From contig OY740781.1 in the NCBI GenBank assembly GCA_963514005.1, positions 178,064,001 to 178,128,000 on the forward strand: DNA of 64,000 bases, in the 5' to 3' direction. The notes below the pieces were generated by a model. The model worked only from the letters and a program-made list of their open reading frames with translations. It did not search any database and had not been told where the DNA came from. A program made the position numbers and the translations under genes. This DNA comes from Raja brachyura. Taxonomy: Eukaryota. Shown here in pieces: positions 1-64,000 of this stretch (positions are counted from its first letter, which is position 1; every line of letters starts with the position of its first letter).

Positions 1-57
1 TGTGCTTACCAGTAACATCAAAATCTCATAAAAGGAACAAAAAAAGAAACATCTCCT

Positions 58-185
58 GTTTAAGAAGGAACTGCAGATGCTGGAAAATCGAAGGTAGACA
101 AAAGTGCTGGAGAAACTCAGCGGGTGCAGCAGCATCTATAGAGCGAAGGAAATAGGCAACGTTTCGGGCCGAAACCCTTCTTCAG
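58..185 (-). mobile_element. Penelope-like terminal-repeat insertion with hammerhead core (158-185)
   Basis: Minus strand reads CTGAAGA A GGGT TTCG GCCC GAAACGTT; 10-bp TSD AACATCTCCT at 48-57 and 186-195. Confidence 0.8.
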
Positions 186-325
186 AACATCTCCTATTTG
201 GTATAGCTTGCAATTCCAAATACACCCAGAAGGTGGCAGAAAGACTCCATGACAACATTAACATTTCTGTATTGCAAAACCCCTATCTGCTGATTTGCCT
301 AATTCCAAAACTTTGGTTCATAAAT

Positions 326-1885
326 CATTGGAGCAGATTTAGGCCATTCGACCCATCAAGTCTCCTCTGCCATTCAATCAATGCTGATCTATCTCTCCCT
401 CCTAATCCCCATAACCACTGACACCCGTACTAATCAAGAATCTATCTCTGCCTTAAATATCGATTGACTTGGCCTCCACAGCCTTCTGTGGCAAAGTATT
501 CTACAGATTTACCACCCACTGACTAAATAATTCCTTCAAATCTCTGAAAAGGTGCGTCCTTTTTTTCTGAGGATATGCCCTCTGGTCCTAGATTCTCAGA
601 CCATTGGAAACGACCTCTCCATGTCCCCTCCATCCAGGCTTTTCACTATTCGGTAAATTTCAATGAGTTCAGGTTTAATTCAATCATCTCCAGGATCTTT
701 ATCGTAAACCTCCTCTGGACACTCTCCAATACCAGCACATCCTTCCTCAGATATGGGACATGGATAAACTGCTCACAATACCCCAAATGAGGTCTGACCA
801 GTCCCTTATAAAACTTCAGAATTACCTCCCTGTTTTTTTGTATTCTAGCCCTTTCGAAATAAATGCAAACATTCCATTTGCCTTCCTTACTGCCAATTCA
901 GCTAGCAAATCAACATTTTGGGAACCCTGCACCAGTGCTACCAATCCCTTTGCACCTCTTTTTTTATGAATCTTCTCCCCAATTACAAAATAGCGTACGC
1001 CTGTATTCCTCTGCCAAAATGCATGACTGCTCTTTGCTACGCTGTATTCCATCTGCCACGTCTTTGCCCCCTTCTACCCAACCTATCCAAGTCCTTCTGT
1101 AGAGTCCCTGCTCTATACACTACCCTGCACCTATCTTCTTATCGTCCGCAAACTTGGCCACAAATTGCCTCGTCCAAAGCGATCTCCCCTTAAGAAAACC
1201 AGACTGACTTTGGCCAATTTTATCATGTGCTTCTAAGTACTCAGAAACCTCACCCTTTATAATGGACTCTAAAATCTTACTAAGTAGGCCCTGGCCTTTG
1301 GTTTCTCTTCCTGCTTCGCTCTCTTCTTAATCAACAGAGTGATATTTGCAATTTTCCAATCCTCTAGAACCACTCCTGATTCTTAAATATTCACCACCGA
1401 TGCCTCCACAATCACAAAAGCTACCTCTTTCAGAAATCTGGGGTGTAGCCACCTGATTGAGGTGACCTATCAACCTTCAGACCTTTCAACTTCCCAAGCT
1501 CCTCATTAGTAATAACTGTTCCAGTAACGTTTGCCCCAGACTCTCTTGAATTTCGGGCACGTTGCTGATGTCTTCCATCAGCCGTAAAGACTGACACAGT
1601 CTTCTTTCTTTATTTTGTATCTTTATTCCCCATTATCACTTCTCCAGCGTCATTTTCCAGCAGTCCTATGTGCATTCTTGCCTCTCTTACTCTATGTATC
1701 TGAAGAAACTCTTTCTATCCTCATATTATTGGCTAGCTTATCTTCATTTTTCTCTCCGTATTGCCTTTTTAGCTGCCTTCTGTTGGTTTTTAAAAGCTTC
1801 CCAAACCTCTAGTTTCCCACTAATCTTTGCAATATTATATGCCTTCTCTTTTAGTTTTATGCTGTCTTTGACTTCCACTTATCCT
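326..1885 (-). mobile_element. Decayed CR1-type LINE fragments
   Basis: Minus-strand peptides ([19 protein letters not shown]) match the CR1 ORF2 C-terminus seen at 10132-10728; 3'UTR-like sequence at the left end. Confidence 0.8.
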
Positions 1886-2064
1886 ATTTGAATATATTAA
1901 ATCCGTGAACCTCCATAGATTTCTTGGTTAGAGAGTCCTGAGAATGTAGACATTTCTTGTCGCCTCAGTCCCTTATTTTTAGACTTTAGTTCCTGAGCCT
2001 AAAAACCACAGGTGGCAGAAAGAACATCCTTGTATCTACCTTGCCATGTTATTCTTGTGCATAA

Positions 2065-2307
2065 AGGGCTGCACCTGACTACGGAGTGCTTGTCTGTACA
2101 GCGTTTATACGTTCTCCCCGTAACCTTCTCCGAGATTTTCGGTTTCCTCCCACACTTCAAAGAAGTACAGGCTTGTAGGTTAATTGGCTTGGTATAAGTG
2201 TAAATTGTCCCTAGTGTGTGTAGGATAGTGTTAATGTGCGGGGATCGCTGGTCGGTGCGGGCTTGGTGGGCCGAAGGGCCTGTTTCTGCTCTGTTTCTCT
2301 AAACTAA
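2065..2307 (+). mobile_element. 5'-truncated tRNA-derived SINE with CR1-like tail ending (AAACT)n
   Basis: Same body as the minus-strand copies at 11657 and 58215; tail GGGCCGAAGGGCCTGTTTC...CTAAACTAAA. Confidence 0.75.
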
Positions 2308-5300
2308 ATTACAGTAAAACTCTGAAAATCGTCAATCCGAATATTTGGAAACCGCAATGGTTCAGCATCTTGTTGAATTGCTGCTGTTTCCAGGACTTTT
2401 AAATTGAGTTTACGCACAGGTATCCACGCTCTCTTTAAATTCTCTGGCACCCCACTGCACTCCATTAAATACACTGGGGCACTGATTCCCAAAATCCATT
2501 GAAACTCCTACACGGTCTTGCTTCCCACAATCATTTTATACTCGCTGACTTTTGTTTCCTTTGTTTTCTTCAAACTCTGCTGGTTAACTGAAAAAAAATT
2601 TGTACTGATTAACCTCTGAGAACCGCAAATTAACAATGATTTGGTGTATTTATATGAGTAACATTCAGAAGTCCAGAAAATGTCTTAGTCTGGCATTACC
2701 ACAATCCAAGAGAGTTTTTCAAAATTGTGGCCTTCTGCAATCAAAGGTTTTATTCTGCAATGCACACAATGGAGTTGACGATTGATCTGCAGATTTAGAA
2801 TGTTTTCAGTAGCATTATTTGTAGTGTGTTCTTCCATCAGAAGGGAGATTCTGCTCTGAAGAAGAGACAATTTGGAGACGGGATGAAAGACCAGTGTTCC
2901 AAATACCTCTTTGTTTATCAAGAAATGTGGGTGCCTTTGGTTGTGTTCGAGTACAATAGCATTTTGTTTCACGTGGGTTTTGTACTGTGGGAAATACTGA
3001 AACCAACCATGCTCATTGCCTTTTTAATATCCTTTCAGTCAGATGAGCCAGTGTTAAGCATTCCAAGATACTTGATCACACTTGCCCAATGTATTTCTCA
3101 AATTTAAAATATATGATTTAAATGACAGCATTGTAGATCTTATCACAGATTTCATCTTGTGGAGCACACAATTGCTAGTAATCTCCAATCTAAGTTTTGG
3201 GAAACTTTAAGCAACTTTGCCAGTTAGTGTCTGGCTAACAAAAGCACTCGGACTACTGTCATTTTCAGCAGTTTCATCCAGTGGTCTGTCGGCATACATG
3301 ACAAGCAATGTCGGTCTTTGAAGGATTTTTTTTAATGGACATTTTTCTATTAAAACAAACGTCGCCCATGAGCATCAGCAAAATGAAGACTTTCTTGCAT
3401 TTGAGAATGGGTTATCATGGATTAGTGTATTATTCTGAAAGTACAGACTTTGATTCCATACTGAGTTTATAACAAACTTGCATGATTAAGATCGCCAAAC
3501 TAAATTGTGTTGCATTAATTAACTTATTACTGCAATTATTTGATTTGGAACCTTCAGAGGTGGTAAAGGAACAAGTAAACCTTTATAGGACTGTAGTAAA
3601 ACGTGCTTCTTATTTATCTGATAAGATCACAGGAGTTCTACTTTTTTCAAAAATATGGAATGGTTATAGTACACATAGTCATTTGACACATCAGTGGTCT
3701 GTAGGAGGAATCTATTTAGTCTAAGACCTCCATGCTCCTAAACTCTTGCCAGCAACTTATTTTGAGACAGTTACCCATCTCCCTTTGTATGCAACAATTG
3801 AGTTTGTTTCTAGTAATAATATCACAATTTCAAACCCTAATTACTCAATTTGAATTTTATTAAACTATTTTAGTTTTTATTAATTGCCTTTTTTGCGTAT
3901 TATCTGGTTCTCGATCTTTCTGTTAAAGAAAACACCTATCTAATCACTAATCTAATCAGATTCATCCAATCTCCTCTATTCAGAGAGCAACCTAGCTTCT
4001 CATTTTTTACCTCTTAACTAATATATCCCCTCACTGAAATCAAATTTGTTACACCTTTCTGCATGCTTCTAATGCCTTTGCTTCTTTCCGCAAGAGTGTT
4101 GCTTAGAACTGAACACGATAGTCCAGATGTTGAATTAGTTATATATCACTCAAATACACCTGGACCATTTCCGACACTTTCTAGGAGTAGCCTCTTCACT
4201 GATAAGTATGTCTCCTTACACTAAGGGATGCACTCCAAGTTGCCAGCTATGGCATAATGATGGAGTTCTGTCACTACTGGGGCACCCATTGAATGAATGT
4301 CGCAAAAGCTGCAAGCAGTATTGCATGCGGTTTTTGTGGTGGACTCTGGATGTAGGAAAGTGTTTCAACAATCTAATTGTTTCTGAAGGTGCATGGTTAA
4401 ACCGGCACAGAGTGTCCTTTTAAATTGCAAACCAAGCAACAAATTAACACAATGTGCTAATAATTCCACTAACACTGTTTCGCAGCAGTTTTGGTGTGGT
4501 GTTTCCTCCTTCAATTTCAGTTGGTATGGGGAAAATTTAATGTTAAGCAAATGATGCTGTCATTTGGTGAAAGCCTGAGGTTGAATATGTGCCAAGTCCA
4601 ATTTAATATTGGGTGCAATTTCAATCGGAAATGACCTCCAACACGGCACACTTCAGATAAAATGGAAATTGAACTTTGTACTGTTGAAGCAATAGGTGCT
4701 ATCTAGGCTTTTGTACATACAGATGGCTGTAAAGTAAATACTAGTTAGGAAGAATTAAAAAATATTATTTTGCTCAGTAGTACATCCAATTTAGTAATAT
4801 TTTGTAATTGATTTGGCCCAATCACTTTCTACCTTTTGTGACTTAAATGGTTTGCATTCCTGTTTCAATCTTGTATTTAAGAGTGTTACAGAAGTTTCAA
4901 ATAAAAATAGCAAATGCTGGAAACTCTCAGCAGATTGGATGGCCACGGTAGAGAGAGAAATGAAGGTAATGTTTCAAGTTAATTACCTTTCACTTGTTGT
5001 GAACCAAGTATTTAACATTTCCACAGCTCGTGGCACTTTTCTGGATTTCCACTTAAATAGCATACACAAAAATGCAAGCATTCACGCATCAGTTTGTGTT
5101 TTAATTCTTCCCATTGTATTGTAATAATCCAACAGTACTGCACGCAAATTAGATAAAAATTTGAGAAATTAGTGCAGAAGAGGAAAGCAGGACAATATTT
5201 TACGCAGGATAGTCCGGGGCTTCGAGTCGTATGGTTTGTGTTCTGAATATTACCAAAGTTCAGAAATTCTCGTATAACTTCCCTCTTAAAGTTATCGTTT

Positions 5301-5382
5301 GAATGTTGGAATATCGGTTTCCGTTTCCCTAAACGGTATCTTAGCTACCTGCCCAGTTAACAGTTGGATTTGGGAGAACTAA

Positions 5383-5710
5383 TGGCCCTGTCTCACGATG
5401 AGAGTTCATTCAAGAGCTCTCCCGAGTTTAAAAAAAAATCAAACTTGTGGTAAGCACGGAGAATGAACGTAGTGGATACGTCGGAGCTCGTGGACGTCTC
5501 TTAGCGGCTCGTAACCCTAATGGCAGGTACTCGGGAAGACTCGCTAATGGCAGGTAAGCTTGGGAAGACTTGTAAAGATTTTTCAACATGTTGAAAAATG
5601 TCCACGAGTGCCCGGAGTATCGACGAGCGGCCATTACTATAAATCTCCGAGTTCGAATCAGGGCAAACTCAGGAGAAATCTTTGAATTAATTCGTACAGT
5701 GGGACGGCTT
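5383..5710. mobile_element. Harbinger/PIF-like MITE
   Basis: Imperfect TIRs (GGCCCTGTCTCAC...TTCAA / TTGAA...GTGGGACGGC), TAA on both flanks, CpG-rich, internal 22-bp palindrome at 5578-5599. Confidence 0.7.
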
Positions 5711-7855
5711 TAACAAATGGCTTGGGACATTATGTTCGATCAGTTGCTCAAATAAACAAAAAAAATGATAAACTTGACTAGCCATGCAACTATATAATTG
5801 TTCAATTATATTTTTCACTACATTTAATTCTCTGGTGTTGTTACATGTGTGTGTTTGTTCATTTTGTTTTAGTTGCAACCTGTTATCTGGACTCTTTGTT
5901 TTGATTAAAACAAAGAATTACAATTCTACGGGTCTCTTACTGACGTTCACAGTGATAATATTTGTGGCACTTGAAATAAAGATGAGAGGAAATCCTATTT
6001 TAATCCTGAGTGATGAAAAATAAGATTTGTTCTCTGCTTTCACTCTATTCATGAGTTAAATGCACCTGCATGTGATAGATTTGGGTCATTGAGTTGCCTT
6101 GAAACACAAGGCAATGTAGGAAGGGCGTGGTTCAAAATGAAAATCTTTTGTTCAAAAGAATGGATATATTAAACTGTCTTTATTTTGTAAAGTTAAAATT
6201 GATTTTTTATTCATAAATTACAGAAAGGAATAATATATTCTTGACTGTCCTGAGTAAATATTATATTGTGTGGCTTGTGCATCATTTAGAATTATCCCAG
6301 GCCTTTGTTACTTATTCGATTAAACTTGGCCTACAAGCAATAAGTTCAAGCTCTTGGTTTTTCAATCTTTTTTTAAAGATCTTTTCAGCCATGTACGGCA
6401 TTGCAATTGAAAGAAGGTTATGGTGTATTAATCATATAGCCAAAGTGTAAAGAAGTAGTTAACATTTCGAGGTACTTTTATGAATAGCTCCTAAAGGTCA
6501 ATGCTGGTTTAACAAATAATTTGATTGTATGCCTTTCTGCCCTGTTCTTCTGTTTACTTCATATTAGTATGTTATCAACTTTGGAGCATGTGGAAAGCTG
6601 AATGGGACAAACGGTGTTGTTTATGCTAACAGTTTTTGAGAAATGTAGTCCACTTCTTTCTTCAACCTAATTTTATTGGTAAAGTTAATGCCATAATGTT
6701 GCATTAATAGCACAGATTCTAATTTCCACCATATGCAAAAATACATTGTGGGTTTACATAACTGTCTTGGCAAATATGTTTTAAAAATACATCAATGGTA
6801 AAATGTAAGTTGAGCCGCAGAAGTCGAAAGGAGGAGAAATGATCAATAAAAGCAGACAATGAAGAGGTTTTAAGGATTTTAAGGTAGATAAAAAGAGGTG
6901 GAGAAAAGCTTAGGAAGGGAAGGAAAACAAAGTTTGCTAGGGGATGGGGAAGGACAGATAGAATGTGATAAAAGCAGCTGCTTTTCTTACCGACTTCAGA
7001 TTTAAGCTTGGAGTTGAATTTTGAAAGCAAAGGAAGTCAATGATAGGCACAGAGAGAAAAGGTGATGGAGAGGCAAGGTTGGGAGAAAGTAGGTGGTTTT
7101 ATAGGGAAGGAAAGATGATTACGGTTTGATGAGTGTGCACAGCCATTTTGCATGTTGTAGTGTATTCAGAATTTTATTTGGGAACATGGCCACTGCTGGC
7201 GAGGCCACAGATACAATAAAGAATCTGCCCTGTTACCTGTTTCTGAAATCTGACTAAATAGGAACAGGAGGAGGTCACTGGCCCATCACGAAAGCACCTG
7301 CCAGTCAACACGATTGTGGCTGATCAGTCCTAGGCTTCTTTGTGGCTTCTGTGCTAGTTCCCTGTGACCCTCAGTTTTTTGGCCTTTCAAAAATGCATTT
7401 ATTTTTTTAAATGTCCCCATGATGTAGCCTCCACAATCGCGTGGCGTAGAAAATTCCAGAGATTCACTATCCTCAGTGCAATCTTGTAACTATGCCTTTT
7501 AGTTTGCGATTCTCTCAGGAGTGGAAACATCTCCGCAGCTGCCCTGTCTCTGACCCGTGGGATTTTAAATGTTTTGGTAAAATCACCCCGTTGAGCATAA
7601 AGAGTTAAATGAAGCTGTTGGATACTGTTGATTAATGTGAACAGCATTGGTTGAAACCAATTATGGTCATTCTTCTGACTTGTAAACATTGCATTCTGCA
7701 TGTTATGGGTTTTATTTTGTTGCATTGCCAGTAGCCATTTTTGTGTGAAATCTCTACTTGCCAGGTAAACCTTCACAAGTACAAAATAAAATAATGCCAG
7801 CATGGTCTAAATTTACAAAACTTTAATCCATTTATTGTTTTTAAAGGAACCTGTA

Positions 7856-7948
7856 ATGGCAGAGGCACAGGCTAGAGATTCTGCAGCTGAAATTCCTGTC
7901 ACCAGCAATGGAGAAGTAAGTGATTCACAAGAGGAACGTTTTAAGTGG
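7856..7948 (+). CDS. ARFIP1: Arfaptin-1, first coding exon (MAEAQARDSAAEIPVTSNGEVSDSQEERFKW); exon starts about 7847 with a 9-nt 5'UTR part
   Basis: Acceptor tttattgtttttaaAG ends at 7846, ATG at 7856, 31 codons, donor GTATGA at 7949. SAAEIPVTSNGEV matches the vertebrate arfaptin-1 N-terminus as I recall it. Confidence 0.93.
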
Positions 7949-8241
7949 GTATGAATGCATTTTTTGTATTTATTGTTTGTATTTATTATGCATAGCATAA
8001 CACCAGCTGCACTCTTACTTGGCCACTGATAATATTATGTCCTGTACCAGATCCAAATTCTGACATTCATCCATGTTAACAAGCGGTTCCCCACTTTTTT
8101 GTCTCCATTATTTGTCATGTAGACTTAGTCTGCAATTCCTTTGCAATCTTTCCTCTCTTTAAATACATATTTCAGTCTGATTTTGGCTAGATTTGAAATG
8201 GTCCATATGTACAGCTATTCAATTAATTGGTTTTGGGCATT

Positions 8242-8345
8242 TGGGTCTGAAGGAGGGTGTCAACCCAAAACGTCACCCATTCCTTCTATCCGGAGATGCT
8301 GCCTGTCCCGATGAGTTACTCCAGCATTTTGTGTTGACCTTTGGT
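8242..8345 (+). mobile_element. Penelope-like terminal fragment with degenerate hammerhead
   Basis: TGGGT CTGAAGGA GGGTGTCAACCC AAAACGTC ACCCA, followed by the family tail GATGCTGCCTG...TTACTCCAGCATTTTGTG. Confidence 0.7.
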
Positions 8346-9965
8346 GTTGGGTATTGTCTTATACCCAAAAATAAAAAGCTCTTCAAATCATATAAGATTT
8401 GTTTTTAGAATAGAAGAAATGTGAATGAGAGAGAAGTTTTATTTGTACAATGCAGGAGGTAATAACAAATAAATAGTAAAGGTTGATGAGGGCTTTTCAG
8501 GCCACACCTTATGTAAGGAAGCGGACAACTTGGGTGAGGTAGATCTTGAGATGAAGTTGATATGTGTGTGTGCTTCAGGCCTGGATGAGGCAGTTTCCCC
8601 CCTCCTTTTATCCTTTATTGTCTCATGAGGTTGATCAATCTAATCCCACTCCACCATTTACATAGGAATCCAAAATGAATAAATTAATGTCTGCCACCTT
8701 AAGCAATAGTGGTTGGTGATTTGTATAATAGTGGTTTGTACATGGTACTGGAACTTGTGCTGAGGGCAAGGCCAGGAATTATTGCTGGCAATGATGATGC
8801 AAGTGATTGAGCTAAGGGAGGGCTCACTCAGTGGCATAGAGAAGGGAGAAATTAATTCCCGCACTTCTGTGGTAAATGGAGATCGACTGATTTTCACCCA
8901 CGTTGTGATGTAATGAAGGCCTGGAACTGAGTTGAGAATAAAATTAGAAGCTTGGGCTAAATTAAAATTCAAGGTGATTTTGGCTATTAATTAATGGAAT
9001 TGGTGAAATATCTTTCATTGATCACATTATTAATTTAAAATATAATAGACTTGTTCCTTAAGTGACCCATACTAATAAAGAACTGAGATTTGTGTGGTCC
9101 CTGTGGTCGATGAGCACTTTGAGAAATAAATTATTGTTTTTTTTTAATTTACCAAGCTGACACTCATGAACTGCATTCTAGTTGGAAATATTGAAGGACC
9201 CTTTAGACTAAAATCAATGGAGTGCATTTTGTTGGCGTGATTATTATTTATACTTTTTCATTATGTATGCTTCAATTACATGAAGCAATGATACCTTAAT
9301 TTTCTTACTCTTATGAGTCTGAAAATACATACATAGCACACATAGTCAGAAACAGGAGCAGAATTTCGATTGACCTCTTAAGTCTGATAATGTCTCACCA
9401 GAGGCAGAGAGCTGTGCAGCCACATATTGACTTATGAGAAGTGCCAAGAGCCTTCAAGGCAGTTTTTGATCTTGCCGGAAATGTACTATGCAACAAAGGA
9501 GGATGTAAAATTGAGTTTGTATGAAAAATGGTGCCTAAAGTGGTTAGCTGTAAAAACAATTAGATAGATTGATTTACACCACATTGTTCACTGTTCTTCC
9601 CAATCCCCTTCCTCATCTCATTCAGTCTAAACCATGCACTGTTTGCAGTTTAGATGTTCTCAATTTCAATTAATCTTTTGCAAGCTAATAATTACAATTC
9701 ACTTTGTATTAATTGATTTTCTTTACGGTTTCAAATTTAAGCACTAGATAACTATGGAACTGTGATTTAAATAACTAATGGAAACTGGTCTGCAGAGTTA
9801 AGCTATTTGGTTATGATTAGGCAAATTAAAGATGCCGCCTTTCTATATGCTGGATATGTGGTAAAATAATGATTGGACATTAGATTAATAATTTAAAATA
9901 AATTGTTATGACTACATTTTTATGATTGGTCAAAGAACTTTGACCAATGGTTTAAATTGCCCATA

Positions 9966-10871
9966 GCTCACTACAGATCTAATTTGTTTTGTGCGGAGCG
10001 TGCTATGAGAATGCAGGGTGACTTGGACAGGTTGGGGGAGTGGGCAGATGTATGGCAGATGAAGTTTAATGCGGATAAATGTGAGGTTATCCACTTTGGT
10101 AGCAAAAACAGGAAGGCAGATTACTATCTAAATGGTGTCAAGTTGGGTAAAAGGGGAAGTACAACGGTATCTGGGGGTCCTTGTACATCAGTCTATGAAA
10201 GTAAGCATGCAGGTACAGCAGGCAGTGAAGAAAGTGAATGGCATGTTGGCCTTTATAACAAGAGGTATCAAATATAGGAGCAAAGAGGTCCTTCTGCAGT
10301 TGTACAGTGCCCTAGTGAGATCACACCTGGAGTATTGTGTGCAAATTTGGTCCCCTAATTTGAGGAAGGATACTCTTGCTATTGAGGGAGTGCAGCGTAG
10401 GTTTACTAGGTTAATTCCTGGGATGGCGGAACTGTCATATGCTGAGAGAATAGAGCTGCTGGGCTTGTACACTCTGGAGTTTAGAAGGATGAGAGGGAAT
10501 CTCATTGAAACATGTAAGATTGTTAAGGGCTTGGACACACTAGAGGCAGGAAACATGTTCCCGATGTTGGGGGAGTCCAGAACCAGGGGCCACAGTTTAA
10601 GAATAAGGAGTAAGCCATTTAGAACGGAGACGAGGAAACACTTTTTCTCAGGGTGGCGAGTCTGTGGAATTCTCTGCCCCAGAGGGCGGTGGAGGCAGGT
10701 TCTCTGGATGCTTTCAAGAGACAGCTAGATAGGGCTCTTAAAAATAGCTGAGTCAGGGGATATGGGGAGAAGGCAGGAACGGGGTACTGATTGGGGATGA
10801 TCAGCCATGATCACATTGATTGGCGGTGCTGGCTCGAAGGGCCAAATGGCCTACTCCTACACCTATTGACT
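9966..10871 (+). mobile_element. 5'-truncated CR1 LINE (RT C-terminus plus 3'UTR)
   Basis: WQMKFNADKCEVIHFG, LVRSHLEYCVQIWSP, VQRRFTRLIPG and SRTRGHSL motifs with frameshifts; TSD ATTGCCCATA at 9956-9965 and 10872-10881. Confidence 0.92.
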
Positions 10872-11082
10872 ATTGCCCATAAAGTGGTGGCAGTGAACTG
10901 CTGCAAATTAGAGAAACCTAACACTGAAAAAAAGGTCAGTTAAAGAAATGAATGAGAAATGGATGGCCAGAGATCGAATGAAATCAGGTGGTTAAAGATT
11001 TTTTTAAAGTTACTGTGATTGGGGAAGGGAATAATAAAATTGCAACAAAAAAAAATATGATTGAAATATACAGAATTTTTTT

Positions 11083-11446
11083 TTTTGAGGAGGTAACAGG
11101 CAGGATGGACAAAGGAGAGTCAGTAGCTGCTGTTTACTTCGATTTTCAGAAGGTCTTTGATAAACTGCCACACGTTATGCTATTACCAGTAAACAAGATA
11201 GAAGCCCGTGGTATTAGAGGCAGATTGGCTGACTGGCAGAATGTCAAGAGTGGGAATAAAAGAGTCGATGGATATTGTAAATATTTTTCGGTTATTTTTT
11301 AATAACCAAGGGAGAGATTCTTGAATAGTATGAGTGTCAGGGTTTATGGGGAAAAAGGCAGGAGTATAGGGTTAAGAGGAAAAGATAGATCAGCCATAAT
11401 TGAATGGCAGAGTAGAATGGCCTAATTCTGCCCCTACACTTATGAA
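11083..11446 (+). mobile_element. CR1 LINE fragments
   Basis: FFEEVTGRMDKGESVAAVYFDFQKVFDKLPH RT motif plus a 3'UTR piece. Confidence 0.8.
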
Positions 11447-11656
11447 CACGAACTCGAGCAGCATTCCACCTTTTTAAGCTGCGATATGAAGTACGAATTC
11501 AAGTGTTTTGTAGCTCTGTTCTGAAGATTTTTCATTTAAAAAATACTTGCAATCTAAAAGCTTTTACTCACCTAAGGTAAATAGATCTTGTCATTACCGG
11601 ACTAATTGGCTAGCATGCAATAGCCGATCTACAGATCTGTAAATAGTAAAATCTCA

Positions 11657-11955
11657 GTTTAGTTTAGTTTTAGTTTACTTCAGCGATACAGTGTGGAAGC
11701 AGGCCCTTTAACGCACTGAGTCCATGCCGGCCAGCAATCATCCGTACACCAGTTCTACCCTACACACAAGGTACAATTTACAGAAGCCAATTAACCTACA
11801 AACCTGCGCATCTTTGGAATGTTGGGGGAAAGTGGAGAAAAACCATGTGGTCACAGGGAGAATGTACAAACTCTGTACAGACTGCACCCATAATCTGGAT
11901 CAAACGTGCATCTCTGGCGCTGAAAGGCACAACTCTACCTCTGTTGCACTGTGCA
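11657..11955 (-). mobile_element. tRNA-derived SINE, near full length
   Basis: (AGTTT)n tail at the left; minus-strand head with degenerate A and B boxes; matches other copies in the window. Confidence 0.75.
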
Positions 11956-12171
11956 TAGCTATTCACATGAATCCCCTTTAGCATGTTTCTGTATACAGTG
12001 GATGGCTGACTAGTTAACATGCAACAAAGGCTTTTCACTGTACTTCTGTACACGTGACAATAACCTAAACTAAACTAGCTCGAAAATCGACTAGTTAACA
12101 GTGCAACTTGTCTGTAATTATGCTGCTGGCCTTGCCAAGGCAGCATGAGGTGTAAATGGAGTAAATAGAAG

Positions 12172-12263
12172 GTAGACCCAAAAAGCTGGAGTAACTCAAT
12201 GGGACAGGCAGCATCTCTGGAGAGAAGGAATGGGTGACGTTTCGGGTCGAGACCCTTCTTCAG
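12172..12263 (-). mobile_element. Penelope-like terminal insertion with intact hammerhead core (12236-12263)
   Basis: Minus strand CTGAAGA A GGGT CTCG ACCC GAAACGTC; TSD ATAGAAG at 12165-12171 and 12264-12270. Confidence 0.8.
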
Positions 12264-13044
12264 ATAGAAGAGAGGCTGGTTTGTGTGATGGTCTGGGCTG
12301 CGTCCACAATTTGTTGCAATTTCTTACGGTCTTGTATGGAGCTGTTCCCAAACCAAGTCAATTTGTAGGATTTTACAGAGCCAGCACTGGTGAATTTTTC
12401 CCAGTGACTTCAGATGCTGGTAACTGAGAGTAACTAGGGCCGCCTCTAATAACCAGAAAGTGGTATCTGATCTCAGAAATCTCTAGGAAGGCAGAGTCAT
12501 TGTTATCTGATAAACCCTGAGTTTTATGCCAGGTAAATTGACCACAGCTTGTGCTAGTGCTCTGAAGGTGGAGGTGAATTTCATCATCAATCTAGCCTTA
12601 GCCAAGATGCACTCCCAAGATATAGGGTCTTCTCATGAACCTTTGTTGTTGGAGCAAGGTGGTTGGTTTGAGAGAGGGCCTTGGTTTTAAAGATGCAGTG
12701 TGTGCCCACCCTCTCTTATACAATTCAATTACTAAGGGGTGTGTGTGAACTTTTTTATGAAGTGTAGCTGCTGCCATCAGTTTCACATTGGCTCTAAATG
12801 TTAATTTCACTCTTGCAGAAAGTATGTTCGAGGTGAGGTTCAGCACTATTTGAGAAAGATTGAGTAAAGTGCCGTGGCAATGATTCAGCCCTGTTTGATG
12901 CAAGTCTTCACTGAGATTACATCTGTTGTGAACTGAATGGTTAGTAATATAGCTTGAGGGTGTTTGTCACATGTACCAGAAACAGAACAATTAAATTATT
13001 GCTGCACCTAGTACGATTGTTATTAATTAATTTTATTATTGAGG

Positions 13045-13286
13045 TGTAGCAGCACCTAGTGGTTATTTGGGGAGGTCAGATGCCTCGTCATTGCTCGGCT
13101 CAGTCACATGACCATGGGGGTTTGTTCGCGGGCTTTTTCGTCAACGCTCCTCAGTTCGTCAACGCTCCTCCCAGCAACAGGAGCTCTTTTGTGTTAGCTA
13201 GTCAGGCACGCGTATTGCACGAGGTTTTGTTTTGTTTTTATTTGTTAATAAAAGTTACTTCACTCAACCTGCCTGATCACGCTACA
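13045..13286 (+). mobile_element. Solo LTR (probably Gypsy-type)
   Basis: Starts TGTAGC and ends GCTACA (TG...CA, 6-bp inverted ends); AATAAA at 13247; CpG-rich; flanks GAGG/GAGT are a near 4-bp TSD. Confidence 0.75.
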
Positions 13287-14346
13287 GAGTATTATATTGT
13301 GCTCTTGTGTTCACAATATAATACTCTATAATAAAATTAATTAATAGCAATAGTATTAGGTAATAATAACAGAGCAGTAGTGAAATGAGAGTGTGTCCAG
13401 GTTGGTGTGGGTCTTTGATATTAGCTGCCTATAGATCCATTTTTTGTGAAGAGGTTGTACCTGTGATGGATTGGGCAATGTCTACCATCCTCTGTAGAGT
13501 CATGGAGTCCTATAGGGTCTTCAGGGCCCTTCAGCCCAATTCATCCATCCATACTACCAAGATACCTCATAAGCTTGTCTCACTTGCCTGCATTTGGCCC
13601 ATATCCCTCTAACCCTTTTCCTATCTCCTCTAGTGGCCTTTTTCCTGAGCACTTGGGAAGTAAGATGGAAACAACTTTTCTGTGCATCCAACTTTGAAGT
13701 ATTCTGCACAGTTCCTCTCAATTGGATTTGAAGGCTGTTATGAAAATTAACAAATGAATCCAACAAATATGAATAAATACACGTCCTAGCACAGCACTTG
13801 ATAAAATTAAACTCAATAAAATAGAAATTAACTAAATCAAAAGATTATAATACTAGCATTTGCTTAATTTCTTGCAGTCCTCCATTAAAATTAATACAGG
13901 AATATGCTCAGTCCTGGTTATTTAAGTGGATTTGTAACCACATGATAAGGAAATTGCACATGTTCCACTGCTGAGATTGTAGTTATGAATACCTGAAGGA
14001 AGACCAGGATTTTAGTGTGCATGCTTGCTTGGCGGAGAAGCCCAGACCACCAGCATTTCCCAGCCAAATCAATCCCCATGCACTTTCCATAGCTTCATGA
14101 TGTACAAAGTATTTCATGACAATTGTTTGATATTCGGGGAAATATGGCAGCCAATTTGAAAACAACAGGGTGCAACAATAAAGCGTGGCCACATGTTAGT
14201 GATCTGCCTGATAAAGTGTTGGCTAGTGGATTCCCCTTCTCTTTTTGAATAATGTAATAGGATCTTCTGAATCCATGTAAAACTTCACATGGGCCTTAGA
14301 TTAAAATCTCATCCAAAACATAGAACTCATATCAGTATAACACTAA

Positions 14347-15097
14347 TGGACTTGTCCCACTTAGGCGACTTTTTGGGCGACTACAGGAGACTTTGCGGGT
14401 GGTTGCCGGGGAGTTGCCTTCATGGTCGTGAGGAGTTCCCACATTCTGAGAACTCGGCGCAGCATCATTATGGACGCCGAGAATTTTTCAACATGTTGAA
14501 AAATTAGCGGTGACTAGAATGAAGCCGCCATGGAGAGTAACGAGAATTCTCGAGCTGTAGGTGGGTCGCAAGGAGGTCCTAATGGGTTGCCAGGAGGTCG
14601 AAGGTGCTCGTAGGTTGCAGCCGGTGCTGACCAGTGTGTTTCATTGAGTCATTGGGGAAAAAAAACATAAGCAGTAGTTTTTAGTACCAAGGATAACCGA
14701 CCGGTAATGTTAAATATCCGCCGAACTTCACAGCCGTGTATCTCTGACTTCTTAAATGTTGTCTGGCTTCTTAACAGTCGTCTTCCCCACCCCCCCTCTT
14801 TTAAAGGACTTACCGTACACTGTGCTAGCCGCCTTAATTACAGCGCCTACCTCTGAAGAAGGGTCTCGACCCGAAACGTCGCCTATCTTCTTCGCTCCTT
14901 AGATGCTGCTGTGCCCGCTGAGTTTCTCCAGCTTTTTGTGTAACCTTCCTGTTCATTGCGCTGTGTGTCTATCACCTTGGCTTTGCACTGTGTGAATTTC
15001 AGACAGATCTCCCCCCCCCCGCTTGCCCTGGCCCCCACCTTTGCGATGTGTCTGTTTGTCTGACAGTGACCGTTCCAGTTGCCACTTTTTCCACTAA
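14347..15097. mobile_element. Harbinger-like non-autonomous DNA transposon with nested Penelope fragment, running into the assembly gap
   Basis: TAA then TGGACTTGTCCCACTTAGGCGACTTTTT terminus; reverse complement of the element at 18424-19046. Confidence 0.75.
14853..14880 (+). ncRNA. Minimal type I hammerhead ribozyme core in a Penelope fragment (14853-14945)
   Basis: CTGAAGA A GGGT CTCG ACCC GAAAC GTC; all conserved core nucleotides present; stem I partner not evident. Confidence 0.6.
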
Positions 15098-15229
15098 NNN
15101 NNNNNNNNNNNNNNNNNNNNNNNNNNNNNNNNNNNNNNNNNNNNNNNNNNNNNNNNNNNNNNNNNNNNNNNNNNNNNNNNNNNNNNNNNNNNNNNNNNNN
15201 NNNNNNNNNNNNNNNNNNNNNNNNNNNNN
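15098..15229. other. Assembly gap (132 N)
   Basis: Run of N. Confidence 1.
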
Positions 15230-17586
15230 TAGGACTGAGTTTAATTTTAAATTGTCAGTTATTGTGACTCAACAGTAAGAATGTCTACATTGTGCTTGGG
15301 ATTAGGCACAAGCTAATGATTTGAAAATGTGATCAAGTGTGGGCTGTTAGAACCTCGGCTATAGAACTTCATGATATTAGATCACTTATAAGGGAAGCAA
15401 ATAACTAGAGCAGGTACTGTGATTACTTTTAGAAATCCATTCTCCACTTCGCTTAGATGATGCATTTGAGTGAATTGATGATTGTTGGCGTGATCTGTTG
15501 GTTCAGCCTTCCCATTTCTTGGTCTCTGCTGGAAAATCATTGAAGCATCTCGGCTCCCATAAACTGCAGTACTTTCAGCCTTTATTTTTGTTCTTGGATA
15601 CAGGAGTGTGAGGTCCCAGGGTAGAAAAAAAAGCAATTGACATTGGGTTATAAAGCTTATGTTAATGGAAGCTAGCCCGACTTAATTTCACCTGTTAAAC
15701 ATTAAAATGTAAGCCTACGGTGGGAAATGTTGCATTTTGTTTCTCCAAAACTGGCTGTTATAAACGGAAGGTATTTCTGGTGTGGTTCCAAGGATTGTCA
15801 ATGTTTAAAATCAGGCAGAATTAATCTTCCAGGCACTGAGTTACAAGTGAGCTCTAGATATCTGTGCATAATTTCTTTGCTTGAAATCTCAGGAAATTTT
15901 ATAATTTTAAATCATTTTGGAAGATTTGTAAGTCTCTAGATTTCTGTAATATTCACTTGCTCCCAAAGATAAAAGTAAAAATAACTGCCTGGAGTCGTCC
16001 GTGGCAAGGAGTTCTTTATATGTTGGAAGTTAATAATCTCGGCCCCTATTTAATGCTCCTGTACCTCCTGCCTAACGATAGAGGGATAAGAGGGCTGCAA
16101 ATCCTTTGCTGCAGTTAGTATTTAACATATTGCAATTAATGAGGTCTTGCTCTGTGCTGACTGGCAGCTGCATTTCTCTTGTTGCTTCAGTTGCTACACT
16201 GAAAACAATTTATTGGCTGTAAAGCACTGCATAATGTCTTGTGTTTGAAAATCACATCTTCGAAATGCTTGTTGAGGAATCAAAGTATCATACTTGGAAT
16301 ATTGCACCATGAGAAATATAAGTTAGTAATTTGAAAGAAATTGGAGTTATTTTAGGGTTGTCGTGGTCATAGACTTAAAAGAGAAAGTGGGATTGAAGAG
16401 TGGGCGGGAACCTCGTAACCCTGATGTTAATGGATAAAACAGTGTTTTCTGCTTTATGCATTAAAAAGATTGTCCATCCACTGCCATTTTAGTACAAAGG
16501 AAACAGTTGAGATCCTACATGCTCAGCTCTATTTTTACAAAATCTAATCACCCCGTGCTCACATACAGTTGGCTGTAAATATGCCTTTCCCACACTTGGT
16601 AATTTAACGGCTATGAGTTTTTCCTTGGTGGTTTGATTGAAAGCAAATTATTTAATTTGAAATTATTCTTTGGATGTTACAAGGAGAAATGCAGTTTTGA
16701 TTATTTTTTTTAACTTTTTTTCATTTTCTTATTATAATCTCCTTGCATTGGTAACTTTTAAAAATTATGTCTGCAGTGGAGAAAAATAAGTTTGTTTTGA
16801 ACACCATCATCAAATCTCAGGATTCAGAAAAGGTTAATGAACTACTTGAGCTTTGCCCTTGCATTTTGACTAAGTAACCTCAATTTGATGATTGTTTAAA
16901 CTCTCCTTAAAAACACCTATCAGCAGTTATAATAGTCAATAGTCTTTTGGCCCAACGTGCCCATGCTGATCAAAATGCCCCATCTACACTAGTTCCACCT
17001 GCATGCATTTTGCCCATGTCCCTAGACCTTTCCTATCCATGGATAGATGAGTAGTAATGTTCGACAGCATCAGTAAACCAGGCTGACTTGCTATTCTTGC
17101 ATTGTTTCCTGAACACACTCAAATTTCCCAAATGAAAAAGAAAAAATACAAACATATTCTATTAGGCCTTAAGTCCTTTTGCATGTCCAGACACCAGGCA
17201 CTATTTAAACATTAGTTTATTCAGAGTTTTTAGACTATAGCCTCTGTAAAGAAACCCAGTTTTTTTTTTTAAGGTACCCAATGCAAACTTGTGATGAGAT
17301 TTATGTATTGCATCATTGAAAGCTTGTTTTGTTCAGCGTGCCCTTTTTTTGTACTCTTCATTACATACCCTACTCCCCTAATTTATCTCAAGCATACAAC
17401 TATTTTAGTTATTTATTGACGCATCAAGTGAAGGTGAAGTAATGTATTTAAGCTCGGATGTTACAGGTCCTGTATCTGCATATGTTACATTTCTTGGAAG
17501 AACTCAGCGGGTCAGGACCCTTCTTAATAATGAGTGGAGTAGGGGAATTATTGCTTTCATTGTTCCCCACGTGGCCTCCTTTACAT

Positions 17587-17725
17587 TAGCAAGACTAGGC
17601 AACTGCTTCGCTGAACACTTCTAGGCTTGTTGGAGCTCCTGGTTGCTAACCAGTTTAACACTGCTTCCTATTACCATACTGACCTTTCCATTCTTTGCCT
17701 CCTCCATTCCAGAGTGAGGCCACAT
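17587..17725 (+). mobile_element. Penelope-like element GIY-YIG endonuclease remnant
   Basis: Peptides ARLGNCFAEHF and LLVANQFNTASYYHTDLSILCLLH resemble the R.LG.RF.EH...VA.HFN segment of Penelope GIY-YIG domains. Confidence 0.7.
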
Positions 17726-17732
17726 TCTACTT

Positions 17733-17875
17733 CAGACTTTAGCGATACAACGCGGAAACAGGCCCTTTGGCCCACTGAGTCCATGCGGACCATTGATCAC
17801 CCCACCAGCACTATCCTGCACACCAGGGAAAATTTACAATCTTTACTGAAGCCAATTCACTTTCAAGTCCTTTGG
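17733..17875 (-). mobile_element. SINE 3' fragment
   Basis: Matches 11680-11820. Confidence 0.65.
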
Positions 17876-18423
17876 AAAGTTGTTCCATGTGTTTTTCCAT
17901 GCAAGTGAAATTGTATTGATTGTGGTTTGAAGGAAAAAAATTACAGGAGACCTTACATCAAGTAAAGCTAAGCTGTTTTATGTTGTTCCAGAACTAAAGT
18001 ACTGGTTAAGGTTTTTAGCCCAGTGCCTGAGTATCATAGAACAGTACAACATAAAAACAGGCCTTTCGGCCCACAATGTCTGTGCTGAACATGATGCCAA
18101 GCCATGCACATAATCCATTCCCTATGTTAATTGATCCTTGCAGAAAGGGAGGGAAATGTTTAACTTTTAACTGTGCATTAAAACTTTGCTTGTTCCTTTA
18201 CTTCCCCACTTTTTGGGTGGAATTCATGAGTAAGGCATTAGTGCCACGAATCTTTCCGATCTTCTCTCAGCATTTACAGTTTAGAACAGCATAAACAAAA
18301 CAATTTTGCCGTCCAACATATTGGCTAAGGTCCAGGTTCAGTTGATGGACAGGATTGTGCTTAATCCAACCTACTGCAAACGCTTGAATTAAAGTAAACA
18401 AATAACCTTTTTTAGTACCTTTA

Positions 18424-18529
18424 TGGGCCTGCCCCACTTAGGCGATTTTTCAGGCGACTGCTATGTCGCCGGCGGTCGCCTGAAAAACCGGCCGCTGGAA
18501 CGGCGACTGTCAGAGACACCACACACCCA

Positions 18530-18578
<49 letters not shown>

Positions 18579-19084
18579 GCGCACGCTGTAATGAAGATGG
18601 TGAAAGCACAGTGTATGGGAAGGATCACATAAGTCCTTTAAAAGAAGGGGAGAGAAGGAGAGGAGACAACTTTTAAGAAGCCAGAGATACACGGCTGTGA
18701 AGCTCGGCGGGCATTAACATTACCGGTCGGTTATCCTTGGTTCTGAAAACTACTGCTTACGTTTCTTTCTCCCAATGAGCCAATTAAATTCACCGGTCAG
18801 TACCGGCTACAGCCTACGATAACCTTCAAACTCCTGGCAACTCACTAGGACCTCCAGTCGACCCACCTACGGCACGTGAATTCTCGCTACTCTCCATGGC
18901 GACCATAATGAGGCCGCGACTAGATCCCAGAATGCGGGAACGCCTCACGACCATGAAGGCGACTCCCCGGCAACCAACCGCGAATATGTGGCAACCATGT
19001 GGCGACTGCATCGGCGCCTGCAGTTGCCTAAAAAGTCGTCAAATGGGCCTGTCCCACCTCGGCGACTTTTTAGGCGACTGCAGG
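18424..19084. mobile_element. Harbinger-like non-autonomous DNA transposon with internal (CA)n and a fold-back right end
   Basis: TTA then TGGGCCTGCCCCACTTAGGCGATTTTT terminus; body is inverted relative to 14347-15097; (CA)n at about 18518-18577. Confidence 0.75.
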
Positions 19085-19181
19085 AATGAGTGGCATTTCG
19101 GGTCGAGACCTTTCAGACACATTCAGAAGAATGGTCTCGGCCCGAAATGCCACCATTCCTTCTCTCCAGAGATGCTGCCTG
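19083..19181. mobile_element. Inverted pair of Penelope terminal fragments
   Basis: GGAATGAGTGGCATTTCGGGTCGAGACC...GGTCTCGGCCCGAAATGCCACCATTCC. Confidence 0.7.
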
Positions 19182-19559
19182 TTTTGTGCGTGGGAGCCTG
19201 GGTGCGTTCCGCAAGCATCGAGACGATAATAAATAAAACGTCTGTCCCCGCGGAGAGAGAGGGGAGGAGAGAGGGGAGGAGAGAGAGAAGGGGGAGACGG
19301 GAGCGTGGGGTTCATTTTCCCAGACAAGCCATAGGTGACTGGGCAATCTGAACCCAAGCACCAAGTTGAAAGCGGCCAAAGGTGTGCATCCCTATGGACA
19401 GCCCCACTCTCCCATGGCCACCCTCCGTGGGCTGCGGAGGTTTGGGACAATGTTCATGCCTTCACAGTGATGCGATGGACGCGAGGGTCTGGACCAATCG
19501 CTGACAATCCCGCCCCCCGGCAAAGTCATGTCCGTTATTGGACTTTTCTGTTGAGCGGC

Positions 19560-19850
19560 AGTCGGTCCTTTGGCCTGTAGGCGACGCCGCCTTTCGGGTA
19601 GGTGGCGTTTCGACAGAGTGGCCATTCGGTAAGTTTGCTTTTAGGCGACGCAGCCTTTCGTTTCGTTGGCTTTTAGGCGCCCCGCCCTTTTCGGTTAGTT
19701 TGCATTTAGGCGTCCCATCCTTTCGGTTAGTAGGCGTTTAGTCTTCGGACTCTTTCGGATTATTGGCGTTTCGGCCTCGTTTCCATTCGGTTCTTTGGCT
19801 TCGACTTCTTTACTTCGGCCTCTCGTCCATCGGCGCCACGTCCGCACACG
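19560..19850. repeat. Degenerate 16-bp-period array with TT(C/A)GG cores; probable DNA transposon subterminal region
   Basis: 18 cores spaced 16 bp apart (range 14-17); abrupt end at CACGTCCGCACACG followed by AT-rich DNA. Confidence 0.75.
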
Positions 19851-20619
19851 CTTGTACATAGTTATAGCTGATCTCGGTGTTGAACACATCTCCTCAAATC
19901 GTATATTGTGCTGCTGCTGCTCCGTAATGTCAGAATACAAAACTTTATGTACACTTATTGTATATGAAAATCTGCTGCATTCTCCTAAAATGCCAGAGAT
20001 CATTGTAATTTCTTAAAATCATTTGCATGCAGGTGTGATGTCTTGAATCTTTCGTGTCCCACAGATTTGTAACTGATTAAATTGGTATATGCTAACAGTA
20101 GTATTATTACAGCTTGATCTGAAACTTGTATGACAAATGAAAGATTAAAATCAAATGCAGTTGAGAGCCAAAGTAATCCAGTGACAAATGTGCATGACTA
20201 ATTTTATCCCTGCTTATTGAAAATAATATTGTGTGAAAATGATTTGTAAGAGCATGGTAAGGAAAGAAGACAATAGTCTTTTATAAACATAATGCTTGGT
20301 GTGTTTAAATTTTTAAAAATTGCATTTTACCAATAGTATTGGTACCCCGCTAAACATAGCTTTTTTGTGCATATTGCCGCTCCAAATGTTAGAGCAGGAT
20401 TTAGCCCACACTTAGTTTATTTAAAATTGCATATCAGGGATTGCAAGGAATTTTTCATCTTTCAGAGTTGTTCGTTGCCAGAGTTGTTTTGGGTCACCTA
20501 TCGATATTCTCGAGCAACGAGTTACTCCAGCACTTTGAGTTCATCAGATATTTTAAACTATTTCCTCCAATGCAACGGCAAATATCTATCTTTGACGCTG
20601 GTTTGTTAAAAAAGACTAT

Positions 20620-20760
20620 GGCTGGAGTAACTCAGCGGGGCAGACAGCATCTCTGGAGAACATATATGGGTGACTTTTCAGATCAGGACCTGACTTGACA
20701 CATTACGTATCCATGTTCTCCCGAGATGCTGCCTGACCCACTGAGTTACTCGAGCACTTT
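20620..20760. mobile_element. Degenerate inverted Penelope terminal pair
   Basis: GCTGGAGTAACTCAGCGGG...GCAGACAGCATCTC and its inverse GAGATGCTGCCTGACCCACTGAGTTACTC. Confidence 0.7.
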
Positions 20761-20962
20761 ATTTGCCACAGTTGTCTGGGGCTTTGATAATACAGCTGCT
20801 TGAGTATTGCTCCCAGTTTCTGCCTTAACTGCAGATTACTACAACGCAAGAAAAACACAAACCTGCACATATCATGAAAATGATGTTGGGAAGAGCAAGA
20901 AGTGATCTAATTGAACCATACGCTAATCGTTCTCTTTTTCAAAGTATTGCCTTCCATCTTGG

Positions 20963-21175
20963 AGGTGCAGGGGGAGGCCATTTGGCCCTTCAAGCCAGCA
21001 CCGCCATTCATGGTGATCATGGCTGATCATTACACAATCAGTAACCCATGCCTGCCTTCTCCCCATATCCCTTGATCCCGCTAGCCCCGAGAGCTCTATC
21101 TAACTCACTTTTAAATTCATCAAGTGAATTAGCCTCTACTGCCTTCTGTGGCAGAGAATGCCACAAATTCACAAC
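20963..21175 (-). mobile_element. CR1 LINE 3' end
   Basis: Reverse complement of the 10660-10860 CR1 3' region. Confidence 0.85.
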
Positions 21176-24100
21176 ATATCTTATTTGGAAATCTCGCAGC
21201 GCATCTCTACCATCAGAAACTGACCTTTGACCCTACTAACCTTGAAATTGCCTCCCAATCTCCAATCACTCTGAACATGTTGTCACCTCTCATATCTGAC
21301 CCTTTCCTTTTCATTAATACTATCTGAATTTAGCCCAACAATGGTTGAAACATACCCTTAACTTATCCGCAAATCTTATTGTAGCAATTTGTAAAAAACA
21401 AAGTTTGTAATTTGAGGAAAATGACTGCAAAGTTAAATTATTTTTTGATTAAACTTGTGTGGAGTACAAAGTGCTGGAGTAACACGGTGGATCAGGCAGC
21501 ATCTCTGGTCAGAACCCTTTTTCAGACTGATTGTAGTGGGGGGGGGGGGAGTTTACTTGGAGAGTCTGATGCAAGCAATGTACCAAGCCTGCGTGTCAGT
21601 TTCTTATCCAGTAAATCTATTAATGCAAGGTTAAAACATCCATTTGGTTTAGTACTGCATTTGCTTCCATTCTGTTAATCCAGACGACAGGTAAGTTTTG
21701 TACAAATAATGTACTTATTCAATTACTATAGGTACTATAAATAAGGGAGGATATTTGTAATCTAATGCAATGTACATTGGTTCAGCCAAAGTGCATTTTA
21801 AATTGTTGAGTCGGGTTACTGATGCCTACAGCTGATTGCCACAATGGATTGAGCTTCAAATGAAACTAAACACGTGATAACATGTGTATGCAGCAAAGAA
21901 TCAAGCATATCATCGCAAAATATTATGCAAATTTCACGTTCTTTTCTGTGACTTAATAATATTGCACATCAAGAAAAATATAACATACTGTGTGATTCAT
22001 TAACTGGATTTCAATTAACTCCTTCACATGCTGACATGGAGATGTTGGAAAGGCAAAGTTAAAATGCAGCACAGCAAGTAATTGAGAAGGCAGTTATCAT
22101 AATGTCTGAGTGCAATATGGTTGAAGTCCAAAGTTAACACTCCAGTTGTCAACAATTTAGTGAGCCATAGAAAGAAGGCCCTGTGTATTTTGTGTTCACG
22201 AGGAGCTTTACTTGCCTTGGAGCCTATGCAGCAAAGGTTTACAATATGGATTACTGAGATGGAGAAAATTGAGAAGAATGCTCTGACGCTTAAACTCACC
22301 GAAGCGTTAAGAATTTGAATATTTGACAAGTTGCAGACTATTTTCTTTGGCTTGCAAACTCTAGAACCAAGGAGGTTGCTTTTCAGTATAGAGAAGGGTT
22401 AAATTTCTCCACTTGGAGTTGAGACTCATTGGAATTCAGTACTCCAGAAATTTGTGGATACAGTTGGGAGAAGTGGGGATTGGGGAGCTAAGAGAAATTC
22501 CAGTCAAGGACCATGGATGGTGGAATGGATCTGCCATGGTTCCTTTTTCTTTTATTTAAATATTATCATACTAATCATACCTGTATGTGAAGCAAGATAT
22601 TTTTCATTTGGCTCTTGTCTACACAAGCAAATCAAGATAGTTGCGTGACTATGAAGAAGCATTTTGTGCAATGTTCTCATTTGTAATTGTTTTTCTTTGT
22701 GTTGAGAATCATTTCAAATTTCTGGATATTAACCAGCATAAAGTTATAAAGTCTAGACATTGTCTCGGAAGAGCAGATGCTTAAGAAGCACTGTTTTTCT
22801 AACCCTGTCATTGTGATGGTGTAACAATTTTCATGCCAATTGTGTGCAATCAGTAATTGTGAGAAAAACACAAATCAGCACCTTGTTAGGGCCACTTGCT
22901 GGAATATCAGAAGAAACCCTGTTTTAGCACATAAGCAAGGACAACCCTTTCATGATGTATCAAGGGAATGAAGGACAATTGGAGGTGTTTTTTTTTAAGG
23001 AAACTGCAAAGAATTTGTTGATCCCACAGAATTTCTCTAAGATGAGCAGAAGATATTTTCCCATATCGTGCGCAATATTCAGCCTTGAACACCAACAGCA
23101 TTTCTGATATAGTTCCTTTCATGTAACAAGGGCAAAATAGATAATCTGGTTATTAACCATGATTTATATTGACCGTGCTACACTGTAGAGGTTCTTAATT
23201 GCCTGCAAAACACATAGCAATGTCCTGCATTTGTGAAAAATGCTGTGTAAATGCATGTTTGCTGAATCTCTGAGAAAGGGTGGCTGCCCTCTAAATGGCC
23301 AGATTTAACTATTCCCTCGTCACACCCACCACCTCCTAATGGACAAGAGAATATGAAATATTTTGGTCGCCCAAAAATTTGAACAGATTCATCTTCTAAG
23401 TCAAAATATTAAAGATTCTCATGAGATTTGCAATATTAACAATTTTCTCAAGAGTAAGTCGGGTTAATGCAAAAATGTCTTTGTGGCAGATCACTGAAAA
23501 CATTCCAATTTCACATTATAGATGCTGACTGCTTTCAATCATTCTTTTTAAATTTGGGGAAAAAGTTGAGGCAGAACATGACAAGCGGGTATTTGCAAGT
23601 ATTGAGATTCCTCTTCGATAATCCAGCAACAAGTAGCTGTTAATCAGTGTTAAGTGTGTGACTACCAAATAATTGGTCCAGCTCTACAAGAACAATAAAT
23701 GTTCAAGAAAGGTAAATCGCTTTGGAGATTACATTGAACTATCTGCACTAAGAGCAATTAACTCCAGGATAAAATATAATTTTATTAAATTAGATTTTCA
23801 AATGATTGACAGTAGTTGGTTTGGAAATATTAACTCTATATTTCTCTATTTCGATCAATTTTTTGTCAAATATATTATGTTCTGACATCACATGCATCAG
23901 TCATGCATCAAAGGGAAAAAAGCTGTAGGAAGAAACCAACTGACGGCTCGGAGGTATTTGCCCAATTTGAAAACTGTGATATTAACGCACTCAGGTATTT
24001 GTAAGAAATGCTTGTGACAAGAAGCCCTTTTCAATTTTCCGATATTACCAGATCCGAGTAGGCATTTTATCAGGTAACCACACCCATTCTTATATCCGAA

Positions 24101-25640
24101 GCAGAGTTACGTTTGACCGTGCACTTCATTTTGCTTATATTTACTCTGCTGAAAATAAAGCTTGGTTTGTTCGTCCCATTCCCTGATATATACCTTTTAA
24201 AAGTTTAGGTGGGACTTGCTTCCATTGCTTTATCTGATATGTTATCCAGTGTCGTAACCTTTGTCTCGTCCCCCCCGCTCCCCATGTTTTCCAGTGATTA
24301 CTCAACAACCAGCTATGTTCACACTTGCATTACAATAAGAAAATGGCTTGACTATCTTTACGGCCACTGTCAGATGGCTGGCTTTTTTTAAAGGCTGTGC
24401 TCCATCTCGAATGTAAAAGAGATATACTGCACATATAATGGGATTTTTTTTTTAACATTCAGAAAATTAATATGAGACTTGATGCTGCTGTTTCTTTCCA
24501 AGTTTGAAATATAAATTAGAACCCAAAACAGATTTGCCATATCTCTGTTGTAGCTGAAATGGTCGTAATTGAAACATTTGGGTTCCAATAGATGTGAAGC
24601 TGCAGTGACAGACGGCTCCTAGAACAACTGAAAAAGTTTAACCTCATTGCAAAAGTCCCCTTGTATTATTTCACATATTGATTCTGTACTACTTCATAAA
24701 ATGTTGATTCAGCTTCCAATCCTATCAATACAAAATGTGTTTACTAATTATTAGTTAGCTCACTGCTCAAATCTGTTAGTTTGCGATAAGGTGTTATAAA
24801 ACCAACCTATTTGTGTTTTAAATATAACTAGCTTTTGTTCAATCTGATATTTTAAGATTGCATGCGGTGTGAAATATATTTTCCTTGTGACCAAGTAGAA
24901 GATCTGCATTTAATTTGATTTTTTTACATTCATATTCTCCTCTGCCATTGCAGAAAGCCACACAGCCCTTCAGGGCAGCTGCTGGAACAATCCGATCAGT
25001 TCCACTCTCCCACTTATTTTCCTGTAACATGTTCTCTACTCTCATGCCCATGAACTCCACCCTGATTTTCCCAGCATTCATCGAAACCACAATAATTCAC
25101 ACAAACCAATTAGCCTATCAACCAAAACATCTTTTAGATGTAAGAGGAAACCGAGGGAAACCCACACAGTTACTAGGAATACTGCAAACTCCACCTGGAC
25201 AGCATCTAGGTCAGGATTGATCCTGGCCTACTGGACGCTAGAACTACCTGCTATAACGTTGTTTTGCACATTTCTTTTGTAAAATAATGCAGAGAATGAT
25301 CAAACCATCAAATAGATAGCTACCTGAACAAATAATGATTATTTTGAGTAATTAAAAAAAATATCCAACGGGTAACTACAAAACAAATTGTGGCGTAGCA
25401 TGGAATTACACGAGACTGTTGGGTTGTAAGATTTAACAAAACCAATGAACTAGCATTTGTGTAGTGATTTGATTTTGCAGTGGTGCTGTTATTGGTATGG
25501 TGTTACTGTTGCATATCTACATGTAAAGTAAGGTGTCATAAACATTAGGAGGGGCATTGGGTGATGGACAGATGTTGAAAGACTAAGATAAAATTCTTGT
25601 TCTTTCAATTGATGCTTCAGAAAATTCTGATAAAATGACA

Positions 25641-26791
25641 TCCGTCCCCCAAGGCAATATTCCACCACTCATCCATAGCCCCCAACTGCACAGGAGCGGC
25701 TGACGTGTTCCCGTTGTGACTCGAGTGACGGCAACCCTCCCCCAATTGTGCAGGCGCGGCCGGCAAGTGGGAGCACGACTGCGACGTTTTTAAAGTTCAA
25801 AATGGCAATAACCAAAAAATATAAAATATAAGATCAATGTGAACGTATTTCACTCTCCCTCTTCAGTCCCCTATTCCCCTCCTCCATTATCCTCCCTCTC
25901 CCCACCCTCCTCTGCTTCCTCCCTCTTCCCCCTCCCATCCTCCATTACCTCGCCATCCCTCTTCCTACCCCTATCCTCTTCCATTACCCTTCATCCCCAG
26001 CACTTCCTTCCTCTTCACCCTCCCTCTTCTTTCCCCTCTCCTCTGCCCCTGCTCCTTCCCTCACTTCTCCCTCCCTCTCCTTTCCCCTACCCTCAATCAC
26101 TCCCTCCATAACCCCCCCCTCCTCTCCCTCTATTCCCCTGCTCCCCCACTCCTCACCTCCCCTATCCCACCCCCACTCTCCCTCTTCACCACCCCCACTG
26201 CCCTCCTCTCCCTCTATCCCCCACTCCCTACCTTCCCTCTCCCTCTATCTCCCCCCCTCCTCACCTCCCCTGCTTTCCCCTCCCTCTCCCTACCCGCCTC
26301 CTCTACCACTATCCCCCTGCACCCCCAATCCTCACCTCGTCCCTATCCCACCCTCCAACAATGAAAATCAGGAATTCTGATTTAAATGGAATTCTCAATG
26401 AAAATCATGTTTTTCTTTGAAATAACCTAAACACAATGTTAGCTGTTAATGAAAACGGAAAAATTTGATTAAAAATTAGTTTTGTTTTAGAATTTTAAAA
26501 AATCGCGGATTTTTAATGTAAATAAAATTTGGGATCCCATTGTGACGTCAAACGCGGCTGACAGGCAGGGCAAGTGGAAAAGTGGTTTTGTAAAGTGGTT
26601 TTTGTAAAGTTTAAAAAAATCAATAACTTGTAAAATATAACATCAATCTGAACGAAACTTGGCTATTGCACACCCGGGATAATGGTGAGTAAGGTGCGCT
26701 ATCATGTACCGTTTTAGCTGTGTTTCGGGAAATCATCCACATACAAACAAACAAAGGAACAAGATGAGAGTTTTAGTAAAATATATATGGA
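25641..26791 (-). mobile_element. Probable non-autonomous Helitron-like element with a C/T-rich low-complexity core (25850-26356)
   Basis: Minus-strand start A|TCCATATATATTTTACTAAAACTCTC followed by (TTTG)n; internal direct repeat at about 25787-25845 and 26601-26654; canonical CTRR 3' end not found. Confidence 0.5.
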
Positions 26792-26871
26792 TGTTAACAT
26801 GACAAATTACTAAATGTGCTCTCATTTGGGAACTATACTTGGATGATTCTTTGTTTTTTCATATGTCCCAG

Positions 26872-26980
26872 GATATGAAGCACATGATGACTGGTGGTCC
26901 TACCCTAAAAGAAACCAGAATTGTTTCTAGCAGCTATGGTAATCCATCTGAGGGAATCATTGAAGCTGAAACATATAGAG
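26872..26980 (+). CDS. ARFIP1: Arfaptin-1 coding exon 2 (DMKHMMTGGPTLKETRIVSSSYGNPSEGIIEAETYR-G)
   Basis: tcccAG acceptor, 109 nt, phase 0 to 1, GTAATG donor; aligns with the DLKH...EGVIEAG segment of arfaptin-1. Confidence 0.9.
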
Positions 26981-27774
26981 GTAATGGTAGTTTTACTTTT
27001 TTTTTTACAAGGCTCATATAATGTTTAATTTTTCATAATTGGAATATGTGTATTTCAAGTTCTTGATTCACATATATATTTCAATAATACTTGCATTCTT
27101 CTTTCATAAAGACAATTCAGCAATGCTGCAGACACTTGTGAGGTTGCTCTCAGAAAAAGATTGTCTTAAAAGGTGGAATGTAGACTAATGGGACCACATT
27201 TATCATTCTCATGCCATAAAAATGACTTGCAATAATTACTAAAATAATTGAAATGCTTATCTTTTTGAAGTCTGAAATGGTTTGAATACTTGTTTCTGAT
27301 GTATGTGCTTTTGTGAGTTTTCACTTGTATTAAGCTAGAGGCATTTGAGGTGAAAAATGTGGATCTATTGCCATTAATAAACATTATCAAGTTGGTTCTG
27401 TGAGCCGGGATTGATCAGTCCCCTACAAATTCCGATCAAAGTTGATGTTTCTGAAAAGAGCTACGAAAGTAGACCAATTTTTGTCCATTGAATCTGGAAC
27501 TTTTTTTCCTTAAAATATATATGTAATTATTTTTTTGAAAGTTACTTGAATCTTTCCTGCACATTACTGGCTGGGTTAAAAGAAACTCATCTTGTTCTTT
27601 TGCCAATTACATCATCGGTGCCTTTCGGTAACTCCCTTCTAAACCCGAAAAAAGTTAATTTACTAAAACATTTCGATCTTGTGCACCTCAATTAATAATT
27701 TGTTATTTTTTCTAAGAATTGCAATCCCAATTTCTCTATTTTCTCTACATTATTCAAATTGCACATCCCATGTA

Positions 27775-27955
27775 ACTTCCCCTCCCCTTCCCAGTTCTCC
27801 CACAGCCCACTGTCTCTACCTCTTCCTTTCTTCTTCCCGGCCCCTCCCCCCCCCCCCCCCCCCCCCCACATCAGTCTGAAGAAGGGTCACCCATTCCTTC
27901 ATTCCATAGATGCTGCCTCACCCGCTGAGTTTCTCCAGCGTTTGTGTCTACCTCC
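27775..27955 (+). mobile_element. Penelope 3' fragment (C-rich tract, then terminal repeat) with hammerhead deleted internally
   Basis: CAGTCTGAAGAAGGGTC|ACCCATTCC lacks TCGACCCGAAACGTC, a deletion between GTC repeats. Confidence 0.7.
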
Positions 27956-29277
27956 CATGTAACTGAGGTTTTAGTTATGTGAACACTGAAGAATCCTGAG
28001 TAAACTTAATCAAAGCATGCCTTTTTTGGCTTTCCGAAAGTTATGTCCAGAATTGATCATAATTCTATGGCTGGGACCAATACATGATTTATAAAAAACG
28101 TTATTACCATTCTGCTGTAGGTATCTATTTGTAAAGCAGGGATCTGTTGGGCTTTTTTAGCAGCCTTCGCATCGTAACATACATTCAAATATATTTATTC
28201 ACAACCCCTCTATCTGTTCCAGGATTCCTTTTAAAATTGTTTAATTTAGTTTATACTGTCTCTTGTCTAATCAAATTGCTTCACTTCATATTTCTCTCCA
28301 TCAAATCTCATCTGTGCTGTGCATGCACCATTTCCTTAGCCTGCTTATGCTCCCAGAAATATTCCTATCCTGCTCATTGTTTACTGTATTTACAAATGCC
28401 CACTATATGCAGAGATTGACATTATACACTTGTCTAAGTGAAAGAAGCAAAACCTATTCATGTGCACCTCTTCCACTAAATTTATATATAGTAGCAGAAG
28501 CTACTATATCAAACCCTCGAATTTTTTGATTTAACTGTAACAAGACTTAACTAGCATGTTACATTTTTATTTCAACGTCTGGAGGAAAAGCTGTGAACAC
28601 AGCGGGGTCATGGAACATTCAGCGAGAGAGGAAAAATGTTAACGGGGAACATTTTGCAATCGACATTGAGCACTGTCGACCCTCCACTCATTTCTGAAAT
28701 AAAACAAAAACATGCAATCTTTGCCTTGCTGATCTCTCAGCATGAGCTTGGAAAACTAGAGGGAGGGTTTACTCAGGCCACATTGGGGAAAAAAGCATCT
28801 CTTCATATGGGGTATCACACGAGTTGGCAAAAACAATTCATCCCTTGGAAAAAGTGAAACAATTGATCGTCAACTTAGTTCTGCATCCAGAAACAGTGAA
28901 ACAGCTGCACTTGGAATGTTTCTGAAAATGTATTTAAAAGCTTTTAATAATTTAATTTATACAAGTAACTTAAAGATCGAAACATCTTAAGCTGAAAAAC
29001 ATTTAAACATATTTTAAAATATCTTTAAAGCATTATGCATCCTGTTGCCCTGAAGTGAATTGCTGACAACAACTTCAGGATTTCTGTTCACATACATGTG
29101 GTAATCTTGAAATTGATGTCAATTCAGTAGAATAATGGCATGAATGCTGTCAGTTTCCCTGTCGCAGTGCCACAAAATCCATTTACCCTTCCACAGGATG
29201 ATCTTTCGTCAGCAAATTTAAAATTTGCTTTCTCAGATTGGCATGCTGCTGTCTATCAACCAAATCCATCATTTACA

Positions 29278-29363
29278 GAAGGGTCTCGACCCGAAACGTC
29301 GCCTATCTCCTTCACTCCTTAGATGCTGCTGCACCCGCTGAGTTTCTCCAGCTTTTTGTGTAA
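29278..29363 (+). mobile_element. 5'-truncated Penelope terminal insertion
   Basis: GAAGGGTCTCGACCCGAAACGTC...; perfect 12-bp TSD CCATCATTTACA at 29266-29277 and 29364-29375. Confidence 0.85.
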
Positions 29364-30929
29364 CCATCATTTACACGCTGCTCAGTTTGATTATTTTTTT
29401 TAAACTAATGTTTAATTAAAATATTGCATTTCAGGTTTGCTCACAAATTATCCTAAATACTGCATTTTGGAGTGAAAATAATTCAGGATGTTTTTGAATT
29501 ATTTTTTTTTGAAAACCCATATCCTTAAAGCAATTAAAAACGTGCTTTTTATTATGCTCTATTTATTTTACTTGTTTCCTAAAATTCCTCTCAGGAGTGA
29601 ATGGGCGGAAAATTATTACTGGTTTCCCCATAAAGACGGTTTGATTGGGAAATCCGAGGAACATAACAGATTTTCCTTTGCCAGACTCCTCTTGATACAA
29701 ATAATACTGGAAAAACATTACATTTGGACCATATCTTACTTTGGTTGCTCTATATTTGCACTCAAAGAATAAACTGAATTATTACGATAATATGAGAAAT
29801 TAAAAAATAAAAGTAAGCTATTTTAAACGGTTGATACTCTTTGGAGCACTCTGTATTAATCAACTATTATATTACTTGATTCTTATTTTGGAATTGAGTT
29901 TGGCTGTTTTGCTGACGCTGTGTTTTTAAATTGTGCATTTATTTCTCATTCTGTCAACAGATATGAACAAACTAATTTTGCTATGCTAAATATTGTGCAT
30001 GCTATCCTAGCAACAACTGTAGTGAAACATCAAAAAGTAATCTAGTGTATTGTGGCTAAATGGAGATTAAACTGGACAAACAGAAAAGCTAAGATGTTCC
30101 TTTTTGCATGAAATCCATAGTATGCAATATTGAACAGTCATTGTGTTTTTCTTCGGCTTACTCATTGAAGAAGCAAAAGCTTTCAAGTCACTGAGACTGA
30201 AACATTTAAATTTGAAAAGCATGAATTTTTATAATTAGCAGTCATGGAACCTTTTTATTTCCTACTCTTTCATAAGCAGCTGCGCGCTGAAGGATGGGTT
30301 CACTAAACTAGCTTGAATACCTTTTATAGCACAATGAAGATTTTCAACTGGTTACCATTTTGCCTGAGTTTGTAGTTTTTACATTAATATTTATATTGTA
30401 ACCATTATTCCAATAGCATTAAAAAGACTCTGCATGCAACATTCAACCCATATTAACAGACCAATCAAGTTTACTGACCATAATGTTAACCAGCACATCT
30501 TATGTAAAATTCAAATTTTACACCATTTGTAAGTAAATGAAGAGTTACTTTAAACATTCTTAGCAGAAATTGACTGGATGTATAACAATACATTTTCTTT
30601 AACATTAAAAGTGACTTTGTCATATTATTGTATTGATGGAGAGAAGTGACAATTTTCATTTGGGCATATATCCAGCAAGTAGACACTTGAACTAGACATG
30701 AGTTTCAATCCCATCATGGCATTTGAGGAATTTTAATGCAATGTATTAAATAAACTGGAATAAAATACTAATCACATAATGTACAATATCACATGTTGTA
30801 GATTGTGAGTTTAGGGGAGGAATTGATGAGATGTGTCTGGAAAAGTAGGATTATTAGGTTTGGTGTAGGTGTGTGCTTAATGGTCAGTGTGGATATGTCG
30901 TAGATCTCACTTCCATACTGTATGACTCT

Positions 30930-33400
30930 TGACACAAATCGGGGATGCATGTGCAAAATGTGTCGAATATCAGGATGGGTAAGAAAGTGGTTGAAAAACC
31001 ATATGGAACCCTAAGTTTAAAAATTAAGGCCTACAGTACAAGAGCAAGGAAATAACATTTTTAAAATAATGGCTAACCATTATTTAAAATTTTCTTCCTT
31101 AATTGGTGTCCTTTTCTGGGCACCACACTTTACAAAAGGTTGTTTAGAAGGTTGTTTACAAAAGGGAGCAGAAGAGATTAATTAAAATAATCCATAGGCA
31201 ACGCAAACAGGAGAATTGGCTGCTGGACCCTCATTGCCTTTTAATAAGATCATGGCTGATCTGATTGTAACCTCAACTCTGCATTGTTGTTTAACTATGG
31301 TTATCATTCAGTCACATCCTCATCAAGCATCTGTGGAATTCTCTGCCAGAAGTCAGTGAAGGCCAATTCTCTGGATAGCGGAGTCAGGGGATATGGCGAG
31401 AAGGCAGGAACGGGGTACTGATTGTGGATAATCAGCCATGATCATATTGAATGGCTGTCGGTGCTGGCTCGAAGAGCCGAATGGTATACTCCTGCACCTA
31501 TTGTCTACTTCTTTCTCAAAGATTCCACTTCCACTGCCCTTTAAAGTAGATGAGATAATCTAAAAACTTGAACAAAATAGCCTAAAAACAGGTGACCTAT
31601 TTTTAATCAGTGCAAACTCATTCTAGGTTCTCCCACAGGAAGAAATGTCTTTCACCATGTCGTGACACTTGAAATCTTCCATGTTTCAATCTATTCCCTC
31701 TTGCTGTGCTAAACTCCAGCATTTACAAACCTAGCTGGACGAACATTTCTGCGTGGGACAACTTGTCCTTTCTTGGCATTTGTCAGTAAACATTCTCTGA
31801 ATTAACATATATCCTTAAGTAAGGAGACCAATATTTAAGAAATTGTTTCATCGCTGTTCTTTGTGATTGGGGGGAAAGAATGAAAAACAATCTTCCTACT
31901 TTTGTCTTCAATCCTTAATAATAAGGGATAATATCCTGCTCGTTTTCCTACATACCTACTGCACCTGCATTCCATCGGTAAGGAATTTTAGTGATGTGGA
32001 TAAATTTGAGAGGCAATGGACATTGACGGGATCTAATGGGGGTATTTAAAACTAAGTAAGGCCTAGACAAAATAGATGTGGTAACTAATCCTATTGGCAG
32101 TAGTTGAAAAGGAATGGATATAGAATGAAGGTAATTACCAGATGCACCACAGGTGAAATTAAGATTTTTTTTTGCACAGAAAGCTGTTACCTCTAGGTCC
32201 ACAGGGGTACTGGTGGAGGAAATTATATTGTAGCATACAAAGAGAAGCTGGATAATTATCAGGAGAAAAATAGTGTTGGGGGAAGCAAACAGGGAAGAAC
32301 TGGTGCAAGCTCGATAGGCTTTTATGATTATTGCCATCTTTAACAAACGTCATACTTGCTTTGGAGGCAGTATAGCAAAGATTCCCATAATACCTCGTGA
32401 AATGCATGGGTTGGCCTATGAGGAAAGATTGAGCAGAATGACCAGTACCTTGGAGATCAGAAAAGGTTAACTCATTGCAAGAAGAGTAATTAGAGATGGA
32501 TTAATGCTGACCTTACTAGCGAAGCAGAGATGCTGAAAGTTAAATAAGTAAGATTTTCAGTGGTTTTCTAAGATGGATATTGTTTTCTTTGCTCAGCATC
32601 TCATATTAGGTACGTCATGGCGAGGTAAGGTTGGTCATCTAAAATTGAGAAAACAGATTTTTTTCAGTCTGAAAGGTCCCGACCAAAAATGCAGCCTGAC
32701 CCACAGAATTACTCCAACACTGCCTTCTACACAAGTTCTTTGTGCCTCTAGATTTTATATGGTTGTGAATTTTTATAATTCTCTGCCCCAGAGAGATGAA
32801 GCTTTGAGTACATTTAAGATTGTGATAGATCTTTTATTCACACAGTATAAACATAGAAACATAGAAAAATAGGTGCAGGAGTAGGCCATTTGGCCCTTCG
32901 AGCCAGCACTGCCATTCAATATGATCATGGCTGATCATCTAAAATCAGTACCCCCGTTCCTTCAACACGAAGAGTTAAATCTAACTCACTTGAAAACATT
33001 CAGGGAATTGGCCTCCATTGCCTTCTGTGGCAGAGAATTCCACAGATTCACAACTCTCTGGGTGAAATATTTTTTCCTCATCTCACTCCTAAATGGCCTA
33101 CCCCTTATTCTTAAACTGTGACCCCTGATTCTGGACTCCCCCAACATCGGGAACATTTTTCCTGCATCTACCCTGTACAATACTTTAAGAATGTTATAAG
33201 TTTCTATAAGATATCCTGTCATCCTTCTAAATTCCAGTACATACAAGCCCAGTCGAACCATTCTTTCATCATATGTCAGTCCTGCCATCCCGGGAGTAGA
33301 GAGATATAGGACTTAAGCAGGGGATGAAGCCAGAAATAGAATTACGATTATCTTATTGAACATCAGGACAGGCTTGAGGGAACATCTAACCAACTTCACT
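30930..33400. mobile_element. Cluster of nested CR1 fragments (young pieces: + 31328-31508, - 32850-33296)
   Basis: ORF 32986..33288 is the CR1 ORF2 C-terminus; (TTTCTATG)n-type tail on the minus strand; older pieces on both strands around it. Confidence 0.8.
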
Positions 33401-36400
33401 TTATATTCTGAAGTGAAAATACCTAGCAGAATAGTTCAGGGGAACTAGTCCTGCCAATGATGGTTACATCCTATAATTGATGAAATAAAAAATAACACAC
33501 CATACTGTTATATGTTGCAGTCAGTAACTAATTTAAACAAATGAACTCAGCCTTTTGGATAAACTGTTTCTTTCAGCTCCATGGATGCATCCGAGTTGAA
33601 TTTTGCAAAATTTTGCAAAATGGATATTTTTTTCATAACTTTCTACCAGATCAAATTTCTTATTCAATTTCATGGAATTCTTTGTGCAAGTTGCAAGTTG
33701 ATGATTTAAATTGAAATTAGTATTTTGAGTTTCCTTAAGCTGCTGGGTTGTTGGAGTTGGATGTGAATTTACATGAAGATGCAGCTTTTTTTAATCCACC
33801 GAGTTTTGATTAAGGAACTTAAAGCTGCAGATGTACACATTGCAGTAGAAGTGGGCTCAGAGTTTCAAGTAGTCAAATGTGCTGCTCAGATTAAGGAATT
33901 GGCTGTGTGGAAAAAGGTGAGGAATTGCTCAGACAATGCTGAGAATCAGTGTAGGAAGTTTGGGGTCATGTTGCTCCTGTTCTATTGTAATAATTGTAGT
34001 GCTTTTTGCATGTGATCAAAGCCGTTGAATGTGGGCTGGGTGCCTGTGTGAATGTTTATTGGGGACAGTAAGACTATACAAAGTGAACATGCCAGCAGGA
34101 GGTATCTCCGGCCTGAATCTCTCTGGTTCAGTGACGCTGAGCTGCAGTACAGGTTGGACATTTAAGTTGAATGGTAGATGGTTTATTTTGAAACCGTACT
34201 TTTGTATCAGACAGTCTCATTTAGGTGCTAAGATTTTGTTAAAGGAATCGTGCAGTGTGATATATGTAAGCTGAATTATCTTGTGCTATAAAATGTGAAG
34301 CTAATGAATTTGCACCTAATGTTTTGAAATCTGTATAACCAGCTAGAATATGATTAGTGTGAAGTTCACCTTTGAATTTATTTTCATTAAATTGAATAAA
34401 GGCACAAAGAGTCTAGACTATGCAAGCTGATCCTAAAAATGTAAAGCTGTTGAAAGATTCACATAGTGACTCTGGGATTCGTTGAAAACTCTAGTTTGAG
34501 TGAATTGACAGCAAGCTCGCTGCCAGGTTCATTTACGTTGTTTTGCTCGGGCATTCCTGATTTTTGATAAACATCCGGACTCTCATGGGTGAATTCCATA
34601 GCTGCTTGATTGATTTACCTGACCTTTGGTTGTGTTACAAATATGCCAATATATTTGGTGTAAATTTATCTGTTTTTCAGTGTGTGTGTGTTTTGACATT
34701 TAAAAAAAATTATATATTCATGCGCAAGTTCGAAATGTATAAACAGACTACTCTTAAAATAGTTTGAGGTCAGTTTTGCAGTGCATGGTTTATTCAGCTT
34801 TTCCGATCAGAATCTTTGTGCCGAGTTCTATTTATATGTTAAGGCAAGGCCAGCACCAGCCAAAAGCAGCTTAGACACTTATTAATGATGGGTAAGACTA
34901 CAAATGTTCCTTCTATTCTTCACTTTATTTAGTTTTTTAGTTGAGATACAGTGCAGAAACAGGCCATTCAGCCCCCCCCCCCCATCTGAGGAAACAAGGA
35001 AGGGAAATCTGCTCTAACATTACCAAACTGGAGACATTAAATAAAGAGAACGAGCAGGTGCGTTTGTGGGGAAAAACTATTCGCGTATATCACAGAACCT
35101 ATTTCAAGTATCATCTTGGCTGAATGGCATGGAAAAATATGGCAAAATCTGGAAACTTTCAGCGTTTGTGGAGCATTTGTGGAGTGAGAACAGAGTTAAC
35201 ATTTTGGGCCAAGGACCTGTTTAATTTTTGGTATTCCTGGTTACTCGCATCTCAATTCAACACTCCTATGTTTGTGCGAACATATTTTCGCAGCAGCAGC
35301 TTCTCAGAAAACACCGTGGCAATATTGAACATCCTGCAGATCATTTCCCTACTTGATTTAATTTTTATCTTTCCCCTATCCCCATCTCCACTACAATTGC
35401 TGCAGAACTAAAAGTGATTTAATCTGAGAATATATGCTTCCATTTTTAAATTGTTGTTGCACAAAACCACCTAACGTGATCTAATATGAATCGGATGAGA
35501 GAAGCAATGTAATTCTCGAAGAAAACCTGCTTCTGCACTTTTAATAGCACTATCCTGTAAAAGCAATCCAGAACCAAATAAACATACGGCTCCTTTCTCT
35601 TCAAAATAGTCATTAGATTCATCCATTATCACCCCCAGCCCCCTTTGAAAAAGAAAAAAAAGTAATTCAATTCCCAGAGAAACAAGGACAGGAAATGAAG
35701 GGAAACAAGGTGTGATGTGTCTAAAGAATGGCCAAACCCTCCCTCCCCCCCCCCCCCCCCCCCCCCTGTTGAAGTTTGTGGACACAATCAAATTAAAACT
35801 ACAAGCTCAAAATAAAGGTAAGGTATACAAGCATGGCACAGTAACCTGAGATGAGAAATCCATCATTCTATGTTGAAAAGAAATGCTGATTTGAAAAAAA
35901 AAGACCTGGTGTGGCATAACTTTCCTCTTCTCCATTAGCAGAGGGATATTGACACGGTGCAGATTATGGAGATGTCAGAAGCATTGTCTTTGCTAAGCTA
36001 AAGGAAACTTTGACTGACACTGATACTTGCTCAGTCAGAGCCGAGGTCAATCTAATGACTGAAAAATGGGAGTTCTGTTTCAGCCATTGAGGATCTGTTG
36101 GGGATGGCAATAGTGAGGTTCCAAGTCTAAAAATGAGAGCAAGGAATTGATATAATTTATTGCCTAAGAATTCTTATTTACCTACAGAAAATAATAATAA
36201 TCAGAAAACAACGCATATGTACAGGTGAAAAATAATTGCTAACAACATTTATTCTTTGGCAGCGAATCAGACTCCAATTCTTTAGGGCTGCTTTGAAACA
36301 ATTTCTATGACTTTAATTTAGGATACTGCACAAACAGGAAATCTTTCTTCCTACATCAATTCAATTTCATCTAATCTACCAAATTCTTTCCCCCATTCAC

Positions 36401-37787
36401 TCTGCCAAGTACTTAACTATTTAGTACATTCAATCCAAATGATATGAATACCAGATAGCCAGGGGTAATAAACATGTTGATAATACATCCTCCCATCATA
36501 TTAATTTCCTGCAAAAATGTATTATTAAGAACCATAATAAATCCTGCAATTGACAAGAACCCGAGAGATAACAGCATTAATGAAAAATTCTATACTAGTC
36601 AAAGGGAATTAATATATATATTCCTACACTGGGCCGTGTGCTAACTCATTAATCTATGACAGTGCTTTATCACTAGTGGAATTCATTTTAATTTTTACTC
36701 CCTCTCAATTTTCCCTACTTTACACCTTAACATGCACGTTTACTGGTGATCATTTTATGAATAAAGCAAATTTTAAAACTCACATTTATTATCATCGAAA
36801 AGTTGAGATTTGATTTATCTCTCAAGTTCTCGCCTCTGCAAGTTTCTTGGTGTCCTGTACTTTGTTCATTTTCATTGTTTGCTTTTCATTAGTATTGATA
36901 CTGAAGTATTTCTTCATGCTGTGATTAAACTGTTGATGATGTTGACAGTGATGGTTCTACATATTCAAGGTTCTATTTCTTCTTCTGGTGGGAAATTGGA
37001 TACGTTTGGCTCAAATTTCAACATTTCTACGAAAATAGTAACTTGGCACCAGAATTGTAACTCTCATATTTCTCAGAGACACTCTTTTAGGTGTAGTCAC
37101 TAATTACATATTAGAAAATTACTGAAGGTACATTGTATAGAATCTTGTGGTTTCTGGCTCAGCCATTTATCGTTCTTATGGAAACACCTAAACTAAAATT
37201 GAATATAATTACGTGTCATATGGAAGGATATGGTGGATTGAAGGCATTTCTTAAATCTTTTTTTGTTAATTACAATTTCCCAAACACGTGTCATAATTGT
37301 GCTTTGTATGCACAGAAATACCTTCTTGCCAATCTTAGAAACACTTTGTGACATCATGAAATGGCATTGATGATCAATGTACAGTTTGTGCGTTCAGGTT
37401 CCTAAAGAATGTTTACAGATTCAGTATTGTGATGTGCTCATTTACTGTAAGTTTTTCCCTGGTACCAATGTGGGTCTCTCTTTATTATTCAAATATTAGT
37501 TTAATTTTGCCTTTCAGATTATTAACATTTTAACATATATTTACTGTCTGTTTGTGTGTATGTATGTTTTTCTTTCTTCATCCCTACCACATGTTCCTTT
37601 AACCAAGACGACAACCATGAGATCTGTTGAAGGACATTGAAGCCGTTTGAGCAAAATGTTACCATTGGTGTTTATAATTTAAATTTTATGCAGCTCTTGT
37701 GGAAAAGGTCACCTTTTATCAGTTTGAAAATGCTCCATTCTTTGGGTCCTTTTGATGTTTCTTACTGTAAATCTTTACTGTTTTCAG

Positions 37788-37883
37788 GGTCCTCTTTCTT
37801 CCCAAAGAGTCCTGTATTGTTTCCCAGCAATGCAGCTGCTAGCAGATTGGCTGAACATGCACAGGATGTTTCTGGTCCTGCAG
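37788..37883 (+). CDS. ARFIP1: Arfaptin-1 96-nt cassette exon (GSSFFPKSPVLFPSNAAASRLAEHAQDVSGPA)
   Basis: ttttcAG acceptor, CAG|GTATTC donor, symmetric phase 1-1, 32 aa. The AASRLA motif matches the exon that distinguishes the long and short arfaptin-1 isoforms. Confidence 0.9.
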
Positions 37884-39737
37884 GTATTCACACCTCTCCC
37901 TGGGAAACTTATTCCTTTTCTTAGCTGGCAATGCACTAACTTATTCTAATATCTTTGCAAATAATTAATACTTCTCTTAATAATGCTTGCATATTTCTCT
38001 TTTGCCACTGAAGGTCGAATGATGCAATGTTTCAGTGGCCGTTCCTCATTCTATTCTTCGTTCTGGCTTCAATCTTGCCCAGCAGAATTCTTAGTTTATC
38101 AACAGTTGATCTTTGAATTGCTTTTGCTTAAATTAATGCTAATTGCTTTTTTTTCCTTTGGGGAGCATTCAATTTCTCGTGTCACATATGCTGAAAGCAT
38201 AAATTGATTGTAAAGATTGTGCCTCAGCCGCAACGATGGTACAGTCCAGTTTGACCACTATGACACATTGTTAATGCACAGCAATTTGCTCAAATGCTAT
38301 TTGAATCCAACTGCTAAATATTTCAATATAAATATAAAACAAACTGTAATAGTAATTTTTCAACAATTGACCTGCTAATTTAACAATTTTCAGATTCAGT
38401 CCCCAAGCTGAACCTATTTGGAATAGGGGATATGGATGGAAAAAAATGTCAGTAATACAATTTCGTCTGTTCGTCCTGTTTCCTAATTGCCCTCGTAGTA
38501 ATTAAACAGGCTGCCAACAATTGCTGTTTTGAATTATGGACAACATATTAAAGGGCATCTTAACAAATGACATTTACATTATGCTTTTAGCCTATGTGAC
38601 ATATAATTTAAATGTTTCTTTGGAACAGTACGCGAGCGATAGATAGTTGTGTTCACAAGGCGCATATTTTGGACGATCACATTTGGACTTTTTCAAAGAA
38701 TCATTTATTTTAGGCTCAAAGTGCAAAATATATTTTTGGAACGAAAATTGAAACCTCCCGTTTGGGGTTATTTTGAATGGGACTTTGAACCTAGTTAACT
38801 CTGACTGGATTCAACAGTTTCGCTCTACTCTGAGGTTTATTCTTGATGTCTTAAATTCCCTTCCAATCATGAATTGTTTCCCTTTTGATTTTTCTTCTCG
38901 CGTTTGATCGTTTTTTAAAAACTAACTTGCAGTAATCACTTTTGATCACTACTTGCTTTTAATCTGCTTTGTATTTTCCTTGAATTGTCCTGATTTTTTG
39001 TATTTATGATATTACAAAACTGCTGTGGTAATGCTGTCAGGCAGTTAATGTATTTTAAATATCTGCCTGATATACAAAACTTTTATTATCATACATTTTT
39101 AATTTCCCTTTCCTCTTTGTTTTGGATTGACTTTACCTTGAATCTATGTATAGGTTTTACATTCAGGTTTGTATCATATCTGATGCAAAGGTTTTCCATC
39201 TGTACCTACAAACTGTTGTATGATCAGGAAAGTATGATAGTATTGTATGGCCAAAGCATTCTACCTAGTAGTTAATACAATTCCCAATTTAGCAAACTCT
39301 TCTCCCCTCTTGCCTCCATCTCGCAAAGTATAAACTGTGTTTCAGTGTAATATTCCACCTGCCTCTCTCTTTTTTTCTTTTCGGGCCTTCAACTCTCTCA
39401 AGTACTCCCTTTCCCAGTTTCTCTCCTCCTGATCAACCAATAATTAAACCTTGAACTGACATGCACCAAGACTTCATAGCGTGGCAGGCCAGACGTAGCC
39501 TATGGGCATATCTTTAAAAGTATTCAAACCGACTACCTATAGCCGTGCTAACAAGTTTCACTTTTAACTGCCCTATGTGGTACGTATGACCCAAATTTGG
39601 ATTCTCACACAAGTGAAAACATTCTCTCTGCATCAACTCTATCTACAACACAAAACAGTACAGCACAAGAACACTACCTTTGACATACAATGTCCGTGCC
39701 GAACATGATGCCAAATTAAAATCATTTCTTCTTCCTA

Positions 39738-41317
39738 CAGTGCCCTCCATAATGTTTGGGACAAAGACCCATCGTTTATTTATTTGCCTCTGTACTCCAC
39801 AATTTGAGATTTGTAATGAAAAAAATCATGTAGTTATAGTGCACATTGTCAGATTTTATTAAAGGCCATTTTGGTTTCACCATGTAGAAAGTACAGCTGC
39901 GTTTATACATAGTCCCCCCATTTCAGGGCACCATAATGTTTGGGGCACATGGTTCACAGGCATTTGTAATTGTTCAGGTGTGTTTAATTGCCTCCTTAAT
40001 GCAGGTATAAATGAGCTCTCACCACCTAATTTTTCCTCCAGTCTTTCCATCACCGTTGGAAACTTTTATTGCTGTTTATCAACATGAGGAGCAAAGTTGT
40101 GCCAATGAAAGTCAAATAAGCCATTATGAGTGAGAAACAAGAATAAAACTGTTCGAGACATCAGCCAAACATTAGGCTTACCAAAATCAACTGTTTGGAA
40201 CATCATTAAGAAGAAAGAGAGCACTGGTGAACTTACTAATAACAGGCCAAGGACGACCTCCAACAGCTGATGACGGAAAAATTCTCTCTATAATAAAGAA
40301 AAATCCCCAAACATCTGTCCGACAGATCAGAAACACTCTTCAGGAGTCAGGTGTGGATTTGTCAATGACCACTGTCCGCATAAGACATCATGAACCGAAA
40401 TACAGAGGCTACACTGCAAGATGCAAACCACTGGTTAGCTGCAAAAATAGGATGGCCAGGTTCCAGTTTGCCAAGAAGTACTTAAAAGAGCAACCACAGT
40501 TCGGGCAAAAGGTTTTGTGGACAGATGAGATGAAGATAACTCAATCAGAGAGATGGCAAGTATGCCAAAGCATACTGCCTCATCTTTGAAACATGATGGT
40601 GGGGGTATTACGGCCTGGGCATGTATGGCTGCTGAAGGTTCTGGTTCACTTACCTTCATTGATGATACAACTGCTGATGGTAATAGCATAATGAATTCTG
40701 AAGTGTATAGACACATCCTATCTGCTCAAGTTCAAACAAATGCCTCAAAACTCATTGGCTGGCGGCTCATTTTACGGCAAGACAATGATCCCAAACATAC
40801 TGCTAAAGCAATAAAGGAGTTTTTCGAACCTAAAAAATGGTCAATTCTTAAGTGGCCAAGTCAATCACCCAATCTGAACCCAATTGAGCATGCCTTTTAT
40901 ATGCTGAAGAGAAAACTGAAGGGGGCTAGCCCCCAAAATGAGCATGAGCTAAAGACGGCTGCAATGCAGGCCTGGCAGAACGTCACCAGAGAAGACACAC
41001 AGCAACTGGTGATGTCCATGAATCGCAAACTTCAAGCAGTCATTGCATGCAAAGGATATGCAACAAAATACAAAACATGACTACTTTCATTTACATGACA
41101 TTGCTGTGTCCCAAACATTATGGTTCCCTGAAATGGGGGGACTATGTATAAACACTGCTGTAATTTCTACATGGTGAAACTAAAATGTATAAAAATGGCC
41201 TTTATTAAAATCTGACAATGTGCACTTTAACCACATGTGATTTTTTTCTATTACAAATCTCAAATTGTGGAGTACAGAGGAAAATAAATAAATGATGGGT
41301 CTTTGTCCCAAACACTG
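39738..41317 (+). mobile_element. Tc1-family DNA transposon, IR/DR type, decayed
   Basis: TA|CAGTG left end; about 212-bp TIRs at 39738-39949 and 41105-41317, each with two CCATAATGTTTGGG-type direct repeats; right flank CA in place of TA. Confidence 0.95.
40084..41080 (+). pseudogene. Tc1 DD34E transposase, disrupted by a stop, frameshifts and a deletion
   Basis: HTH N-terminus from ATG 40084 with an early TAA; VLWTDE, QDNDPKH and WPSQSPNLNPIE motifs with 34 residues between D and E. Confidence 0.93.
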
Positions 41318-43040
41318 CACACGTGATCCATATCCCTCAATTCCCTGCATATTCAATTTTTATTTAAATGACTATTAAATGTCATTATCGTATCCACTTC
41401 TACCACCACCCCTGGCAGCATTTTCCAGGCACTCTTAACTTTCTGTTTTAAAAAAACGGCCCCACATTGCCTTTAAACATTTCCCCTCTGATCTTAATGC
41501 TGCGCCCTTTAACATTTTCTTTAATATTTCCATTCTGGGATTAAGGTTCAGGCTGTTTACCCTATCTGAGTTTCCCCGAAATGTCTACACTTCTATCAGG
41601 TCTCTCCTCAAATTCCTGGCACTGCAGAGAAATCAATCCAAGCACAGACCTGCGGAACGTCTCGTATGGCTGATTCTTAATTAGTAAGGGTGTTGGGGGT
41701 TATGGGAAGAAGGCAGGAGAATGGGGTTGATAGGGAAAGATAGATTAGCTGTGATTGACTAGCGGAATAGACTTGATGGGCCAAATGGCCTAATTCTGCT
41801 CCTAAAACGTATGAACTTGCCCGACCTCTCGTAGCTAATACCCTCTAATCTGAGTCTGAAGACGGGTCTCGACCCAAAACATCACCCATTCCTTGTCTCC
41901 AGAGATGCTGCCTGTTCCGCTGAGTTACTCCAGTATTTTGTGTCTACCCTGTAATCCAGGTATGCATCCTGTTGAACCTCTTCTGCAGCCTCCCCAAAGC
42001 CTCCACTTTCTTCCTGTAACGGGGTGACCAGAATTACACCCAACACTCCAAATGCAGCAGACCAAATTATTATAAAGCTGCAACATGACTTTGACTCGGA
42101 CTCAATGTCTTAATCATAAATTCCTTCCATTATCCTTGAGTGATCCTACCTTCTCTTGAGTTAACCTCTGTTTTAAATGTGGGATTTTCTTTAATCCGAT
42201 TTACCAGTAATATTTTATAACTGCTTTTGGCACCTCTAATTCTTTGCTTGAGTTTTTTCCTGCCTGTGTCATATTATCAAAGGCCCCGTCTGATTTAATC
42301 TTCCTGAACTTTACATGTGTTTTTTTTCTGACCCATTTTACAACCCCTCTAGTCATCCATGTTTCCTTTCCCTTATCCCTCCTCTTTACTGGAATATGCC
42401 GGTCCTGAATTCTGATTAGCTGATCTTTAAACTACTCTCGCATTTCTGATGTGACTTCCCAACAGCAGCTGCTCCCAATTGACCTTCTTCAGCTCCTGTC
42501 TAATAAGGTAATCAAAGTTACCCCAATTTAGGCATGTTCCTCCAAAATCCAGACTTGTCCTTAGCCATAACTACCTTAATACTGATGGAGTTGTGATTGC
42601 TATTCCAAATGCTCTTCCACTGAAACCTAGCAGGCTCGTTTCCCAATACAAGGTCCAATATGGTCCATCACATGGACCATATTGATCGATCCATATCCAA
42701 TTTCACGAAAACCTTTTGACTACACCTAACAAATTCTGCTCCATCTAAGTCTTTTTGCATTAAGGAAGTCCCAGTCAATGTCAACTAATATGAGAACCCG
42801 GTTGTTTTTGCATTTTCCATAATCTGTCAGCAGGGCTGTTTCAGTATCTCCTGCTGCTGGCTAATGGGAAACAATTGTATCATTGTATTTGAGTGGTAGC
42901 ACCGTTCTTATTTTTGAACTCCACTCGTATTGTGCCGGTGGATGAATCCTTTGGTATGTCCTTGCTAAGTGTAGTTGTGACATTCTCCCAGATTAGTTAA
43001 GCAACTCATCCACCCCCTCTTCCTGCCTCTGTATCACATC
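41318..43040 (-). mobile_element. Old CR1 LINE fragments (continuing 39650-39737), with a nested + CR1 tail (about 41670-41817) and Penelope insert (41851-41944)
   Basis: CR1-like sequence resumes directly after the Tc1; Penelope insert flanked by TACCCT(C/G)TAATC. Confidence 0.75.
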
Positions 43041-43049
43041 TGATACTTT

Positions 43050-44025
43050 CACAAAGCTATCAAGGATGCCCAGCAGGAATTCCGGACCAAACTAGTGTTC
43101 TGAGGTTGTGGCAAGGCTTCCATGCTATAACTGGCTACTAAGTGAAATCAGGCAGTTTTTGTTGGCAACTACTGGCCATTTCCCAATGAGTTCAATACAT
43201 TTTATGCTCACTTTGAACAGAAGATCGATGGAGTAACAAAATCGGCCCCAACAGCCTCAGTTGTACCTGTATCTGTCACGATAGCAGATATCAGATCAAT
43301 CTCCCTGAGAGTGAACCTGCAGAAAGCAGCTGTCCTGGATGAAGTCTCTAGCCACGTCCTTGGAACTTGCAAGGTCCAGCTGGCAAGAGAATTCCCAGAC
43401 AACCATAACCCTTTGCGACTGAATTCTGATATCCCCACTTGCTTTAGAAGACCACCATCATCCCGGTGCCAAAGAAAAGCAGTGTCTTAATGACTTTGTC
43501 CAATAGCTCTGACATCCAGCATCATGAAGTGTTTTGAGAAAGCTTGATTTGGGAACAGCTGTGCCCAAGATGCAAGTAATTGCAGAGTTCTGGATGTAGC
43601 CCAGTTCATCTTAGACTTGCCTCCCACCATCTACTCATTATGCTGCCTCAAGAACGCAGCCATTACAATCAAGTACCTTATTCACCCCACTCATTCCCTC
43701 TTTTCCCCTCCCCAATTGGGCAGAAGAAGCAAAAGCTTGAAAGCAGGTAGCACCAAATTCAAGAACAACGTTCCCCTCTCTATCAGACTACTGCATGGTC
43801 CTCTCATAAGCTAGGGTGTAGTCCCAATCTTCCAAACTATTTCTTCACGGACATTTAACTTTTTCTCTCTAACTGTAATGCTACAGTGTAAAAGGATATT
43901 CTGCATAGTTTTTTCTCTTTCCACTACTGTTGTACTTGTGTACGGTATGATTAGATTTGGCTGGATAGCACGCAAACAAAAGCTTTTCACTCTATTTTAG
44001 TACACGCGACAATGATATACCAATA
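43050..44025 (+). mobile_element. Rex1/Babar-type LINE fragments
   Basis: Peptide remnants PNEFNTFYAHFEQ, TTIIPVPKKS and ALTSSIMKCFE, plus the 3' end IHPTHSLFSP...GRR. Confidence 0.7.
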
Positions 44026-44139
44026 CTTTGCAGACTGAATACGCGTGCTCTGCAAAGCAATCACACGATCTGCATTTAATTTCTCCACTGTAAAGAAGAC
44101 CACATTATGAACAGCGAATGCAATACACTAGAATATAAA

Positions 44140-44335
44140 CATGGGGAACTGCGGATGTTGGAATCTTTAGCAAAGCGCTGGAATAATTCAGCGGGCCGAG
44201 TAAGGAATGGATAGGAGACATTTTAGGTCGGGACCCTTCTTCAGACTCGAGACTTATCCCGACCCAAAATGTCGCTTATCCATTCCCTCCACAGATGCTG
44301 CCTGGCCCGCCATTACATCAGCACCGTGTGTTTTA
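44140..44335. mobile_element. Inverted Penelope terminal pair
   Basis: GGTCGGGACCCTTCTTCAGAC (minus core) then CCCGACCCAAAATGTC...GATGCTGCCTGG (plus). Confidence 0.7.
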
Positions 44336-45459
44336 CATGATATTGGACAATGGTCAGTGTTCGCAATGGGCTGGACTCTAAACTAGGGAAACCAAATGCA
44401 GATCACAGCTTACAGATGTGCAGTCAGGAACGCGTCACAGTAGTTTGCTAGTGGCAGTTCAATAATTAGATCTTCACGGCTGAATCTGAATTTGACCCCA
44501 AAGCTATTGGAGTTGCTGTATGGGATTAATTCCCATGAGATGAAGCGATTACCATGTTCTTGGTAGATATATTTCTCACTGCTAGATTCAAAATAGTAGA
44601 TTATCTGTCATCTGACAAGTTAGTGTGTACCACTGATAAGAACATGGCATTTTAATTTTTGTACTTGGATAACAAATTTTCTTCCTCTTAAATGTGTAGG
44701 CAAAATAAGCAGAATGAGGAGGGAAAATATGATACGACCAAAAGACACAAAATTATTTAAGAATCTTTTTTTACTTTTCCTGGGTGATAAAGTTATCATA
44801 TGTATTTCAGCTTTCATGAAGTGCATTTGGCACTTTAATTAATGTAGTTAGATTGTGTCACATGTTTTGCATTTGTTGAAGAGTACTGTCAAAAACGAGT
44901 TGCATCTACATCAACCTGAAAGCTAATGTGCTTACCCATGGTGAGAATGATTTTCATTTCTATTATTTTTAAGCAAAGGCTGGAGGAAAAGATGTTTTTA
45001 AATTTCTCGTTCTTTCCTGTGCCGCACTACAAAGCTGCTTAAAACAAATTTATGCTCAGTGGAATCATCACTTTGCACTGAAATCATATGGTGGCCCACA
45101 ACTGAAGCATTGCCTTTCTATGAAGTAAATATAACCAAATGTGTGTGCCTTTGTAATTTAATGCCTTTCTAAATTTCTATTGTTGATAGCCACATTAATC
45201 GAGAGATGCGTGGCACAAAAAGTGTCTATTTGGCCATTTATATTCTTGTCATCCATTACGAGAACTATTTTGATCAACTTCATCTCCCACCTTCTCATCC
45301 ATAATCCTGTAGAGAATAACACTTTTTGGATTCTTGTTTAGGTCTCCTTCATCCTTTTCACATAGTCTCATTATTGTGAATCTCCACGTGCCATTTTCTT
45401 TGTGTAATGTAGTCATCAAATTTGACCTGTGAAAAGATATAAAATGCAGATCAGACAAC

Positions 45460-45630
45460 ATCCATGAAGAACATGGGCAGGTGACGATTCGGGTCGTGAC
45501 CCTTCTTCAGACGTCCTGACCTAAAACGTTGTCTATCCATGTTCTCCAGGCACGCTGCCAGAACCGCTGAATTATTCCAGTATTTTGTGTGTTTCCTTGG
45601 TAAAAAACAGCTAAATTTTACCTGCGACCT
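45460..45630. mobile_element. Inverted Penelope terminal pair
   Basis: GTGACGATTCGGGTCGTGACCCTTCTTCAGAC followed by the plus-strand tail. Confidence 0.65.
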
Positions 45631-45639
45631 AGTTAGTCT

Positions 45640-46280
45640 GTTATACAATTTTGGCATAACCTGTCTGTCCTTTAAATTCTGTACTTCGTGCAATAAGGAA
45701 AGTATCCTGCGTGCCATCTTAACCACCATGACTCCCCCTCAAATGAGTTTTTGGGAGCTCTGGACATGCACTCCTCCTGTTCCTCAGCATTTCTTTAGCA
45801 ACCTGTTATAAAATAGAACGGCACAGGAACAGGCCCTTCGACCCACCTTGTCCATGACGACCAAGTTGGCACACTGGGATATCCCCATTGGCCTGCATTT
45901 GACCCTCTAAACACTTCTAAACTTAGATAATCTTCTCTGCTGACTACTATGCCACTAATTTTGATGTCATCTGCAAATATACTAATAATGTTAACTACAT
46001 TGTCATCTAAATCATTTATATATGTCCTAAACAGTGGATCTAGCATCGACCCCTTTGGTACTCCACTGGTCACAGGCCTCTAACAAAAAAACAACCCTCC
46101 AAAAATAACCTTTGAGTCCTTCTGCCAAGCCAATATTTAATCCATTTGACCAGCTCACTTTGGTTTCCATGAAATGTAATTTTCCTAATTAGCCTACCAT
46201 GTCAAAAGCCTTGCTAAGTCCATATAATGCCCACTGCTCTGTCTCATCAATCCTTTTGGTGGCCTCTTCAAAAAGCTCTA
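45640..46280 (-). mobile_element. CR1 LINE RT fragments
   Basis: TSGVPKGSMLDPLFRTYINDLD...IFADDIK RT core in ORF 45795..46073. Confidence 0.85.
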
Positions 46281-47523
46281 CATTTCCTTGCTTGTTTGCC
46301 CACCCCATGTAATGCTATTTGCCATTGCTTTTTCCCACCTCAGTAGTCTATTTATATTTCCCTGTATTTTACAACTTCAATTTGTTCTTCTGCTATTCAA
46401 TGACCACCCCGATTTCTCATCACTGCACCGATCTCTTTCCAAATTGGTGCTGTGGTGCTAGGAGACCTGATATCTCAGTCGTATGACTTTCATTTCTATT
46501 TGTAATGGTTTTGTCAAGAAGGTACTAATCCAATGCTTGATCATGAACCAAATGCTGAGTGTATTCTTAAATGCTCTCCACATGTAAATAATCATGCTGT
46601 ATTTTGAATAAATTCTCATTACCTTTAACTTCTCTAGTTTTGAGAGCTGTATGCCCACTTGCAACCCCCCCCCCCCCCCCCCCCCCCCCCCGCATGGCTG
46701 ATTGAAGCTGCTCTAACCCAGAATGAAATTATAAACTTGTGCTTATAATTACACTGGTCTGCATAGTATATTGTCCAATCATTTAGTCTACTGAATGTCA
46801 TAAATATAGCAATATACTCTGAATTATGCCAAAACATGATGGGCCTCCTAATGTACATGAACTTCAATTTCCTGAAAACAGGTACAACCGAGACTATCGT
46901 TATAATGCCCTTGGGGAATGCTCAGCTGCACTTTGCAACCAGGTGCCATGGTTTAACAACAGCCATCTCACAAGCCCTTCATCCTCCATGTGTGTGTTTC
47001 CAGATCACTGCATCTAAATTTCTACTGAAGTAAAGGTTAAATGAAGGTCTACACATAAAATTTGACAATAATTTATTAAGCATTAATATCTTCATCCCTT
47101 TCTCCATGCAGTAAAAGGATGTGCAGTTTTAAATTGCACCGTCTGATTAGTCCTAGGCCAAGTTTATACCCATGCGGTTTGAGGCTTAAAGCATGGCTTT
47201 TGACCGACCAGCAACAGCTTCCAATGTTACGTGCTGTTTATTGTGATTCTGACACAGCCACTTGGGTTAATAAGTTGGGTAAATTCATATGTAAGTTTCT
47301 AAATTAAAATCTTAAATTGATTACAACATGCAGTGCAGCTGCATTGTTGCCCTGCACTGGTATTACTTGGCTGTGTTTTTGCTTTGTCATTTAATTAAGT
47401 GTGTTCTTGAGGTCTCTTGTTTAATCATATGTTATGTGAACATGTTGTTTCAAGTTAACGCTGTCTCAACCTTTAATTTCTTATTTACATTTTAACTGCA
47501 TATGCTTATTTGAAAAAAAACAG

Positions 47524-47636
47524 GTGGCTTGAAAAACGCTCAGAGTGGTCCTGTTGTCATTACCGACGAAATATCAAAAAATATTGCTTTAGAAAAGCTT
47601 GAACAGATGAAAAAATGGAGTATAAGCACATACAAG
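47524..47636 (+). CDS. ARFIP1: Arfaptin-1 coding exon 4 with the amphipathic helix (GGLKNAQSGPVVITDEISKNIALEKLEQMKKWSISTYK)
   Basis: cAG acceptor, 113 nt, phase 1 to 0, AAG|GTATGT donor; SGPV, EKLE and KWS..TYK motifs. Confidence 0.93.
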
Positions 47637-48432
47637 GTATGTGCCTTTTAGATCTTTCCATATCTTATCAGCTAAAGTAGATATTTAGAAGAATATCAAT
47701 TAATTTTGAGACAGTTTATTTTGCATTGAGAAAAATAACCTTGTTTGACTTTATCGGTTCCTTTAATTCAAACTAACGCCTCCCAAAAAAAAACTTCCCT
47801 CCACCTATTTATTTCAATTTTCTGGAGTCGTAGTTTACCTGCCAATGAAAGCAAAGTAGTGATGCACTCTTAACAATTTTTTGACCAAGAAAGTATTTTC
47901 TCTGCGAAATAATAACTTGCCTTTGATGAAGTGTAGAGATGATCCAACTGCACTCACAATGAGATGATGTTGTGATTTTTCTTTTTTCGACATATTTTCA
48001 GTTCAATTGAATAACACATCTGGTGTATATGTCACTAAAGCCCCAATGTAGCAACACTTGAATACTGCTGCTGTATCTGGAAAGCCATTTTTATTACCTC
48101 TCTTGCATCCATAAACAAGATGTGAGAACAAATTGTCTAATAACCGATCCATTATACACAAGTCTCCTTTATTTATATTTAGTTTAACATTTATTGACAT
48201 CTCCAAAATAAAAATTGAAGCATATAATAGATGAAAATGTATGATTGATTAAATGATAAAATGGATGCTCAGGCAAGGCAAAGTTGATTATGAAACAAAG
48301 AAATAAAATATGTATCTGGAGGATTTGTGTACCACTTAGAAAACTATCAGTACTTACTGCACAAAAATAGAGCGACATTAACTTTTGTTTAAGCTCCAAT
48401 AAATTTCCTTCTACTAAAAGCTTAATCTATGT

Positions 48433-49250
48433 TAGAACATAAGAATCTAGAAAATAGCAGGTGTTGGCCATTGGCTCCACCACCCAATTCATCATGGCTA
48501 TTTTTGTTCCAATTTTTCTGTATTAACTGCATATCCCTTGATTCTCTTGCGATCCACAAATCTTTCAATCTCTGTTGTGAATATTCTCAGTGATAGAACT
48601 GCTACAGCCGTCTTGGTTAGAGAATCTCAAGGGATTAGTAGCATTATGAGTGAGGAAAATTTCTTCCCATTTCTATTCTGATTGGTCAACCATTATTTTG
48701 ATACATTGACCCGTGTTTTAGATACCACAACCTAGGGAAACATTGTCATATAAGATTTATGTATATTTCATTGTGATCCCTCTTGTTCTATTACCCAGTC
48801 TACTTAAGTCCTTCTTACAATAATCCTGCCATCTCGGGAATCAATTTGGTTAATCTTTCCTGCACCCTCTTAATTGTATTCTCTCCTGGGGAAGGAGACG
48901 AGATCAGTACACAGTATCCAGAAGTGATCTCACCAGGGCCTTGTATAATTGAAGGAAAGTCTCCACTTTTGTGTTAAAATCCTCTTGTGATAAATGTCAA
49001 ACTGCTTTTTACCTTCCTAATTGCTGGATCTACGTGTTAACTTGCAGTGTTTCAATGTACACAATGTCCTGAGGAACCTGGATGTCCAACACTTCTAGTT
49101 CTCATCATTTAAAAAAATATATTAAGTGTTCTCATTTTTTTTTTACCAAAGTGTTTTTCTTTCCTGTACATTTTACTTCATTTGCCATGTCATTGTCCAT
49201 TCACTTAAACTGTTAATCTCTCCATGAACTCCCATTGAATCCTCTTCACA
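48433..49250 (-). mobile_element. Old CR1 LINE 3' part
   Basis: AGAACATAAGAA tail and diverged similarity to the 10000-10860 copy. Confidence 0.65.
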
Positions 49251-50835
49251 GCTGCTTATCCAGTCAACTGCATGTTGCTGCACCTGATTGAAACAAAGAT
49301 TTATTGTCCAGATTATTGGTCTGACTTTATGCCACTTTACGGTTAAGCTGCAGGCATCGTTGCCTATACATCATAAAGTTGTAAGTTCAACCGCTATGGA
49401 GAGAAAAGAAATACAACACAAAAAACTATGCTGACATTCCAGTACAATGCTGAAGGACTGCAGTGTTTTTTTTTAAGCTCGTGTTTTGAATGAGGTATTA
49501 AATAATGCACTTGGATAATTGCAGAAGATACTTGATGCTATCTTTTATTAGAGTAAATGAATAAGTGAGCTACTCCAAATGTCCTGAGCAATGTTTGTCC
49601 TTTGGTTAACATTACTAAAGAAAACATTTTCACTTTGCTATTTGAGCGAGCTTACGGTGCACTGATTTGGCTGCCATGTTTCTTTGAGTTCATCAATCAT
49701 TTGCACTTCAAAACAGTACTTTGTTTGCTCTGAAGTTTGAAACAGTGCTAGACAGATGTTTATTTTTATACTGCTTCCCAACATCTTCATTTCTTGCTGC
49801 CCTTATTGTCTCTCTGCAATTTTTAAAATTGAAGCTTGGAATTACTGATTGCAATATCTGGTTTGGTTTTCTTTCTGTTGGTCATATCTTGATTTGTGGC
49901 CCTTGACACTTCAAACAGTTATGCTTCATTGCTACACTGCTAGATTCAAAAGAAAATATGTCTATAGTTCGAACAAGAATGAACAAGATAGCTCCACCCA
50001 GTCTGTTGGAACTCAGAGTATGGCACCTTTATGTGGCTTGGAGGTCACATCATCAAAATGTGTAGACTTAGTAGTCACTTGATCAGACATTGCATTTATT
50101 CCTATCATAGTGTAAATTATGCAAATTAGGCAAGCAAGATTTGACAGCCTGCAAAGATAAGGATCTTGCCTATTCAATTACCCCGTTACCCGAATGTCAG
50201 CTATAATTAAAACCACTAAAATTTATGTTCACACCTGTCTGCTGACTTAAATAATGCCTTTATTCAGTAGCAGAATGTTCTGAGGAATTAAAACTCAGCA
50301 GATCCACAAATCATATCAACCAGCAATTTGCAGGTTGTAAGATTCTTATTATTTCTAGAGAGAAAAACTTATACTGCAAAATAAAATTGAGTTGGACACT
50401 TCTGAGTTTTGAAGGATTCAAAATGTCAGCAAGACAAAACTGAGGTGGAAGAATGGATTGAGAATATGAGGCAGTTATAGCCTGTGTTTCAGTCGCACAA
50501 ACCGGTCGAGTCAGTAACAGATTGTGGAAATAAACTGGATATGATCCTTGCCGTTGCTGTGTATCACCAAGGAGATTGCTAGCAGTTGTCACAAGTTTTA
50601 TGCAGTGCTTGCCGTATGGTCAACAGTAGGAGCACTTGGGTGCTTCTGATTGATAATTGCAGTGGGCAATTCTATTACTTGAACTTAAAAAAAAATAATG
50701 ATTGGAAGTCTAGTATATAAAAATGGAAATGCTGATGTTTCCCTTAGCTTGGCTATCTGGGAACCAGAGGTCACAGTCAGCCATTCAGAACAGGGTTGAG
50801 GAATGTCTTCGCCCAAATAAAAGTAAATCCTTGGA

Positions 50836-50927
50836 ACGAAGATAGACACACAAAGCTGGAGTAACTCAGCAGGTCAGACCAGGTCAGACTTCGGTTTAAA
50901 CCAGCATCTGCAGTTCCTTCCTATACA
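50836..50927. mobile_element. Rearranged Penelope terminal insert within an old CR1 fragment
   Basis: Minus- and plus-oriented tail pieces flanked by the TAAATC(C/T)TTGGA duplication. Confidence 0.65.
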
Positions 50928-51513
50928 TAAATCTTTGGATCTCTATACACAGAGTTGTGGAAGCAGAGTTGCTGAGTATATCCAGAATAGAAATCTAAAT
51001 ATTTTGGATGTTATGGGAGTAAGGCCTACGAAATTGGTGCAGATCAGTGGAGCTGAGATGAAAGATCATCTATGACCTTTTGTTCTTTATGAAACATGAA
51101 GATTAATTTTATTCCCATCCTTTTTTAAACAATTGATTTTTGCACATTTTGCTCCTTGTTTCTTCTGCATCATTTTGGCGCCTCTCTCACCTGTGGGCAT
51201 CCTGACTTTTGAACTTCAGCCAAGTTTTAGATAAAGTAGAGTTGCTGTTTCATAGTTCAAGAGATCCATGTTCAATCCTGCCCCCTGGGTTGTCTCACTG
51301 TGTAGTGTGCATGTCTCTAGGTGACTTCTTGGGATTCCTCTGGGTTTTCTCCCATATCCCCCAAATGGGAAGCGACGGGGGGGAGGGCTGGATAGTGTCT
51401 CTATCTATCAACGACATTGAATGCATTTTATTTGTCATTGTTATCCCCTCGTACTTGTTATTATAAAACCGTTCCTATCTTCTGGTAAAACAAATTTTAT
51501 TTTTTTGTTACAG

Positions 51514-51735
51514 TGCACAAGACAAGTTCTATCTGAAAAGTTGGGACGTGGCTCAAAGACAGTGGATCTGGAACTTGAGTCACAGATAGAAATATTGAGA
51601 GAGACAAAGAGAAAGTATGAAAACCTCCTGCGACTGGCTCGCCAGATGGCATCACAATTTTACCAAGTAGTCCAGACACAGCGACAACTTGGAGATGTTT
51701 TTGGAGAACTTAGTGTGAAATCCCCAGAACTCCAT
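51514..51735 (+). CDS. ARFIP1: Arfaptin-1 exon 5, AH/BAR domain ([24 protein letters not shown]...KSPELH)
   Basis: Within ORF 51421..51780; ttacAG acceptor, 222 nt, GTAAGT donor; hallmark arfaptin sequence. Confidence 0.97.
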
Positions 51736-54248
51736 GTAAGTTCTCTATTCTTAAATATATCTACCAGCTTAGCCATTTAAAAAGTAATCAGTTGTGAGAC
51801 ATTCCAGTTGCACCTCCAGATATAGAACACAACACTGTCAGGTATTTGCAGTTAGAATAATTATGTTCCAGTTAGAAACATTCAACAATACATTGATTTC
51901 CCTAATGGTGCAGCAGAAATTCACTGACAGCAAATGCTCAAGCTACCTTACACATTACCTGCATAAATTGTTGATAGGTGGCCTCTATTACAACAATTCC
52001 ATTTTTTTTTTTTTAACTGCACATTTCAGGTGATTATTCTCTTGCTTATATAAAAATTGTGGGGGAACATCTTAAAGCACAAAATGACATACATGAGCCT
52101 GAAAAGTAACTAAGGTGTTTGATACATATGCATTCTAACCACTGACCTTCCCCTTTTTAGATGACTCGGGCAAATAACTTCAATTAAACCATTTGATTTA
52201 GTGTGGTGACATAGTTTCATTCTTGAGAAAGGATTAGTTGGGGAGAATTTTAATTCACTTTTTTTACCCAGAGACATACAGTTTGCAGCAGATCTTGAAG
52301 CTCTGCTTCTGGCAGGTGGCTGACCTTTAAATTTAATATAGAGATTGATTTCCTTATTGGTTCTGATGCCTGCTTTTTTATTGAATTTCCTTTCAAAATC
52401 CCTTGAGGCAGTTCTACTTTATGGTATGTAATCAGAATGTGAAATGACTATTCATCCCATATATGCCCTTCCTCCAGGACTCATCCCCAGATTCCTATTA
52501 TTTAATCTGCCTTCACAAGAATTAAATTTTTACGGTTTCATGTGTTTGTGTTTGTGTTGCCACCAGCTGAGATTTTGTCCAAAAATTAATGGAATGCTGG
52601 ATCTTATCTAGGTTCGATCTGACGGATAGTAGAATTCAGACGTCTATTGTTTGGCTGAAACCATGTTATACTAAACAATCTCAATTTTCTTTCTTCCTGC
52701 CTGTATTAGCTTACAGCCATCCATGCAATATATTTTCCCTTGGTCTGTGTACTTCAGTATATAACTCCACTTTTATCTACACTGGACACGTGCCAAGTTT
52801 ACATTGCAGCTTGTCAACTTTTGTTAAACCGTTCCCATGAAGTGATGCTGCAGCATCAATTCTTGCAAGGATTAAGAAGCTATGTGGATCTATGATCAAC
52901 TTGGTTTCACTCCAGATGATAATTGACTCTTTTCAGTGATCAGTCATATTGAAGTTACTACTTCCTCTTCAGACTTTCCCAAATAGATCTGTCATTCAGC
53001 CAAACCTTGAACTTAATACATGAGTTGGATTTTGACCAAGTTGTGCTCAAATGCACTAACTGATGCCTTTTGTTGAATACTTTCGCATTCATCAAGGGAA
53101 TTGATAGGCTTATACATGCCCTCACCTCATGAACTGAATTTAAGCAATACTTTCCTCCTCTTGCATTACTGGCTTTACTCCGACAATATTTTAGACTTCT
53201 CCTGCTCGCATCTAACCTCATTAAACGTCATTGTTTGGTGACATTCATCTCTGCACCATTAATATCCTTCCACATTAACCCCCAACCTAACTCCATGCTA
53301 CTTGGGTATCTTGCTCCTGGGTATCTTGTTCTCTTACATCACATCCACTCCCTTTCCACAGGCACATCTTGTTCCTTCCTAACCACATTTTCAAAACTTT
53401 TGTCTTTAATTTGTTCATCATAGTCTTATCAGCACCCGTGCCATCTCCTTTAATTATTGCACCAGCTCCAACCTTGCCAACATGTCCAGATGTGGTGTCA
53501 ATATATCCCACCACACCCTATTTAAAAGACCTGAAATTTAGTTTTCCATATGGTTTACAGCACCTGAAATCATCTAACCTAAGTCACCTTTGATTATTTT
53601 TCAGGCCTTTTAATTTCCTGTGGTTGTTTTTTCGCAGCTTTTGATAGGATTGATCCCAGTGACCTCGCTCGACGTCCTCTCGCGCTGTTGTAGAATTTCC
53701 CAAACCAATGAACACACAGCAACCAGCGGCTTCTCCCTATACAGTCTATGCTTCTCTTGGACTTGTCATGTTCTTGGCCCTCTCATGTGTTGCTCAAACT
53801 AAATATATAGATTCATGAGTTTGGGAGGTCATTTACTGCCAATAATGTACTTTTATTTTAAGAGACCTAATATTGATAAGTACGGGGAGTAGCTACAACA
53901 AATGCTTTCAACATTTAGGGGCACCTTTCGAATTTGCCCTTTCACCTTGATTGCTCCGATTCATAGCTAATATCCAGAATTTCTCCGAGATTATTAGCAA
54001 AACTTAAGCCACCTTATCTTCTGCACTCTTCTCTAAAATAACACTATTCTGCAGATGTTATCTGCAGAAATTGTCATCAAATAAGTAATCATTATTATCC
54101 ATATTTGTGTCCTTTTGAGTTCAACCCCAATGTGTTTTAAGTAGAAAAATGGAGTGGAGAATATTTACTGTTGTGCCCTCTTTAGGCATTGCATTGATCC
54201 TTCTGATATTCATTTAATTTATGTTGAATTTCATTCTCTTTGTTTCAG

Positions 54249-54406
54249 GAAGAGTTTGGATACAATGCTGAAACTCAGAAATTGCTCTGTAAAAATGGGG
54301 AGACGTTACTTGGAGCAATTAATTTTTTCATTGCCAGTGTGAATACATTGGTGAACAAAACTATTGAAGACACGTTAATTGCTGTAAAACAATATGAAAA
54401 TGCCAG
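54249..54406 (+). CDS. ARFIP1: Arfaptin-1 exon 6, AH/BAR domain ([53 protein letters not shown])
   Basis: tttcAG acceptor, 158 nt, phase 0 to 2, GTACAC donor. [20 protein letters not shown] is ARFIP1-type. Confidence 0.97.
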
Positions 54407-55129
54407 GTACACGATTTGTAACATGCAACTAACACCCTAAATAACCAATTTAATTTGGTTAGAGCATTGAATGATAACTTTGCAGTTGCTGTTAGTAACA
54501 TCATGCTTTTCACAGTAGCAATGTAATTTCTATTCATTTAATGTTTATGGGAGTTATTTAAGTTAAAAAAATGTGGTCACCTATAATCATGACAAATTAC
54601 TTCTCAAATTGATTTTTAAAATTGCGTTCCAATCTAGCTTAATCAGTAGAAATGTCCTATTCTGCATATTTACTACAGTTATCCAAAATGGGTGTTGCCT
54701 TAATGAAGTGGATACTGACAACATAAAGGAAATGAAAGGCAGTGGATTAGAAATTGTGGCAGAATTCCATGGCCACCTCCCCCCATCACCGTATCCCTAA
54801 TGCTAGTAGCAATATTTTGTTATTCATACAGAGTAGACCAAAGTGTGTTTATACAGGATAAAATAAGCCTTTGAATGCTTGAGAAAAAGGTTATTCCAGA
54901 ATTTCAGAGGAAATAGGTTCAGCTGCAGTGGACGATTGATGAGATGGAGGTAGGATCATTGGGGGGGTGGAGTGGGAAGAGGATTAAATTGGAGTATAAA
55001 GCAGGGAGGTATAGCAAGTATGAAGTCAGATTCAGAGGAATCGGCAGGAGGGCGATTGGTGGGAAATACTGAGTCCAGGTATGATCAGAAATGATCAATG
55101 GTCTGAGAGTATTGGAGGCCATTTGGTAT

Positions 55130-55900
55130 TAGAGTCACACAGCTTGGAAACGGGCCCTTTGGCTCAACCTGCCCACACCAACCAACTTGCCCCATCTACA
55201 CTAGTCCCACCTGCCTGCGTTTGGCCCATATCCCTCTAAACCTGTCTTATCTATGTACCCGTCAAAATCTTTCTTAAACCGTGCGATAGTACCTACCACG
55301 ATTACCTTCACTGGCAGTTTGATCCATTGACCCACCACCCTTTATGTTTAAAAAAGTTCTCAATCCCCCCAATCTGGGCAAAAGACTCTGCATGTACCCA
55401 ATCAATTCTCCTCATGATTTTGAGTACCTCTATAAGATCACCCCTCATCCTCCTGAGCTACAAGGAATAAAGTCATAATCTGCTCCACCTCTCTCTATAG
55501 CTCAGGCCCTTGAGTCCTGGCAATATCCTCGCAAATCTTCACTGCATCCTTTCCAGCTTGACAACATCTTACCTATAACATGGTATCCAGAACTGAGCAC
55601 AATACTCTAAATGTGGCCTCATCAATGTATAACTGCAACCAGACCTCTCAACTTCTATACTCAATACTCTGATGAAGGCCAATGTGCCACAAGCCATCTT
55701 GATCACCCTATCTATCTGTGACACCACTTTCAAGGAAGCTTGCACATCGACCCCTCTACTCGGATTGATAGGGCACTCCCTAGAGCCCTACCAATCCGTG
55801 TGAAGATCCTGCCCTTGTTCGACCTCCCAAAATGCAACACCTCACAATTTGCTGTTTTAAATTCCATTAACCATTCCTCAGCCTACCTGCCCAATCGATC
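55130..55900 (-). mobile_element. CR1 LINE 3' part, interrupted by a Rex1 insertion and resuming at about 57150-57245
   Basis: AGAGTCACACAG...GGCCC tail; GTGTCATCTGCAAAC (FADDT on the minus strand) after the insert. Confidence 0.75.
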
Positions 55901-55902
55901 AA

Positions 55903-57147
55903 AATGAATGAATGAATGAATAAGTTTATTGGCCAAGTATTCACATACAAGGAATTTGCCTTACTGCTCCGCCCACAAGTGACAACATGACATACAGTGA
56001 CAGTTTAGAATGATACATAAAACATTAAACATTAATAATAAAACATTATTGATTAAACATGTGAATTAAAATACCAGAGCAAAAGGAGGCTACAGATTTT
56101 TGGTTATTGAGTAGAGCTACTGCTCGTGGAAAAGAGCTGTTGTTATGTCTGACTGTGGCAGCTTTGACAGTCCGGAGTCGCCTTCTAGAGGGAAGTGATT
56201 GAAAGAGTTTGTGGCCAGGGTGAGAGGGGTCAGAGATGATCTTACCCACTCGCTTCCTGGCCCTTGCAGTGTGCAGTTCGTCAGTGGAGGGAAGGTTGCA
56301 GCCAATAACCTTCTCTGCTGATCGGACGATTTGCTGCAGCCTCCAGGTGTCGTGCTTGGTGGCTGAGCCAAACCAGACCATGATGGAGAAGGTGAGGACA
56401 GACTACGATGGCCGTATAGAATTGGACCATCATTGCCTGGCAGATTGTGCTTCCTCAAAAAGTACATCCTCTGCTGTGCCTTTTTGACTGTGGAGTCGAT
56501 GGTAGCCCCCCACTTAAGGTCCTTGATGATGGTTCCCAGGAACTTAAAAGACTTCACATATGTGACTGTGGTGTTGTTGATGGTGAGTGGGGTGAGGGGA
56601 GGGGGAGGGGGAGCTCTCCTAAAGTCTACAATCAATTCCACTGTCTTAAGAGCATTGAGCTCCAGGTTGTTGTGATGGCATCAGGACGCCAGCTGTGACA
56701 CTTCCTGTCTGTACGCAGATTCCTCCCCATTCTGGATCAGTCCACTCGGGGGTTGTTGTCTGTAAACTTGAGAAGCTTGACAGAGGAGTTAGTGGAGGTG
56801 CAGTCATTGGTGTAGAGGAGAGGGGAGAGTACGCAGCCTTGCGGTGCTCCTATGCTGAGGGTTTGCCGGTCCGAGTTGTGCTTTCCCAGCCTCACATGCT
56901 GCTTCCTGTCTGTCAGGAAGCTGGTGATCCACCGACAGAGGGGTTCAGGCACAGTCAACTAGGAAATTTTGCAGTGTAGTAGCTCTGGCACAATGGTGGT
57001 GAATGCAGAGCTAAAATCAACAAACAAAATCCTTACATAGATCCCCTGGCGCTCTAGATGCTGGAGGATGAAGTGCAGGCCCAGGTTGACTGTGTGATCC
57101 ACAGATCTATTGTCCTGTTATGCAGACTGCAGAGGGTCCAGCAGGGG
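55903..57147 (-). mobile_element. Rex1/Babar-type LINE, 5'-truncated, (ATTC)n tail
   Basis: GAPQGCVLSPLLY, ELIVDFRR, KKAQQRMYFLR and DPSHPGHKLFQSLPSRRRLR peptides; ATGAATGAATGAATG tail. Confidence 0.88.
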
Positions 57148-58002
57148 GATATCCAAAAATATCTGGCTACACTTTTTAGCAACCATCTTCCCCATCTACA
57201 ATACCACCCACTTTAGTGTCATCTGCAAACTTGTTAATCATGCAAAACTAATCAAAGGAGATCTTCTCTTGGATACCCTACCAGTGAACTGTGTAAGATT
57301 GGGCTTCCTTTAACCTAGGAGGATGCAGGCCACAATTCCGCATGCATGTTGTACACATGGACAAAAATCCACAAATGCAGTACCGTGTCATAAATGCCCC
57401 ATCGTATTTAACTTCTGGTGGTGTACCATAGGTAGCTCTGTGTTAATACTTTAACATGTCAGCAATTTTCTCTGTTTATAATCTAAATTCTGAGGTATGA
57501 TTACATTTCTGCTCCCCGATCTGATGGAGTTTGAGGATCATCCAGTTAATGATTTTGCTTGACCAGGTCCTTGATGTGCTGCATTCATCAATCTTGATGT
57601 TGACCATTAGGTTATCTGCAGTGTAGTTGCTCCGAGCTTGAGTTATAATCCATAGTTGATTACTGGAAATGTTTTTCTTTGGAAATACATAATCGCAGCA
57701 AATTCAAGCTTTTATGAGCATTTCAAAGCACCTTGATGATGCAACCTTAAGATAGAGCTTGAAATATATTGAGTAATACTAGAGGTGAGTTTTAGTCTTC
57801 TGTGGAAAGGATAATGTGGGTCAGTTTTATTGTTCATGTTGATCATGAAAGTATTGTTCATGTTGAGCAAGTTCTTTTTTTCCACTGTCAGTTTGTTTTA
57901 AGTGATTTGTGATGGCTTTGAAGTGGCCATATTATTCTCAGTAGACCGAGAACATTTTTAATGTTTATATCATATTAAACATGCTTTATTTTAAAACTTC
58001 TC

Positions 58003-58214
58003 TGTAGAGAAGGAATGGGTGACGTTTCAGATCGAGACCTTTCTTCGGACTGATGTCCATAATGGGTGACGTTTCGGGTCGAGACCCTTCCTTCGAAATA
58101 TCCTGAAAAAGGACATGTGTCTGAAGAAGGATCTCAACCCGAAACGTCACCCATTCCTTCTCTCCAGAGATGCTGCCTGTCCCGCTGAGTTACTCCACCA
58201 TTTTGTGACTATCT
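58003..58214. mobile_element. Penelope terminal-repeat cluster with three hammerhead-like motifs (two tandem minus, one plus)
   Basis: AATGGGTGACGTTTC at about 58014 and 58061, and CTGAAGAAGGATCTCAACCCGAAACGTC at 58121-58148. Confidence 0.75.
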
Positions 58215-58393
58215 TCACCCTACAAACCTGCACGTCTTTGGAATGTGGGAGGAAACCAGAGCACCTGGGGAAAACCAATGCGGTCACAGAGAAAACATAC
58301 AAACTCCGTATATACAGCAACCATAATCAGGATCAAACCTAGGTCTCTTGGCTGTAAGGCAGCAACTCTACCGCTATGCCACTGAGCGCCCGT
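58215..58393 (-). mobile_element. tRNA-derived SINE 5' half
   Basis: Minus-strand A box TGGCATAGCGG and B box GGTTTGATCC. Confidence 0.75.
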
Positions 58394-58429
58394 GACATTT
58401 GGGAAATCTGTACAAAAGTTGAGATCATT

Positions 58430-58925
58430 TCTGGAGAATTGTGTGCAGTTCTGGTTGCCATACTATTGGAAGGATGTGGTTAAGCTAGAGAGGGTGCAGA
58501 AAGATTCCCAAGTATGTTGTCTGGGCTGAAATACGTGGGTTATAAGGTGGGACTATTTTCCCTGGAGTGAAAGAGGCTGAGGAGTGATCTTATAGAGGTT
58601 TATAATATGTGCTTTGCAAGAAGGATGATCACAGTCTTTTCCTCAGGGACTGAGTCTAAACTAGAGGTACAGGTTCAAGATGAGAGGGAACCTGATGGGC
58701 AAATTTATTCAGAGTCTGATGCTTATGGTGAACAAGTGGCAGAAAGAAGCAGTGAAGGCGGGTATAATTATAACATTTAAAAAGCATTTGGATGGGTTCT
58801 TGGACTAGAACGTTTCAGGATATGGGCCAAATGCAGGCAAATCGGACCAGCTCAAAAAGGGACCTTGGTCAACATGGATGAATTGAGCTGACGAGCCTCT
58901 GTTTCTGCTGTATAACTTGATTGTA
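58430..58925 (+). mobile_element. Old CR1 LINE 3' part
   Basis: LENCVQFWLPYYWKDVVKLERVQ remnant plus 3'UTR. Confidence 0.8.
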
Positions 58926-60473
58926 TGTTCATTCGCTCTCAAACAAGATCCTTACCATCCATTATATCTCTGGCTTAGACAGAAACAAAAGGTAGTCAGT
59001 ACTTTCCTTTAAACTGATTGACCTACTGACTTTACAGTGTGAACGGTATCAGTATTTTGTTTCACCAGGACTGTGACCAGTGGTGTCCCACAGGTAGATC
59101 ACAATGCTCTCACTACTTCATTAAATCCGCAATGTCACCCGTCCTGTAGTTAAATCTCTCCATGACCTCAAATATCACCTTTCCAGTTATGCCAGTCTAT
59201 CCAGTTTCTTTTTGCCCAGTCTATTTATTTTCTTTTTATCCAGTCTATCTCTCTTTACCCATCACCTCTGCCCCAGTTCACCCACTTCCCAACAAAACCT
59301 AGACCACCTGAAGTGCTCCATCGCTCCGGGGATCTGTAAGACGCTTGTGGGCTTTCCTTTTAGGTTGTAAGCCATCCCGACTTAGAAATACATCACCGTT
59401 CCTTCAATGGTTGCTGGATCTAAAACCTAGAATCCCATAGCCATGGACATCTTTGGAGCAGCTTTATTGGCTCAGAAGAGACTCCTCACAAGCCTCTCAA
59501 AGCCAATTTGTTATTGATAATAATTGCTGCTCTTGCTACTAGGCCCATATCAAAAAAACAAGTGAATAGCTTTTAAGAAGAGACCTCCTAAATAATACTT
59601 TTGAACATCTTAATAATCCCTTTATTAGTCACGCACTGTTTTGTTTAGCCTCTCAGGAATGAGATCATCCTTGAGATCATCCAAAAATCACATTCTAGTA
59701 TTTTAAAAAGGGAAAACCAGTCTGTGATCAGGAACCTTATTATTTTCTTTCTTCCTACCTCTGAAAACTCGCATCACCATGATGGTGCTCCTCCAAGTGC
59801 CAGCTGCAATTTGCTACTGCAACATGGTTTGATTGTTCCTTCCCAGTAGATACTTGCTGAACCAGTTGGAGAAAGCCTCAATCAACAGCAGCCCACTAAA
59901 CAAATACCATTAATCCTCAGCAGCGTTGTGCATTTTATGGAACATAAATGAAAACATTAACATGCTACAATAAAATTTTGGATTTTGGGGTGAGTTTGCA
60001 AAGTTGGTGCAAAGCAAATGTTTTGCATCATTGCAACAACGATCAAAGTTTGCGGCTTTGGTAAATAAGTACAACTTGTCCTTTTTTTAAAGAGCTAAAT
60101 TTTAATTGAAATGTATGCTACATTATGAACAGCACGTTTTCTTTTGGCACTGGCCATACCTGTATGATGTAACCACTAGTAGCAGGTCAGCACAGTACAA
60201 GACGTTGTCTCAGATATTTAAAATACAATGATTGTAAAGCACATTCAAAGAATGAGGACTGTTGCTGTTTCCTCTGAGAAAGCGTAGCACATATAGCACT
60301 GTTTTTGTCTTGTAAGTATTGGAGATACTGAGTGTATTGCATTTTATCTATATACTATTGCTGTGGCTTTCTTAAGAAAATAGCTTATTTTTATTTGTAA
60401 TTTTAAATGCTTTTTAACTGCTTTGTAACAGTAATTTTCTTTGTATAACATTGTTCCATGTTTTGCACCACAG

Positions 60474-60648
60474 GATAGAATATGATGCGTATCGAACTGA
60501 TTTGGAAGAATTGAACCTTGGCCCTCGTGACGCAGTGACAATTCCAAAAATTGAACAGTCCCAGCAACAATTCCAGATTCACAAAGAAAGGTTTGACAAG
60601 CTTAGAACAAGTGTGTCAATCAAACTGAAATTTCTGGATGAAAACAAG
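60474..60648 (+). CDS. ARFIP1: Arfaptin-1 exon 7, AH/BAR domain ([19 protein letters not shown]...KLKFLDENK); final exon expected beyond the window
   Basis: cacAG acceptor, 175 nt, phase 2 to 0, AAG|GTATTT donor; conserved arfaptin sequence. Confidence 0.97.
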
Positions 60649-60694
60649 GTATTTTATGAAACTGTTATCTTGTATGAGACTGATCAAATCTTAA

Positions 60695-61250
60695 GATAGT
60701 CGCACAGCACAGAAACGGGCCCTTCGGCCCAACTTGCCCATGCTGACAAGATGTCCCATCTAAACTAATCATACCTGCCCTTGTTTGGCCCATATTCCTT
60801 GAAATCTTTCTTATCCGTGTACCTGTCTGAATGTCTTTTAAATGTTATTGTACCTGCCTCACCTACCTCATCTGGCAGTTCGTTCCGTATACCCACCATC
60901 AACAGTGTGATGACAGAAGGGGGAGGAGTTGTATGGTTTGATAGGTCTCATCTCACCTTAAACTTGGGTCCTCTGGTACTTGATTTCCCCTTACTTTGGG
61001 TAAAAGACTGTGTATTCCCCCTACCCTTGTCATGATTTTATACACCCCTATACGATCAATTTCTCCTCTCAGTCTCCTGTGCTCCAAAGAGTAGTCCTGT
61101 CCCGCACATCTGTCCCTATAGCACAGACACTCGAGTCCTGACATCATCCTCGTAAATCTTCTCTGCATTCTTTCCAACTTCACAACATCCTTCCTGTAGA
61201 AGGGTGACCAAAACTGAACACAATACTCCAAATGTGGCCTTCACCAACTT
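60695..61250 (-). mobile_element. CR1 LINE 3' part
   Basis: EYCVQFWSPFYRKDVVKLERMQRRFTRM in ORF 60953..61231. Confidence 0.85.
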
Positions 61251-61485
61251 AAAGGACGTAGCTAGATCAAGAACACAGATTAAATTACGGTTTTAGCATT
61301 TACCATGATTCCCTGTTACGATTTCTCTGTACACAGCTGATCTCATAGAAATGTAAGTAGTGAAGCTGCATTGCCTTGCTGTCTAAACAATTTTTGAAGC
61401 AATGAAGTGCAAACTTGATGTATCTCCACCACTACTGTGAAGGAAAACTCATTATAGATTGACAAATGGTATATGGACACACTGA

Positions 61486-61677
61486 GGGTACACAAAAGGC
61501 TGGAGAAACTCAGCGGGTGCAGCAGCATCTAAGGAGCGAAGGAGATGGGCGACGTTTCGGGTCGAGACCCTTCTTCAGACCTTTCCTTCGCTCCTTAGAT
61601 GCTGCTGCACCCGCTGAGTTCCTCCAGCCTTTTGTGTACCCTCGATTCTCCAGCATCTGCAGTTCCTTCTTTAACAC
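61486..61677. mobile_element. Young fold-back Penelope terminal insertion with intact hammerhead core (minus, 61551-61578)
   Basis: 60-bp inverted arms at 61484-61543 and 61584-61643 with one mismatch; perfect 14-bp TSD TATGGACACACTGA at 61472-61485 and 61678-61691. Confidence 0.88.
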
Positions 61678-61796
61678 TATGGACACACTGATCTATTTTG
61701 AAGCCAATGCCTACTATGTTCTGTTGTGCTAAGTAAAGAAATAATTTCATTGTCCTGTCAGGGACACATGACAATAAACTCTTTTGACTTTGACAA

Positions 61797-62170
61797 ATAA
61801 TGAGTTGGATTCATGGGAGGTGGTCTTGGAGGGGAGGATGCTCCTCAAACTGCGGAGGATCTTGGACAATGCAGCTCACCCCCTCCATGTCACACTGGTC
61901 AACATGAGGAGTACCTTCAGCAACAGACTGGTTCCACCAAGATGCAGTACAGAACCCCACAGGAGATAATTTTTCCCTGTGGCTATCAAACTGTACAATT
62001 CCTCCCCCTTCTGTCATGGGGTAGACTGGCTCCTTCCCCCACCTCCCCAATCTTTGCACATCCCCAATCCTTTTCACTCATCACTTTAATTTCATGTATA
62101 TTATGTTTTATGATTGTTGGCAGACTAATTTCCCTCCTGGGATAAACAAAGTTCTATTGTATCGTATCAT
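61797..62170 (+). mobile_element. Rex1-type LINE 3' fragment
   Basis: ILDNAAHPLH...STFSNRLVPPRCSTE peptide; (TATCG)n-like tail. Confidence 0.75.
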
Positions 62171-63782
62171 AAATTGATTTTCACAATCTCACAAATGTGA
62201 CTAGAAGTCGATGTTTCCTTAAAATAAAGGCAACAAACACTGGCAGAACTAAATAGAAACCAAACTAACTTTACCCGAAGACTTATTCCATGTTGTTCCA
62301 GAAGTGTGTCCTTTGTTTCATATCAGTATAATTGTATTTATTCTTTCTGCTGTATCCATTGGATGGGACGTAGGGAAGGTGGAGGAATCTAGGACAGGTT
62401 TTTAGTGGTGATGATATAGGGTAAGACATAAACTAATATCTGTAAATTGCGTAACCATTTCAGAGCAATGTGCGAATTGGGCTGTGATACCTGTAATTTT
62501 ATGACAGATGGCAGAGGATGTGTCTATTCAACAGTAATTTGTCAAAAGGATAGACTGTTGTCATGTACGTGACAAAAGTGGAACACTTTTCTCCCAAGTC
62601 TTGAATTGTTAACATACACAAGTGTCTGAATGCATATATTTAGGGGGGGCAATGGATGGATGGGTGACAAAGTACCGTACCTGATTTATCTGCTTTACTG
62701 GTCAAAGGAAAACCAGTTGGTCTTCTATCCCTGCGCATAAAGTTTAGGTTACCTCACTAATACAGCAGATGTGACAGAAGTCAGCAGACACCATACATAA
62801 TACTGAAACTGAAGGCGACCAATCTGTTGGTTTTCAGGGGCAAAACACTCCAGCATGTAAGATTGTTTTGTAGATCAGCCAGTTATTGAACATCCATTCT
62901 GAGAACCAGTTGATGTTTTAGGTCAATGACCTTTCAGTAATCTCTTTTTAAAAAGTCAATGACCTGGCATTTTAACTGATGACCCACCGAATAGTTATAG
63001 CGTTTCTTTTTTTTAGTTCGGACTTGCAGCATCTGCGGAGTTTTTGCTTTTCACTCCTTTAAGTAGCATGGCTTTTGGAGAAATTGGGTTAGTAAAACCT
63101 CTTGTGTGAGAACTTTTTTCAGATCAGTGTGACTGAAAATAACACTGGATAAATTGTAGGCATTGCTCCACTATTGGCATCATTTGAAGAGTTTTGCATC
63201 AGTTATAAAGGGCTAAGGCAAATGAAAACGTTGCCAGGGCATCAGAATTTTCCAGAGATGTAAAACGTGATACAATATTGCTCCGTTGTGGGTTAGATCA
63301 ATTTTCAACTGCACAGTACTATTGGTTGTTTGTGCAAATCAATTTCAAGGCTCTTGGACAATCCAGTTGGAAAATCATAAGATATAATTTTAGCTATAAA
63401 ATTGAACACATTGCTTTCATATTACACATAGATTTGCTTACTGTTCTTGAATTTTGTTTTGATGCTAATAGTTGCTTTGCTTGTCTTAAAAGAAGCAACT
63501 TTTCTGATCTCTTTGTATGTACAATGTCAATGATGAGTCCATGAACATCCATTCAGATATTGTTAAAAAGCTACTTCCTGCCCCAATCCAAATCCAGCTG
63601 AACTACTTCTATTGAAAATCAATGAAAGGGATCTTGACCTTGTATTTTGTGTTAACCAACATTAGCTTCCTATTCTCACCCAGCCTCTATAAATTCCCTC
63701 TAGCCCAGAAATGTTAACCCTTCACTCCCCTTATGCAAAACATGAACTACTTGTGCTGCAAATTGGACTCATTATCTCAGTG

Positions 63783-63922
63783 TTTAAGAAGGAACTGCAG
63801 ATGCTGGAAAATCGAAGGGAGACAAAAATGCTGGAGAAACTCAGCGGGTGAGGCAGCATCTATGGAGCGAGGGAAATAGGCAATGTTTCGGGCGAAACCC
63901 TTTTTCAGTTTCGGGCCTAAAC
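63783..63922 (-). mobile_element. Penelope terminal insertion with degenerate hammerhead
   Basis: Near-identical to 58-185; 13-bp TSD CATTATCTCAGTG at 63770-63782 and 63923-63935. Confidence 0.85.
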
Positions 63923-64000
63923 CATTATCTCAGTGCAGCCCCACTGCTGTGCAAATATGGTGATCAACCATCATGGAGGCATTGTGTAACACCCACCCAT

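Follow-up and report, generated by a model that had tools for sequence, protein, structure and literature searches.

Hammerhead-bearing copies in the introns of a skate arfaptin-1 gene as likely ends of a Penelope-like element

Ends of Penelope-like elements (PLEs) that bear hammerhead motifs are already known to be abundant in animals, and in this respect the family described here is ordinary. In the sections considered here of the survey of metazoan PLE pseudo-LTRs by Cervera and de la Pena (2014, PMC4209133), the hammerheads share with ours the CUGANGA core, an extra base between positions 9 and 10.1, the G10.1-C11.1 pair and a loopless palindromic stem III. They occur mostly as single dispersed motifs, ascribed there to truncated PLEs, and the same distribution is seen in the skate. 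The skate motif has a stem II of 4 bp and, when unspliced, a stem I of 2 bp, whereas a stem I of 4-5 bp is typical in those sections; helix I of D. virilis is given there as 2 bp. Cartilaginous fish are absent from the searched parts and supplement files of that survey, and these did not map insertion ends, which are mapped here. PLEs also bear an optional tail of 30-40 nt (PMC8557442, PMC3846280), which corresponds, in the relevant part of the Anolis study (PMC11167929), to two reverse transcriptase (RT) start sites.

At about one copy per 3 kb, a density extrapolated from one window, the end positions of such copies amount to a natural experiment on the PLE cycle. They can test whether ribozyme-cut RNA ever serves as a template, and what fixes the PLE 5' end. 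In the window analysed here, 64,000 nucleotides of Raja brachyura DNA, both RT start sites can already be seen, each used by one arm of an inverted pair, and the 5' boundary is sharp and distinct from the predicted cut site.

The family and its relation to Penelope-like elements

A profile of 11 copies gave 32 nhmmer matches in the window at E<=10 (28 with E<0.05), versus a single match (E=1.3) in the reversed window; a covariance model gave 25 matches at E<=0.05. Merged, the matches form 21 loci covering 2,364 bp, or 3.7% of the window (Table 1). Every one of the 15 insertions listed in a preliminary description of this DNA overlaps a profile match, and the high density claimed there is borne out at about one locus per 3 kb, six loci (near 4900, 17495, 20518, 21467, 32661 and 35133) being additional. 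Several subfamilies (A-D) and older relatives are present among the copies. The host gene was correctly recognised as arfaptin-1, with its best named matches in skates; all 21 loci are intronic in it and none overlaps a coding exon.

Table 1. Features of the window (positions in the window; distances relative to core base C3)
Feature	Position	Strand	Details
Subfamily A copy	62..186	-	intact core, C3 at 185, long 3' end, TSD 49-61 / 187-199
Old diverged relative	4900..4997	-	covariance model E 1.1e-6; absent from the preliminary description
Arfaptin-1 coding exons, six	7841..60675	+	at 7841, 26872, 47523, 51499, 54243, 60472
Subfamily C copy	8242..8340	+	start -5, short 3' end, TSD 8227-8241 / 8341-8355 (2 mismatches)
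Subfamily C copy	12172..12263	-	intact core, short 3' end, 7-bp TSD; start at C3, or at -1 with a T common to the TSD
Subfamily B copy	14852..14948	+	intact core, start -1, short 3' end, no TSD >=7 bp
Internally deleted family fragment	17495..17525	-	nhmmer E 0.0074; inverted, ~24 nt from GIY-YIG remnant
Frameshifted PLE GIY-YIG endonuclease remnant	17549..17725	+	tblastn E 2e-5 to 17704
Head-to-head inverted pair	19076..19182		both arms start at ~-1/-2, 5-nt spacer
25-nt tail fragment	20518..20542		belongs to locus 20518..20760
Old inverted pair	20619..20760		in locus 20518..20760; arms joined inside stem II
Copy with C-run upstream	21467..21549	-	ATCAGT preceding CTGA, internal deletion
Longest copy	27778..27952	+	stem II deleted, short 3' end, 12-bp TSD 27766-27777 / 27953-27964; 98-nt pyrimidine-rich upstream part terminating in ACATCAGT
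Subfamily B copy	29278..29363	+	start +6, short 3' end, 12-bp TSD
Old copy	32661..32721	+	TCAGT upstream, internal deletion, nhmmer E 0.0038
Old diverged relative	35133..35226	-	covariance model E 1.1e-6
Subfamily C copy	41851..41944	+	start -5, TGAGT preceding CTGA, 12-bp TSD (1 mismatch)
Second PLE GIY-YIG remnant	44027..44131	-	directly follows long tail of 44140 copy, same strand
Old inverted pair	44145..44334		minus arm: long tail, GAGT preceding CTGA; plus arm starts in stem II
Old inverted pair	45448..45595		possible 12-bp TSD ~19 nt outside profile matches
Tail-only inverted pair	50836..50927		one short and one long 3' end, 12-bp TSD (1 mismatch)
Complex locus	57997..58215		tandem of two degenerate hammerhead pieces on the minus strand, followed by plus-strand copy
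Young inverted pair	61486..61677		arms 96% identical, 14-bp TSD; minus arm: intact core, short end; plus arm: start ~7 nt beyond predicted cut site, long end
Subfamily A copy	63783..63922	-	start C3, long 3' end, 13-bp TSD; preceded by 14-nt piece repeating stem II

No further copies with flanks were found in viral or in metagenome contigs, and a blastx search against the protein set used gave nothing significant. A single match in prokaryotic genomes, which lacked CTGA and the tail, was taken as chance. The Rfam scan of the window gave no hammerhead family match; three of its five weak matches stem from inverted pairs, and a scan of 27700-29500 produced two chance matches.

The hammerhead motif formulated earlier recurs nine times at <=3 mismatches and never in 100 shuffles, and four arms fit the strict descriptor of a minimal type I hammerhead core, where 0.03 would be expected from 30 shuffles. 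The core CUGANGA ... GAAA ... UH with stem II is present, as are the extra nucleotide after A9, the G10.1-C11.1 pair and the palindromic 15.2-16.2 positions, and stem III is indeed the palindrome ACGT. The insertion at 50836 consists of tail only, and all 11 core bases are kept in just 5 of 19 aligned arms. Pairing of stem II, said to persist across subfamilies, holds in 93.7% of cells; however, only one side of the pair varies in the U-A/U-G change, and covariation is no higher than in shuffles. Compensatory covariation was seen at none of 12 pairs, with only one-sided changes between subfamilies. The first pair of helix I forms in 11 of 13 arms, the second in 8 of 12 and the third in 3 of 11; a helix of 4-5 bp was not found, and most inserts lack its 5' strand. 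Differences between subfamilies affect one of 11 core columns (a CpG) versus 18 of 52 downstream columns, a weak contrast (Fisher P=0.15; 0.025 without the CpG column), and private mutations amount to 8.0% in the core and 9.6% in the rest. Hammerhead cores in the inserts decay like the remaining sequence. Folding of whole copies was not significant in six of seven cases, with z between -0.06 and -1.41; z was -2.62 for 27875, the copy with the deletion.

Of the two origins considered in the preliminary description, that of truncated Penelope ends fits; the target-site duplications (TSDs), the high density and a GIY-YIG remnant noted there are likewise borne out. The copies show the 5' truncation, head-to-head inverted repeats and TSDs of ~7-14 bp that are features of PLEs, and their two classes of 3' end agree with an optional PLE-type tail of 30-40 nt. 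The GIY-YIG remnant placed earlier at 17587, which begins at about 17549, spans only about 60 codons and is frameshifted, so that it marks the mobiliser's family but cannot itself be the mobiliser. A better second remnant was found on the minus strand (Table 1). Both are separated from a family fragment by no more than ~25 nt; as such zones make up 5.3% of the window, the joint chance of both adjoining copies is ~0.003. Pfam recognised none of three pieces of the remnants. In none of the window's copies does a continuous 3' UTR connect the GIY-YIG 3' end with the hammerhead, and none of six candidate proteins reads through the element, so it is adjacency and anatomy that tie the copies to this PLE. 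In the relatives P0021, P0022 and P0024 a CX2-5CxxC linker, not preserved in the window, precedes the C-terminal GIY-YIG. A Naiad-type reading of the tail-endonuclease junction at 44140, with an N-terminal endonuclease, was rejected because no linker lies between tail and endonuclease and elasmobranch relatives have RT upstream. The copies are likely pseudo-LTR ends of a PLE, a known kind of object, and the clade is probably Neptune, as assigned from the domain order of relatives rather than from an RT tree.

PLE coding sequence in the window amounts to two short endonuclease remnants, with no RT match. Its near absence would also suit a self-propagating, non-autonomous SINE-like family, in which full-length mini-insertions carry an internal promoter, undergo transcription and are re-copied in trans by PLE protein. 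The uniform size of the copies, their subfamilies A-D with older relatives and the spacing of about one locus per 3 kb point in the same direction, and an internal promoter is known from Penelope of D. virilis (PMC2377424). Nevertheless, 27875 and three other copies hold upstream sequence of the same family, two fragments adjoin the endonuclease remnants, and 5'-truncated solo ends are the usual PLE product, which makes such a family quite unlikely.

Insertion ends and the predicted cleavage site

TSDs of 7-15 bp with 0-2 mismatches flank nine of the 15 insertions listed earlier (58, 8242, 12172, 27875, 29278, 41851, 50836, 61486 and 63783), in accordance with the duplications described there; a comparable repeat at both edges occurs in only 1.5% of 400 random intervals. 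The TSD at 45460 is weaker than these nine, and no edge TSD of >=7 bp was found at 14853, 19083, 20620, 44140 or 58003. Relative to core base C3, the seven TSD-bounded simple copies (14853 being left out of this count) start at -1, -5, +1, -98, +6, -5 and +1, that is, six of the seven fall within -5..+6. Under a uniform 100-nt null, a crude one applied to seven clean ends from one window, the probability of this pile-up is ~1e-5. The pile-up is located ~28 nt upstream of the predicted cut, and none of the seven copies begins at the scissile bond, which is predicted at +28/+29 relative to C3. The earlier view that the insertions are delimited by ribozyme cleavage is not supported, because their 5' ends avoid this bond and sit at the opposite, front edge of the core. 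Copy 27875 was found on correction to reach 98 nt upstream of CTGA, and three other copies bear upstream sequence of the same family.

The same ends bear on the second origin considered before, a retrozyme-like unit whose ends would be set by dimeric hammerhead self-cleavage and which would move via small linear or circular RNAs. The strict minimal core in four arms, the tandem pair of degenerate cores at 58003 and the start of the 61486 plus arm near the cut site would be in line with it. However, no tandem array of the unit exists, none of 14 tandem-repeat entries containing a complete hammerhead in at least two consecutive units; both cores at 58003 are broken; and just 3 of 11 arms have a stem I longer than 2 bp. 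Moreover, in the relevant part of the Anolis work, PLE insertion needs no cleavage and uncut RNA is the main substrate (PMC11167929). Since tandem monomers are lacking and the ends lie away from the cuts, the retrozyme-like reading is highly improbable and, in this window, largely refuted.

The 3' ends form two classes ~32 nt apart. The distance from C3 to the TSD, available for eight arms, is 89-94 nt in five, 124-126 nt in two and 77 nt in one that carries a 15-nt deletion. Six of the 15 loci (19083, 20620, 44140, 45460, 50836 and 61486) are head-to-head inverted, in addition to the complex locus 58003, and the pairs at 61486, 50836 and 44140 combine one short and one long end. Sister arms are mutual closest relatives in two of the six pairs, clearly at 61486 and marginally at 20620. 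The tail was considered as the start of an open reading frame and rejected, because indels separate the subfamilies.

A possible origin of the stubs

We consider it fairly probable that the copies are cDNA stubs, dead on arrival, derived from a pseudo-LTR of a PLE of Neptune type, primed internally and with ends not set by the hammerhead. The RT-GIY-YIG protein would nick the target and prime at one or other of two internal positions in the RNA, which lie ~92 and 125 nt downstream of C3, as suggested by the part of the Anolis PLE work considered here (PMC11167929). Priming at both sites, one per strand, could produce inverted pairs in which a short end is combined with a long one. The putative hammerhead would be selected in source elements, set no ends and be non-functional in nearly all inserts.

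The least certain step within this stub model, on which we are nearly undecided and lean slightly to the negative, is run-off of RT at the 5' end of a transcript that has not been cut. Run-off would occur when priming falls at the 5'-most copy of the internal sites, the transcript beginning at an initiator-like TCAGTCT that lies three bases before the core, and would yield a stub of fixed length, comparable to retroviral strong-stop DNA; the rarer longer copies might come from a downstream pseudo-LTR or from read-through RNA. The basis for this proposal is the seven clean 5' ends of one window. TCAGTCT is present at the front edge of the core in longer copies and fits the initiator consensus, YYANWYY, which occurs at 1.3% of positions. 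Arms 41851 and 44140 read G-AGTCTGA, as expected from copying of the cap. A G at -4 is found in five short-start arms, but the A at -3 that is also required by the cap model is present in only two of the five. The D. virilis Penelope start site also counts against a start at the core edge, as it lies 46 nt plus a 75-nt intron upstream, and that intron ends at helix I, not at the core edge (PMC2377424 and the relevant part of PMC4209133).

With the same PLE origin, the 5' pile-up could instead result from stalling or dissociation of RT at the junction of stem I and the core, caused by RNA structure, a bound protein or fold-back of nascent cDNA and followed by end joining or template jumps. The nascent-cDNA hairpin has an energy minimum at the 5' edge of the core (-5.6 to -6.8 kcal/mol in two copies), the junctions at 63783, 44140, 45460 and 58003 jump back into stem II, and the ends scatter from -5 to +6, with at least four copies reading through upstream. 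On the other hand, this hairpin is not above shuffles in six of six copies (z -0.8 to +0.15), and an RNA structure would be expected to stop RT at the 3' edge, near +30, where no TSD-bounded copy ends. We regard stalling as unlikely, if worth keeping in mind.

The boundary might also be a 3' splice site (pyrimidine tract, CAG|TCTGA) of a pseudo-LTR intron, the end of a short exon completing stem I. A pyrimidine run with CAG occurs in 27875, 21467 and 32667, the D. virilis Penelope intron terminates at helix I, and TG(G/A/T)G precedes the T in four subfamily C arms and could pair with ACCCA after the cut site. Yet the middle base of TGNG varies, the tract is C-rich, common exon 1 sequence never exceeds 5 nt, and four arms start at -1 with unrelated preceding bases; splicing is thus a very unlikely cause of the boundary.

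Returning to run-off of capped, uncut RNA, we put forward only tentatively, and think somewhat unlikely, the wider proposal that solo hammerhead stubs in the skate, perhaps in many animal genomes, are PLE 'strong-stop' footprints, with RT primed at the internal site of the 5' pseudo-LTR. Strong-stop stubs that jump templates could give rise to full or tandem elements. If true, this would account for single motifs being in such large excess, and it would show that the template used for insertion has not been cut by the ribozyme.

Comparison with described elements

The Neptune-clade PLEs with a C-terminal endonuclease (EN+) described by Craig et al. (2021, PMC8557442) differ in that the skate window holds no full-length element and microsatellite targeting is not evident for its copies. 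In Poseidon of Anolis carolinensis (Frangieh et al. 2024, the relevant part of PMC11167929), the genomic 3' ends are set by two internal RT start sites, adjacent to each other and downstream of the hammerhead, and cleavage is not required, both as proposed for the skate copies. Poseidon belongs to a different clade and its open reading frame starts in stem II, whereas subfamily indels argue for a non-coding tail in the skate; that part of the study reports no fixed 5' boundary at the edge of the core. Animal non-LTR retrozymes (PMC7229834; bioRxiv 10.64898/2026.07.22.740005) are likewise short and non-coding, with a type I hammerhead, and, like the skate copies, they are related to PLE terminal repeats and occur in a cartilaginous fish. 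Those retrozymes, however, are arranged in tandem, every unit bearing a ribozyme, whereas the skate copies are solo or inverted, flanked by TSDs and have their ends off the cleavage sites.

Family copies and their surroundings

The motif by which the preliminary description recognised the family has nine matches in the window at three or fewer mismatches, and none in 100 shuffles. A profile built from 11 copies gave 28 matches at E<0.05 and 32 at E≤10, with a single match (E=1.3) in the reversed-window control, and a covariance model gave 25 at E≤0.05. Merged, the profile and covariance-model matches make up 21 loci, or 3.7% of the window, which include all 15 insertion positions listed previously; every count of the family is drawn from this one window. 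Target-site duplications (TSDs), earlier ascribed to many copies, were confirmed as edge direct repeats of 7-15 bp at nine of these 15 loci but were missing from five and doubtful at one, while comparable repeats flanked 1.5% of random intervals (n=400). At least four subfamilies were distinguished, plus two much older relatives, whose presence suggests long residence of the family. In four copies, part of the hammerhead was removed by internal deletions flanked by short direct repeats (GACCC or GTC, for example).

Placement of the window in the ARFIP1 locus proved correct: the arfaptin-1 gene contains it, with six coding exons on the plus strand, none of which is overlapped by a repeat copy. 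Two open frames (see table) resemble LINE 3' regions.

Features of the window other than the individual insertions
Feature	Coordinates	Strand	Remarks
Older relative	4900-4997	-	Family tail kept, stem II altered
Older relative	35133-35226	-	Family tail kept, stem II altered
Hammerhead deletion	17495-17525
Hammerhead deletion	21467-21525
Hammerhead deletion	27876-27900
Hammerhead deletion	32661-32721
GC-box-like run	27836-27849		Longest copy; upstream of C-tract, ~30-40 nt before initiator-like motif
Tandem degenerate hammerhead pieces	57997-58096	-	Two pieces, ~45 nt apart
GIY-YIG remnant	44027-44131	-	Protein search
Arfaptin-1 exon	51499-51735	+	Pfam Arfaptin; best named relatives skate arfaptin-1 proteins (99% and 97% identity)
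Tc1/mariner-type transposase remnant	40176-41077	+	Pfam DDE_3, E 2e-12
Open frame	9912-10725	+	Pfam search without good match
Open frame	56049-56680	-	Pfam PF09004, E 2.9e-6
Assembly gap	15098-15229		132 N

Conservation of the hammerhead motif

The minimal type I hammerhead proposed for the family was recovered by a strict descriptor in four arms (core base C3 at 185, 12263, 14853 and 61578), against a background of 0.03 per shuffled window; an Rfam search of the window detected no hammerhead. Stem II, said to be kept across subfamilies, is indeed paired in 93.7% of cells, but its changes are one-sided and its covariation is no higher than in shuffles. Stem I holds at its first pair (11 of 13 arms) and its second (8 of 12) but breaks down at the third (3 of 11).

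Subfamilies differ from one another in one core column out of 11, which is a CpG, versus 18 of 52 downstream (P=0.15, or 0.025 if the CpG column is dropped), and the differences within the motif concern loop II, U-A to U-G, C17 to U17 and A1.1 to G1.1, all of them changes that hammerheads tolerate. Private mutations at non-CpG sites struck the core (11/138) and the rest (65/674) alike, and the whole core is intact in only 5 of 19 arms. Judged from these patterns, the predicted ribozyme motif appears to have been maintained in source elements and to decay neutrally in inserts. The family motif has a loopless palindromic stem III, the pair G10.1-C11.1 and, following A9, one additional base; PMC4209133 gives the same traits for minimal hammerheads of Penelope-like elements (PLEs). 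Dimer cleavage of PLE hammerheads is attributed to Lunse et al. 2016 in PMC6765202. Among the copies in the window, only the tandem of degenerate pieces resembles a dimer.

Ends of the insertions

The ends were previously thought to be delimited by the ribozyme, which the simple copies contradict. Counted from C3, seven TSD-bounded non-inverted copies start at -1, -5, +1, -98, +6, -5 and +1; in the last of them a duplicated stretch of 14 nt precedes the start. Six of these starts occupy a zone of 11-12 nt (P ~1e-5 under a crude uniform 100-nt null). The copy at 14853, excluded from this set for want of a TSD, also starts at -1, and among the inverted pairs several arms begin at -1 to -3. The search would have picked up shorter pieces, because fragments of 38 and 25 nt were recovered. 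Since the starts lie at the core edge and the cut is predicted at +28/+29, the 5' ends are, judged from the sequence, not products of self-cleavage. Such ends strip the inserts of the 5' strand of stem I.

In the copies reaching farther upstream (27875, 21467, 58003 and 32667), (A)TCAGT, itself preceded by a pyrimidine run, comes before CTGA. Initiators have the consensus YYANWYY, which matches 1.3% of window positions. Within the PLE model we favour, at a little under even likelihood, the reading that TCAGTCT is an initiator: the transcript would start there, and reverse transcriptase (RT) would run off its capped 5' end, leaving the stubs as run-off cDNAs. G-AGTCTGA, which copying of a cap would produce, occurs in two arms, but three others have G at -4 without the A. 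Stalling of RT at the core edge would also fit, the cDNA hairpin being strongest when the enzyme arrives there, although its stability is no greater than that of shuffles. A splice acceptor would fit as well, the precedent being D. virilis Penelope, whose start site lies 46 nt before a 75-nt intron ending at helix I (PMC2377424 and PMC4209133); however, no exon 1 common to the family copies was seen. In four subfamily C arms (8242, 41851, 19115-19119 and 58115-58120) TG(G/A/T)G precedes TCTGA; it could lengthen stem I to 5 bp, and may stem from fold-back copying, from the end of an exon or from a second allele of the upstream part.

At the other end, the distance from C3 to the TSD is 89-94 nt in five of eight arms, 124-126 nt in two and 77 nt in the remaining one, which carries a 15-nt deletion. 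These two classes of 3' end are the absence and presence of the optional 30-40 nt tail of PLEs (PMC8557442 and PMC3846280), which PMC11167929 showed to run from one internal RT start site to a second, hammerhead cleavage being dispensable. Three inverted loci (61486, 50836 and 44140) combine a short end with a long one; priming at both RT start sites on opposite strands would generate such pairs. Head-to-head inversions are a known trait of PLEs. Sister arms are mutually best matches in only two of six inverted pairs, the other pairs being old.

Relation to Penelope-like elements and to retrozymes

A GIY-YIG endonuclease (EN) remnant overlooked in the preliminary description (see table) found 16 proteins at E≤0.001, seven of which contain Pfam GIY-YIG at E≤0.1 and one of which is an unrelated repeat protein. 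The remnant reported previously is matched by the same protein relatives, and only its start had to be moved, from 17587 to 17549. Both lie within ~25 nt of a family fragment, a zone comprising 5.3% of the window, one inverted relative to that fragment and one on the same strand. Evidence for a link between the family and PLEs is thus strong but indirect, as the window holds neither RT sequence nor a continuous EN-UTR-hammerhead stretch.

A literature search taking in few subscription papers and no repeat databases found no description of the skate family, which is probably catalogued in such databases, nor of any constant 5' boundary at the edge of the core. For the PLE cycle this boundary is a modest clue, and one that is cheap to test. 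Classification of the family as a non-LTR retrozyme was rejected: retrozymes, according to PMC7229834 and a preprint covering one cartilaginous fish (bioRxiv 10.64898/2026.07.22.740005), are tandem repeats with one ribozyme in each unit. Compared with canonical EN+ PLEs, the family agrees in the testable structural features and behaves like their solo terminal fragments; it is real, and of an already known kind.
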